A DNA stretch of 64,000 nt from the NCBI RefSeq assembly GCF_023055435.1, contig NW_025963857.1, positions 29,016,001 through 29,080,000 on the forward strand, given 5' to 3'. The notes under the pieces are model-generated. The model was not told the origin of the DNA, did not search any database, and saw only the letters and a list, made by a program, of their open reading frames with translations. Origin of the DNA: Haliotis rufescens. Lineage: Eukaryota. This document shows positions 1-64,000 of the stretch, in pieces (the stretch's first letter is position 1; every line of letters begins with the position of its first letter). A program made the position numbers and the translations under genes.

Positions 1-460
1 TGTTCAAGTGGTTTTAGGGTACACAGCAATGCCAAACATACAACAATGTTGTTTATATGTTTTGACAAGACCTGATAAACGGCCAGGCAAAAGAAAATTT
101 ACATATGAAAAACAATGGATTATAAGAATGTTAATAGGCTGAAAACAGACGACTAAACACTGCAAACTTAAGGTCGAAAACACAACTGTGACACCCGTAT
201 CAAACAAATCACCATCGAATAATTCTTTCTTGTTTGTTTCCCGTTTAGCCGTCATCAAACATTAGTGCATGCTTGCCCTGCAGTTTAATATATTTCACAT
301 GTCACACTTACTTCAACATTCAAGTCACGGCTTATGAAGTGCAATTTGCCTTGATGTGGACTATATCACAAATCTATAAAATTCTCATCACGATTCATTG
401 TAGGGTAGATTGAATGCGAAATAAAAAATATTTAAGATATTTTTCGACAGTGATCTCGCG

Positions 461-600
461 TTTTACCTTTACAGATACTGCAACCTTGGTGAGCACACGG
501 GGTATACAGGGACTCACTTCCTGGTTGAGCCCACCCAACACTGATCATGATCACGCAACACGGAGTTGCTGTAGGGGAAGAGGTATGTGATCACGTGACA
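461..600 (-). promoter_or_regulatory. Promoter/first-exon cassette (likely serves a gene left of the window)
   Basis: Donor AAG|GTAAAA (466), ETS CACTTCCTGG 515-524, E-box TGATCACGTGAC 588-599 (other box degenerate); flanks homologous to 38400-39590. Confidence 0.6.
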
Positions 601-1399
601 CATGTAACCTGACGTTATCAGTTTAGAGCTGTCAATAGCGTTGTCACCCTACGGTAGATTATTTATATTGAAATTCCACAAAGATTTATTGCTGTGACCT
701 CGGCCTGATATGGCTGAAATATTGCCGATGTGACGTTAAACTTTAACTCAGTCACTCACTATTGTAACCTGTAATTGAAATGTATGTCAAAACTAAAACA
801 AGTGTCTAGATAAACATAAATCTTTAATGAACATCTCCGCCTTAAGAACGACTAAGCGATTGTGAATGCATAGATGCTAAAACGTTGAATGTAGGAGTTT
901 AAAACTATGATCTACAATGTGCGTTTAAGCTGTATCTAAATGACAGTTAAACATAGGATAACAAATGCGAAAGTTGACACAAATGATCTCATGTGAGCCC
1001 AGATATAAAGTAAATCAATGCTATAAAAATTGTAGATACTTTGATAGGGGGCCTTTAAAGTAAAACAGACGAAAGGTGTAGATTATGTGGATGCTCCAGA
1101 GGAAGGGGTGGGTTGGATGGGGTGGTCTGGGGGTAGTCAAACTGCATACAAATGGATTATTATTTGAGTATGTTGTTGTTGCTATGATATAGCCCTAATA
1201 TCCTTATTGTAAACCCAATCACTCACTCGCTCGAGTTTCTCTGTCAAACAGATGTAAATGGTGGAGTGATCAGCATCTCGCGATACGGGAAATGAGTACT
1301 GAGTGGGTATGCTAAGTTCAATTAACTTGTAAGTCACCAGTAGTATCAAGGAACCACTTTATTGACAAGAGGATACAGTAAAATTATTAATTTTCTAAA

Positions 1400-2688
1400 A
1401 AGAGCAAGATAGACCGGATCCTTGAACAACTTCCACTCATGTTAAGCCACATGATACATAAACCTGATCACCCATTCTAAATGTGTTAACAAACTGTTTT
1501 CAGGGAATATTTTAAAGGAAGTGCATAGCGTAAGATCAACCCAGGAATATTTCGGTCCCGAAGAGACGCAAATGCCGAGAGATATTGGTATGGCGAATAT
1601 GGGCGCTTCGCAGGGCCAACATTTCACGTCCATCCGATGACAGTGGCAGGACTCATGCATCGGTACAACCAGGGAGGACACACCGGGGACAGGCCAAGGA
1701 GTGGTAGACCATGTGTCATGATCCCCCGAGATGACCGCTATCTGTGACCTTTGTATCTTCGCAACCGTTTTCATGACGGTGAGTTTTAGGTCGCAGCATC
1801 AGCCAATACACTGTGACAAGAAGACAACGTGCTGCTGGGATTCGGGCCTACAGACCTTACGGTGGCATGACCCCGACCCAGTCGATGGCAGCGACGTGAT
1901 TGGCAGACGATGCTCGTCAATGATGAGTTAGATCCACCTGTTCAATGCAGATGGAAGAATCCGGGCGAACCGACGAAGAGGAGAGAGATAAGCTACAGGA
2001 TACGTCCAGGAGGAACAGTCCTTTAGTAGGGGAAGCATTATGGTCTGGGGAGATATGCAGTGATATGAAAACATGTCTTGTTATCCATGGAAACCCAAAT
2101 GCCCAGAGCTACAGGGATGAAATCCTTCAACCTGTTCTCACCCCCCTTCTCCGCCAGCAGTTTCAGGGTGTTTGTTCCAGCAATATCATGCTAAGACCAT
2201 ACTGCCCTTCTGACGCAAGATTCCTGGTAATCACGATCTTGGATCCTGACCGGTTTTGCCTTGGCCAGCCCACTCGCCGGATCCATCGTCAACTGAACAC
2301 CACTTGGATCCCTTTGACAGGCAGGTCGGAGAATAGCTCCAGCATCCCACAGCTCTGATTGAGCTTGAACGTGTCCCAGTGGTAAATAGAAGCCAGATCC
2401 AAAATGACAAATGTCAGCAATGAGACGGTGGATGTTTGCCTATCCACTCTTGGATTAATGAACTCGCTAGATTATTTCACATGTAAATTCACTTTATGAC
2501 CCCTCAGTTGTTTACATGCCTTGGACGTTTCTGTATGTAACGTCATCTTGGTTGTTTTCTTTATCACGTTCTCACACAATATTTAGATTATTGTTCAAAT
2601 ATATTGTACATTGTTACCATACGTGTTTTGATTCATTTTCTTACCATTTTAGATGATACTTGGTTTCTTTTGTTCGTCATTTTATATA
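1400..2688 (+). mobile_element. Degenerate Tc1-like transposon
   Basis: Frameshifted remnants (GNPNAQSYRDEILQP; WPAHSPD at ~2262); terminal gtttcttttgttcgtca. Confidence 0.7.
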
Positions 2689-2691
2689 TGT

Positions 2692-2806
2692 AGTGGTTCC
2701 CGGGTTTGATCCCCCAAATTGGTACACTGTGTTTAGCCCATTTCTGTTGTCCCTACCCGTGACATTGCTGGAATATTGCTAAAAACGCCGTAAAACCACA
2801 CTCACT
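2692..2806 (+). mobile_element. 5'-truncated SINE family 1 (duplicated with the unit at ~28465-28581 and ~62155-62270)
   Basis: B box plus body plus actcactc tail. Confidence 0.75.
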
Positions 2807-3095
2807 CTTTGATAACAGAGATACATTAAATGGAAGGGAACAATGAACTTTTCTTGAAAAATAAATTCCCCAATATATACCGTTTTGATACTTAAATCTG
2901 GCCAAGAATCGGCATTCAATATATTATAATTTCATACTTTGACGTTAACACTGTTTCTTTCATGCTGACTGGCTGAAGGGGTAGTCACGTGATCTGATAT
3001 TTGGAGTTCACACATCTGTGAAAGGACAAAAAAAAAGTTCACACGATGTGAACATTTTTGTGTGAAATTGATCGTGTGAACTTTTGCCGGAACTA

Positions 3096-4265
3096 CGAGG
3101 GCCATTCAATCTATAACCAGCCTAAGCTATTTATCAGATCTTAACGGTTGCATGTTTGTCACGTGCTGTGCACCAATGTATGTCACGTGCATAGACAATG
3201 TTTCACTGAGGAAATTGTATTTGAAGTCACACACGTGATCTATAAAGATGGCAAGGGTAGATTCTGCCAAATTTTCGTCAACGGTTGAATACAGGGCTGT
3301 TATTAGGTGCCTCTACTTAAAAGGGAAACCGGGAAAGGAGATACATGATGAATTGTCAGATGTTTATGGTGACGGTGCACCTTCGTATGCACAGGTCAAA
3401 TTCTGGGTTGCAGACTTTAAGAGGAGTCGGGTGAACCTGGAAGATGAGCCACGCCCTGGCAGGCCTGTAGAGGTGACCAATGACCAAACCAGTGAAGCTG
3501 TGAGACAACTGGTTGTCAAAGACAGGCGAATGAAGGGGTCAGAAATGGCCAAGGCCTTGGACATTTCAGAGGGAAGTGTCCATACCATTTTGCATGATCG
3601 TCTGGGTATGAGGAAGCTGTCTGCCCGATGGGTCCCGAAATGTCTGAGTGATGATCAGAAGGCTGTACGTGCGTCAATGTGTCAGGCACTTTTGACGCAA
3701 TACAGTCGGGATGCAGACAACTTTATGGAGAGAATTGTTACTGGTGATGAAACCTGGGTACACCACTATGACCTAGAAACCAAAGAACAGAGTAAGCAGT
3801 GGACTGGCTTTGCTTCACCCCGTCCCAAAAAGTTTAAGACTCAACCATCGGCTGGCAAAGTCATGGCAACCATCTTTTGGGATACCAAAGGGGTCTTGCT
3901 CATTGACTACTTGCCACGTGGCCAGACTATTACTGGAGAGTACTACTCCGATCTCCTGGACCGTTTGCGGACTGTTATTCTTGCCAAACGTCGTGGAAAG
4001 ATCACAAAAGGTGTGCTGCTCCAACATGATAATGCCAAGAAGAAGAAAGAACTGCGTGGACGTCATTTCCGGTCCGTGGATGAACTCACGACAGCAGTGG
4101 AGGGGTGGTTACACGAACAACCCCATGGTTTCTGTCACAACGGGCTTTTAGCTCTCACAAATCGCTGGACAAAGTGCATAGACCTCAATGGTGATTATGT
4201 GGAAAAAGAAGAAGTGAGGAGCAGTAGCAAATAGGTTTTGCTGGTTATATATTGAATGGCCCTCG
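3096..4265 (+). mobile_element. mariner DNA transposon, internally deleted
   Basis: 26-bp TIRs (cgagggccattcaat[c/a]tataaccagc, 1 mismatch) at 3096-3121 and 4240-4265, flanked by TA duplications. Confidence 0.95.
3248..4234 (+). CDS. mariner transposase lacking the third catalytic Asp region
   Basis: N-terminal HTH domains, WVPKCL, TGDETW and HDNA motifs present; jumps from HDNA to KKELRGRHF with no YSPDLAPxD motif. Confidence 0.85.
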   Translation: MARVDSAKFSSTVEYRAVIRCLYLKGKPGKEIHDELSDVYGDGAPSYAQVKFWVADFKRSRVNLEDEPRPGRPVEVTNDQTSEAVRQLVVKDRRMKGSEMAKALDISEGSVHTILHDRLGMRKLSARWVPKCLSDDQKAVRASMCQALLTQYSRDADNFMERIVTGDETWVHHYDLETKEQSKQWTGFASPRPKKFKTQPSAGKVMATIFWDTKGVLLIDYLPRGQTITGEYYSDLLDRLRTVILAKRRGKITKGVLLQHDNAKKKKELRGRHFRSVDELTTAVEGWLHEQPHGFCHNGLLALTNRWTKCIDLNGDYVEKEEVRSSSK

Positions 4266-5556
4266 TACTTTCCGGGGGTTCCCCGAATTCTCGATCTGTG
4301 TTTACGATCAACTCGTTTTTCTATTTTCTTTTTAATACCTGCATTTATCAGCAATATGATTAATTTAGTATTTTTGCCTGGTCTTGCAACATTTCATTTG
4401 ACTTATAAATAAATAAATGCTTTGGTTCTGGTGATTGATGTCGTCTAGCTGGTTGATGAAACAAAATGGATTGTCCTTGCGGTGATTTGGATATGGAATG
4501 GCTATCTTTCAATACTAATTACGCAAGTGAAGAAAATTAATTCTGTAAAATTACTGAGGTGAACGAAATTGATTTATTGAGCGATATTGACTTTGATGCC
4601 TTGTTTTCGGAAATGGCAGAAATCTAGCACAAATGAAAACAATGTCGTTCCCTGCTCAGATGTGGCCGCTGACACAGAGCAAACGCGATTGCTCCTGATC
4701 AATCCCAAACTAAAATCCGATTTACTATCGTATCGCGGAAAGAGATCTAAGATTTTGAGAAACCATAAAACATAAAAAAGGTAAGGAAAGGAACTCAAAT
4801 TTAAAACAAAAACAAACTTGCCTACCTGTTTTATCGATTGGTCATCGGAGATGAGAAAATATCCGTAGACGCAATTAGAAATCTACTATTCCGGTTTCTG
4901 AGTTGGCCGACCTTCTCCGTGCATTCTCGGCCGAGAAGCAGCGGCACATGAGGAGTGACGGGGCGCAGTAATGAAGCTGGCATCAGGTCATACAGTAGGT
5001 CCATCTCAGGTGACAAGAAACACCAGCTAAGCAAAGTGTTACATCACACACGACAAATCCCAAACTCCAAATATAACACACCCTGACGTTGAAAATTAAC
5101 ACAAAACACACGTTTCAGAGCACTCGGTTCAATCCCCACCAGTCCATTCCGCATCGTCCGAATCGGTTTGCGATTATCCAAACACAAGCCACACATTAAT
5201 AATCGGGGATATTCCCAATTTGCTCGTGCCATTAGAGGGTTCACTGGTCGCGGTGTTTTCCATAACTGCTCCATCAACGTCATTTTCAACAGCAGAAAGT
5301 ATAAATTTCATCCTCATGTTCCCGTTCGACTCGAAATGCACCTCTTTACAAACTTATGTGACGTCATATATAAATCCGGTTGATCGGTGCATCGAGGTCA
5401 TGTTTATATTTTTGTTCAACTTCATGTAACCTATTTTTAAGCTTTGATTTATCCCAAATATTGTTTGTAAATTTGTTCAGAGAATGAAATTATGTTGACA
5501 TATTTCTAGATTATGACAACGGTTTCTACCTAGTATTACGCCTTACTTTGACGTTT

Positions 5557-5721
5557 GGGCGGTCGGGTAGCCACGTGGTTATAGTGTTCGCTCGCCACGC
5601 CGAAGACCCGGGTTCGATTCCCGACATGGGTACAATGTGTGAAGCCCATTTCTGGTGTCTCCCGCCGTGATATTGCTGGAATATTGCTAAAATCGGCGTA
5701 AAACTATACTCACTCACTCAC
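5557..5721 (+). mobile_element. tRNA-derived SINE family 1
   Basis: A box/B box (GGTTCGATTCCC), (ACTC)n tail, TSD-like TACTTTGAC; empty site at 28815 and 62500. Confidence 0.85.
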
Positions 5722-6202
5722 TACTTTGACATTATGTAAACGGGTGCAAATTTCAAATAATAAAGATGGATTGTAAAACGAAATCGGTTTTATCGTGACC
5801 ATGTGTATATTGGCCAGAGAGGTTATGACATTTTCTGTTACAATATGCAAACAAGTATTCAAGGTTAATACCCACATGATACCAAAAGAATCAAAGCCAA
5901 TTATTTGTTTCCAGAATGACAAGGAACAAATAAATTCAGCCATCAAGGTAAACGTCCATTATACTCCTTTAGCACATAGTTTCTCCCCACACAATATACC
6001 TGTGTATGTATCCGACATGAATGAAGACGCTACACCTTAAGCAGCGATGTCTGATGTCAGCTGTTATATATCAAAGTAGTGTGTAGAAATAGACACAGCG
6101 TTTAACGTATCATTTGTAAACACTTCATTAACCCTTTGTATATAAAAGCGACAAAATTAATTCATACTCATAATGATCAGTCCACGGTTCGGAAACACTT
6201 TC

Positions 6203-6462
6203 GACCGCCTCCGTGGTCTAGTAGAAGAGTGTCCGCCCGGAGAGAGGAAGGTTCGGGGTACGACCTCCGGATGTGTCATACCAAAAGACGTCAAAAGATG
6301 GTACTTCTTGTTGCCCTGCCTGGCGCTCTACATTGAGAGGCTACAATAAGGACTGGTTGGCTCGGAGTCAGCATACTGTGTCTGAGTGGGGCATTCATGT
6401 GAACCTATAAACTCGGCGTGAATTCAGACTAGTACAAGCACACAGAGAGAGACACACAGAGA

Positions 6463-6535
<73 letters not shown>

Positions 6536-6605
6536 TGTTGCATGCACGTCGCTATTTAAGTGCAATAATCTTGAACTCGACGTTGAACCCCATTTCACCT
6601 GGCCG
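6203..6605 (+). mobile_element. tRNA-derived SINE family 2 with internal (GA)n (paralogs 29303-29575, 62870-63090)
   Basis: gaccgcctccgtggtctagt head, gtcataccaaaagacgtcaaaagatggtac body, aacccnatttcacct tail. Confidence 0.8.
6445..6532 (+). repeat. (GA)n microsatellite
   Basis: Direct observation. Confidence 0.95.
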
Positions 6606-8619
6606 CAACTCATAAACACTTTCACACTGATTGACACTGATACTGACATATCAGCTGTTAATGCACAGACGTTGAATTAATACTGACTAGACCAACACAG
6701 TGCCGATATGGTTACATCATGAATGTGTGTGCGTAAAATATGCTTAGGAAGAAGGAAGACAGCTTGGAATAATAGAACAAAGAAACTACGCTGTTATATG
6801 GACGTCGCTTTATCAGTGCAATAATCTTGGACGCGACGCTAAACCCAATTTCACCTCACCTCGTGCTTTCCTCCGGCATCAAACTGATTCACCATGATAT
6901 AACTGATATAATGTTCAAAGAGGCGTTAAAATCAATTCACTCACTAACTCTGTTCCTCAACTGGACAGTAATCTCTGCCACTACTGATTACAGATAATGT
7001 ATACATTTGAAGATGCTTATTGCATTTTTTATTGAATTGATTTTCACGCTTCGTCCAATGACCACCACAAACGACGACTTCCTGTTTGCAGTGGTAGTTA
7101 GTAGTCACACGGGAATTGATCAAGTGTAAATGAGTAAACTAAACACACGAAAAGGACAAATACGTGCATGTTGTTAATCAAATGCAGAAATATATCTTTC
7201 TGAGTCCACCTAAATAAACACAGGCGTCGCAATAAATTTATAAACTTATATCTCAGACATTTTAAATAACAAGGAAAGACAGGATTGAAAAAAAACCATT
7301 AAACATTTTAAATTAGGTATAAATGGTTTGTTTATTTACAAGTAGTTCCATCATACTCACATGTCACTGAATTGATTGATTAATTGTCATTAATACCGAA
7401 AGTTACAAATGCAAACAACAAAGTTCATGTATTCCAAGTCATGGCCATGTCATTCGAAATTCATGTAAATGTTGATAAATTTCTATTTGAACTATAAGCA
7501 CTGGCATTAAAGGTAATTTCTGACAACTTATAGTGGGAGCGATACATGCAGAAGCCATCTGAACTGACGAGCAATAGAAACCTAGTATATACTTCTACAT
7601 GTTTTTTTGGTGTTAGATATAATTTGATTTAAAACTTTTAAAATAAAATTAAAAATTGAAAAATGAAATCGCATAATACACAAGAGGTTATGAGTATCTC
7701 GAACATCTCATCTTTGAAAAACAATAAATTTGTTTACAACATTTCAAACATGATAGGGGCCATGTGGTTGCAAATTCATTTCTTGCGTCAGTCTTCACTG
7801 AATTTGTTTACACAAATTTACCCAGCAACAGATGACGTTTTACACACTTTTGCAGGAATGAGTGATGGCTGAAGAGCAATGCTCAAACTTAACAACAGTT
7901 CTTTACATTTTCAATTACAAAAAAACCCGATCGGTATACCTTCCTTTGTCCCTCTGATTATTATTCATCCCAGCTAAGCGTACACCAAAGTTATTTCACT
8001 TTATGTTGCGCAATGTCTATACGTAAAGTATTTCCGTTTATAATCAATTAACTGGGCTTTTGACAGATAATCAATGCGAATAATGTTATACACCCTTAAT
8101 TCATTCTATAAAATAAGGTGATAAATCGAGACATAATGTTATTGATAATCACAGTGGATGAATATTTACCTCTTGGATTCTACGACGAGTAACGAAACGT
8201 TCAACTCTAAAGAATCAGGGTAGAGTTATTCTTGACCGCGATCGAGACATTTTGCCATTCGATCCCCCTTTTGTAATCTTTCCTGATAAACAAGGGAACA
8301 CGATACTGCCCCTCAGTTTTTAGTAATAAACCCAAAAGTGTTTCCTGTGTAGTGTATGTAATGACTTTATACTCACGCTCTTGGACATACATATATGTTT
8401 ATCATGCAAGATTAAAAGACAACCCACTTTTCCGAGATCACAGTGTAAATATAACTATTCGTCTCTGTAACAAAGTATACCGCGTTGACGCTTTTTGCTC
8501 TCAATTCTACAAAATAACATATTTTCCGCCATCATTACAACCATTTCACCTCTTTCATGTGTGATTTTGTCTTCCAAATGCGAACCACTGGACTGATTGA
8601 ATAACTATCGCAGGAGTAA

Positions 8620-9148
8620 GGTGAGGTGAAATTGGGTTTGGTGAGTGAGTGAGTATGGTTTTACGCCGCTTTTAGCAATATTCCAGCAATATCACGGCGG
8701 GGGTCACCAGAAATGGGCTTCACACATTGTACCCATGTCGGGAATCGAACCCGGGTCTTCGGCGTGACGAGCGAACGCTTTAACGCTTTAACCACTAGGC
8801 TACCCGACCGCCCGGGTTTAACGTCGCGTCCAAGATTATTGCAATATAGCGACGTGCATGCACGTATGTGTGTGTCTGATTTTACTTGTCTGGACTGATG
8901 CCGATTTATAGTGATAGCTCGCTGAGATACCATGCCGCAGTTTAACATGAAGACTCCACACACAAACAGTATACTGACTCAGAGCCGATCAGTCCTTGTT
9001 GTATAATTCGCCCCTTAATGTCGAGCGCCAGACAGGGTAACAAGAAGTACTATCTTTTGACGTCGTTTGGTATAACGCGGCCGAGGATCGAACCCCGGAC
9101 CTTCCGCTCTCCGGGCGGACAATCTACCACTAGACCACGGATGCGGTC
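8620..9148 (-). mobile_element. SINE family 2 in the 3' flank of copy A (paralog 31372-31662)
   Basis: Reverse-complement match to the 6203 element. Confidence 0.8.
8641..8813 (-). mobile_element. SINE family 1 nested in the tail of a family-2 SINE
   Basis: Full-length copy flanked by GGGTTT. Confidence 0.85.
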
Positions 9149-9393
9149 CTATCGCAGGAGTCATATGTAGGGATCGGGTGAAGTGATGTTGAAACAATCA
9201 GTTGCAAGTGTACCTGTCCCTCACTCACAGTGTGTTCTCAACCCATCTAAACGCACGTCAAACACAACAGTCGTTGTCCCCAAAAGTAATTCCCTCCCAT
9301 GTCCGGTTCATTCAGCACAGTTTTACAAGCAGTTTGGCTATTTGCAATCAATTAGGTCTTGTATACAGCGTATGTATGGCTCACAGCTAGCTT

Positions 9394-11570
9394 CTACACG
9401 ACAGAGTAATGTGTATCTATTTCAGTCAATCCTTCACAAAAGGTGAATACTTTCACATGATCATCGCTGGTAACGTAAAGCAAGCCATCATCATCCAGAC
9501 AGATACCAAGAGGACACTCAAGGCGATCATGTTGTGTGAGAACATCTCTGACAAACTGCCCCGACTCTGTCAACTGAATCACCCTTTTGGTGTCTCTGTC
9601 TACAAGCAGGATATCTCCTGTGCTGCTTGTTGTGACCCCCCAAGGACATTTCAGAGCTTTGTCTCCTGAAGGGGTGTAGGTGAAAACAACTTCACCATCA
9701 CAGGTCGCAGATACCAGGGATTTTACTGCAGCATCACTGAATATCAAGTTGTTATTTCTGGTGACATGAATATAGGATGGGTTCTTTATCACACCTGTGT
9801 TGATAGATTTAAGAACATTCCCTTTCATATCCAGCACGTCAACAGAGGCACGACTGCCGATACCACCTGCTACCAGTTGTGAAGAGTTCAGACAGGCTAA
9901 CCCATAATACTTCCTCTTTGTCTTCACAGTTGACACTTGTGTGGGCTTAGTGTTAAAGCTGATGAAAGCTATTTGTTTTGTGTCTGGCAGAGTAACAGCT
10001 ACCCGAGCTCCACCAACCTTAGCTACTTGCTTTGGACCAGTGGGAAGATCGAGACATTTCTCGAAGAGTCTTTTGTTTGAAGTATAATATGCACGAAGTC
10101 TCCTATAAAAACTGTCTATCACAACAGTTACCTTAATACCATCAACAACTAATACTGCAACATCAAACAAAACCTTTGAAAAAGGCTGAATGCCCCCCTG
10201 TCTGCTATAGTCTATTGTTTTCAGGAGAACAGGAGAAGACGTCCGGTCACACAGACCTCCAACAACCTTGACCTCCCCCAGCTGCACCTCATCCACATAT
10301 CTCCTCAGTTTATCTGTGTCATGTGTGAAGAAAATGGTGGATGGTATTGGTCTCTTGTCCTCACTTGTGTCCTCATCTCTGGATGCTACAGCCACAGTCT
10401 CATATATATCATACATGTCTGCTACACAGTGTGACGTCACGGCTTTGTCTATGAACTCATACCGCTGCTGATGCATCTGGAGCTCAATCTCCTGGAACTT
10501 TCGGTGGGCTTTCCATTCTTCAATACGTATCTTAGTGAGTTGGTCGATACGATCCAGCAGTTTCTTTTCTTTTTTCAGAAGAACGTCTACAGCTGCCATA
10601 CGTACTTTCTGAACTTGGTCTTTCATCTCCCGTGCGTTCGTCGATAGCCTTTCAATTTTCGAATTTGTTGAAGAAATATTATCAGTGTAAGTGTCAATTT
10701 TTTTCTCTTGGTTTCTAGTTTCAGTTATCAGACTTTCTTTTACAAGAGGCGTTATTGTATCTATGGTTTCAACATCATCACACTTCCTGTGTTTGATACT
10801 GCAACATACAGTACAAATTGCCATCCTGCAATCTTTACAAAACAGTTTTATCTTCTCATCCTTGTGAATTCTGCACATAAAGCTTGATGCCATTGGTTTC
10901 TCGTTTCTATGGATACGTAAGTCAATCACTTTATGGTCACGTAACCGTGGTATCTTCTTGTGTAACTGGAGACACCCATCACAGAAGACATCGTCACAAA
11001 TGGTGCACCACATTGTACCTTGAGTTGTCTCCCCATCATCTTTGCACATGCTACAGGTACCTAAACATAAAGCACAGCGTGTTACAAATAATGCAATTTC
11101 TAGAAAACATACTCACATACTACAACTTTTAATACATACTGTATGTTTACGGGCCATAGTTGTTAGGTGTATAAATGTCAATATAAACTTCGAACTCAAT
11201 CCTTCTCACTTTAATAAATATAAAAACTGCATTTCCAATACCTTGGGGTGCAAGACATGAAAACGTTTCAAAATTCTCTACCTGACGATTCCTCCAAATC
11301 GTCCATCAGACTCTGTATAATGTGGTTTGGTTTCAGCTGTCTGACCCACTCCTCTACTGGTCTAGCAGGGTTGGCCACCTTCGTCAGCTGTCTACAGGAG
11401 GGACATGGAATAGACTTGGCTTGAATTGCTTGAGGCTGTGTTTTGGTGTATTTCAGCAAACAGGACTTACAGAAAGTGTGACTACACTGAAGTGTGGCAG
11501 GGTCTGTGAACACTTCTGTACAGATGACACAGGTCAGATGGTTGTCCGTCAATTTCTTTGCGGTAGCCAT
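9394..11570 (-). CDS. TRIM E3 ligase copy A (RING-Bbox-Bbox-coiled coil-NHL-like propeller); join(11570..11282,11060..9394), 651 aa
   Basis: C3HC4 RING (CVIC..CSHTFCKSC..CPSC) in a 289-nt exon; phase-1 GT-AG intron 11281..11061 (TCAG|GTAGAG ... TGTTTAG|GT) joins in frame to B-box1 (CTICDDVFCDGC..H), B-box2 (CRIH..FCKDC..ICTVC..H), coiled coil and repeats such as PWGVTTSSTGDILLVD / PLGICLDDDGLLYVT; acceptor TTTCTTTCCATCAG|AA directly precedes the ATG. Confidence 0.93.
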
Positions 11571-12495
11571 TTCTGATGGAAAGAAATAGTCCGACCTAGC
11601 TATGAGTTTATAAAAATATATTTCATGGTGCTAAGTATCTCCAATGATCTATTCTTGCNNNNNNNNNNNNNNNNNNNNNNNNNNNNNNNNNNNNNNNNNN
11701 NNNNNNNNNNNNNNNNNNNNNNNNNNNNNNNNNNNNNNNNNNNNNNNNNNNNNNNNNNNNNNNNNNNNNNNNNNNNNNNNNNNNNNNNNNNNNNNNNNNN
11801 NNNNNNNNNNNNNNNNNNNNNNNNNNNNNNNNNNNNNNNNNNNNNNNNNNNNNNNNNNNNNNNNNNNNNNNNNNNNNNNNNNNNNNNNNNNNNNNNNNNN
11901 NNNNNNNNNNNNNNNNNNNNNNNNNNNNNNNNNNNNNNNNNNNATACANNNNNNNNNNNNNNNNNNNNNNNNNNNNNNNNNNNNNNNNNNNNNNNNNNNN
12001 NNNNNNNNNNNNNNNNNNNNNNNNNNNNNNNNNNNNNNNNNNNNNNNNNNNNNNNNNNNNNNNNNNNNNNNNNNNNNNNNNNNNNNNNNNNNNNNNNNNN
12101 NNNNNNNNNNNNNNNNNNNNNNNNNGTTCAGCTGCAGGTCCTGTGTCCAGTACAATGGTATATTGATAAAGGGACATAACTCTTATATTCATATACAAAT
12201 TTGCGACGCTTGTATAAACACAGCCACCACTGCATTAATCTGTTCACATTTGGATTCTAGAAACAAACACGTGCGACATATGGTTACGTCGTTTTGAAGA
12301 GACCTAACTGTACATTCAACATCTGTTAACATGTTACACTTATTTCAACCTGCAAGTCAGGCTACTTTCGTTATTGAACTTCAATTTACCATGATGTCGA
12401 CTATATTTCAAATATATGGGTGGTTTTAACAGGAGCCTGTGTGCAATGAATCCGAAAGCAACATATTCCAGTTACATTTTAACAGACATCTATCG

Positions 12496-12632
12496 TGTTA
12501 TCTTCACAGATACGCAACTTGGACGAGCACCCGGGTTAGACTGTTTTTCACTTCCTGGTTGTTGCCTCAGACCACACTGATGATCACGTGACAAGTTCAA
12601 GCCATCGGGGAGAATGTATGTGATCACGTTAC
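12496..12632 (-). promoter_or_regulatory. Proximal cassette of copy A (donor mutated GT>AT)
   Basis: AAG|ATAACA at 12501, ETS 12549-12558, TCACGTGA 12584-12591, second box TCACGTTA 12624-12631. Confidence 0.6.
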
Positions 12633-12999
12633 ACGCGATACCCGTAAACTGTGATACGGTTTCTCAGATCTGTTGTGAGCAGTCAGCAGATATATCATGT
12701 TGTGAGTGTTTATTGTGACGACACATTTTGGAATAACAAATACAATGGTCCCAATACAATGTCATATGTGAAGTACTGTGCGCCATGTTCAAATACTATA
12801 ATATATAAAATACACAGTACAATCAATCATTCAAATTATATTTGCAATGAATCACTTTATAAATAATTGTTTTCTGTTGAAATAAAAAGAATAAACAAGC
12901 TGTTGCTTTGTTCTTAGCATAGAAAATGTCAATTCTAACAACAAGTAAACTGTAGAAATTATACCTTCTTATAATGCGCGCTCCAAGTCAGAAGACATT

Positions 13000-13880
13000 T
13001 GTCATAATGCACATGGGATCACAAATACAAACAAGATTTTGGCAATGATCTGGTATAATAGAGGTAAAAACTCCAACCTGCCACTCTGTTTGATCCCCTG
13101 TTTCAAGTGTATTAACCTAATTAGCAGCAAAGGTAAAATTAGTCTTGTTTGCAGATAGTGCACTTTCCTGTGTTCTCGTCTTTTCTGAGAGCTTCTTGTC
13201 CAAACAAGGGGGCACGCGCTTTTCTGGTCTCTTTATTCACAACGTCCACTAGACTGTCAAAATTCACACCTGTCTCCCTCTCCCCCAAGGTCTGTATAAG
13301 ACCCCTGAACTTCTGATATTGACTTGGAGGGTAGTTTTCCAACTATTCTGTTAATATTCTCAGAGAAGTTCTCTAACTTAAGGCATTCTTTGTATAGCAT
13401 TCCGACATTCACACAGGAAAATTGAGAAATCATCAAGTGCCAACTCACACTGAAACATATGTCTTCATGGTCACCTTTCGATTGCATAAATACTTCATTT
13501 GTGAATGGCCAGACTCTGTGTAAACTTTCTACCTAAGTGTAATCATCTTCACCACACAGAGAATCTTTATGTTCTTCTACCAGCTTGAACTACAACCATG
13601 TACATATAGATTGTCTTCTTTCGCATCCGTGCCGTACTGAAGGCCTTTCTCTGCCCCCTTTCTTATCCTAGCCTCTGCTCGACCATCAGTACTCGTGAAA
13701 TCATCATCATCTCTCCTAGGTTTTCTTTCATCATTACTCATGTTTGGGTACAATTGCTATATGTGTTCTTCTTAGCAGATAAAATAGCCAGCTCCATCAA
13801 CAAGCAAACTGTAGACTGTAATTGTATCTTCTCATCATACCCTAAATCATCATACATTTGTCATTATGCACATGAGATCA
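13000..13880 (-). mobile_element. BEL/Pao-like LTR retrotransposon gag relic (partial copies also at 27920-28430 and 61640-62120)
   Basis: Broken frames give FSIFLCECRNA..ENINRIVGKLP..NFDSLVDVVNKETRKARAPLFG, resembling BEL/Pao gag. Confidence 0.55.
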
Positions 13881-14591
13881 AAGTTCAGTTCAGAGTCTAT
13901 GTTACAGTTGTAAGAGTCATACTTGTTATAGATTGACTGCAGTAAATTATATTATGATGTAATACTATCACAATATTAATGTATTAAACTTCACCAAAAA
14001 TATACATTTTTTGACAAAGCCTACCTTTGTTAGATACAATCGACCTGAAACATGTCAATCAACTCACATAACTAAGATTTCGATTAAAAAACCTTTAATT
14101 GTTAAGTAAATAAGTTTGAAAAGCCCTCACAAAGAACGTGTTGCGACATCTGCTTTTAGACCTCGCGCAAAGCGAGCGAATTTTGAATGCATCAAACAGC
14201 TGAGAAAACCATGTAAAATACAGACTAAATACTAAGATACAGATTAAATACTCTACAACCCCAATATAAACACCAGCACCACTGCAGACACTGTTCACAT
14301 GCGGATTTAAGGCGTCACTAGCACGGAAGATATTCAACAGTAGCGTTACGATGTTTTCCAAAGAGAAACTTGTACATTTCACACAGCACACTTATTTCAA
14401 CATTCACACTTATTTCAACATTTACATGTATTTCAACAAAGCCACGACTTGAACATGAAGTACAATTGACGTCATGTCGACTATCATTTCAATCTCGCAA
14501 ATCTATGAGTGTTTTTCAAGAATGATTCGGTGTTTGGAAGAATGATTACGAAAACAAAAGATTCAGGTTATTTTTCAACAGAGAATTAGCG

Positions 14592-14685
14592 TTTTACCTT
14601 TACATACAGCTTCATGCACGACCACCGGGTCAAACAACGTCTGTCTGTCTGGTTGACGCCTCCCACACTGATGATCACGTGACAC
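14592..14685 (-). promoter_or_regulatory. Distal cassette of copy A
   Basis: Intact donor AAG|GTAAAA (14597), TCACGTGA 14675-14682, ETS site lost. Confidence 0.5.
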
Positions 14686-15549
14686 GATATTCAGATAAGC
14701 TGTGAGATGTCATCAGACACATTAGCAATGTCCCGTTTTTTACCACCAGATATTCATTTCCTGCTGAAATATATATACTACTGTACAACTTTGAAAGGAC
14801 TTGTGACCAAACATCTGCAATTCAAACATGTGTCAAAGAACACAATAATTGGCAAACAAAACTTTTAGCTTTTAAAACTTCTCATATGAACACAACACGC
14901 GCGCGCTTCCCTGAAAACTACCTTTTCAGTTATAAGTGTTAATTTAGACGACTGTTAACATTAACCATATACTCCGATGTATGTCTTTGGAATAACGTTA
15001 TGGTAAAAATATCTGAACATGAAAAATACAAATCGAACTTGAAATACAATTGTGCCAACAATCACAAACAATACATGGGATATTTCTTAACGTTCACACG
15101 TTTCTTAAGTCAGATGGTTGTCTGTTAACTTCTTAGTGGTGTCCATTTGTGATGGCAAATCGTCTGATTAAATTATCGGTTCAATACGATATTCTCCAAA
15201 GGAACCTTTATTCGGACATGGTATGCCGATTATGTATTTCTGTTACTTTTAATGTAAAGGATCTGTTAACTGTAACTCTGACAGTCAAACTATTCATATT
15301 CCATTCCATATGTGAGCATAATAAAAGACCATATTATGTTGACCACAATTACCATTACTATTTTAATACCCCATATTCCAGTTGGTATTTCGGTACAGGT
15401 GGTTATTACAANNNNNNNNNNNNNNNNNNNNNNNNNNNNNNNNNNNNNNNNNNNNNNNNNNNNNNNNNNNNNNNNNNNNNNNNNNNNNNNNNNNNNNNNN
15501 NNNNNNNNNNNNNNNNNNNNNNNNNNNNNNNNNNNNNNNNNNNNNNNNG

Positions 15550-16310
15550 GGGAAGGAGTTATTGACCATCTCGTGGAAGGTGAGACCTATACGTAGTTAG
15601 GGATCCAGATTAGGGAAAAACTCCAGAATGCCCATGTCAAGGAAAAACTTCGGGCAGAGTACAAATGCAGACTGCTGTGCCCGTCCTTTCGTATTCTTTT
15701 GGTGTTGTTGATTGGACGAAACAAGGAATTCAGGGTATTGAGGTCCACCCATGGTACGATCCGGAATATGTAGAGGGCGTCATGGAAAATGATAAATACA
15801 AAATTCTTTGGAATATGCCTGTATATAGCCTCAGACGTATCCAGGCCAACAAAAAACCTGATCTTGTCTTTTTTTTAAATAAATCCAATGAAATCATTTA
15901 TATCTTTGAATTTTCTGTCCCCTTTGACACTAATGTGATTGACAAGATTGAGGAAAAACATGGCAAATATGCTTTCGAAATGTCACGCTTCCCAAGTACC
16001 ATGTTGTCCGACTCCCCATTGTTCTCGGTGAGTTAGGTTTGGTACCTCCCAATCTGTTGACTGACATTGGGAGAGTACACGGATTCGCTACCAGGAATAC
16101 AGCCCTTCTGATAATCTGGGTAATGCAGAAGGCTGCAGTGTTAGGGAGTCTTCCTGGGAGAAGTCCCATTCGCTGTCTGGGCTGCGTGTAGAGGGGGCAA
16201 GGGCCCTGGGCTGATGTTGAGCCTAACCAGTCTGACTGTGCCAACATCACCCAAAAACTTTTTGCTGCATTTTTTATTTTAATCTGTAAATAATAATAAC
16301 AATAACAATG
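15550..16310 (+). mobile_element. R4/Dong-like non-LTR retrotransposon 3' fragment (RT end + restriction-like endonuclease)
   Basis: AVPVLSYSFGVVDWTK, ENDKYKILWN..KPDLV..IFEFSVPFDTNVIDKIEEKHGKY, MQKAAVLGS; ends at (TAA/CAA)n ~16291. Confidence 0.75.
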
Positions 16311-17179
16311 ACATTTTTACAGCACTGAAACTCATAGAACTTAGATATATGCTCAAAGCGCTAGCAGCATGTATATATACATAGATACAAGAGTCTGTAT
16401 AAATGTTACTGATAAGCAGTCAGCATTTTTTATGGATAAAAATAGTTAGATTGTGCACAGGTTTCGTCATGTTGCCTCTATGCATAACAACAAGACATGA
16501 AGGGAGATCAGTTATCATTCATATCACAATGTAGGTATTGTCGCACTAAATCAAATAAGGGCATTGTCATCAAAATTTCATCCAAACGACTCGTCAGGCT
16601 ACAACCCCCAATTCCTTTTCACCAGATGGCCCATACCACAGCTAAAACAGGCTGTTTATATGACCAATATATCAGTTGATGTTATTTAAAATTATACAAT
16701 CATATAAATACTATACATGTTTTAAACGCCAGTGTTGATGTTGAAGAGAGACCATGGGAGTATCGCTCAGTCAGGAACTAACTCCATCCTCACTGTGAGT
16801 CCTACATGTTGAACTATCTGTGAATTTGGATGGGGCATACGCATGATTCAAACTATGTTCTACTTACTTAGATCTAGAGAAGGCCACCTTCACCACAACA
16901 GTCGGACAATCAAGACTCAAAGATTACAGTTCACATGATATGAACACAGCTGGATATTATGGACTGGCGCACTTCAGATTACATCTGTAGAAGCTGATTC
17001 TCCATAGCCACGAGTGATATAGTGTGTTGGTGGTGGTAAATGTTATGCAAAGGTCAATTCTAAACCATATTGTTATGAGCAAGACCAATAAAAAATCACG
17101 ATCGACTCGCGATACATGGAAATCTAAGCTAAACCGCGAACAAAGGAACAATTATAATTAAAGTTATTGTAAATTTAAA

Positions 17180-18381
17180 TAAACTGGGCTGCAAAAGGAA
17201 ATATAGGTCGAGTTCCATGATCGATAACAAAAATAACAAGAAGAGGTTTTTTTTGTTAATTATAATGTAACCTAGGGAGGGGTAACAAATGATTGATCAA
17301 CCACAGTTTGAATGAAATTGTGCAATCAAAGGTAATGTAAGCTCAAGGTAAACAATGGTGGGGTAAGAAATTTCATTTTCCAAAGTTGTCTGAAATATCA
17401 CAAAAAAATTGTCAGACACACTACAAGTTCATTTTCGACACAGTTGCCTTCAATAGCGTGTATGACCTCCAGCTGCCTCAAGGCATGCTGTGATACGCCG
17501 CCTCATCGATGACGTCAGTCTTCTGATGACGTGGACTGGAATCCGTTGACACTCGTCTCTCAGGGCCTGCTCCAATTCTTGTCTGTTGACGGGAGGCTGA
17601 TGGCGTGCTCAACTCTGTCTGTCAAGATGGTCCCACAGTTGTTCAATGGGATTCATATCGGGTGAATGGGCAGGCCAGGGCAAAACGTCAACGTTCTGTT
17701 GGTTTGGGGAGTTCCGAGTCAGTCTTTGCAGTATTGGGCCTGGCATTGTCGTGTTGAAACAATGCACCCTGCTGTTGGTTTTGTCAGAACGAAATGCACA
17801 ACAGGCTGCAACATTTGGTCTCTCTACACTGCACAGCGTTCAGGTTTCCCTGTATAATCACAAAAATCAGTCTTCTGGTCTCCACAAATACCGCCCCACA
17901 CCATGACACCTCCCCCGCCGAATGGATGGACCTCTCGAATACACGCCGAAGCCAAACGTTCCCCTCTTCGTCGATAAACTCGTTCTCTGTCTTAAACCGA
18001 CTTTCATCACTAAACAGCACTCGACGCCAATTTCTCAATTACCAGCGTCGAACCTGCCTCGCCCATCGCAGTCTCAGGCGTCGATGTTGAGCAGTCAGTA
18101 CCATTCCAGCAGCACGAAGTCGTCGTAGTACTGTACGTTGGCTGATGGGATGTCCCAACACTGTTGCTGCCATCGCCGTCGCCGTTACGAATCTGTTTCG
18201 CAGGTGAATGAGCCGTATCTGACCGTCTTCCAGTGGTGTTGTCACTCGGGGTCGTTCGGTTCTAGGCCTGTCCTATGTTCTTTTCTGTCTGCCTGTACCG
18301 TTGAATTAACCTGGCTACTGTCAATGGTGTACAACCAAACCTTCTGGCAAATTGGACGTGTGTTGACCCCATTTCGGCCAT

Positions 18382-18445
<64 letters not shown>

Positions 18446-18737
18446 CTCTCTCTCTGACAGTCGTGACATTTCTTTTGTGTGCTTTCACCACGTGTGGTTA
18501 TACCCACGCATTTATACAGCTAACATGCACGTGCAGTTTATGCCATAGGCGAGAAACCTGTTTCACCATTTTTGTGTCAGCGCACGAGCCCCGTCAAAGG
18601 TGGCGCGTTCGGGTGAGGTGTTTTTGGGTACCTGTTCCTTGGCAGTCATTTTCCCAATACCCACTTTTCACTAGTTATCGCTGTTTTTAGGAAAATTACA
18701 AATTGCCAACCTATACTTTCTTTTGCCGCTTAGTTCA
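17180..18737 (-). mobile_element. Degenerate Tc1-like transposon with imperfect ~29-bp TIRs
   Basis: WRRVLFSDESRF and WPAHSPDMNPIEQLWD motifs in shifting frames; TIRs 17180-17208 and 18709-18737; (CT)n near the transposase start. Confidence 0.85.
18383..18455 (+). repeat. (CT)n microsatellite
   Basis: Direct observation. Confidence 0.95.
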
Positions 18738-18898
18738 CATACCAATAATATAACGAAAAGTAGATTCCATTGCAAACAACGGTGCATGATGCCTAATTCA
18801 AACTTGACCCATAAGCTTGTGCATCGAGGTTAAGTTGGTCTTTTTCATATATTTGAAACCCTTTACATAAGCATGTGAATCATTGACAAAATGTATGG

Positions 18899-19030
18899 GA
18901 CCGTCTCCGTAGTCTAGCAGTCTAGTGGTAGAGCGTCCGCTCTGAGAGCGGATGGTCGGGGGTTCGATCCACGGCCGCGTCATACTAAAACATGTCAAAA
19001 TATGGTACTTGTCTGTCGCTTGGCAGATTT
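18899..19030 (+). mobile_element. SINE family 2, 5' part
   Basis: tRNA-like head plus gtcatactaaaa..atggtacttg. Confidence 0.7.
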
Positions 19031-19139
19031 GTGTTAGGTAGGAAAATACATTTATACGAGGAACCGTGGAACACTTGGTGAATGTAGTCATCACAGTTAT
19101 CGGTACATAGGAAAAGTGAAAGGTGAAGGTCAGCTCCCA

Positions 19140-19800
19140 TCAATAAAGCGTATGTTCCCCGTTGGAATCGATAGCGGCCTGACATCTCCTGCCCATGGAA
19201 GAGACGAGTATGCGAATCACGTCCTTTGGAATGGTAGCCCACTCGGCCTGCAACGCAAAAGCCAACTGCTGCAACGTCTAGGGGTTGTGGCTGACGTCGG
19301 CGTAGCCGTCTATCCAATTTATCCCACAGGTGCTCTGTCGGGTTCAAATCCGGGGATCTGGGTGTCCAAGGGAGAACATCAAGGTTCTTGATGTGTAGAC
19401 AAGCTCTTGTAGTCCGTGCTGTATGCGATCGAGCGTTGTCCTTCTGGAATACACCGTTGCCTTTGGGAAGACGTGTGGTAGGAGAAATTCGTTGATGTAT
19501 CGTTGAACCGTAATATGGATCAAACCTGTCCGGCGATGATGAGAGATATCCGCCCACATCATAACGCTAACCCCACAAAACCTGTCCAATTCCTGTACGC
19601 AATTTCCAGTGTAACGTTCTCCCCGACGTCTGTAGACCAGTGCTCTTCCATACCTTCGATGGAGGAGAAATCTTGATTCGTCCCTGAACCAGACATCTCC
19701 CCATCGCAGGTGAGGACATACCCTGTGTTGACGACTCCACTGCAGTCGTTGATCGGGATTCCCCTGCCTGAAAGCGGCCGATGACGTTGTTTTTTGCACT
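19140..19800 (-). mobile_element. Tc1-like transposase fragment
   Basis: WFRDESRF, QKDNARSH, PRSPDLNPTEHLWD motifs, frameshifted. Confidence 0.85.
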
Positions 19801-21779
19801 TCTTGTTAATATTGGCATGTTGTTGAACTGTCACTGATCGAATGACGCAACATTCAAGGCCTTAGTAAAGTTTCAAAATGTTTCACTATCGACATGTGGA
19901 TGCTATTTCAGTGACAAAAAAATGCCTGATGCAATTCCCGATTTTGACATATGTTATCAGGTGAATAATTGACATGTCTTCGTATGTGTTTGTGACGGGT
20001 GACACCGGTGGGGCAGGATACGCTCACCTTTTCACAAACACCTGGTATCAGCACTATTTAATAGTGATTAATAAACACATACTTATCGTACAATGGATAC
20101 AATTTTGCCGTTCTTATTACAACGCCTGATTATAATGCCGCCTGTCTACTGTCAACTGTCATGTGGATATCAACATCGACAGAGACAGAGGATCATTTGA
20201 ATGACTTTTTTATGCCTTAGTTAGGTTGACGTTTCATAAAGTTATTTTGAAAAGTAATCACACAAGCACTGCAACAATAGCCGTGAACTAAAATTGATAC
20301 ATACATGGGGGTTTACGGGGAGACCCGTGTTAGTGATAATCATGTCTGACACACCCGTGGAAATTCCAACGTAAAATAGGTCCCAGGTGTACTCGTAACT
20401 GATTAAATGGTGATTGGTTGTTGATAATTTTGTGCAACGTTTCACCGACTACGTATATCGTAGCTCATGATATTAACCCCACGTTTGCTTGGTTCAGATT
20501 CGAATTTCTACAGACTTTGTTATAGTTGCTTTGTGAAACTCGATCACACCTTTATGTTCAAACTAAGTTCCATAACAGTGAAGGGATTCGATAATGGAAT
20601 TGACTTACATGACATTTTGCTGAAAATATTTTTTTAGATGGAATTTTCAGAATACTCCTTTTGCTCAAGTAGAGGATATTTACTTGACGCTGATGACCCT
20701 GTGCTAGCTGACAATGCAGGTAATTGAGATTCAAGTATATGTGTTGCTGGTCTTTGTTTAACACAATGGATGTGATTAATAATAACTATACATATACTGG
20801 GATACATGTTACGTTCATGTTAATGCAGCAAAATGAAAATAATTAATGTCCAGAAAGGCGAAAGGCGAATTTTAAGCCCATGATAAAACTTACATCAAAT
20901 ATCATACATGTTTTAAAGCCACCCTAAAGTGATAAGTCTACTGTCCTGCTCTGAGTGAGATAGTAGGAGTACTGTCTGCAATCCACCCGGGTAGAGAATA
21001 TGTCTTCAGCAAGCCGTGCTTGCTGTTAAAGGCGACGACGTCAGGCTCGCTGACTTGTTTGATGCATATCATCGTATCCGAACTGCGTAGAGTGATGCTC
21101 ATGATGTTAATCACTGGATTTTCTGGTCCGGGTTCGATTATGTACAGACCGACGTCATATATAGCTGGAATTTTGCGTGCGGCGTTAAACAACAAACAAA
21201 TTAAACAAAAATGGCTACAAACCTACTGTGAATCCTGGCTTTTGTACCTATTTATTCAGTTGGTGTGGAATATACATGATTCTAACTACCTTTTACTTAC
21301 GTTCTACTATATGACCTATATATTAAAATAGCAAGCAGAAGGACTAGATAATGCCTCCTCATTAGTGACAGTCGTATAACAATGACAATCATATGAGATA
21401 TAATTGTAGTTACTCACCTAACAGTAATTCGTTATCTGTATTTATCAATATCGTGTGTCTCCGTTGGCTTCAAGACACGTCCGCACACGACGTCATGCAG
21501 AGCTCTTCAGACGTCGGTTACCAGTACTTCATCCGTGTTAAGCTTCGTCAGTTTGCAGGAGGATAGGTCGTGTTCTAATCTAATGGTCAAGGTAGTCCCA
21601 GCGGTGTTCAAGTGGCGACACGTCAAGGACGCGAGCTGACCAAGGCAAAACGTTGAATTGACGTTATTGAATAGCAGATGGTGGTGTTTGTGATCTTGTG
21701 CTGCCATGTTGAACAATATCCGTGTGTTTATATTAGTTGTAGGAAGGGACCCAATGTCTCACGCTTCATGTAATGTTGT

Positions 21780-22230
21780 GCTGTGAGATTAGCATTGAAC
21801 ACAGCAAATTGAGACTTTTTCACACAAATCCAAGCTAAAAATCTTGCCGCTGCCACTACACTGAGCCATGAATTCTTCCCGATGAAGATACAGATGTGCT
21901 CTACCATTCTGCTCTGAAAATCTGGAACCAGCTCTGCCCAGACACAAAATTACTTCCTGCTCTGTCATCGTTGTGCAGAGCGCACACACGTCTTTGACGT
22001 CGATTATTACGTGTCAACAATGACCACCATTAAAGTCGATAAGCCACAGTGACGCGGACGCCTGGATACCGTGAAACAGCTGATATGTCGTCGGGCAGTT
22101 CATGCTGATGACGTCACAGCCAAACGTTGATTCCTCAAATGAAACATAGGCTAACAGGGCTAGGTCATTTGGTGTAGTGACACGTGGTCGGTCTGTCCTT
22201 GGTCTGTCGGCCCTGTCTGTCATTATCGTG
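21780..22230 (-). mobile_element. Highly decayed Tc1-like fragment
   Basis: DRPRTDRPRVTT N-terminal motif and SRF..QNGRAHLY segment. Confidence 0.45.
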
Positions 22231-23274
22231 ACAGACAGCTGGTATCATATCCACTATACCATAACCATACGTTTATGAATCTCCATCAAATAGTGATGAT
22301 CCTAGGTGTCCGCGAAAAGTACAGCAAATCCTGCTCCACCAGAGGCATCCGACAAATTGTTTACAAAATACAGAAACTGAACGACAAAACCATCACTGAC
22401 TGATCCAGTGTGTTAGCAACATCAAGATGTCCAGCATTTGGATTACCATCATTGCAGCTACATGTACACATGCATGATTGCGTAGTTTATGGTATCACTG
22501 TGTGTGGCTAACCAGAAGGCTCCAGGGTACTCTTAAGTCATCGTCACAACACATGACGTCACACTGCAATGTTCTTGTATATATCTACCATTCATTCAAT
22601 GCGACTCTTGCTATTGACGACTCATAATGGAATGGTTTATGCTATAAATGCAATGAGATTATTCGTTAGTATGAGAGAAGGAAAAAGCTCAATAGCATGC
22701 AAATGTGTGTCCGAGTTTGGTACGATTCTATGTATGACATTGTATATATTGTTACATGCAATCAGCACTTTATTGATTTCTCAGTTTTTGCAACTCAAAT
22801 CGAAATTATCTTTGTAGTTGTATAACAAGTAGCACTTGCCATTTCTGTATTTGATATTGCGAATATCAAACTGGTCCAGTGAATGGATGTAGAATATTTG
22901 TTTCGTTTCAAATAACATCAGAATGAATCTTCGATATCAAAGCTTTATACCATAAGCTCAGTTAATGAACAAGAAAGGGGATGAAACGTTCATCATTTAT
23001 TACGGATAAAAAACATTGTCTAATGCCTGAGAGAAGTAACCTTTTTTTAATTGTCTGTGACTGAGTGACTTGGACGAAACGCCGGTTTTAGAAAGTAAAA
23101 TGTGCCGTTTGATGTCCATGTCCGGACAATGTAATGTCATAGGGGACACTAAATCACATAATGCAGCAACAACGTGTCATCACCTCTTCGCATTTTTGTT
23201 TCAGTTAGATAGTAGATACATGATACACATGTAACTGAAATACTTTTCCAAGTGTCTTTACACCATCCACGCCA

Positions 23275-23510
23275 ACTACATGTACGTTATAGCGGAGGCG
23301 GTCTCTAAATAATCGATTCAGGACCAGACAATCCAGTGATTGACATCATGAGCATCGATACACGCAATTGGGATTTGATGACATGAATCAACCAAGTCAG
23401 CGAGCCTGACCACCCGATCCCGTTAGTGGCCAGTTACGACAAGCATAGTCGAATTTTATGGCAAGCATGGGCTGCTGAAGACTTATTCTTACCCGGATCT
23501 GCACGGGTCC
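23275..23510 (-). mobile_element. SINE family 4 (Nin/Deu-like core); other copies ~20985-21200, 42180-42390, 55745-55945, 59385-59570
   Basis: Shared cccatgcttg..gtcgtaa..actaacgggatcgggtggtcaggctcgctgacttgg..atcactggattgtctggtcc. Confidence 0.75.
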
Positions 23511-24366
23511 TCCAGCTACGTGAAATGATTTTGTACACACATTTGTTACATTACTGTTTAACCATGTGTGATCAGATATGATTCGCATTCAGTGGTACCA
23601 ACTGAAAAGGTTACACATACACTATTCATACAAAAGATATAGGGTATACAACATACAGAAACTCGATGAGATGTTGTTATGTAAGGTTGTGTACCCAACA
23701 GATACAGTCGCCTAGTAAATGGCCTGACAATTATATTGTCATATTAATTCATATATTTGTTATATATCTAGTGAAATCTATGTTTCATTTGAGTTAAATA
23801 ACACTTTATGCCGAAACTACATTTTAGTCTGCCTGCAGACTAAGGACGATAAGACTATATAATATAACGAATAACAATTGTATCTCATGTTGTGACCCTT
23901 TGCGCCGCGCATTACTATTTTTATTACATGTACATTACACAACAATGTAGAAATTGTAGAAACATACTTGACTCCATGTGCAAATAGATATGCTGACAAT
24001 CACACACTATAGTTCACAACAAAGCCAGGCTAAAGTCATCGATAATACCATTTTGTTGTGAAAATAATTGTTGACTGATCAGACGAAAGACATAAACTAT
24101 GATTCACAACAGACTAATTTTACAAATGCAATGATGGATTATTAAGCGCTTTGTGCTAACTTGATGATCGTAATTTCAGGAAACTGTGTATAACATATGT
24201 GCATTTCCATCGTTGCTAATGGGAAAATTAAGCTGAATAGTTATGAAGACCCTATTCTCGTTACATTTCACATGTAGCGGTTATGAGATCAGTTCTCATT
24301 ATTTCAGTCTTGTACACATGATCCACACACAGACTGTTCATCAAAGTAATTTTCATATTGATGAAT

Positions 24367-26500
24367 TCAATGTTTTTCAAAACCGTATACTCTTACGTAG
24401 CGACTGTTATTTACATACAACACACTGTCATCATCCAGACAGATACTGTGGGGATAATGCATGCCATCCTTTTGTGTGAGGACATCTCTGACAAACTGCC
24501 CCGACTTTGTCAGTTGAATCAACCTGTGCGTGTCTCTGTCCACAGGAAGGATGTCTCCTGTCCTGATTGTTGTGATACCTTGCGGGCATGTTAGAGCTCT
24601 GTCTCCTGTGGGAGTGTAGGTGAAAACAGTTTTGCCTTCACTGGTCACTGATACAATTGATTTTACTGTTGCTTCACTAACTACTAACTTGTTTTCTCCA
24701 GAAACATGTATTTCATGTGGGTTCCTTATCACACCTGTCGAGATAGATTTAAGTATATTCCCTTTCATATCCAGCACGTCAACAGAGGCACGACCATCGT
24801 AACCACCTGCCAGGAGTTGTGAAGGGTTCAGGAAGGCTAAACCACCATATTTCCTCCTTGTTCTAACAGTTGAGTGTAATGTAGGTTCTGGGTCAAAGTT
24901 GATGAAAGCTATTTGTTGTGTGTCTGGCAGAGTAACAGCTGCCCGAGCTCCACCCACCTTAGCTATTCGCATTGGCTGAGAAGGAAGCTGGAGACATGTA
25001 TTGAAGGATGTTTTGTTTGGAACGTAACATGTGCTGAGTTGACAATGTAAATAATCTATCACAGTAATTACCTTGATACCATGAACTGTCAACACAACAA
25101 CATCACGCAAATCATAAAACATGTCTCCAGATCTACAGTCAATTTCGTGCATGAGAACAGGAGAAGACGTCCGGTCACTTAGACCTCCAACAGTATTGAC
25201 CTCCCCCAGCTGCACCTCATCCACAGATCTCCTCAGTTTATCTGTGTCATGTGTGAAGACGATAGTGGATGGTATTGGTCTCTTGTCCTCACTTGTGTCC
25301 TTATCTCTGGATGCTACAGCCACAGTCTCATATATATCATACATGTCTGCTACACAGTGTGACGTCACGGCTTTGTGTATGAACCCATGCCGCTGCTGAT
25401 GCATCTGGAGGTCAATCTCCTGGGACTTTCTGTGGGCTTTCAATTCTTGTACACGTGTCTCAGTGAGTTGGTCGATACGATCTCAGCAGTTTCTTTTTTT
25501 TCTCAGGAGAACGTCTACAGCTACCATACGTTCTTTCTGAACTTGGTCTTTCATCACTTGTGCGTTTATCAATAGGTTTTTAATTTCCGAGTTTGTTGAT
25601 GAAATGTTATCATTGTAAGTTTTAATCTTCTTCTCTTGGTTTCTAGTTTCATTGATCAATGTTTCTGTTACAAGAGGCTTCATGGCATCTATGGTTTCAA
25701 CATCATCACACTTCCTGTGTTTGATACTGCAGTATACAGTACAAATTGCCATCCTGCAATCTTTACAAAACAGTTTTATCTTCTCATCCTTGTGCATTCT
25801 GCACATAAAGCGCTGTACCTTTGGTTTCTCGTTACTATGGATACGTAAGTCAATCACTTCACGTAACCGTGGCATCTTCTTGTGTAACTGGAGACACCCA
25901 TCACAAAAGACATCGTCACAAATGGTGCACCACGTTTTACCTGGAGTTGTCTCCCCATCTTCTTTGCACACGCTACATGTATCTAAACATAAAGCACAGC
26001 ATGTTACAAAAAATACAATTTCTAGAAAACACACTTACATACCACAACTTTTAATACATACTGTATATTTAAGGGCCATACGTGTTAGGTGTATAAATGT
26101 CAATATAAACCAGCTCACTTCGAACTCAATCCTTCTCACTTTAATAAATTTAAAAACTGCATTTCCAATACCTTTGTGTGCAAGACATGAAAACGTTTCA
26201 AATTTCCCTACCTGACGATTCCCCCAAATCGTCCATCAGCCCCTGTATCACGTGACTTGGTTTCAGTTGACTGACCCACTTCTCTACTGGACTGTCAGGG
26301 TTGGCCACCTTCGTCAGATGTCTAAAGGAGGGACATGGAATAGACTTGGCTTGAATTGCTCTAGGCTGTGTTTTGGTGTATTTCAGCAAACAGGACTTAC
26401 AGAAAGTGTGATTACACTGAAGTGTGGCAGGGTCTGTGAACACTTCTGTACAGATGACACAGGTCAGATGGTTGTCCGTCAATTTCTTTGCGGTGGCCAT
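24367..26500 (-). pseudogene. TRIM-NHL copy B, disabled; exons 26500..26212 and 25982..24367
   Basis: Same exon structure as A/C, but last RING Cys to Phe (CPSF), B-box2 Cys to Tyr (CTVYC), and a -1/+1 indel pair leaving an in-frame TGA at 25485-25483. Confidence 0.85.
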
Positions 26501-27401
26501 TTCTGATGAAAAGAAATAGTCCGACTTAGCTATGTCTTCAGTACGAGTTTATGAAAATATATTTCATGGTGCTAAGTATCTCCAATGATCTNNNNNNNNN
26601 NNNNNNNNNNNNNNNNNNNNNNNNNNNNNNNNNNNNNNNNNNNNNNNNNNNNNNNNNNNNNNNNNNNNNNNNNNNNNNNNNNNNNNNNNNNNNNNNNNNN
26701 NNNNNNNNNNNNNNNNNNNNNNNNNNNNNNNNNNNNNNNNNNNNNNNNNNNNNNNNNNNNNCACACGTACATACTCTCATACACACAAACGAACATACAT
26801 ACATACATACACAAACAGATACACACANNNNNNNNNNNNNNNNNNNNNNNNNNNNNNNNNNNNNNNNNNNNNNNNNNNNNNNNNNNNNNNNNNNNNNNNN
26901 NNNNNNNNNNNNNNNNNNNNNNNNNNNNNNNNNNNNNNNNNNNNNNNNNNNNNNNNNNNNNNNNNNNNNNNNNNNNNNNNNNNNNNNNNNNNNNNNNNNN
27001 NNNNNNNNNNNNNNNNNNNNNNNNNNNNNNNNNNNTCAGCTACTGGTCCTGTGTCCAGAACAATGGTATACTGATAAAGGGACCCTAATACTCATATACA
27101 AATTTGCGACGCTTGTATAAACACTGCCACCACTGCATACATCTGTTCACACTTGGATTCTAGAAACAAAGACGTACGATATATGGTTACGTCGTTTTGA
27201 AGAGACCTAACAGTACATTCAACATATGTTAACATGTTACACTTATTTCAACTCGAGGAATTTTCAAGCTACTTTCGTTATTGAACTTCAATTTACCTTG
27301 ATGTCCACTGTATTAAAATATATGAGTGGTTTTAACACGAGTCTGTGTGCATTGAATCCGAAAGCAACATATTCCAGTTACATTTTAACAGACATCTATC
27401 G

Positions 27402-27538
27402 TGTTATCTTCACAGATACCGCAACTTCGACGAGCACCCGCAGTAGACTGTTTTTCACTTCCTGGTTGTTGCCTCAGCTACACTGATGATCACGTGACAT
27501 GTTCAAGCCATCGGGGAGAATGTATGTGATCACGTTAC
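27402..27538 (-). promoter_or_regulatory. Cassette of copy B (donor mutated GT>AT)
   Basis: AAG|ATAACA at 27407, ETS 27456-27465, TCACGTGA 27490-27497, second box TCACGTTA. Confidence 0.6.
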
Positions 27539-30025
27539 ACGCGATTCTCGTACACTGTGACACAGTTTCTCAGATCTATTGTGGCAGTCGGCAGATGTAT
27601 CATGTTGTGAGAGTTTATCGTGACGAATGATTATTGGAATAATAAATACAATGCTCCCAATTCAACATCATATGTGAAGTACCGTGCGCCATGTTCAAAT
27701 ACTATAATATATAAAATACACAGTACACAGTACAGTAAATCATGAATCATTCAAATTATATTTGCAATGAATCATTTTATAAATATATTCGTTTTATGTT
27801 GAAATAAACAAAATAAACAAGCTGTTGTGTTGTTCTTAGCAGAGAAAATGTCAATTCTAACAACAAGAAAACTGTAGAAATTATACCTTCACATATTGCT
27901 CCAAGTCAGAAGACATTTGTCATTATGCACATGGGATCACAAATACAAACAAGGTGTTCGCAATGATCTGGTATAATAGAGGTAAGAACTCCAACCTGCC
28001 ACTCTGTCTGATCCTCTGTTTCAAGTGTATTAACCAATAAGCAGCAAAGGTAAACTTAGTCTTGTTCGCAGATAGTGCACTTTCCCGTGTTCTCCTCTTT
28101 TCTGAGAGCTTCTTGTCCAAACATGGGGGCATGCGCTTTTCTGGTCTCTTTCTCCACAAAGTCAAGTAGACTGTCAAAATTCACAGCTGTCTCCCTCTCC
28201 CCCAAGTTTTGCATAAGACCCTTGAACTTCTGATATTAACTGGGAGGGTAGTTTTCCAACTATTCTGTTAATATTCTCAGAGAAGTACTCTGACATAATG
28301 CACACTTTGTATAGCATTCCGACATTCACACAGGAAAATTGAGAAATCATCAAGTGCCAACTGACATTGAAACATATTTTTTCATGGTCACCTTTCGATT
28401 GCATAAATACTTCATTTGTGATTGGCCAGTCACAGTGTTTCTTTGGTTCGTCATCTTATATATGTAGTGGTTCCCGGGTTCGATTCCCCACATTGGTACA
28501 CTGTGTTTAGCCCATTTCTGTTGTCCCCAGCCGTGACATTGCTGGAATATTGCTAAAAACGCCGTAAAACCACGCTCACTCTTTGATAACAGAGATACAT
28601 TAAATGGAAGGGAACAATGAACTTTTCTTGAAAACCATTAAATTCCCCAATATATATACCGTTTTGTTAATTAAATCTGGCCAAGAATCGGCATTCAATA
28701 TATTGAATATCATTTAACAAACATGTCTTTCTAATTTAGATTACTATCACCCAGTGGGCGGGCAATTTTTGTGTTCTGTAACCATGCCAACGGTTTCTAC
28801 CTAATATTACGCCTTACCTTGACATTATGTAAACGGATGCAAATTACAAATGCATAACTGTTCAATATAATGAAGATGCATTGTTACACGAAATCAGTTT
28901 TATCGTGACCATATGTATATTGGCCAGAGAGGTTATACCATTTTCTGTTACAATCTGCCAACAAGTATATAATGTACATACCCACATGATACCAAAAGAA
29001 TCAAAGCTAATTATTTGTTTCCAGAATGACAAGGAACAAATATATTCAGTGATCAAGGTAAACGTCCATTATACTCCTTCAGCACATAGTTTCTCCCCAC
29101 ACAATATACCTGTGTAGGTATCCGGCATGAATGAAGACGCTACACCTTAAGCAGCGACGTCTGTTACAGATCAAAGTAGTGTGTAGAAATAGACATAGCG
29201 TTTAGGCATCATTTGTAAACACTGCATTAACCCTCTGTAAATGAAAGCGACAAAACCAATTCATAATCGTAATGATCAGTCCACTGTTCGGAAACACTTT
29301 CGAACGCCTCCATGGTCTAGTGGTAGAGTGTCCGCCCGGAGAGAGGTAGGGATACGACCTCCGGATGTGTCATACTAAAAGACGTCAAAAGATGGTACTA
29401 CTTGTTGCCCTGCCTGGCGCTCTGCATTGAGAGGCTACAATTAGGACTGGTTGGCTCGGAGTCGGTATACTGTGTGAGACAGAGAGAGAGATGGAGAGAG
29501 GGGGCAGGGGAGAGAGAGTTGCATGCACGTGCAATAATCTTGAACTCGACGTTGAACCCCATTTCACCTGACCGCAACTCATAAACACTTTCACACTGAA
29601 TGACACCGACACCGACATATCAGCTGTTAATGCACGGACGTTGAATTAATACTGACCAGACAAACACAGTGCCGTTATGGTTACATCATGAATGTGTATG
29701 CGTAAAATTTGCTTAGAAAGAAGGAAGACAGCTTGGAATTATAGAACAAAGAAACTACGCTGTTATATGGAATAATCATTTTTAAACTCAACCATATTTC
29801 TCAAGTCAACACCAACACATTTACTAGTTCTTCCATAGTTACGTCCCTTATACAGGCCACATCCCTAATCCCGGTTCGCCCTGATATCTTGTCTTGGTTT
29901 GTCAGCACGATATCTGTGCTCCAGTCTCATTTCGTGATTTCCTCACTGTGGCATTGCATCTCAGTGAGCTAGGACTATAAATCGGCATAAGTCCGGACTA
30001 GTACAAGAAAACACACACACCCACA

Positions 30026-30073
<48 letters not shown>

Positions 30074-31909
30074 AACACACACACACGTGCATGCGCGTCG
30101 CTATATTAACCTCGTGCTTTCCTCCCACATCAAGCTGACTCACCATGATATAACTGACATAATGTTCAAAGAGGCGTTAAAATCAATTCACTCACTAACT
30201 CTGTTGCTCAACAGAACACTACTGATGACAGATAATGGATTCATTTGAAGATGCTTATTGCATTTTTTATTGAATTGATTTTCATATTTCGTCCAATGAC
30301 CACCACAAACGACGTCTTCCTGTTTTCAGTGGTAACTAGTAACCACACGGGAATAGATCAAGTGTTACATGAGTAAACTAAACACACGAAAAGGACAAAT
30401 ACGTGGATGTTGTTAATCAAATGCAGAAATATATCTTTCTGAGTCCACCTAAATAAACACAGGCGTCGCAATAAATTGATAAACTTATATCTCAGACATT
30501 TTAAATAACAAGGAAAGACAGGATTGAAAAAATTCATTTTAATCATTTTAAAATACTTATAAATGGTTTGTTTATTTACAAGTAGTCCCATCATACTCAT
30601 ATGTCTCTAAATTGATTGATTAATTGTCATTAATACCGAAAGTTACAAATGCAAACAACATAGTTCATGTATTATAAGTCATGGCCATGCCATTCGAAAT
30701 TCATGTAAATGTTGATAAATTTCTATTTTAACTTTTAGCACTGGCATTAAAGGAAGCTTCTTACAACTTATAGTGGGTGCGATACATGCAGAAGCCATCT
30801 GAACTGAGGAGCAATAGAAACCTAGTATATAATTCTACATGTTTTTTTGGTGTTAAATATAATTTGATTTAAAACTTTTAAAATGAAATAAAAAAAATAA
30901 AAATGAAATCGCATAATACACAAGAGGTAATGAGTATCTCGGACATCTCATCTTTGAAAAACAACAAATTTGTTTACAACATTTCAAACATGGGGCCAGG
31001 TGGTTGCAAATTCATTTCTTAGAGAACTCTTCACTGAATTTATTTACACACATTGACCCAGACACAGATGACGTTTCACATACTTTTGCAGGAATGAGTG
31101 ATGGTTAAATAGAAATGATCAAAATTAACAACAGTTCTTTACATGTTCAATTACAAAAAAAAACGATCGGTTTACCTTCTTTTGTCCCTCTGATTATTAT
31201 TCATCCCAGCTAAGCGTACACCAAAGTATACAGCGTTGACGCTTTTTACTCTCAATTCTTCAAAATAACATATCATTAAAACCATTTCATCACTTTCAAG
31301 TGTGATTTTGTCTTCCAAATGCGAACCTCTGGACAGATTGAATAACTATCGCAGGCAATATGGCAACTTACATGCACGTATGTGTGTGTCTGCTTGTACT
31401 AGTCCGGACTGATGCCGATTTATAGTGATAGCTCACTGAGATACCATTCCGCAGTTAAACATGAATACTCCACTCAGACACAGTATACTGACTCAGAGCC
31501 GATCAGTCCTTGTTGTATATTTCGCCCCTTAATGTCGAGCGCCAGACAGGGTAACAAGAAGTACTATCTTATGACGTCCTTTGGTATAACGCGGCCGGGG
31601 ATCAAATCCCGGACCTTCCGCTCTCCGGGCGGTCATTCTACCACTAGACCACGGATGCGGTCCTATCACAGGAGTCATATGTGGGAATCGGGTGAAGCGA
31701 TGTTGAAACAATCAGATGCAAGTGTACCTGTCCACCACTCCCTGTGTGTTCTCAACCCATCTAAAAACACACGTCAAACACAACAGTCGTTGTCCCCAAA
31801 AGTATGTCACTCCCATGTCCGGTTCATTCAGCACAGTTTTACAAGCAGTTTGGCGATTTGCAATCAGTTAGGTCTTGTATACAGCGTATGTGTGGCTCAC
31901 AGCTAGCTA

Positions 31910-34094
31910 CTACGTGACAGAGTAATGTCTATCTATTTCAGTCAATCCTTCGCAAAAGGTGAATACTTTCACATCATTATAGTTGGTAACGTAAAGCAAG
32001 CCATCATCATCCAGACAGATACCACGAGGACACTCAAGGCCATCATGTTGTGTGAGAACATCTCTGACAAACTGCCCCGACTCTGTCAACTGAATCACCC
32101 TGTGGGAGTAACTGTCTACAAGCAGGATGTCTCCTGTGCTGGTTGTTGTGACACCCCGAGGATATTTCAGAGCTTTTTCTCCTGTAGGGGTGTAGGTGAA
32201 AACAACTTCGCCATCGCAGGTCGCAGATACCAGGGATTTTACTGCAGCATTACTGAATATCAAGTTGTTATTTCTCGTGACATGAATATAGGATGGGTTC
32301 TTTATCACACCTGTGTTGATAGATTTAAGTACATTTCCTTTCATATCCAGCACATCAACAGAGGCACGACTGTCCTTACCACCTGCTACCAGTTGTGAAG
32401 AGTTCAGACAGGCTAAACCATTATACTGCCTCTTTGTCTTCACAGTTGAGAGTAATGTAGGCTCAGGGTCAAAGTTGATGAAAGCTATTTGTTGTGTGTC
32501 TGGCAGAGTAACAGCTACCCGAGCTCCACCCACCTTAGCTACTTGACTTGGACCAGTGGGAAGATCGAGACATTTCTGGATGTGTCTTTTGTTTGAAGTA
32601 TAACATGCATGAAGTCTACTATTAAAACTATCTATCACAACCATTACCTTGATACCATCAACAACTAATACTGCAACATCAAATAAACTACCGAGAAAGG
32701 CCAAGATGTCTCCCTGTCTGCGACAGTCTATTGTTTGCAGGAGAACAGGAGAAGACGTCCGGTCACTCACATCCTGAACAACCTTGACCTCCCCCAGCTG
32801 CACCTCATCCACATATCTCCTCAGTTTATCTGTGTCATGTGTGAAGACGATGGTGGATGGTATTGGTCTCTTGTCCTCACTTGTGTCCTCATCTCTGGAT
32901 GCTACAGACACAGTCTCATATATATCATACATGTCTCCTACACAGTTTGACGTCACGGCTTTGTCTATGAACTCATACCGCTGCTGATGCATCTGGAGGT
33001 CAATCTCCTGGGACTTTCTGTGGGCTTTCCATTCTTCAATACGTATCTTAGTGAGTTGGTCGATACGCTCCAGCAGTTTCTTTTCTTTTTTCAGAAGAAC
33101 GTCTACAGCTGCCATGCATACTTTCTGAACTTGGTCTTTCATCTCCTGTGCATTCGTCGATAGCTTTTCAATTTTCGAATTTGTTGAAGAAATATTATCA
33201 GTGTAAATTTTTTTTTTTTTCTCTTGGTTTCTAGTTTCAGTTATCAGACTTTCTTTTACAAGAGGCGTCATCGTATCTATGGTTTCAACATCATCACACT
33301 TCCTGTGTTTGATACTGCAGCATACAGTACAAATTGCCATCCTGCAATCTTTACAAAACAATTTTATCTTCTCATCCTTGTGAATTCTGCACATAAAGCG
33401 TTGTGCCTTTGGTTTCTCGTTACTATGGATACGTAAGTCAATCACTTCATGGTCACGTAACCGTGGCATCTTCTTGTGTAACTGGAGACACCCATCACAG
33501 AAGACATCGTCACAAATGGTGCACCACATTGTACCTGGAGTTGTCTCCCCATCTTCTTTGCACACGCTACAAGTATCTAAACATAAAGCACAGCGTGTTA
33601 CAAAAACTACAATTTCTAGAACACACAACCACATACCACAACTTTTAATACATACTGTATGTTTACGAGCCATAGTTGTTAGGTGTATAAATGTCAATAT
33701 AAACCAGCTCACTTCAAACTCAATCCTTCTCACTTTAATAAATATAAAAACTGCATTTCCAATACCTTTGTGTGCAAGACATGAAAACGTTTCAAATTTC
33801 CCTACCTGACGATTCCCCCAAATCGTCCATCAGCCCCTGTATCACGTGACTTGGTTTCAGTTGACTGCCCCACTTCTCTACTGGACTGTCAGGGTTGGTC
33901 ACCCTCGTCAGCTGTCTACAGGAGGGACATGGGATGGTCTTGTCTTGTATAGCTTCAGGCTGTGTTTTGGTGTATTTCAGCAGACACGACTTACAGAAAG
34001 TGTGATTGCACTGAAGTGTGGCAGGGTCTGTGAACACCTCTGTACAGATGACACAGGTCAGATGGTTGTCCGTCAATTTCTTTGCGGTGGCCAT
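31910..34094 (-). CDS. TRIM E3 ligase copy C; join(34094..33806,33576..31910), 651 aa
   Basis: 289-nt RING exon, 229-bp GT-AG phase-1 intron, uninterrupted exon 2 with B-boxes, coiled coil and NHL-like repeats; close paralog of A. Confidence 0.93.
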
Positions 34095-34899
34095 TTCTGA
34101 TGGAAAGAAATAGTCGGAATTAGCTTTAGAGTTTATGAAAATATATTTCATGGTGCTAAGGATCTCCAATGATCTNNNNNNNNNNNNNNNNNNNNNNNNN
34201 NNNNNNNNNNNNNNNNNNNNNNNNNNNNNNNNNNNNNNNNNNNNNNNNNNNNNNNNNNNNNNNNNNNNNNNNNNNNNNNNNNNNNNNNNNNNNNNNNNNN
34301 NNNNNNNNNNNNNNNNNNNNNNNNNNNNNNNNNNNNNNNNNNNNNNNNNNNNNNNNNNNNNNNNNNNNNNNNNNNNNNNNNNNNNNNNNNNNNNNNNNNN
34401 NNNNNNNNNNNNNNNNNNNNNNNNNNNNNNNNNNNNNNNNNNNNNNNNNNNNNNNNNNNNNNNNNNNNNNNNNNNNNNNNNNNNNNNNNNNNNNNNNNNN
34501 NNNNNNNNNNNNNNNNNNNCATGTTCAGCTACGGGTTCTGAGTCCAGTACAATGGTATACTGATAAAGGGGCATAACTCTAATATTCATATACAAATTTG
34601 CTACGCTAGTATAAACAGTCACCACTGCATAACTGTGTTCACACTAAGATTCTAGAAACAAACACGTGCGACATATGGTTACGTCGTTTTGAAGCGACCT
34701 AGCAGTACATTCATTATCTGTTAACATATTTCAACCTGCAAGTCAGGACTCGAGGAATGTTCAAGCTACTTTCGTTATTGAACTTCAATTTACCTTGATG
34801 TCGACTATATTTCAAATATATGGGTGGTTTTAACACGAGTCTGTGTGCAATGAATCCGAAAACAACATATTCCAGTTGTATTTCAACAGACATCTATTG

Positions 34900-35038
34900 T
34901 GTTACCTTTACAGATACCGCAACCTGGACGAGCACCCGCAGTAGACTGTTTTTCACTTCCTGGTCGTTGCCTCAGCTTGCACTGATGATCACGTGACATG
35001 TTCAAGCCATCGGGGAGAATGTATGTGATCACGTGACA
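34900..35038 (-). promoter_or_regulatory. Proximal cassette of copy C (fully intact)
   Basis: Donor AAG|GTAACA (34905), ETS 34954-34963, TCACGTGA at 34989-34996 and 35029-35036. Confidence 0.7.
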
Positions 35039-35992
35039 CGCGAATCTCGTACACAGTGACACAGTTTCTCAGATCTATTGTGAGCAGTCAGCAGATATAT
35101 CATGTTGTGAGAGTTTATTGTGACGAAACACTATTGGAATAACAAATACAATGCTCCCAACACAACGTCATATGTGAAGTACTGTGCGCCGTGTTCAAAT
35201 ACTATAATATATGAAATACACAGAACACAGTACAGTAAATCATGAATCATTCAAATTATATTTGAAATGAATCATTTTATAAATATATTCGTTTTCTGTT
35301 GAAATAAACAGAATAAATAAGCTGTTGTGTTGTTCTTAGCAGAGAAAATGTCAATTCTAACAACAAGAAAACTGTAGAAATTATATCTTGCCATCATGCC
35401 CCAAGTCAGAAGACATTTGTCATTATGCACATGAGATCAAAGTTCGGTTCAGAGTCTATGTTACAGTTGTAAGAGGCATACGTGTTAAAGATTGACTGCA
35501 GTAAAAAAGAAAGTTAGTGAATATAGAGCACGGTATAAGGATATTTTACAATGTAATCACAATATTAATATATTAAACTTCAACAATAAAGAATTTTGAC
35601 AAAGCCTTCATTGTTTTAATACAACCGAGGTAAAAAATGTTAGTCAACTCACATAACTAAGATTTCGATTAAATAACCTTTAATTGTTAAGTAAATAAGT
35701 TTGAAAAGCCCTCACAAAGAACGTGTTGCGACATCTGCTGTTAGACCTCGAGTTTTGAATGCAGCAAACAGCTGAGAAAGCTATGTATAAATACAGACTA
35801 AGTACTAAAATACAGATTGAATAACGTGACTGAATATTGCAGAAAGTGCTGATGATAAGTTAATTATTATATACACATAATACTCCTCAGCAAATAACAT
35901 AACTCATATCGTGTGTAGACCATCTGCTCCTTCAAATCAACCACCCACATGGCAGATAGACAGGCGACATACTTCATAATCAAACCGTACCA

Positions 35993-36064
35993 CATCTTCC
36001 CGAGGCAAGGGGTTAACTGACTATTGCTTTTACAGTCAGTTAATTCCCTTGCCTCGGGAAGATG
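35993..36064. repeat. Near-perfect ~30-bp-arm hairpin
   Basis: CATCTTCCCGAGGCAAGGGGTTAACTGACT ... AGTCAGTTAATTCCCTTGCCTCGGGAAGATG. Confidence 0.9.
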
Positions 36065-36424
36065 ACCCTACCACAGCCCAGCAGCACTGTGTAACCACTA
36101 TGAATGCAACGCGCTAAAAACTTGATAACTTGCACCGATGTTAATCTATCAATTCTCGGACAAACCTACAAGTAAAAATAAATACCCAAATAAAAAAATC
36201 ATTTGGCCGTAACACTTTAGATAGGACTTGTGTCCATACATCAGGAATTTAAACATGTGTCAAATTAAAAAATAATTTACAAACAAACCCTGATCTTTAT
36301 TTCATATTTAGGAACATAGACGTTTTATATTATCAAACCGACAATGAAGGCCCAGATTATGAAACTTTGAATTATTAAGACTGTCCAGTGCGCTGGAGCT
36401 GGAATATTGCGGCATTAAACAACT

Positions 36425-36662
36425 AACACATACAGACACACAACACATACGCACAAACGCACAAACGCACACACACAACATACACACGCACATACATACA
36501 CACTCTCACACACGCACGCACAAAACTCACTCGAACGCACGCACATACACATACACACTCACACAGACACATAGACACACAAACACACATCCACACACAG
36601 AGACGCACACGCACGCACGCGCACGCACACACACACACACACCACACCCGCGCGCGCGCGCG
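36425..36662 (+). repeat. Compound (CA)/(CACG)/(CG) microsatellite
   Basis: Direct observation. Confidence 0.9.
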
Positions 36663-36699
36663 TTTACCTGAAAATTACCTAATATAGTGACCATTAACA

Positions 36700-36804
36700 A
36701 TTTGAAAAACGACTCACGACAGACGATGCACGACAGACGACTGACGTTTAGGGAAAGAGCAATGACATAAGCTCACTTGATTTATAGTTAGGAGGTTAGC
36801 TAAA
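36700..36804 (+). mobile_element. 3' end of a Helentron/HINE ('pearl')-like element
   Basis: (GAC/GACA)n tract followed by agctcac..tagctaaa hairpin-like end. Confidence 0.45.
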
Positions 36805-36932
36805 CTTGCCGCTCAAAACATATTTACCAAGTTGTTGTCTTGGCCTATTTCTGATGGAAATGAATGATATGATTAAGTCATGTTTTCAACACGATTTTGT
36901 CAAGTTAGTTGATGGGGCATGGTATGCGGAAA

Positions 36933-37495
36933 CTTCCCATGATGTATTCTCTATTTCCCATGATGTATTCTCTATTTCCCATGATGTAATCTCTATGTTC
37001 ATGATGTATTCTCTATTTCCCATGACGTATCCTCTAGTTCCATGATATAATCTCTATTTCCATGATGTATTCTCTATTTCCCATGATGTATTCTCTATTT
37101 CCCATGATGTATTCTCTATTTCCCATGATGTATTCTCTATGTTCATGATGTATTCTGTATTTCCCATGACTTATTCTCTAGTTTGCTGATATAATCTCTA
37201 TTTCCATGATGTATTCTCTATTTCCCATGATGTATTCTCTATTTCCTATGATGTATTCTCTATTTCCCATGATGTATTCTCTATTTCCCATGACATATTC
37301 TCTATTTACATAATATACATTCTCTATTTCCCATGAAATATTCTCTATTTCCCACGATGTATTCTCTATTTCCCATGGCGTATTCCCTATTTCCAATAAT
37401 TTAACTCTATTTCCCATGGCGTATTCCCTATTTCCAATAATTTAACTCTATTTCTCATGCTCTAGGTTCTATTTTCCCTGATGTATTCTCTATCA
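36933..37495. repeat. 21-bp minisatellite (TTCCCATGATGTATTCTCTAT)n, roughly 26 units
   Basis: Directly visible tandem array. Confidence 0.95.
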
Positions 37496-38880
37496 TGTGA
37501 TACTCATGAAACCCCATGACATAAGTTGTAAGTTTTATGCTTGCTGTGATCATGCTAAAAAAATCAATACATCATGTTGTCAACAATTACATTACCATTT
37601 TAGTCAACTATATTCAAGTGGGTTTTTCAAGGCAAATTATAAGACGACTTGAACCCGGATCGGGTGGTTCAGCATGTGAACATGCATTAGTGTATCTCTG
37701 TATCTGCAAGCCAAGACATATTTTGCATATAAATATACATAATATGTCTGTAAATTGTCGACATGAAAGTAGTTTGCACTTAATAAGCNNNNNNNNNNNN
37801 NNNNNNNNNNNNNNNNNNNNNNNNNNNNNNNNNNNNNNNNNNNNNNNNNNNNNNNNNNNNNNNNNNNNNNNNNNNNNNNNNNNNNNNNNNNNNNNNNNNN
37901 NNNNNNNNNNNNNNNNNNNNNNNNNNNNNNNNNNNNNNNNNNNNNNNNNNNNNNNNNNNNNNNNNNNNNNNNNNNNNNNNNNNNNNNNNNNNNNNNNNNN
38001 NNNNNNNNNNNNNNNNNNNNNNNNNNNNNNNNNNNNNNNNNNNNNNNNNNNNNNNNNNNNNNNNNAATACCCACTGTTTTAATCTTGTCTCTTGTCGAAC
38101 ACAATATGTCAGTTACAATATATAGGTGTAATTGATTGTGTGCAATATATCATTTCTCTTGCTGTCATTGGTACAACATTATTGTGTAGCTGAATTGCTG
38201 GATATAATATATCATCATTGTTTGTCATTGCAAATGAACGATAGCACCTGATTACATTTTCATAAAACATTTTCAGTCATGCTTACACATAGAGCATTTT
38301 GCATTTAAATACATATACGAGTTGTGACGCACTAATAAAGGGACATAACTCTAATATTCATATGCCAAGTCCGTGACCCGAGTAATAACACGACATGAAC
38401 CATCACTGAATAACTCGTGGTTTTTAGGTATCACAATAATGCCACATAAACAACAATGTGATAAAGTTGTTTTCAACATACCTAATAAACTGTTTGGCAA
38501 AAGAAAATATGCACATGAAAATTGGATTTTGCCCCAAATTTACAAACATTATCAAAACGTTTATATGCTGAAAACAGGTGACGAAACACTGCAAACGTAA
38601 GGTCCAATATACAAATGCGATACCTGTGTCAAATACATCACCATCGCATAACCATTTCTTGTTTTTTCCATTTTAGCCGCCAGAATTCGTGTTTACTTGC
38701 CCTGCAGTTTAGAACATTTCAGATGGCACACTTACTTCAACTTTCAAGTCACGGCTTATGACGTGCAACTTGCCTTGATGTCGACTGTTTTCTAATCTGG
38801 AGGTTTTGACACGATTCATTGTTGGTTAGATTGAATGAGAAAACAAAAGATTTAAGATATATTTCAACAGTGATCTCGTG

Positions 38881-39017
38881 TTTTACCTTTTCAGATACTG
38901 CAACATGGACGAGCACCCGGGGTAGAGAGGGATTCACTTCCTGGTTGAGTCCACCCAACACTGATGATCTAGGATACGAAGTTGCTATGAGGGAAGGAGG
39001 TACGTGATCACGTGACA
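38881..39017 (-). promoter_or_regulatory. Second cassette upstream of copy C
   Basis: Donor AAG|GTAAAA (38886), ETS 38935-38944, TCACGTGA 39008-39015. Confidence 0.6.
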
Positions 39018-39192
39018 CTCTGTAGCCGAGGTTATCAGTTGTGACCTGTCAATAGTGTTGTCACCCTGCGATAGAGTAGTTATATTGCAATTACACAGAG
39101 AAGATTTGCGGCCAACCTGTTATTGAAACCTATGTCAAATCTAAAACAATTTACAAATAAATCCAATCTTTAATGAACGTCGTGGCGTCAGG

Positions 39193-39348
39193 AGTGAGTG
39201 AGTATGGTTTTACGCCGTTGTAAGCAATATTCCAGTAATATCACGGCGGGGGACACCAGAAATGGGCTTCACACCCATGTCGGGAATCGAACCCGAGTCT
39301 TCAGCGTAATAAGCGAACGCTTTAACCACTAGGCTACCCGACCGCCCC
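39193..39348 (-). mobile_element. SINE family 1
   Basis: TSD cgtggcgt[c/a]agga; empty site at paralogous ~840. Confidence 0.85.
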
Positions 39349-40174
39349 CGTGGCGTAAGGAACAACTACGCGATCGTTAATGCACAAAGTGCTTAAACCT
39401 TGAGTTAACTGTAAGTGACTTTAAACTCATTATCTACAATCAGCTTTTAAGTGGTATCTAAGCGACAGGAGAAATAAGAGAAACTGCAAAAGCTGACATA
39501 AATGATGTGCTGTGAACATAGGTATAAATTAAAGCAATGATATAAAAAAAATAGATACTTAAGTAGTTGACGTTAGAGATTGATATATCCGTGTCATGTC
39601 TGGTGCTAGACTAACATCTAGTCTCTGAAATGAACATATTTTACAGAAAAAACACTTGTTAAATTATAGCTATGAAATATAATAAAAAGGAGCCCCAGAG
39701 ACTTTCTTCATTATCCTGATACTGCAGTGATCTAGACTTGCCATACATTATAATGTTGCATGAGCTGTATATATTTGTTTCAGGGTCTGTATGACAGACT
39801 AGTCTGGTGCAAGTGAAGCTGGACACTGTAAACAGTCAACAGTCGACGACTGCTATGATATATATCACCTGTTGTAATTTCAAAACAGACAGACATACAG
39901 TTTTATTCAATATAATGGGCCATTGACCAAAAGTACAATTGATACTACAACAGGATAGTTTCCAACGTGAATATACAGACGGTATCACAAACATATGAGA
40001 GAAACAAAATTATAGTTACATTGTATTTCAAAGACCTGATAGTACATTTCACATGATACACTTCTTTAATACAAATTCAAGTCAGGACTTGTGATATTGA
40101 ATTTTCAAGCTTCTTTCCTTTACTTTGATGCCGACTATATCTAAAATCTATGAACTTTTGTTTATGATCTAATG

Positions 40175-40310
40175 TTTCACCTTTACAGATACGGCAACAT
40201 GGACGAGAACACGGGACAGACAGCATCTCACTTCCTGAGTTAGGCCACCCAACACTGATAATCAAGTCACACGATGTTACTTGGCGTGAATGTATGCGGT
40301 CACGTGACAT
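40175..40310 (-). promoter_or_regulatory. Third cassette upstream of copy C
   Basis: Donor AAG|GTGAAA (40180), CACTTCCTG 40229-40237, perfect GTCACGTGAC 40299-40308. Confidence 0.6.
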
Positions 40311-41699
40311 ACTACCCCAATCAACTGTGAGCTGTCAGCAGATTATCATGTTGTGAGAGTTTATTTTGAAGAAACAAAATTGGAATGAGAAGTACATTGC
40401 TTCCTCCGCACCTCATTTGTGAAATTGATTTTGTGCCATGTTTATAAGATACTTTGTTTGGAATACGCATTAAAACATTTGCAATGTTCTATTATATAAC
40501 ACATGCAAAATATTCGTTTCTTGTTGCAATACATAGACTACAAACTTTACATAACACAGTTAAGACAGGACCTGTCACCTTACATCTGTATATGTTTAAC
40601 CTATGTTGAAATAAATACATACTTGACATGTCAAATAGACACTGACCTTTAATTACCTTCTTATATTTAGCAACATCACCGTTTTAAGAATAACTAAACA
40701 CATGCTTCAACTTGGAATTAATTATAAATGAACTAAAAACATAATCTGTCATCTGCGTTTAAGTGGTATCTTTACGACAGTTAAACATAGAAAAATAAAG
40801 GCAAAAGCTGACACTACTGATGTGATGTAAGTATTGATATACATTGAAGCAATAAGCTAAAATAATAGAGATACTTTAATAAGGTTCTTTAACGTGAGAT
40901 CGACGGTAGGTGTTGATATATCTTTGTGTTACGTCGTGCACGAGTGAAGCTTGAAACTAAATCGTTATTGATACTGTATGACCGTGTCCGATAAATGGAA
41001 TACTAGTATATATAGAGTAGACAAACTATCCTCGTGTCGTTTGGAATTTGTAAACAGTAGAAGTCATTGTCTTGGGTTAAAAAGTACATCTGACCAGTTT
41101 CAGTGGCAAAGTGATGAGTGTGTCATTTGATTTTTATGTCACTGTAACCAATGACGTCAGAATAGTTTCAAGAAATTCAATGATGCAATTTCATTGTAGC
41201 CATATTTCCTGGGAGATATCTCTTGATCTTCTCAGTGCTTAGCTATGCGATAATGTGACTGCCGCGATCTCCATCGCATACATTTCTCAAGTGATACACT
41301 GTATGAAAATGCAACTGTCACGATCTTCATGGCATATGTTTATTAAGTGATTCACTGTATCTAATGCAACTGTCGATATTGTATACATTATCCCTGGGGT
41401 TCAGTTTTACTGTAGCTGACACTATCACCATCATTTATTATTTCCCCCAGTGATTCACAATGAACATTAGCCATGCTGTCATGACATCCATGGAAAGCCG
41501 TTTACAGACAATCACCGACACATCCGGTATAGCACGTTTACTGACCCTACCTCCTGTTTTCATCGGTGCTTGGAGTATGCGATCTGTTGTTATTGGGACG
41601 CATGAGTGTGCATTTTGTCACAATATTCTGTTATTGTTTGCACCAAGTTGTTGTGATCTGCCATATGAGTGAATGTTCATACCGATTGTGATCCACTCG

Positions 41700-42160
41700 T
41701 CATGCTGAGCTGCAAAGGGTTAGTCCAGATTTTGAGAATACATGATGTTGGTGCACACGACGTTCACGGTCATCTCACAGATCAATCAGTAGGGTAGATG
41801 TTCGAGTTGGTAAAGGCAGCACCTTGATGTTCCCAGTTCCCATCAGGAACCACTGATACACTAGTTGTACGTGGGCAGCTTCATCCCATTAGGATTCAAA
41901 CTGGCGTCAAATCCTGCACATAAAGGATACCACGACTGAGCGCAAACTCACGGTAACGAGCATCTGTGAGACCGTCATCAAGGCGAATGAGGTCTGTTCT
42001 AGAGCTGTAGGTGATGCCAACAACCACCATACCAGTTTCACTGTCTATGTGACGCAGCTGGTATGGCTCATCCATATGAATAGTCGAGAAGGAACCTCTA
42101 TTTGTCAATGGACACGGTGTGACGCCAATGATGCAACTGCCTAACACTATGACGCCGTGC
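41700..42160 (-). mobile_element. Decayed Tc1-like fragment (paralogous to 59040-59370)
   Basis: GITYSSRTDLIRLDDGLTDARYRE resembles the Tc1 core; the same sequence followed by the same SINE recurs at ~59200. Confidence 0.55.
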
Positions 42161-44338
42161 CAAGAACGTTCGTAAACGTTGGGATTCCGGGTTAGAATTG
42201 GTCCCCAGCAACCCATGCGTACCACGTACAGGACTAGGTGGTCAGGCTCGCTGACTTGGGTGATGGATGTCAGCATATTCCAATTGCGTGGGCCGATGCT
42301 CATGTTATCAATCACTCGATTGTCTGGTCCAGACTTATTTACAGACCGCCGTCTTATTGCTTTTAATATTGCCAAGTGAGGCGTTAAAAAACACCAAAAA
42401 AATAGACATGTGTCCTCAGCAGTCATCTTGAAACTGGCTGGCCACCTTTTAATTCTGTAAATTGCAAACACGATGACGTACTATTCGATAACTCAAACGC
42501 CTGTGCGATGATGAGCGTAATGTAGCCTTTAACGCTAAGAGTGTTATGAGGCGGTTGTAAATTTACATTTACCACGATTGTGACGCATTTACATATGGAC
42601 AGTTTGCCTAAGCAAATTCCATTACAATTAACGCTTACTAATTGATTTATTGAGATCATCAGCAACTTATCGATGTGATTTCCATGACCTCCCTCGTATC
42701 ACGCCATTTTTGCACTTCCGTAAAGTACAGTTTCATGTACACTACTGTTTTCGAAACAACACTTTTCCTTAATTCTTTTATGCTACACGGCAATGCGTGA
42801 GTAAGAAATCATGGAAGTAAACATTTGCATGCATTTTCCATGCATTCGTTGCGTTTGAGTAGATTCAACATGGACTGTTCCAAATCACTCCTAATGCGAA
42901 CCCTTATTGGATTCGAGGTGATGTACTGGATTCGATGGTCCGAGTTGGTGCTTTGGCTTTGGGTCGTTGGTCATAATACTGGATTGGCTGGGCCGTTAAA
43001 CAATAAACGAACGAATATCCAGTTTAGTTTTGAAATTGAAAATATCAACCTCCTCCCGCTAATTCATATCCCTCTCATTAATATTTCCTGTTCCTGAAAC
43101 GCAACACTGGAGATCGAGTATCCATATCTTAGTCTTAGACGAGTAGCTTAATCAAATAATTAAAAATAGACAAAGGATAGTGTATTTCTGCCGCTTGTGT
43201 GATATGATAGAATTAGAGATATTTAAGCAACGGCCTGTGCTCACATCATCTCTGGGCCACAATATATCGGTTTAAACAGTTGTGGTTTACTGCTAGCTCT
43301 GCCCAAGCATGGCTCGGACATTTGCAAAGTTGACAATGAACCTCCATTCATTATTTAACACGGTGTGACGCCAATGACGCCAAAGACGCATGCCTAACGC
43401 CATGACGACGTACCCAATACGTTGTTAAATGTTCGTCATGTTTGTGATTCCAATCACTGGACAACATATGAAGACAACATGCAGAATTATGAATATTACA
43501 TGTTTCAGATGTATACCACGTACAAACGGTGTAAGGTATGGCGTTAATGGTAATATTGAGATTGTCATCTGACATAAACAGGGTTATCAATATGTGTATT
43601 TATATTTATATATATACTTATTTTATATTATATTCATTTTTATAACAAAAGACTTATTATTTTTTTAATACAAAGTGACATACATAGAATGATAGAAAGC
43701 GAAATCAGTCATACAATGACATATGTTGTTATTAGGTTACCCCTTAAACTGCTTCATCTGCTGCTTTATATTGCGACCACATATATTGTTCTGGTACCAA
43801 CTGTCCACGAGGCATAGGTGGTATCGGTGGACATTTCATTTCAAACTATGCACCGAGGTTCAAGAGATATATGGACATAAAGAAGAGGTAATAAACGTTA
43901 TGAACTATATAATAACCTTTAAAGGTTTATGTTTGGTCTAGGCTGATTATAATACCTAGAATTTGTTGTCAGGGAATTAGCGAGGGACTGCACACCTTAA
44001 AACAACCAACAGAAGCATCTTTTAGTGGCCAGTCTTTATTCGGTGTATATCATCAATCATTTACATATCACAATAAAACATAAGCAAAGTACAACCTAAA
44101 ACAATTAAAATATTAAAATTATGAATGAAACAGTTACAGTATAAATCTTACTGACAATGTATCGTACAATAAACAATTGCATTTTTAAACAAATGAAACG
44201 AAGACAATTTACATTTGGTTGAAAATAAAAAACATGTCATCTAGCGCAATTAAGGATTCTGTATTGTAAGTAAATAAGATAACTCTTCGGAAAGACATGT
44301 ACTACATGTGTAACCAATTACTAAAATAATCTCACATT

Positions 44339-44571
44339 ATCTTAGATATTTATGAATAACGTAATGATAAGCTTCACTTTAATACATCCAGCAGAAGATA
44401 ACTTAAACCGAATAATAAGAATACACATATATTAATAAATATCTTACCAATTACTAACATAATCATACATGATCTTTGATATTTATGAAGAACGTAATGA
44501 TAAGCTTTACTTTAATCCAACCTTACAGAATATAACTTAAACCGAATAATAAAAATACACAAATATTAATA
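44339..44571. repeat. Tandem duplication, ~133-bp period
   Basis: gatatttatgaa..cgtaatgataagctt..taacttaaaccgaataataa occurs twice. Confidence 0.85.
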
Positions 44572-46629
44572 TAAAATTTCAATCTTCTTGTTACATAATA
44601 TGACCACATGTTTTTATATCAAACTACCGTTAAAAACCAAAAGTCATATGCCGAACGGCATGTCATTGAATGTGTACAATGTATACATATAAAGACCTTA
44701 AGAATAATGAAAATATAGCAATACATGAGCAAATGAATAAAAGAACAAGTGTTATGTGCGCTCACGGGTTTTGCGTGTACAGTATGGTTACATCGCTGCA
44801 TAAGTAGGCTGTTTAAACATTAATTACATCCATGGTAGTTTGAATCATATGATTTGAACACACACAGTAATTTTTTAAAGGATACATTCATTTACATTTG
44901 ATTGCAAAAATTCAAAAATATATAAGATTGACAACAGGTGCACAAGAATTACTTTGCTTTCACGAGCCCGATTATGTGTAACTTTAATTTGCTGAACCAA
45001 TGTATGAACGTTATTATATTATATTTTACACTATTTTAATATACACCATATTGTTTTATTGTCTAGTGCTACATGATCTAACCTAACTATAATAATAACT
45101 TCACTTGTTACCTTAATCAATAATGCCTAATTTAAAATGTTGATTATATTCAAAGGACCTAAGCACATAGAAGGCAATAGAAAACAGATAAAAAGGAATA
45201 TAGTGAAAGAACATACAATATATATGAAGTGAACATGTCTTATCTTAAAACAACCAAGAGGAGCATCTATTAGTGGCCAGTCTTTCTTCGGTGTAACTGA
45301 TCAATGAGGTACCACGAATAAAGGCCGTTATTTATACCATCGTACTGATGTTTTTAGAGGTCATGATATGGTCGCATGTTCAATTATAACTAAGTTAAAC
45401 AATACCTACACAATACCTATCTGAATTTAGAGATTACCTCGCAATTTTGAAAGACATGAGTATGCAGAAATGACTAAAATCACATAAATAAGGTTTTCTC
45501 GGAGAGCTTGTTATCATGGAGTAATGTTTATTTCTCTCGCCAGACATTTAGTCTTAACGATTAGCACATAACGCTTAAAAAATGGATCTTGGGAATAAAG
45601 GCAACACCGACTGATTATAGACTTCGGGTGGAACACGAACGTAGTCTTAGCGCTTAATACATAATGTTTATCAACTAAAACTTGTGAATGAAAGCCGGCG
45701 TATATCAACGTCATATATCATATGACGCATTTTTGAACTATGATATGTGTATACAGCTGAAATATTGCTGAATGCAGCGTTAAAAATAACAAAACAAACA
45801 ACTCCTTCGTCATTGATCTGTCCCGATAATATTTTCGGTTGTTTTTTTAAATAAAAAACAAACTCGAGATAGATCTTTCACATCCTAGTTTTAGACTGAC
45901 AGTTTAGTCTAATAATAAAACAAATATAGACAATGTGAAGTACTGGCATCATTTATGTATTCGTTAGATAACAAAATCGAAGTCTGAGGGGAATACCTCT
46001 TCAAAATCCTTTTAAGGATATGTGTAAATGACTTGGGTTTAATGGTTCTTTGATCGTGAACAGTATAGTAGTTCTATCAACGCCAATGAGCCATGTCGCT
46101 CAAAACAACAATTAAATAATGCAAAAGAGAAAGGGGTTCGTACCATTCGTAATTTATTTATTCATAAGCTTATGCGATTATGTCCATTAGGCGTGCCACA
46201 ACCCCGTGTTAAGTCAGATCAAATCCCCGATTAGTACTAGTTATGATTTTTGTTTCGTCAGCGCTGAACACGTTCATGGGCAACAAACTGCCAAACGACC
46301 TGTATCGCTTAGGGCGTTCCTCCTATATGAAGCTGATATGCTGTGACATTGCGGTAATACTACTCAAAGAAGCGTTATACCAAACTCACTCCTCCACTCG
46401 CGTACATGGAACTGCGTATACATCGATGACAGCCAAATTGCAACAATTACATAAATATATCGATATCAGGTTGCGAGCGTGCTTCGACCGCGTCAATCAT
46501 TACTGTTACGATCAACCTTATATTACAATCCCTTATTGATACGCTATAGATCTGCAACTATTTTCGTAATTTTTATTTTTACACAATTGTATACCTCCTG
46601 TGATTTCTCATAGATACTTGCGCTTAATC

Positions 46630-47740
46630 TGTCACAAAGTCTTGTATACAATCTGTATGGTTCACAAGCAGGTTTTGCATACAGTAGTTTTCATCTTCCA
46701 CCAGTCAATTATATGATTCATTAATCTACTATTCAACTCTAAATACCTTCAGACACTGATTGCTGCTGGCATACAGCAGATCTTGTTCATCTAGGGAGAT
46801 ACCGCGAGGATTCTCTGTGCCATCATTTGTGAAAACATCTCTGACAAACTGCCCCGATTCTTGAATCACCTTGTGGGCGCTGCTGTCAACATACATGATT
46901 TCTCCTGAGCTGAGTTTTGTCTCCTGTGGGAGCGTAGGAGTTTTGTCTTAACTGGTCACATGAACAATGTTACTGCCCTTCCCTGACTATCACATTGGTA
47001 CTTCTCGTAACATGAATGTAAAATTGCTTCCTTGCCACACCTGTGTAAGTAGTGTCACTTTTATCTCCATTATGTCAACAGGAGTCAAACATGGTCTGTC
47101 ACAGTCTATCTTGCAACATCACACACGTGACTTAATAACTCTGACACAGTAAACTTTTTGCAAGGGAGGAGACCTCCTATAACTTAGCTCTTCAATTTGT
47201 CTGTCACGTGTCAAGAGAGCGCTGGATGATACTGGTCTCTTGTCCTCACTGTCTTCATCTGTGGACGCCACATCCATAAACTCATTACATACCTAACATG
47301 TAACACAGTGCCCGAACATTAATACACAACATATACACAGTAAACGACAAATACACAATGAGGATAATACCTGTACCACGACACTGTACCAGAACATTAA
47401 GTACACAACATATATACAATGAAACGATAAATACACGACGGGAAGCTATGGAAAGGGAATTAATGGTTGGGTAACATTTGGCTGATTGACAAAGAAGCAC
47501 AGCCACAAAACAAACTACAGTTGACACGTCTTCCGGTTTTCAACACAAATAACTTAAACGTATAGAACATTTAAGAAAAAGGTCGAAGTATCACAATGTG
47601 ACATTAAGTCTGCTATGACGCGTCATGGTGTCAATGGTTAGCACGTTTTGATACTACGACACACAGTGTAAATTCCCATCTTGCAATCTTTACAAAATAG
47701 TTTGATCTTCTCATCTTCATGAAATCTGATGTGCACAGAA
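46630..47740 (-). pseudogene. Fragmented relic of an A/C-type TRIM exon 2 (B-box2, linker, NHL and 3'UTR pieces)
   Basis: Nucleotide matches to A/C: 47660-47735 (B-box2, cf. gcaatctttacaaaa..tcttctcatc), 47220-47285 (ggtctcttgtcctcact), 46825-46940 (aacatctctgacaaactgccccga), 46638-46670 (gtcttgtataca..gtatgg, 3' flank); large deletions, no ORF. Confidence 0.8.
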
Positions 47741-47881
47741 AGTGACTCAATTAAATATTTAACGTCTTATTCGTTATACTCCAGAGAAGTAAAATGTAGA
47801 ATAGTAAAAGGCACCAGTTTAGCAGATGCCTAACGTAGTGAAGTTGTGATGTAGATTCTAACAGCTCTGTCAAGCAGGTGA

Positions 47882-49193
47882 TCACCTTTTAAACAAAAAG
47901 GAAAAATTAAATATGCCCGAACGATTCTTAACATCACCAAGGTTTAGGTTATTCAGTGTCAAAAATATTTCCTCATTCTGTCTGAATGAGATCCTGTGTC
48001 GGGTCGGTCTCTTTACATCCTTTTTCAATATTTTAATTTGATCTGTAGATGTAATATCTGCTTGCTTATATAGGGCATACATATCTTCATCGCAGTCTGA
48101 TGTAACAGCATTGGTTGTGATCTTTATCTGTTGTTGGTACATCTGAAGGTCAATCTCCTCTGATTGGATGAACCTGTTCCAGTTTTTAACATTGTCCTCC
48201 TCGAATCTGTCAACCTGGTCGAGTAGGAGTTGTTCTTTCCTCATAAGATAATGCACAGCTTCCCTGCGAACTTTTTGTATTTCACATCTCACAGAACTGG
48301 CATTTTCCGTTATCTTTTTTATTGAAGATTCTGCAGATGAAATATTGTCAGTTTTGAGTTTCATTTTGTCCTTCAGCTTCATTGTTTCTTTGGTCATGTG
48401 TTCTTTCACTAGTGTGGCCATACTATCTATGGTAACAACATCATCACATTTCCTGTGGTTTATGCTGCAGCATAAAGTACAAATTGGAATAGTACAGTCT
48501 TTACAAAAGAGCTCTATCTGTTTGTCTCTGTGGATTTTACACATGAAATGTCGTTTGCATTTTCCTTGGCCCTTCTTAGATAAATCTACCACTTCGTGAT
48601 CACTAGACAATGACATATTCCTGTGTACCTTGAGGCATCTATCACAGAAGCTGTCAGAACAAGTGGCACACCAGGACGTAGCAGGAGTAATCTCCCCTTC
48701 TCTTTTGCAAACCATGCAGCAATCAATACCTATATAGCACAAAATGAATATCTGAAAGTACTGTAATAACGTCTACGAGAGAAAGAGGAATATATACCAA
48801 TGCTTTTCAAACCCTTTCCTTCATTAGGTCAAACGTTACAATGTAGGTATATTAGAGATAATTGCAATGAAAAGGATATAAAGAATCCTACGGTAGTATA
48901 CCTCGGGCCTCTTCTCCAAAGTCGTCCATTAGCCCCTGTATGACGTGGCTTGGTTTCAGCTGACTGATCCATTCCTCTACTGGACTATCAGGGATGGCAA
49001 CCTTCGTCATTTGTCTACAGGAGGGACATCGGATGGACTTAGCTTGCGTTGCTTCAGTCTGTGTTTTGGTGTATTTCAGAAGACAGCACTTACAGAATGT
49101 ATGATTACACTGAAGTGTGGCAGGGTCTCTGAACACCTCCGTGCAAATGCCACAGGTGAGGTGGTTGTCTGTCAGCTTCTTAGCTGTGGCCAT
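47882..49193 (-). CDS. TRIM copy D (RING-Bbox-Bbox-coiled coil, no NHL domain); join(49193..48902,48729..47882), 379 aa
   Basis: 292-nt RING exon very similar to A/B/C, 172-bp GT-AG intron, open but much more divergent B-box/coiled-coil exon ending GDVKNRSGIFNFSFLFKR*. Confidence 0.8.
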
Positions 49194-49712
49194 TTCTGAT
49201 GGAAAGAAATTAACTGATTAGGCTATAACTTCAATACAAGTTTGTTCAAAAAATATTTTTGTTGTGGCATAAGCCCTAGTTCTGTTATTTTAAATATTGT
49301 CTCCATCATTTATTAATTTAATAGTCACCCCTTCCAAAAGGTAATGCTTGCTGACATCATAATTACCTTAAACAATACAGCAAATAAATCAAATCAATTT
49401 TATTCCTATTTTAATCTTGATCGATGAACTTAATGTGTTATTACAATGGCATCTCACAGATTTGTGTTGTATGCAATGGTTTACTTTGTCTTGGCCATTG
49501 TATCAGCTTTGTTCTTTTTGCAAAAGAAAGCTAGCAGCCGGTTACAGTTACACTGACATATTTGGACGGTATGACTATGTTACTTTTCTCCTTGAATATC
49601 ACTGTCTAATAATATAACATGTTACATATCATTATTAACGCTCATCTACACATTTCACAGAATCATAATAAACGTTTCGTGAAGTGATCCTATGATCTTG
49701 GCTGTACATTAA

Positions 49713-50040
49713 ATATCAATTTCGTTGCCCAAGGATCCTTCGAGGCCAGTGATGAAAACTGGTATTCAATGCATAATGCTTCTTTATACTCAAGGAACGG
49801 GTAGGTCTACCATAGTTGTAATTTTCAAACACAGCAACAAAAGAGTAGGTTCCGTTTTCCGGATACCTTCCGGAAACCTTCCCCCAAAATTGTCAAAATT
49901 TGTGGGGTGCATCTTGTTCAAATAAGTATGAAACATATTAAAAAATATTTGAATCCCGAAAGGTTTCCGGAATGTACCTGGGAGCAAATTGTCTTCCTGT
50001 TTTGTTTCTGGTAAATAATGTTAACCTGGGCATATCAGAT
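49713..50040. repeat. MITE-like nested inverted repeats
   Basis: ttccggaaacctt / aaggtttccggaa inner arms; tgccca.gg / cctgggca outer arms. Confidence 0.4.
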
Positions 50041-53000
50041 AGCTGTTGTAATATTCTGTGACATTTTAGTTTTAAGTATCCTCTGAGTGTACCACTAGGC
50101 TACAGACGCGCCGATAAATCACAATGCTTTTAAAGAATGTCTTTTTCATGTAAATGGATTATAAATATCAAAATATCATTTGCTTGGTAGTAGTAACATA
50201 TTTTAAGGGGATTTATTTGCTATAAATACATATTTTGGTGATTATCTGGTTCTCTTACATACCCCTATACACACCTCCGTGTCATTTCAGTTCCGTACCA
50301 CATACCTTTATTACATTAACAATTGATAACTGAACAAGAAAACATAGGTTGCTAGAAAAAAAATCGATTCCTCAAAATGTATTCACAACATTGAGATGAT
50401 GACGGTATACCACAAATCATCAACGAAAATATTTATAAGATTCGAACGAATAACATTGTATGTGGAAATTTGTAAAGGAAATCTCTCGATGAAAGCTATC
50501 GTTTACTGATTGGAAATTGTAATGTAATAAATATTTTGGGTGGTAAATTACCCTAATGAGGTATATATATTCAGGTTTATAGGAATGTCACTCCCACACA
50601 ATTACATTTATGTTATTCCAGCGCATACTTTGTACTCAGCAACATCTTTTTACAGTAGTTGATGAGATTGTATATCTTCTTTTTTTTCTGAACGAGCTTT
50701 GAATATTAAAGCTTGTTAGTTGTATAACGCGACACTAAGCAATATTCCACCTCGATGACGCGGGTAGAGTTATCCTTCTTGTTTGAAACAGTTCTCGTGT
50801 TCATACGCCAATATGAACCTTCGAGAGGGGCACGATTCTATATTCGGCATAACTCTAATATGCATATGCATAACTCACAAATACGTGATATATACAAACT
50901 TATTGATACGTTGTTTTCGGAAGTCAATTCACATATCACACATAGTTCAGCCAGAGACCATAAAACAGAGGGACATCCCTCCAGCCGCGAAACCGTCAGC
51001 GCTACGGCTTGTACTGCGCATCACAGCGGAAACGCGTTCACTGCGGTCATCGTTATCGTCATTTTTTTCTATGCTAAAGGATATATTTTAAAATATATAT
51101 ATATACGCTCATGTATTTCTAAACATTGTCAACATTACAACTGATACTTGTTGGTGCTCTGAAGCATATCGTTGTCATTGTATTCGATGAATGTGTTCAC
51201 GCTTTGTCTTAGTCTGAGTGAGCAATAATGGCGCACATGTAAAATCGTCAAAAGTGCAGACTGTGCTTTTCTATAACTGCCACTAATTCTCAGTGAACGT
51301 CCTTGGTTACCGAGGTGTATAAAAAGAAGATGTGTTAATGATTAGTTTAGTGCCATTAACAAATGGGGCGGTCGCGAAATTTCTGATTTTGACTCCAGAA
51401 ATGCAACTAAATCTGAATGTTTCTGAAATTATTTCTATTATCGGTCCTGAAATAAATATTTTTACATTCAGTCAGATTTACCCTTTTGCTTGGTACCAAA
51501 AATATTTAGGTGTTATTATTTATGATTTCAGTCATATATCTATAGTTAAATTACCATATCGAAGACGACATAACATGCATTTTGTCTGTGATTGTGATCA
51601 AAATATATCTTTTGAAACATTCTACAAAGTTTCTAATTTTTAGTGATATCGGAATTACAGTTTTGAAGATCTGTTTTTATTTTATTTTTACCATTGTATT
51701 CATCATCTCTTTGTAAGTTTAACATACCTATCAACTTTGTTTCAGTTAGGTTTCTATCACATGGCGCACTGAAGAAAACTGTACATATTTAGACGATCAC
51801 TATTTATGTTATTTTCTGTAGATTTTTTCTTTATTAATCATGGCTACAATTAATTTATCTTTTTATACCGTGTTAATATAAATTATAAGCTATATGATGT
51901 GGGTCTAAACACAATCATGATCAAAGTACTACTGACTTTGTGTATTAAGACAACAATGAAATCATCATACAGATAAAAAAAATCCATTGAAATATTTGTA
52001 TAATGAACTTATCTGGTGCCATGCTTGTTGAAGCTATACTGTTATACCCGAAAGACCTAATTATTCGTATTGCTGAACTATTCAAACTATTCGGCTATTA
52101 TTAAATAACGATGATTACAACCGTCGTCTGCAATCGAATTTATGAGTAGCCTCCCTTTAAAAGATTATCTCCTCCGGGAAATCACATGAAAAGCGCAAGC
52201 CCCAAACTGGCATTAACTGAAAACATTTGATTACTTGCGAAGGGCATTCTCGGTCACATCAGAAGTTCATTTAACAACGCTTTTAGTAAATGTTAGATTT
52301 TGATTCATTGCAACTATTAGAATTATTTACTAGTACAGAATTTACATGATATAAAGGCAAATGTTTTTTTCTGGCTAACAGTAAAGCATGTTCACCAGCC
52401 AGTGGACATGCATATCAGCAAGTAAATCTAGCCTGGATTTATTATATGATATGAAACTTATCTGGAGATATTTTTTGTGAACATCGGGAATATGGTTAAC
52501 TGTAACATCTGTCTTGCTTCAGTTTTATGTACAATTCCTGAGTTTACCGAATCGTATTTTTATGTGGAGTTCATTGCAGATTTTGTAACTTTGTTTATTT
52601 ATAATAGTTATACAATTGTATCATAAAATAATACATATTTCTGATATTCTTTAAAATAGAATAAATTGTTTAATTCTTTTGATATTGGATCGGTTATGCT
52701 TTTTTCTAAACATGTCCTCGAAAACCGTTACTGGTAGACAGTCGTCGTGTTTTCTTTTCCGATCTTTTCCTTTGATTGAAACTTTTTTGGAGATATTACC
52801 GACGACTTGTTAGCGGTAACATCGCTGTTATTCTCTTCAGACCAAGAGTCATCCGAAACCAACCCCTGGTAGTAGTGTGCGAATGAGAGATGAGACAAAA
52901 ATCATTGTAATCTGCTAGGAGTCGTCATTTTTTTGGATTTCGCTGGTGGTGATTGAAGCAATATCGGCTAAGGGAATGAACTCTAGCCCCGGATATGATG

Positions 53001-53347
53001 TTATATTGTTTACTTGGCTACCAGAATGGTTAGTTGCGAAAGTCTGTGCTTCTATTGCGCATCTGCAGCGGTACAGGGGGGGGGGGGGGGGGGGGGGGAG
53101 GTGTAACAGTAGGGTGTCGGGGTGTTACATACCAGACCGTAGCTGATGGTTTATGATAAACTGCTTCTTTATGGTCTCTGCTTCAACCTGCTGGACGGGG
53201 TTTTTGCAGTTACTTTCGTTATCGAAGGGCAATTTACCTCAAGTCTAACATATCTCAAATCTATGAGTCGTGTCATCACCTTTACGTGTTGGGTAGACTG
53301 ATTGCGAAAACAGAAGAATCAAGTTATTTTTCAACAGCGACCTAGTG

Positions 53348-53484
53348 TTTTACCTTTACAGATACTGCAACATGGACGAGCACCCGGGGTAGACAACGTC
53401 TTACTTCCCTGTTGTCGCCTCCCTGTATTGATGATCACGTGACATGATCAAGCCGTCGGGGAGAATGCATGTGATCACGTGATA
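53348..53484 (-). promoter_or_regulatory. Proximal cassette of copy D
   Basis: Donor AAG|GTAAAA (53353), ACTTCC core ~53403, TCACGTGA 53435-53442 and 53475-53482. Confidence 0.65.
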
Positions 53485-54600
53485 CGCGTACACTGTGACG
53501 CAGTTTCTCAGATCGATTGTAAGCTATCACATTGACAGAGGATATGTAGAGAAACAAGTTTTGAATTATAACTAGTACACTGCTCCCACTGCAGCTCATA
53601 TGTGAAGTTCGTTCTGAGCCATGTTCAGATAGTATGTAGGAAATATACAGTACACAGTAGAACGAATCATGTAAAGTCAAATTTATTTTGCAGTGCCCCA
53701 TTGTATCACACAATGAAATCGTTTCCTGCTGAAATACATAAACCGACAGACCGACATCAGGTGTTGATATATCTGTGTGTTTTGTATGGTCAGTGATACA
53801 GCATGGTCGTTTTTGCTTAAAAGAACCTCAAAATGCAATGTACATACAATACAGAATGTTATCCTCCAGTCTTTTGATATCAAATATTTCAACACTCGAT
53901 GAGTGCTGTATTTTATATATATTACCCATTGTAATTTTAATACAGCAAAATGAAGGCAAATATATGAAATGTTAACCCCAAACAAAAATTAATTTCACTG
54001 AAGTCTGCCTGTTGTTCAAATGTCGTATGTCATGTCATATTGTATATTAAGTTGTTTTCAACACTGGATCAACAGGAACTTTTTTTCAACACTGGATTCA
54101 CTGGAACCTTTGTTGCTGAGTATATATTTTGTATCTATACTAACCATAGTTGCTGAATGTATAAATGTTTCATAATTTTCCACCTGGCAATCCCCCCCCC
54201 CCCCCCAAATCGTCTGACTAAGATATGGCTTCAATACGAGTGTTTAAAATGAAAACAAATGTGATGGGACTTGGTATCTCCCATGCTCTATTCTCTATTT
54301 CACACGCTGTTTTCAAGTTAACTGTGACGTCAAAAGTCATGATACTCCATGACTTACGGTTTAGGCTTGCTGTGATCTTAATAGATGTTTTCAACGATCA
54401 CTTTACTATTTTGGTCTACCATATCCAGTGGTTATCCCGAGACAGATCAACAATAAGTCCCCGGTTATCGTTATCGTAGTGCAATTTACATTGATGTCGA
54501 CGATATCTTAAATCCATGAGTTGTTTCAACACGATTCGGTGTTGGGTAGAATATACGCGAAAAGAAAAGATTCAAGTTATATTTCATCAATGATCTGGTA

Positions 54601-54740
54601 TTTTGCCTTTACAAATGGACGAGCACCGGGGGTAGACAGGCATTCACTTCCTGGTTGTTGCCTCCCTACACTGATGATCACGTGACACAAAGTTGCTCGA
54701 TGTAAATGTAACCGATCACGTGACGCACGATTCTCACGTG
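54601..54740 (-). promoter_or_regulatory. Second cassette upstream of copy D (GC donor)
   Basis: AAG|GCAAAA (54606), ETS 54645-54654, TCACGTGA 54678-54685 and 54716-54723, extra CACGTG 54735-54740. Confidence 0.6.
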
Positions 54741-55069
54741 TGCAGATATATAAAATTGTTAGGGTTTATTTTGAAGAAACAAAACTGGAATAAGACGTCC
54801 AATGCTTCCCCTGCACCTCACACGTAAAGTACATTATGCGCCATGTTCAGATGATATGTATGAACAACACAATGCACAGTACAATAAATCATGTCAAATT
54901 CAAATTCTATTTGCAATGCTCCATTTCATAACACATGCAAAGTACTCGCCACGAGAAGAAATCATAACATCAAGCTTTGGCTTCAGTGAGAGAGTGAGAG
55001 GCGTGGAGGGAAGAAAGATTCCGGGACATGTACGTGTTCAACTCTACTGTTCCCTTTACATAATGAAGT

Positions 55070-55234
55070 GAGTGAGTGAGTATGGTTTTACGCCGCTTTT
55101 TTAGCAATATTCCAGCAATATCACGGCGGGGGACACCAAAAATGGGCTTCACACATTGTACCCATGTCGGGAATCGAACCCGGGTCTTCGGCGTGAGGAG
55201 CGAACGCTTTAACCACTAGGCTACCCGACAGCCC
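55070..55234 (-). mobile_element. SINE family 1
   Basis: 13-bp TSD TACATAATGAAGT. Confidence 0.9.
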
Positions 55235-55436
55235 TACATAATGAAGTAGTAAGAATGACAACACGGGAGATTTAATTGTATCTAATGGCCCGGTGTTGCC
55301 TGTCATTACTCGTGTACAATGTAAGTAGAAGACTGTCCTCACAGTGACTTGTAGTTTCAATGACATACAAACAGATAACATTTTGCAGATAGTATGGACC
55401 GATAAAGGTAAATAAACGTTACAGGTAATATTACTT

Positions 55437-55621
55437 GTGAGTGAGTGAGTGAGTGAGTGAGTGAGTGAGTATTTTTTACGCCGCTTTTAGCAATATTCCA
55501 GCAATATCACGGCGGGGGACACCAGAAATGGGCTTCACACATTGTACCCATGTCAGGAATCGAACCCGGGTCTTCGGCGTGACGAGCGAACGCTTTAACC
55601 ACTAGGCTATCCGACTGCCCC
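55437..55621 (-). mobile_element. SINE family 1
   Basis: Full length, expanded (GTGA)n tail. Confidence 0.85.
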
Positions 55622-56196
55622 TCATATCACTCAAATATATTAACACTAACCTGAATATGAAACAAACTTTTAACATTTGATACCCCTTTTCCTCACATTA
55701 TACATATCACCATTTGAATGTGAGTCTCACAATCATCACGTAACCCGCGGACATTCTGAGTTAAAATGGGTCCGCAGCAGCCTAAAAGGTTGTTTGAAAG
55801 AGGTGGGTAATTAGATGCCATCGTATCCCAATTGCGTAGATCGATGCTCATGATGTCAATGGCTGTATTGTCTGGTCCAGACGCGACTATTTATAAACCG
55901 ACGTAATATTACTTGGCGCTGGGCGCCACGTTAAACAACAACGACAAAAAACAAACAAAACAGCAGTGTAACTGCTTGGAGTTATGCAATATGACATGGC
56001 GAAATACCGATAAAGGGACATAACTCTGATAACACTATGCCAATGTTTGCAGCACTGTAAACAATACATTTCCCACTTCGTATGAACTACACATTACACA
56101 GTACAATAAATCATGTCAAATTCAAATTCTATTTGCAATGCTCCATTTTATAACACATGCAAAATACTCGTTTCCTGCTGAAATACATTGACTACA

Positions 56197-56679
56197 GGCA
56201 GACAGACAAATTTATTCGGTACTTTAGGCCACCGGCCCATAATACAATGGAAATATACTGTATATATATATTTGCATGCTGAGTAGATTTAATAATGATT
56301 TACCGTTCCACACTGTGTTTCCTTTCGATGTTCATGACTTGGGAGAGAAATTTACCTAAGCCTTTTATAGTGTGTTCGTTTTCAGCTGACATAAGTCTTA
56401 TAAAATTCTCAATGGAGGGAGGGGTAACGAGACGCTTGGGAAAAGAGTTTCTTCTTGCTCTAGAATACTGGTCACAAATCATAAGAACATGGAATTCATC
56501 TTCTACATGGTTATGTCCCTTTGAAAAACAGAAAGTGCAGACACGTTCATTATATGGGATGTTGTTGTGAAGCCCCAGTTCGACAGCAAGTCTGAAATTA
56601 TTACATCGGAACATGGCTATAAGTCTACCGTGGTAAGAAGACATATCACAAGTAATATATGATTCCACATTGAGTAATG
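56197..56679 (-). mobile_element. 5'-truncated LINE (RTE-X-like) 3' end
   Basis: RLAVELG..ERVCTFC..VEDEFHVLMIC motif, AATAAA plus (TCTG)n tail, 10-bp TSD ATTGACTACA; empty site at paralogous ~40535. Confidence 0.75.
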
Positions 56680-56884
56680 ATTGACTACAAACTTTACATA
56701 ACACGGTTTAGACAGGACTTGTGACCATAGCTCTGTATAAGTTTAACCTATTTTGAACTAAATACATAACTGACAAATAAACACTGATCTTTAATTAAGG
56801 AACATCGCCTTTTTAAGAATAACTAAATACGTGCTTCAACTGTAGATGACAATGTCACAAATGATGATTATTTCCGCCAGTGAC

Positions 56885-56990
56885 CCCTTGGGTAGACAGT
56901 GACCTCCTGGTTGTGGTCACCTGTCACTGATGATCACGTGATACAAAGTTGCTATGCGAGGAGGAGGTGGTGTGTGATCACCTGACGCAT
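56885..56990 (-). promoter_or_regulatory. Truncated cassette (no donor)
   Basis: gggtagacag..cctcctggttg..cactgatgaTCACGTGA (56934-56941), second box TCACCTGA. Confidence 0.45.
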
Positions 56991-57270
56991 GAAATCTGAC
57001 GTTAACAGCTGGGATCTGTCAACGGTGTTGTCACCCAGCGATACTGTATCTATATTGAATATATACATAGTTATACAACTAAACATATCTATATGAGGTT
57101 ATTTGGTGTTGTTTGGGGTGTGTCTGTGTGCTCACGTAACGCATGAAATCTGACGTTAACAGCTGGGATCTGTCAACAGTGTTCTCACCCAGCATAACTG
57201 TATCTATATTGAAATTATACATAGTTGTACAACTAAACTGATCTACATGAGGTTATTTGAAATTATTTAT

Positions 57271-57354
57271 GGGTGTGGGTGTGGGAGTGGGAGTGGGAGT
57301 GGGTGTGGGTGTGGGTGTGGGTGTGGGTGTGGGTGTGGGTGTGGGTGTGGGTGT
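57271..57354 (+). repeat. (GGGTGT)n hexamer microsatellite
   Basis: Direct observation. Confidence 0.95.
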
Positions 57355-57823
57355 GATCACTTGACGCATGGAATCTGATTGGGATTCATCATCATTATCC
57401 ATGTTATTCACTGCTTGTTAGTTTATTTCAATAACAGAAAGCACACATTTGGGGAATGGAAGTCGGTCTTTTGTGTGACAAGCACTAGCTCTAAGTGAAG
57501 ATAACATTGTACAATGATGACCATGTTTGATATGACTCATGATCGGTTTCTTCATTTCACAAGTTGTGGGGTACAAATAACCGCCTCTGTTGACAAGAGG
57601 ATGGAGCGTCTGCCCGAGTAGGGTGGTTCGACCACCTGGCACTCGGCATTCAGGGGATAACACAAGGTCTGGTCTGATGTCAAACCCAGTTTCACCTCTT
57701 CAGTGTTCGCTCCAGCTGAGCTTATAGTATCCAGTGCTAATTAGCATCATACTTTATAAGAACGTTACTTTTTCGATACGATGTATTTGTGACAATACAC
57801 CATGTAAGCAGAGGCAGTAGTGA

Positions 57824-57988
57824 GTGAGTGAGTGAGTTTGGATTTACGCCGCTTTTAGCAATATTCCAGCAATATCACGGCGGGGGACACCAGAAATGGG
57901 CTTCACACATTGTACCCATATCGGGATTCGAACCCGGGTCCTCGGCGTGACGAGCGAACGCTTTAACCACTAGGCTACCAGACCGCCC
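57824..57988 (-). mobile_element. SINE family 1
   Basis: TSD AGAGGCAGTAGTGA. Confidence 0.9.
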
Positions 57989-58078
57989 AGAGGCAGTAGT
58001 GATGTCGGACATTATCGATCGAATACCTAGTTTACGATTTCGCAGCTAGGCCTGATTCCTGTCACTTGAACCTGAATA

Positions 58079-58342
58079 GTGAGTGAGTGAGTTGGGTTTA
58101 ACGCCGTTTTTAACAGTATTCCAGTTATATCGCGGCGTGTCAGCTAATGTGGGAGGAAAGCCCGAAGTGATGCAGGTCTCAGAGAAACCCACGAGCACGG
58201 ATATGGTGCTGACAAACCTAGAAACATAATCGGTACGAACCGGGATTCGAACCCACAATCATATGTTTCTGGCACCCCAAAGGGACACAACTCGGTAGAG
58301 CGAATCGCGGCGCCTTAGACGACTGGGCCACCCGTGCCCCCA
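58079..58342 (-). mobile_element. SINE family 3 (V-domain-like; truncated copy at 60290-60490 +)
   Basis: 11-bp TSD GAACCTGAATA; A box GTGGCCCAGTCGTCTAAGGCG, B box GGTTCGAATCCC; gggtttctc..cgggctttcctcccaca resembles the V-SINE domain. Confidence 0.8.
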
Positions 58343-58809
58343 GAACCTGAATAAATGTGTCTGTATATACAGATGGTGCCATAACTTCATAATATGTTTG
58401 TGCTGCAAAGTTTAGAAAACCAAACCTGTCTGTATTGTCTTACGTGTCGACTGCAGATGGTCCGTTTCTTATTTGCTGGCTTCAGAGTGTCCCCTGTCGC
58501 CGTCGTTGAACTGCGGGTTCAAAGTGCTCTCTGATTTGTCGAGGAGATCTTACTTGTAACATTGTTGGAATGCGCAAAACCCAGTCCAACAAACGAACTC
58601 AAGACAAAACGGCCCCAAACACTTGCAAAAACGGCCCAATATCATAACTGTATAACAATATTAAAATAAATTATGAATGAGTGAGTGAGTTGGGTTTAAC
58701 TCGCTGAAAACAACGAGCACGGGTACCTGGTGCTTACAAACCAAGAAACATAATCGAGACAAATCAGCTCGTACTTACGGAGAATAATAAGCCCATAAGA
58801 TCACATGAC

Positions 58810-59370
58810 CTAAGGACAAAATAATAGCAATGATTTATGTTCAACAGCTATGACTTTGTGACAAGGAAGTGACATGAGTGGTGTCACCAGACTTTGAGGC
58901 GCTATAGGACGTTGGTGCACACGAATGTTATCCCTTACGTGTTCCTGAGCACTGAGTTCCGGATTCTCGGCTGGCCAAGTCAGCACCAGCATGCTCCCAT
59001 TCCTTAAAGCAACCACTGGTACACCAGCTGTGCGTGGGCCTGGTGGAATTCAAACCAACGACTAATCTTATGCATCTAGTATATGAGGTGCTGCGGGGTT
59101 GTGGTCGGCACGACGTTCAAATTCATCCTACATATGATCCATGAAGCTGAGATCATAACTTTTAGTTGGCTAAGGCAGTACCCAGGTACGATAAAGAACC
59201 CCTTGCCATACAACGGATGAGGTCTGTCCTGTGGCTGTAGATGGTGCCATCCATACTAATCCACCAGGTTTCACTGTCTATGCTACACTGCTGGTTTGAC
59301 TCAGCAATTTGTAAAATCGAGAATCACCCCGATTCGCTAATGCACATGAAGCCGTACCCACTAAGTTCTT
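58810..59370 (-). mobile_element. Decayed Tc1-like fragments
   Basis: LTWPAENPELSAQEHVRD motif; homology to 41700-42160. Confidence 0.55.
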
Positions 59371-60207
59371 CAACGTAGGCATTTTGGGGTAAGAATTCAT
59401 CCCCACCAACCTATGATTGTTGTGAGAAGCGACATATTGGATCGGGTGGTCAGGCTCGGTGACTTGGTGGACTGCTTCTCATGGTTCCAAACTCCATGGA
59501 TCGATACACATGATCTTTATACCAAGGAGAGCCATCATATAGCTGGAATCACTTGCTGACCGCACATTAAATGTTTGTCATCTGCAGTTATCTTGATGCT
59601 CATCACTGTCCGATGACGTTTTTTTCCTGTAGCTTGCAAACACGATTGCCAACTTTTCACCACTTAATCACCTGCAAGCGATTGTCCTAAACTCAACATT
59701 CATTTAATTATGAACTGAATCTGTGTCTTAAAGCAACGAATATTATCTGACGGTCCTCAATTTACATTTACGTCTGTGACGCATTTGGTGGTGAATGAAG
59801 GCTGACAATGACTGCTTGTTTGGAGTTCTCTCCGGATGCGTTGTTAAACTATCCCTTTCATTTAACAAACTGTTACCAGTGGTTTCTTGGAGCTCTTCGG
59901 CTATTTCTCACGTCATTCATAAGGTCAGTATGGTTCAAAAGCAAGTTATACATTACAGTAATTTACACCTGCCATTAATCAATATTATACTAAAGTGCTT
60001 TATATATTTATACTTTATTCAAAGGTAAATACTTTCACGGATTCAGAGCAGCTGACATACTTAGCTATGTCTTCAGTACGAGTTTATGAAAATATATTTC
60101 ATGGTGCTAAGTATCTCCAATGATCCATTCTTGCAGTGATCATAATAAAACACACACAAACATGCATAATCAAACATACACACACGTACATACTCTCATA
60201 CACACAC

Positions 60208-60288
60208 GTACATACATACATACATACATACATACATACATACATACATACATACATACATACATACATACATACATACATACATACA
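60208..60288 (+). repeat. (TACA)n microsatellite in the intron-1 equivalent
   Basis: Direct observation; the equivalent positions in A/B/C are N-masked. Confidence 0.95.
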
Positions 60289-61126
60289 TGTTGCGTCCCT
60301 TGGGCATGCCAGAAACCTATGATTGTGGGTTCGAATCCGGGTTCGCCCCGATTATGTTTCTAGGTTTGTCAGCACCATACCCGTGCTCGTGGGTTTCACC
60401 GAAGTGGTAAACGTCTGTGACCTGGATCACTTCGGGCTTTCCTCCCACATTAAGCTGACACGCCGTGATATAACTGGAATACTGTTAAAAANNNNNNNNN
60501 NNNNNNNNNNNNNNNNNNNNNNNNNNNNNNNNNNNNNNNNNNNNNNNNNNNNNNNNNNNNNNNNNNNNNNNNNNNNNNNNNNNNNNNNNNNNNNNNNNNN
60601 NNNNNNNNNNNNNNNNNNNNNNNNNNNNNNNNNATATATACAGACACACATACATACATACATGTATACACACACATTTATAAACACATATACATATACA
60701 CACACACAGACACACACACACACCATTTTGATTCCATGTTCAGCTACGGGTCCTGTGTCCAGTACAATGGTCTACTGATAAAGGAACATAACTCTACTAT
60801 TCATGTACAAATGTGCGACGTTAGTATAAACTATCACCACTGCATGACTCTGTTCACACTTGGATCCTAGATCTCACAAACACTTGCGATATATGGTTAC
60901 GTCGTTTTGAAGACACCTAACTGTACATTCAACATATGTTAACATGTTACACTTATTTCAACCTGCAAGTCAGGACTCGAGGAATGTTCAAGCTACTTTC
61001 GTTATTGAACTTCAATTTACCTTGATGTCGACTATATTTCAAATATATGAGTGGTTTTAACACCAGTCTGTGTGCAATGAATCCGAAAACAACATATTCC
61101 AATTGTATTTCAACAGACATCTATTG

Positions 61127-61262
61127 TGTTACCTTTACAGATACGCAACTTGGACGAGCACCCGGGGTAGACTGTTTTTCACTTCCTGGTTGTTGCCTCA
61201 GCTACACTGATGATCACGTGACATGTTTAAGCCATCGGGGAGAATGTATGTGATCACGTGGC
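61127..61262 (-). promoter_or_regulatory. Intact cassette of orphan unit E
   Basis: Donor AAG|GTAACA (61132), ETS 61180-61189, TCACGTGA 61214-61221, TCACGTG 61254-61260. Confidence 0.65.
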
Positions 61263-63534
61263 ACGCGAATCTCGTACACTGTGACACAGTTTCTCAGATC
61301 TATTGTGAGCAGTCAGCAGATATATCACGTTGTGAGAGTTTATTGTGACGAAACACTATTGGAATAACAAATACAATGCTCCCAATACAACGTCATATGT
61401 GAAGTACTGTGCGCCGTGTTCAAATACTATAATATATGAAATACACAGTACACAGTACAGTAAATCATGAAACATTCAAATTATATTTGCAATGAATCAC
61501 TTTATAAATTATTCGTTTTCTGTTGAAATAAACAGAATAAAGAAGCTGTTGTGTTGTTCTTAGCAGAGAAAATGTCAATTCTAACCACAAGAAAACTGTA
61601 GAAATTATACCTTCTCATAATGCTGCAAGTCAAAAGACATTTTTCATTATGCACATGGGATCACAAATACAAACCAGGTTTTCGCAATAATCTGGTATAA
61701 TAGAGGTAAAAACTCCAACCTGCCACTTAGCTGCAAAGCTAAACTTAGTCTTGTTTGCAGATAGTGCACTTTCACGTGTTCTCGTCTTTTCTGAGAGCTT
61801 CTTGTCCAAACATGGGGTCATGCGCTTTTCTGGTCTCTTTCTTCACAAAGTCCACTAGACTGTCAAAATTTACAGCTGTCTCCCTCTCCCCGAAGGTCTG
61901 TATAAGACCCCTGAACTTCTGATATTGACTGGGAGGGTAGTTTTCTAACTATTCTGTTAATATTCTCAGAGAAGTACTCTTACATAAGGCACACTTTGTA
62001 TAGCATTCCGACTTTCACACAGGAAAATTGAGAAATCATCAAGTGCCAACTCACACTGAAACATATTTCTTCATGGTCACCTTTCGATTGCATAAATACT
62101 ACATTTGTGATTGGCCAGTCACTGTGATTCTTTTGTTCGTCATTTTATATATGTAGTGGTTCCCGGGTTCGATTCCCCACATTGGTACACTGTGTTTAGC
62201 CCATTTCTGTTGTCCCCAGCCGTGACATTGATGGAATATTGCTAAAAACGGCGTAAAACTACACTCACTCTTTGATAACAGAGATACATTAAATAGAAGG
62301 GAACAATGAACTTTTCTTGAAAACCACTAAATTCCCCCATATATACCGTTTTGTTAATTAAATCTGGCCAAGAATCGGCATTCAATATATTGAATATCAT
62401 TTAACAAACATGTCTTTCTAATTTAGATTACTATCACCCAGTGGGCGTGCAATTTTTGTGTTCTGTAACCATGCCAACGGTTTCTACCTAGCATCACGCC
62501 TTACCTTGACATTATGTAAACGGATGCAAATTACAAATGCATAACTGTTACAAATAATAAAGATGCAGTGTTACACGAAATCAGTTTTATCGTGACCATG
62601 TGTATATTGGCCAGAGAGGTTATAACATTTTCTGTTACAATATGCAAACAAGTATTCAAGGTTAATACCCACATGATACCAAAAGAATCAAAGCTAATTA
62701 TTTGTTTCCAGAATGACAAGGAACAAATAAATTCAGCGATCAAGGTAAACGTCCATTATACTCCTTCAGCACATAGTTTCTCCCCACACAATATACCTGT
62801 GTATGTATCCGACATGAATGAAGACGCTACACCTTAAGCAGCGACGTCTGATGTCAGCTGTTATATAGGTTAGAGAGGTAGGTTCGGGATACGACCTCTA
62901 AGTGGGATATTCATTTTAAACTATAAACTCGGCTTGAATTCAGACTAGTGCAAGCACAGAGAGAGAGATGGAGAGAGAGAGAGAGAGAGGGGGGGGGGGG
63001 GGGGGGGGGGGAGAGAGAGAGTTGCACGTACGTCGCAATATAAGTGCAATAATCTTGAACGCGACGTTGAACCCAATTTCACCTGACCTCAACTCGTAAA
63101 CACTTTTACACTGAATGACACCGACACCGACATATCAGCTGTTAATGCACGGACGTTGAATCAATACTGACTAGACGAACACAGTGTCGTTATGGTTACA
63201 TCATGAATGTGTGTGTGTCGCGTAAAATATGCTTAGAAAGAAGGAAGACAGCTTGTAATTATAGAACAAAGTAACTACGCTGTTATATGGAATAATCAGT
63301 TTTAAACTCCATCATATTTCTCATGTCAACACCAACACATTTACTAGTTCTTCCATAGTTACGTCCCTTATGCAGACCACATCCCGAATCCCGNNNNNNN
63401 NNNNNNNNNNNNNNNNNNNNNNNNNNNNNNNNNNNNNNNNNNNNNNNNNNNNNNNNNNNNNNNNNNNNNNNNNNNNNNNNNNNNNNNNNNNNNNNNNNNN
63501 NNNNNNNNNNNNNNNNNNNNNNNNNNNNNNNNNN

Positions 63535-63671
63535 CCCTTTATGCCGAGCGCCAGATAGGGTAACAACAAGTACCATCTTTTAACGTCTTTTGGTATGACG
63601 CGGCCGGGGATCGAACCCCGGACCTTCCGCTCTCCGGGCGGACGCTCTACCACTAGACCACGGAGGCGGTC
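63535..63671 (-). mobile_element. SINE family 2, 5' part
   Basis: Near-consensus head and body. Confidence 0.8.
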
Positions 63672-64000
63672 CCACCATGATATTAACTGACATAATGTTC
63701 AAAGAGGCGTTAAAATCAATTCAGTCTCTAACTCTGTTCCTCAACAGGACAGTAATTTCTGCCACTACTGATGACAGATAATGTATACATTTGAAGGTGC
63801 TAATTGCATTTTTTAATGAATTGATTTTCATATTTCGTCCAATGACCACCACAAACGACGTCTTACTGTTTGCAGTGGTAGTTAGTAACCACACGGGAAT
63901 CGATCAAGTGTTACCTGAGTAAACTAAACACATGAAAAGGACAAATACGTGGATGTTGTTAATCAAATGCAGAAATATATCTTTCTGAGTCCACCTAAAT

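What the first reader, a model, noticed from the sequence alone, without database searches (positions are those of the whole stretch)
461..61262. Array of at least 11 duplicated 'double E-box + ETS + splice donor' cassettes: multiple alternative promoter/first exons per TRIM gene
Seen: a ~140-bp module recurs at 461, 12496, 14592, 27402, 34900, 38881, 40175, 53348, 54601, 56885 (partial) and 61127. It is always in TRIM orientation and always 5' of a TRIM unit. On the minus strand it reads E-box (G)TCACGTGA(TC), a second E-box 38-40 bp on, CCAGGAAGTG, ~50 nt, then AAG|GTAA. Every copy keeps at least one perfect TCACGTGA, and these motifs look better kept than the flanks. All four TRIM ATGs sit 2 nt after a strong acceptor (TTTC..CATCAG|AA ATG), so an upstream non-coding exon is expected. 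Known: TCACGTGA/GTCACGTGAC is the MiT/TFE (CLEAR)/USF site, GGAAGT is the ETS core, MITF-ETS composites occur in myeloid promoters, and TFEB orthologs drive host-defence genes. Inference: the promoter+exon-1 unit has amplified separately from the coding region (2 for A, 3 for C, 3-4 for D), giving each TRIM a menu of promoters that splice to one acceptor, possibly under MITF/TFEB control.
Basis: partly seen in the sequence, partly recalled or inferred. Interest (0 to 1): 0.85.

Follow-up and report, generated by a model that had tools for sequence, protein, structure and literature searches.

The report
Shared first exon of abalone TRIM genes
The repeated module is the promoter-proximal, untranslated first exon shared by one tandem cluster of TRIM-NHL genes in red abalone; the surplus copies look mostly like leftovers of gene duplication and loss, and their use as alternative promoters is plausible but unproven.

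Summary
Eleven copies of the module lie at the stated coordinates, all on the minus strand. Each carries one or two TCACGTGA boxes, and most also carry CCAGGAAGTG and an AAG|GT donor. All four TRIM ATGs sit 2 nt after a ...catcag acceptor.

The genome is Haliotis rufescens. All 31 module hits in 1.33 Gb fall within one 253-kb TRIM-NHL ("wech-like") cluster, all on one strand, so the module is not a transposon.

The module is a real first exon. Residues 1-32 of RefSeq isoform X1 of gene C are exactly the translation of module m34900. The translation runs from an ATG overlapping E-box 2 to donor 34905, joined to the predicted acceptor. In that model E-box 2 and the ETS site therefore lie inside the transcript.

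The "menu of promoters" is not shown. The ancestral unit is one module, a RING exon and a big exon. About half the modules are orphans. Two of them lie beside RING-exon relics, one sits on an intron truncated just before its acceptor, and one gene-to-module gap holds a repeat insertion. The per-gene module counts are copied by a ~93-kb block duplication.

A second conserved donor (D2) probably serves genes whose first donor is dead. Motifs are better conserved than flanks, but USF, MiT/TFE and other factors cannot be told apart. No RNA data could be reached.

The parts
344..620 (-). Module m461 (461-type lineage). E-box 1 at 591-598; E-box 2 degenerate (TTGCGTGA); ETS GGAAGT at 516-521; D1 AAAG|GTAAAA with first intron base 466; D2 is GC. 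It is followed just outside the window (about 0.67-1.47 kb left of window position 1) by RING fragments and a truncated big exon.
12384..12654 (-). Module m12496, the proximal module of gene A (canonical lineage). E-box 1 lost (TAACGTGA); E-box 2 at 12584-12591; ETS intact; D1 dead (GAAG|ATAACA); D2 CATG|GTAAAT intact, first intron base about 12389.
14567..14700 (-). Orphan module m14592. E-box 1 and ETS lost; E-box 2 at 14675-14682; D1 GT at 14597. Longest stem branch in the module tree.
15096..15158 (-). Relic of a RING exon start (degenerate acceptor plus the first 17 codons) lying upstream of m14592.
27291..27561 (-). Module m27402, the proximal module of pseudogene B. E-box 1 lost; E-box 2 at 27490-27497; D1 dead (AT); D2 GT.
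34788..35060 (-). Module m34900, the proximal module and exon 1 of gene C. Both E-boxes (34989-34996, 35029-35036); ETS at 34955-34960; D1 at 34905; D2 at about 34793. It encodes residues 1-32 of RefSeq isoform X1.
38768..39037 (-). Orphan module m38881 (sister lineage to the 461-type). E-box 1 at 39008-39015; E-box 2 lost; ETS intact; D1 GT at 38886, with an in-frame stop just before the donor; D2 is GC.
40151..40330 (-). Orphan module m40175. E-box 1 at 40300-40307; E-box 2 lost; ETS TCAGGAAGTG; D1 AAAG|GTGAAA at 40180; deletion in the D1-D2 interval.
53232..53500 (-). Module m53348, probably gene D's own exon 1. Both E-boxes (53435, 53475); ETS variant GGGAAGTA; D1 GT at 53353; D2 GT.
50928..53163 (.). 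About 2.2 kb of a dispersed genome-wide repeat inserted in the intron between m53348 and D's RING exon. It accounts for about 2.2 kb of the 4.1-kb distance; roughly 1.9 kb remains, against 0.7-1.1 kb in the canonical unit.
   Evidence: 1,689 first-look candidates on many contigs and both strands, 72-77% identity
54484..54740 (-). Orphan module m54601. Both E-boxes (54678, 54716); ETS intact; D1 is GC (AAAG|GCAAAA, 54606); 10-nt deletion before D1; D2 AAT|GTAAAT.
56890..57007 (-). Partial module m56885: upstream part plus one E-box (56934), no ETS core and no donor. In a paralogous unit the same lineage is followed by a RING relic (C79:29008963-29009221).
61015..61285 (-). Orphan module m61127 (canonical lineage). 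E-box 1 flank changed (CCACGTGA); E-box 2 at 61214-61221; ETS, D1 (61132) and D2 intact.
60059..60134 (-). Last stretch of intron-1 homology below m61127. Homology ends about 22 nt before the expected ATG, so the acceptor and all coding exons are missing.
33806..34096 (-). Gene C RING exon (acceptor ...catcag|AA, ATG at 34094).
   Evidence: P0001
31910..33579 (-). Gene C big exon (two B-boxes, coiled coil, NHL), intact. RefSeq 'protein wech-like', 651 or 683 aa.
11282..11572 (-). Gene A RING exon (ATG at 11570).
9394..11060 (-). Gene A big exon, intact. RefSeq LOC124119653, 651 aa.
24379..26502 (-). Unit B: RING exon (26213-26500, with a zinc-ligand Cys changed to Phe) plus a big exon with an in-frame stop. 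This is a pseudogene.
47882..49195 (-). Gene D: RING exon (48906-49193) plus a short divergent B-box/coiled-coil exon. RefSeq 379 aa, 'transcription intermediary factor 1-beta-like'. Decayed NHL fragments lie at 46741-47044.

Best explanation
The module is the promoter-proximal region plus the untranslated first exon of the TRIM-NHL paralogues of a single ~253-kb tandem cluster in Haliotis rufescens.

How it works:
- Transcription starts at or upstream of E-box 2. This is shown only for one RefSeq model.
- Exon 1 is spliced from donor D1 (AAAG|GTAA), or from a second conserved donor D2 (CAAG|GTAAAT, about 112 nt further on), to the acceptor 2 nt before the RING-exon ATG.
- Two palindromic TCACGTGA E-boxes (sites for bHLH-Zip factors: USF or MiT/TFE) and a CCAGGAAGTG ETS site are the constrained elements. 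They probably co-regulate the whole cluster. This step is inferred.

How the copies arose:
- The ancestral unit is one module, then 0.7-1.1 kb of intron, then the RING exon, then the big exon.
- The surplus copies are by-products of birth-and-death evolution. Whole units were duplicated, coding exons were then deleted or decayed, and the resulting arrangements were copied again by ~93-kb block duplications.
- An orphan that is still active would splice to the next RING-exon acceptor by default. Occasional use as an alternative first exon is therefore expected as a side effect, not as a designed menu.
For: 1. Exon identity. Residues 1-32 of P0121 (XP_046338214.2, isoform X1 of gene C) equal the in-frame translation of m34900, from the ATG overlapping E-box 2 up to D1 at 34905, followed by the RING-exon start. 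Other Haliotis TRIM-NHL models also carry short N-terminal extensions directly before the RING-exon methionine (MAT/MAA), several of them ending in E. This shows the 5' exon plus |AA ATG structure is family-wide.

2. Cluster confinement. All 31 genome-wide hits, and all 11 hits to the composite motif pattern, lie on C79 between 28.898 and 29.151 Mb on the minus strand.

3. Canonical unit. Eleven modules lie 0.7-1.1 kb upstream of a RING exon. The 461-type and 53348-type lineages each have their own gene elsewhere in the cluster.

4. Relic signs.
- RING relics at 15096-15158 and at C79:29008963.
- m61127's intron is truncated before the acceptor.
- m461's gene is truncated.
- B is a pseudogene.
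- m14592 has lost two motifs and has the longest branch in the tree.
- A 2.2-kb dispersed repeat explains part of D's distance to m53348.

5. The same multi-module arrangements recur about 92-94.5 kb away at 95-100% identity, in modules and flanks alike.

6. D2. The D1-D2 interval is conserved across lineages. All five copies with a dead D1 form one clade and keep GT at D2. Two of their genes, including A, have open big exons.

7. Constraint. Mean pairwise identity among eight lineages is 0.91 for E-box 1, 0.73 for E-box 2, 0.80 for ETS and 0.92 for the donor. The non-motif core is 0.64, the upstream flank 0.24-0.47 and the intron 0.55.
Against: - No transcript data could be laid on the locus, so orphan activity is untested in either direction.
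- RefSeq gives gene C three mRNAs (X1 plus two accessions for X2), and gene C has exactly three modules upstream. This fits real alternative first exons as well as my reading.
- Most orphans keep intact motifs and a GT donor. That is what one would expect if they were still functional, although they are also young.
- No coding relics are detectable after m38881, m40175 or m54601 inside the window, so the claim that they lost their coding exons is an inference from paralogous units.
- The transcription start site is unknown.
Confidence: 0.6

Rival explanations
1. The promoter plus exon-1 cassettes are functional alternative promoters and first exons. Several of them feed each TRIM acceptor and give differential regulation, in the manner of CYP19A1 or NR3C1 untranslated first exons.
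For: - All modules are co-oriented with the genes, and most orphans keep at least one E-box, the ETS site and a GT donor.
- An active orphan would automatically splice to the next acceptor, because the intervening proximal module has no acceptor of its own.
- Gene C has three upstream modules and at least three RefSeq mRNAs.
- A transcript from m38881 would give exactly the X2 protein, because there is an in-frame stop before its donor.
- Gene A's proximal D1 is dead.
Against: - No transcript evidence was obtainable.
- The X1/X2 difference can arise within m34900. Use of D2 puts a stop after the upstream ATG, and a start site downstream of that ATG would have the same effect.
- D's annotated proteins lack the extension that an m54601-derived transcript would add.
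- No isoform carries the extension that m40175 would add.
- Relics and truncations point to decay.
- Comparison between blocks shows no extra conservation of orphans over their flanks.
Confidence: 0.3
2. The module is only a 5'UTR exon. The true promoter lies further upstream, and the E-box and ETS conservation reflects a UTR or downstream-element function, not classical upstream factor sites.
For: - The X1 model transcribes E-box 2 and the ETS site.
- Homology among several lineages extends at least 250 bp upstream of E-box 1.
Against: - Conservation rises sharply at E-box 1 and is low (0.24-0.47) upstream.
- The TATA-like words about 235 nt upstream are not shared between lineages.
- No conserved RNA structure was found: -0.95 kcal/mol with no covarying pairs.
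- Palindromic CACGTG with T/A flanks is a classic DNA-binding site.
Confidence: 0.15
3. The module is part of a transposable element or another dispersed repeat.
For: It has many copies, and short SINE/MITE-like repeats and a mariner copy lie nearby.
Against: All 31 of 31 genome hits are within 253 kb on one contig and one strand, with none elsewhere in 1.33 Gb.
Confidence: 0.02
4. Part of the copy number is an assembly artefact, such as uncollapsed haplotypes or a mis-scaffolded repeat.
For: D-type units 92 kb apart are 99.8-100% identical over more than 4 kb, and the region contains many gaps.
Against: Eight module lineages differ by 20-30% and cannot be artefacts. Other parts of the same blocks are only 86-92% identical.
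Confidence: 0.1

Closest known systems
Genes with several untranslated alternative first exons spliced to one acceptor just upstream of the ATG (CYP19A1/Cyp19, NR3C1, ESR1)
   Same: A non-coding exon 1 with its own promoter and a common acceptor a few nucleotides before the start codon. An E-box bound by USF drives one Cyp19 first-exon promoter (PMC2822775).
   Different: In those genes the alternative use is shown by transcripts, and the first exons are unrelated in sequence. Here the exons are paralogous copies, only the proximal copy of gene C has annotation support, and many copies look like relics.
Clustered protocadherin and UGT1A variable first exons (my own knowledge)
   Same: A tandem array of homologous first exons, each preceded by a conserved promoter element, all in one orientation upstream of shared downstream exons.
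   Different: Those variable exons are coding and give different proteins, and the promoter choice is regulated. Here exon 1 is non-coding and each ancestral unit had its own downstream exons.
Birth-and-death evolution of tandem immune gene families, including lineage-specific TRIM expansions (my own knowledge)
   Same: Tandem and segmental duplication, pseudogenes, truncated units, a mosaic of old and very recent copies, and a RING exon kept far more similar than the variable C-terminal exon.
   Different: The conspicuous survival of promoter/exon-1 relics at about two per RING exon is not, to my knowledge, usually described.
CLEAR/MiT-TFE and USF target promoters
   Same: GTCACGTGAT matches 9 of 10 positions of the CLEAR consensus GTCACGTGAC (PMC7815692). 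The site is tandem and lies close to the transcript start.
   Different: Binding is untested. USF2 and TFEB compete for the same motif (PMC12087643), so sequence alone cannot name the factor. No lysosomal or autophagy link is known for these genes.

Membership tests
Alternative untranslated first exons with a common acceptor (CYP19A1/NR3C1 type) | A non-coding exon 1 splices to an acceptor just upstream of the ATG | tested here: met
   The N-terminus of RefSeq isoform X1 of gene C equals translated m34900 joined at D1 (34905) to the acceptor before ATG 34094. This rests on an annotation model, not on reads.
Alternative untranslated first exons with a common acceptor (CYP19A1/NR3C1 type) | Two or more different first exons are joined to the same acceptor in transcripts | tested here: inconclusive
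   At least three mRNAs are annotated for gene C (one X1 and two X2 accessions), but their exon coordinates could not be read. No D or C isoform carries an m54601- or m40175-derived extension.
Alternative untranslated first exons with a common acceptor (CYP19A1/NR3C1 type) | Each first exon has its own active promoter with distinct regulation | not testable with these tools
   Needs CAGE, ATAC or reporter data.
Transposable element / dispersed repeat | Copies dispersed over the genome in both orientations | tested here: not met
   31 of 31 hits are in one 253-kb interval on one strand. The composite pattern occurs only there.
MiT/TFE (CLEAR) target promoter | GTCACGTGAC-type E-box close to the transcription start | tested here: inconclusive
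   GTCACGTGATC is present once or twice per module. The start site is unknown, and the motif fits USF equally well (PMC12087643).
MiT/TFE (CLEAR) target promoter | Occupancy and activation by TFEB, TFE3 or MITF | not testable with these tools
   Needs ChIP, DAP-seq, EMSA or reporter assays with the abalone factors.
TRIM-NHL proteins (the genes served by the module) | RING, B-box(es), coiled coil and C-terminal NHL repeats | tested here: met
   Pfam finds zf-B_box, ANCHR-like_BBOX and NHL on the big exons. The RING exon was read directly. Precomputed Pfam RING families appear on P0001 and P0002. D lacks the NHL part.

The most novel reading that the evidence does not exclude
The orphan modules are live promoters. 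Each intact TRIM-NHL gene of the cluster is then transcribed from two to four paralogous first exons, and the whole 253-kb array is switched as one regulon by a bHLH-Zip factor (MiT/TFE or USF) together with an ETS factor. That would be a mollusc counterpart of TFEB/HLH-30-driven host defence, acting on a diversified TRIM receptor-like family.
Probability: 0.15. Interest if true: 0.6.

Novelty: new member of a known kind. Interest (0 to 1): 0.3.

Why it matters
The result gives a concrete, testable cis-regulatory grammar for a lineage-specific TRIM-NHL expansion in a commercially and ecologically important mollusc: two palindromic E-boxes, an ETS site and two donors. It also corrects the gene models. 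The RING exon is exon 2, exon 1 is non-coding, and it has two possible donors. The locus documents how tandem duplication leaves promoter/first-exon relics that can be re-used by downstream genes. It is useful for annotation and for studies of regulatory evolution, but it is not a new kind of system.

Tried and rejected
I could not fetch orthologous loci from H. cracherodii, H. rubra or H. asinina, or any transcript contigs, so no cross-species footprinting was done.
The right-hand third of the cluster was seen only through the 3-kb loci L004, L008, L010, L014, L019, L027 and L029.

Searches and tests that gave nothing:
- The search for homologous proteins on P0121 residues 1-40 found no other protein with a translated exon 1.
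- The RNA-structure explanation for the palindromes was rejected: consensus energy -0.95 kcal/mol with no covariation.
- Block-to-block footprinting of orphans against their flanks was uninformative, because the blocks are 95-100% identical throughout.
- CpG observed/expected in the modules (about 0.7-1.3) is only mildly above background (median 0.74). It is not a CpG-island signal.
- The bacterial-type promoter scan is irrelevant to a eukaryote and was ignored.
- Literature searches for abalone TRIM-NHL or wech-like regulation found nothing specific.
- The control column of the genome pattern search showed 11 reverse hits, the same count as the real matches, where chance predicts about 0.04. 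I take this as a tool quirk and did not rely on it.

Full report
**1. What is in the sequence**

All are on the minus strand, at 70-83% identity (alignment). TCACGTGA occurs 17 times against 1.2 expected. Fourteen occurrences lie in modules and two lie in RING exons, where the motif encodes part of ...KPSHVIQ...; the hit at 2985 was not placed. Because the copies are paralogues, this excess reflects repetition and is not independent evidence.

In m12496 and m27402 the donor reads AT, and in m54601 it reads GC. All four TRIM ATGs (11570, 26500, 34094, 49193) follow tttc(t)ttyc-atcag|AA.

**2. The genes**

The big open frames carry two B-boxes and NHL repeats. Upstream of each, after an intron of about 240-270 nt, lies a RING exon that starts with the ATG behind the acceptor.

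The proteins identify the genome as Haliotis rufescens. Gene C is 'protein wech-like' (651 or 683 aa), gene A is LOC124119653 (651 aa), and gene D is a 379-aa short TRIM. Unit B is a pseudogene, with a stop in the big exon and a lost RING cysteine. The window therefore holds two intact genes, one short gene and one pseudogene, against eleven modules.

**3. The module is a transcribed first exon**

RefSeq isoform X1 of gene C (P0121, XP_046338214.2) is 32 residues longer than X2 at its N-terminus. Those residues (MSRDHQ...GICKE) are exactly the in-frame translation of m34900, from an ATG that overlaps E-box 2 up to the donor at 34905. They are followed by the RING-exon start.

It also shows that, in that model, E-box 2 and the ETS site lie inside the transcript and not upstream of its start.

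Short N-terminal extensions directly before the RING-exon methionine (MAT/MAA), several of them ending in E, occur in other Haliotis TRIM-NHL models, including H. rubra. A 5' exon spliced 2 nt before the ATG is therefore a family-wide gene structure.

**4. It is cluster-specific and not mobile**

In the 1.33-Gb assembly all 31 hits to the module lie on contig C79 between 28.898 and 29.151 Mb, all on the minus strand. The composite pattern (E-box, 20-50 nt, E-box, 15-45 nt, AGGAAGT) has 11 matches, all in the same interval.

The RING exon, in contrast, is 87-88% identical at the nucleotide level in TRIM clusters on other contigs, while their big exons are only about 55% identical as protein.

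**5. Architecture of the cluster**

I joined 130 kb left of the window to the window itself and mapped modules, RING exons and big exons. The recurring unit is module, then 0.7-1.1 kb, then RING exon, then about 240 nt, then big exon. Eleven modules are linked in this way.

A tree of the module core resolves eight well-supported lineages:

| Lineage | Status |
|---|---|
| Canonical (A, B, C type) | gene-linked, plus the m61127-type orphans |
| 461-type | has its own gene |
| 28898232 | has its own gene |
| 53348-type | D's module |
| 38881-type | orphans only in the sampled DNA |
| 40175-type | orphans only in the sampled DNA |
| 54601-type | orphans only in the sampled DNA |
| 14592-type | orphans only in the sampled DNA |

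About half of all modules are orphans. Signs of decay accompany several of them:

- RING-exon relics lie at 15096-15158 and at C79:29008963.
- The intron below m61127 stops about 22 nt before the expected ATG.
- The gene below m461 is truncated.
- m14592 has lost E-box 1 and the ETS site and sits on the longest branch.
- m56885 is a fragment.

The 4.1 kb between m53348 and D's RING exon contains about 2.2 kb of a dispersed repeat with more than 1,600 first-look candidates genome-wide. m53348 is therefore most simply D's own first exon pushed away by an insertion.

The counts are thus inherited by block duplication and did not arise independently at each gene.

**6. A second donor**

The next ~112 nt are alignable across lineages and end in a second donor, D2 (CAAG|GTAAAT).

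The five copies with a dead D1 form one clade, so the change was a single event. All five keep GT at D2. Two of their genes, including A, have open big exons. Gene A therefore probably uses D2 of its own proximal module and need not depend on m14592. This is an inference.

Use of D2 in m34900 would place a stop after the upstream ATG and give the X2 protein. The three RefSeq mRNAs of gene C therefore do not by themselves prove use of the distal modules.

**7. Conservation**

Mean pairwise identity among one representative of each of eight lineages:

| Region | Identity |
|---|---|
| E-box 1 | 0.91 |
| E-box 2 | 0.73 |
| ETS | 0.80 |
| D1 | 0.92 |
| Rest of the core | 0.64 |
| Upstream 330 nt | 0.24-0.47 |
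| D1-D2 interval | about 0.56 |
| Beyond D2 | about 0.40 |

A site shuffle within the core gave p < 0.0001. The best-kept 10-mer, however, is GATCATCAGT, directly after E-box 2. It contains a TCAGT initiator-like word, a resemblance I note from my own knowledge and did not test.

This signal comes from the old divergence of lineages that were, or still are, gene-linked. It says nothing about whether the orphans are active now. The young block copies give no power on that question. An RNA-structure explanation for the palindromes is not supported.

**8. Which factor**

GTCACGTGATC matches the CLEAR consensus at 9 of 10 positions (PMC7815692). USF2 binds the same motif and competes with TFEB there (PMC12087643), and USF drives an E-box in one of the alternative Cyp19 first-exon promoters (PMC2822775). 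Sequence alone cannot choose between USF and MiT/TFE, and other bHLH-Zip factors are not excluded either. The MITF/TFEB idea remains a lead.

**9. Gaps**

The flanks of the intron-1 gaps of A, B and C, and of the gaps at 37789, 60492 and 63394, are collinear in gap-free paralogues. The equivalent spans are 125-630 bp. I compared coordinates only and read no letters from the gap-equivalent stretches. The gap at 15412 could not be bridged. None of the gaps touches coding sequence.

**10. Limits**

- No reads, no start sites and no orthologous loci were examined.
- The exon-1 proof rests on one RefSeq model.

**11. Verdict**

The assignment as promoter-proximal first exon is supported. The transposon alternative is refuted.

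The headline claim, a menu of alternative promoters per TRIM gene under MITF/TFEB, is untested, and birth-and-death relics partly explain the pattern better. Some default re-use of orphan first exons remains quite possible.

The scan's other notes on this window agree with what I saw: the dead donor of A, the orphan at 61127, and the short chimeric D.

This is a well-defined regulatory lead in a known kind of architecture, of modest interest.

Noticed in passing
window 2699-2807, 5557-5722, 8641-8813, 28473-28581, 39192-39347, 55067-55234, 55456-55620, 57823-57988, 62162-62270: A short (~110-170 bp) repeat at 82-94% identity, present in both orientations between the TRIM units. It looks like a SINE or MITE.
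   Followed up: no
window 3248-4234 (+) and 18985-19557 (-): A mariner/Mos1-type transposase open frame (Pfam Transposase_1, HTH_48) and a DDE_3 endonuclease fragment.
   Followed up: no
RING exons, e.g. window 33806-34110, versus clusters on C379, C434, C179, C585 and C590: The RING exon is 87-88% identical in DNA between clusters whose big exons are only ~55% identical as protein. This suggests gene conversion or very strong constraint on the RING exon. Another note of this scan (s1-805634) reports a RING-exon conversion tract elsewhere in the genome.
   Followed up: partly
window 46741-54740 versus C79:28970644-28978670 and 28999453-29007817: D-type units (gene D plus m53348 plus m54601) are 96-100% identical over several kb at distances of about 63 and 92 kb, while neighbouring genes in the same blocks are 86-92% identical. 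This points to very recent duplication or conversion, or to an assembly duplication.
   Followed up: partly
window, coding exons versus modules: CpG observed/expected is 0.34-0.49 in the TRIM exons, about 0.7-1.3 in the modules, and has a median of 0.74 in the window. This is compatible with historical gene-body methylation that spares the 5' ends.
   Followed up: no
window 36934-37493: An internally repeated stretch with self-matches at 79-98% identity and several offsets. It is a tandem array upstream of m34900.
   Followed up: no
window 60136-60410: A microsatellite-like run (repeated ATGTATGT/C units, read as MYVC... in one frame) next to the gap at 60492, inside the truncated intron below m61127.
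   Followed up: no
The genome search pattern control: The control (the pattern read backwards) reported 11 reverse-strand matches, the same number as the real matches, where chance predicts about 0.04. This is probably a property of the tool's control for this pattern.
   Followed up: no
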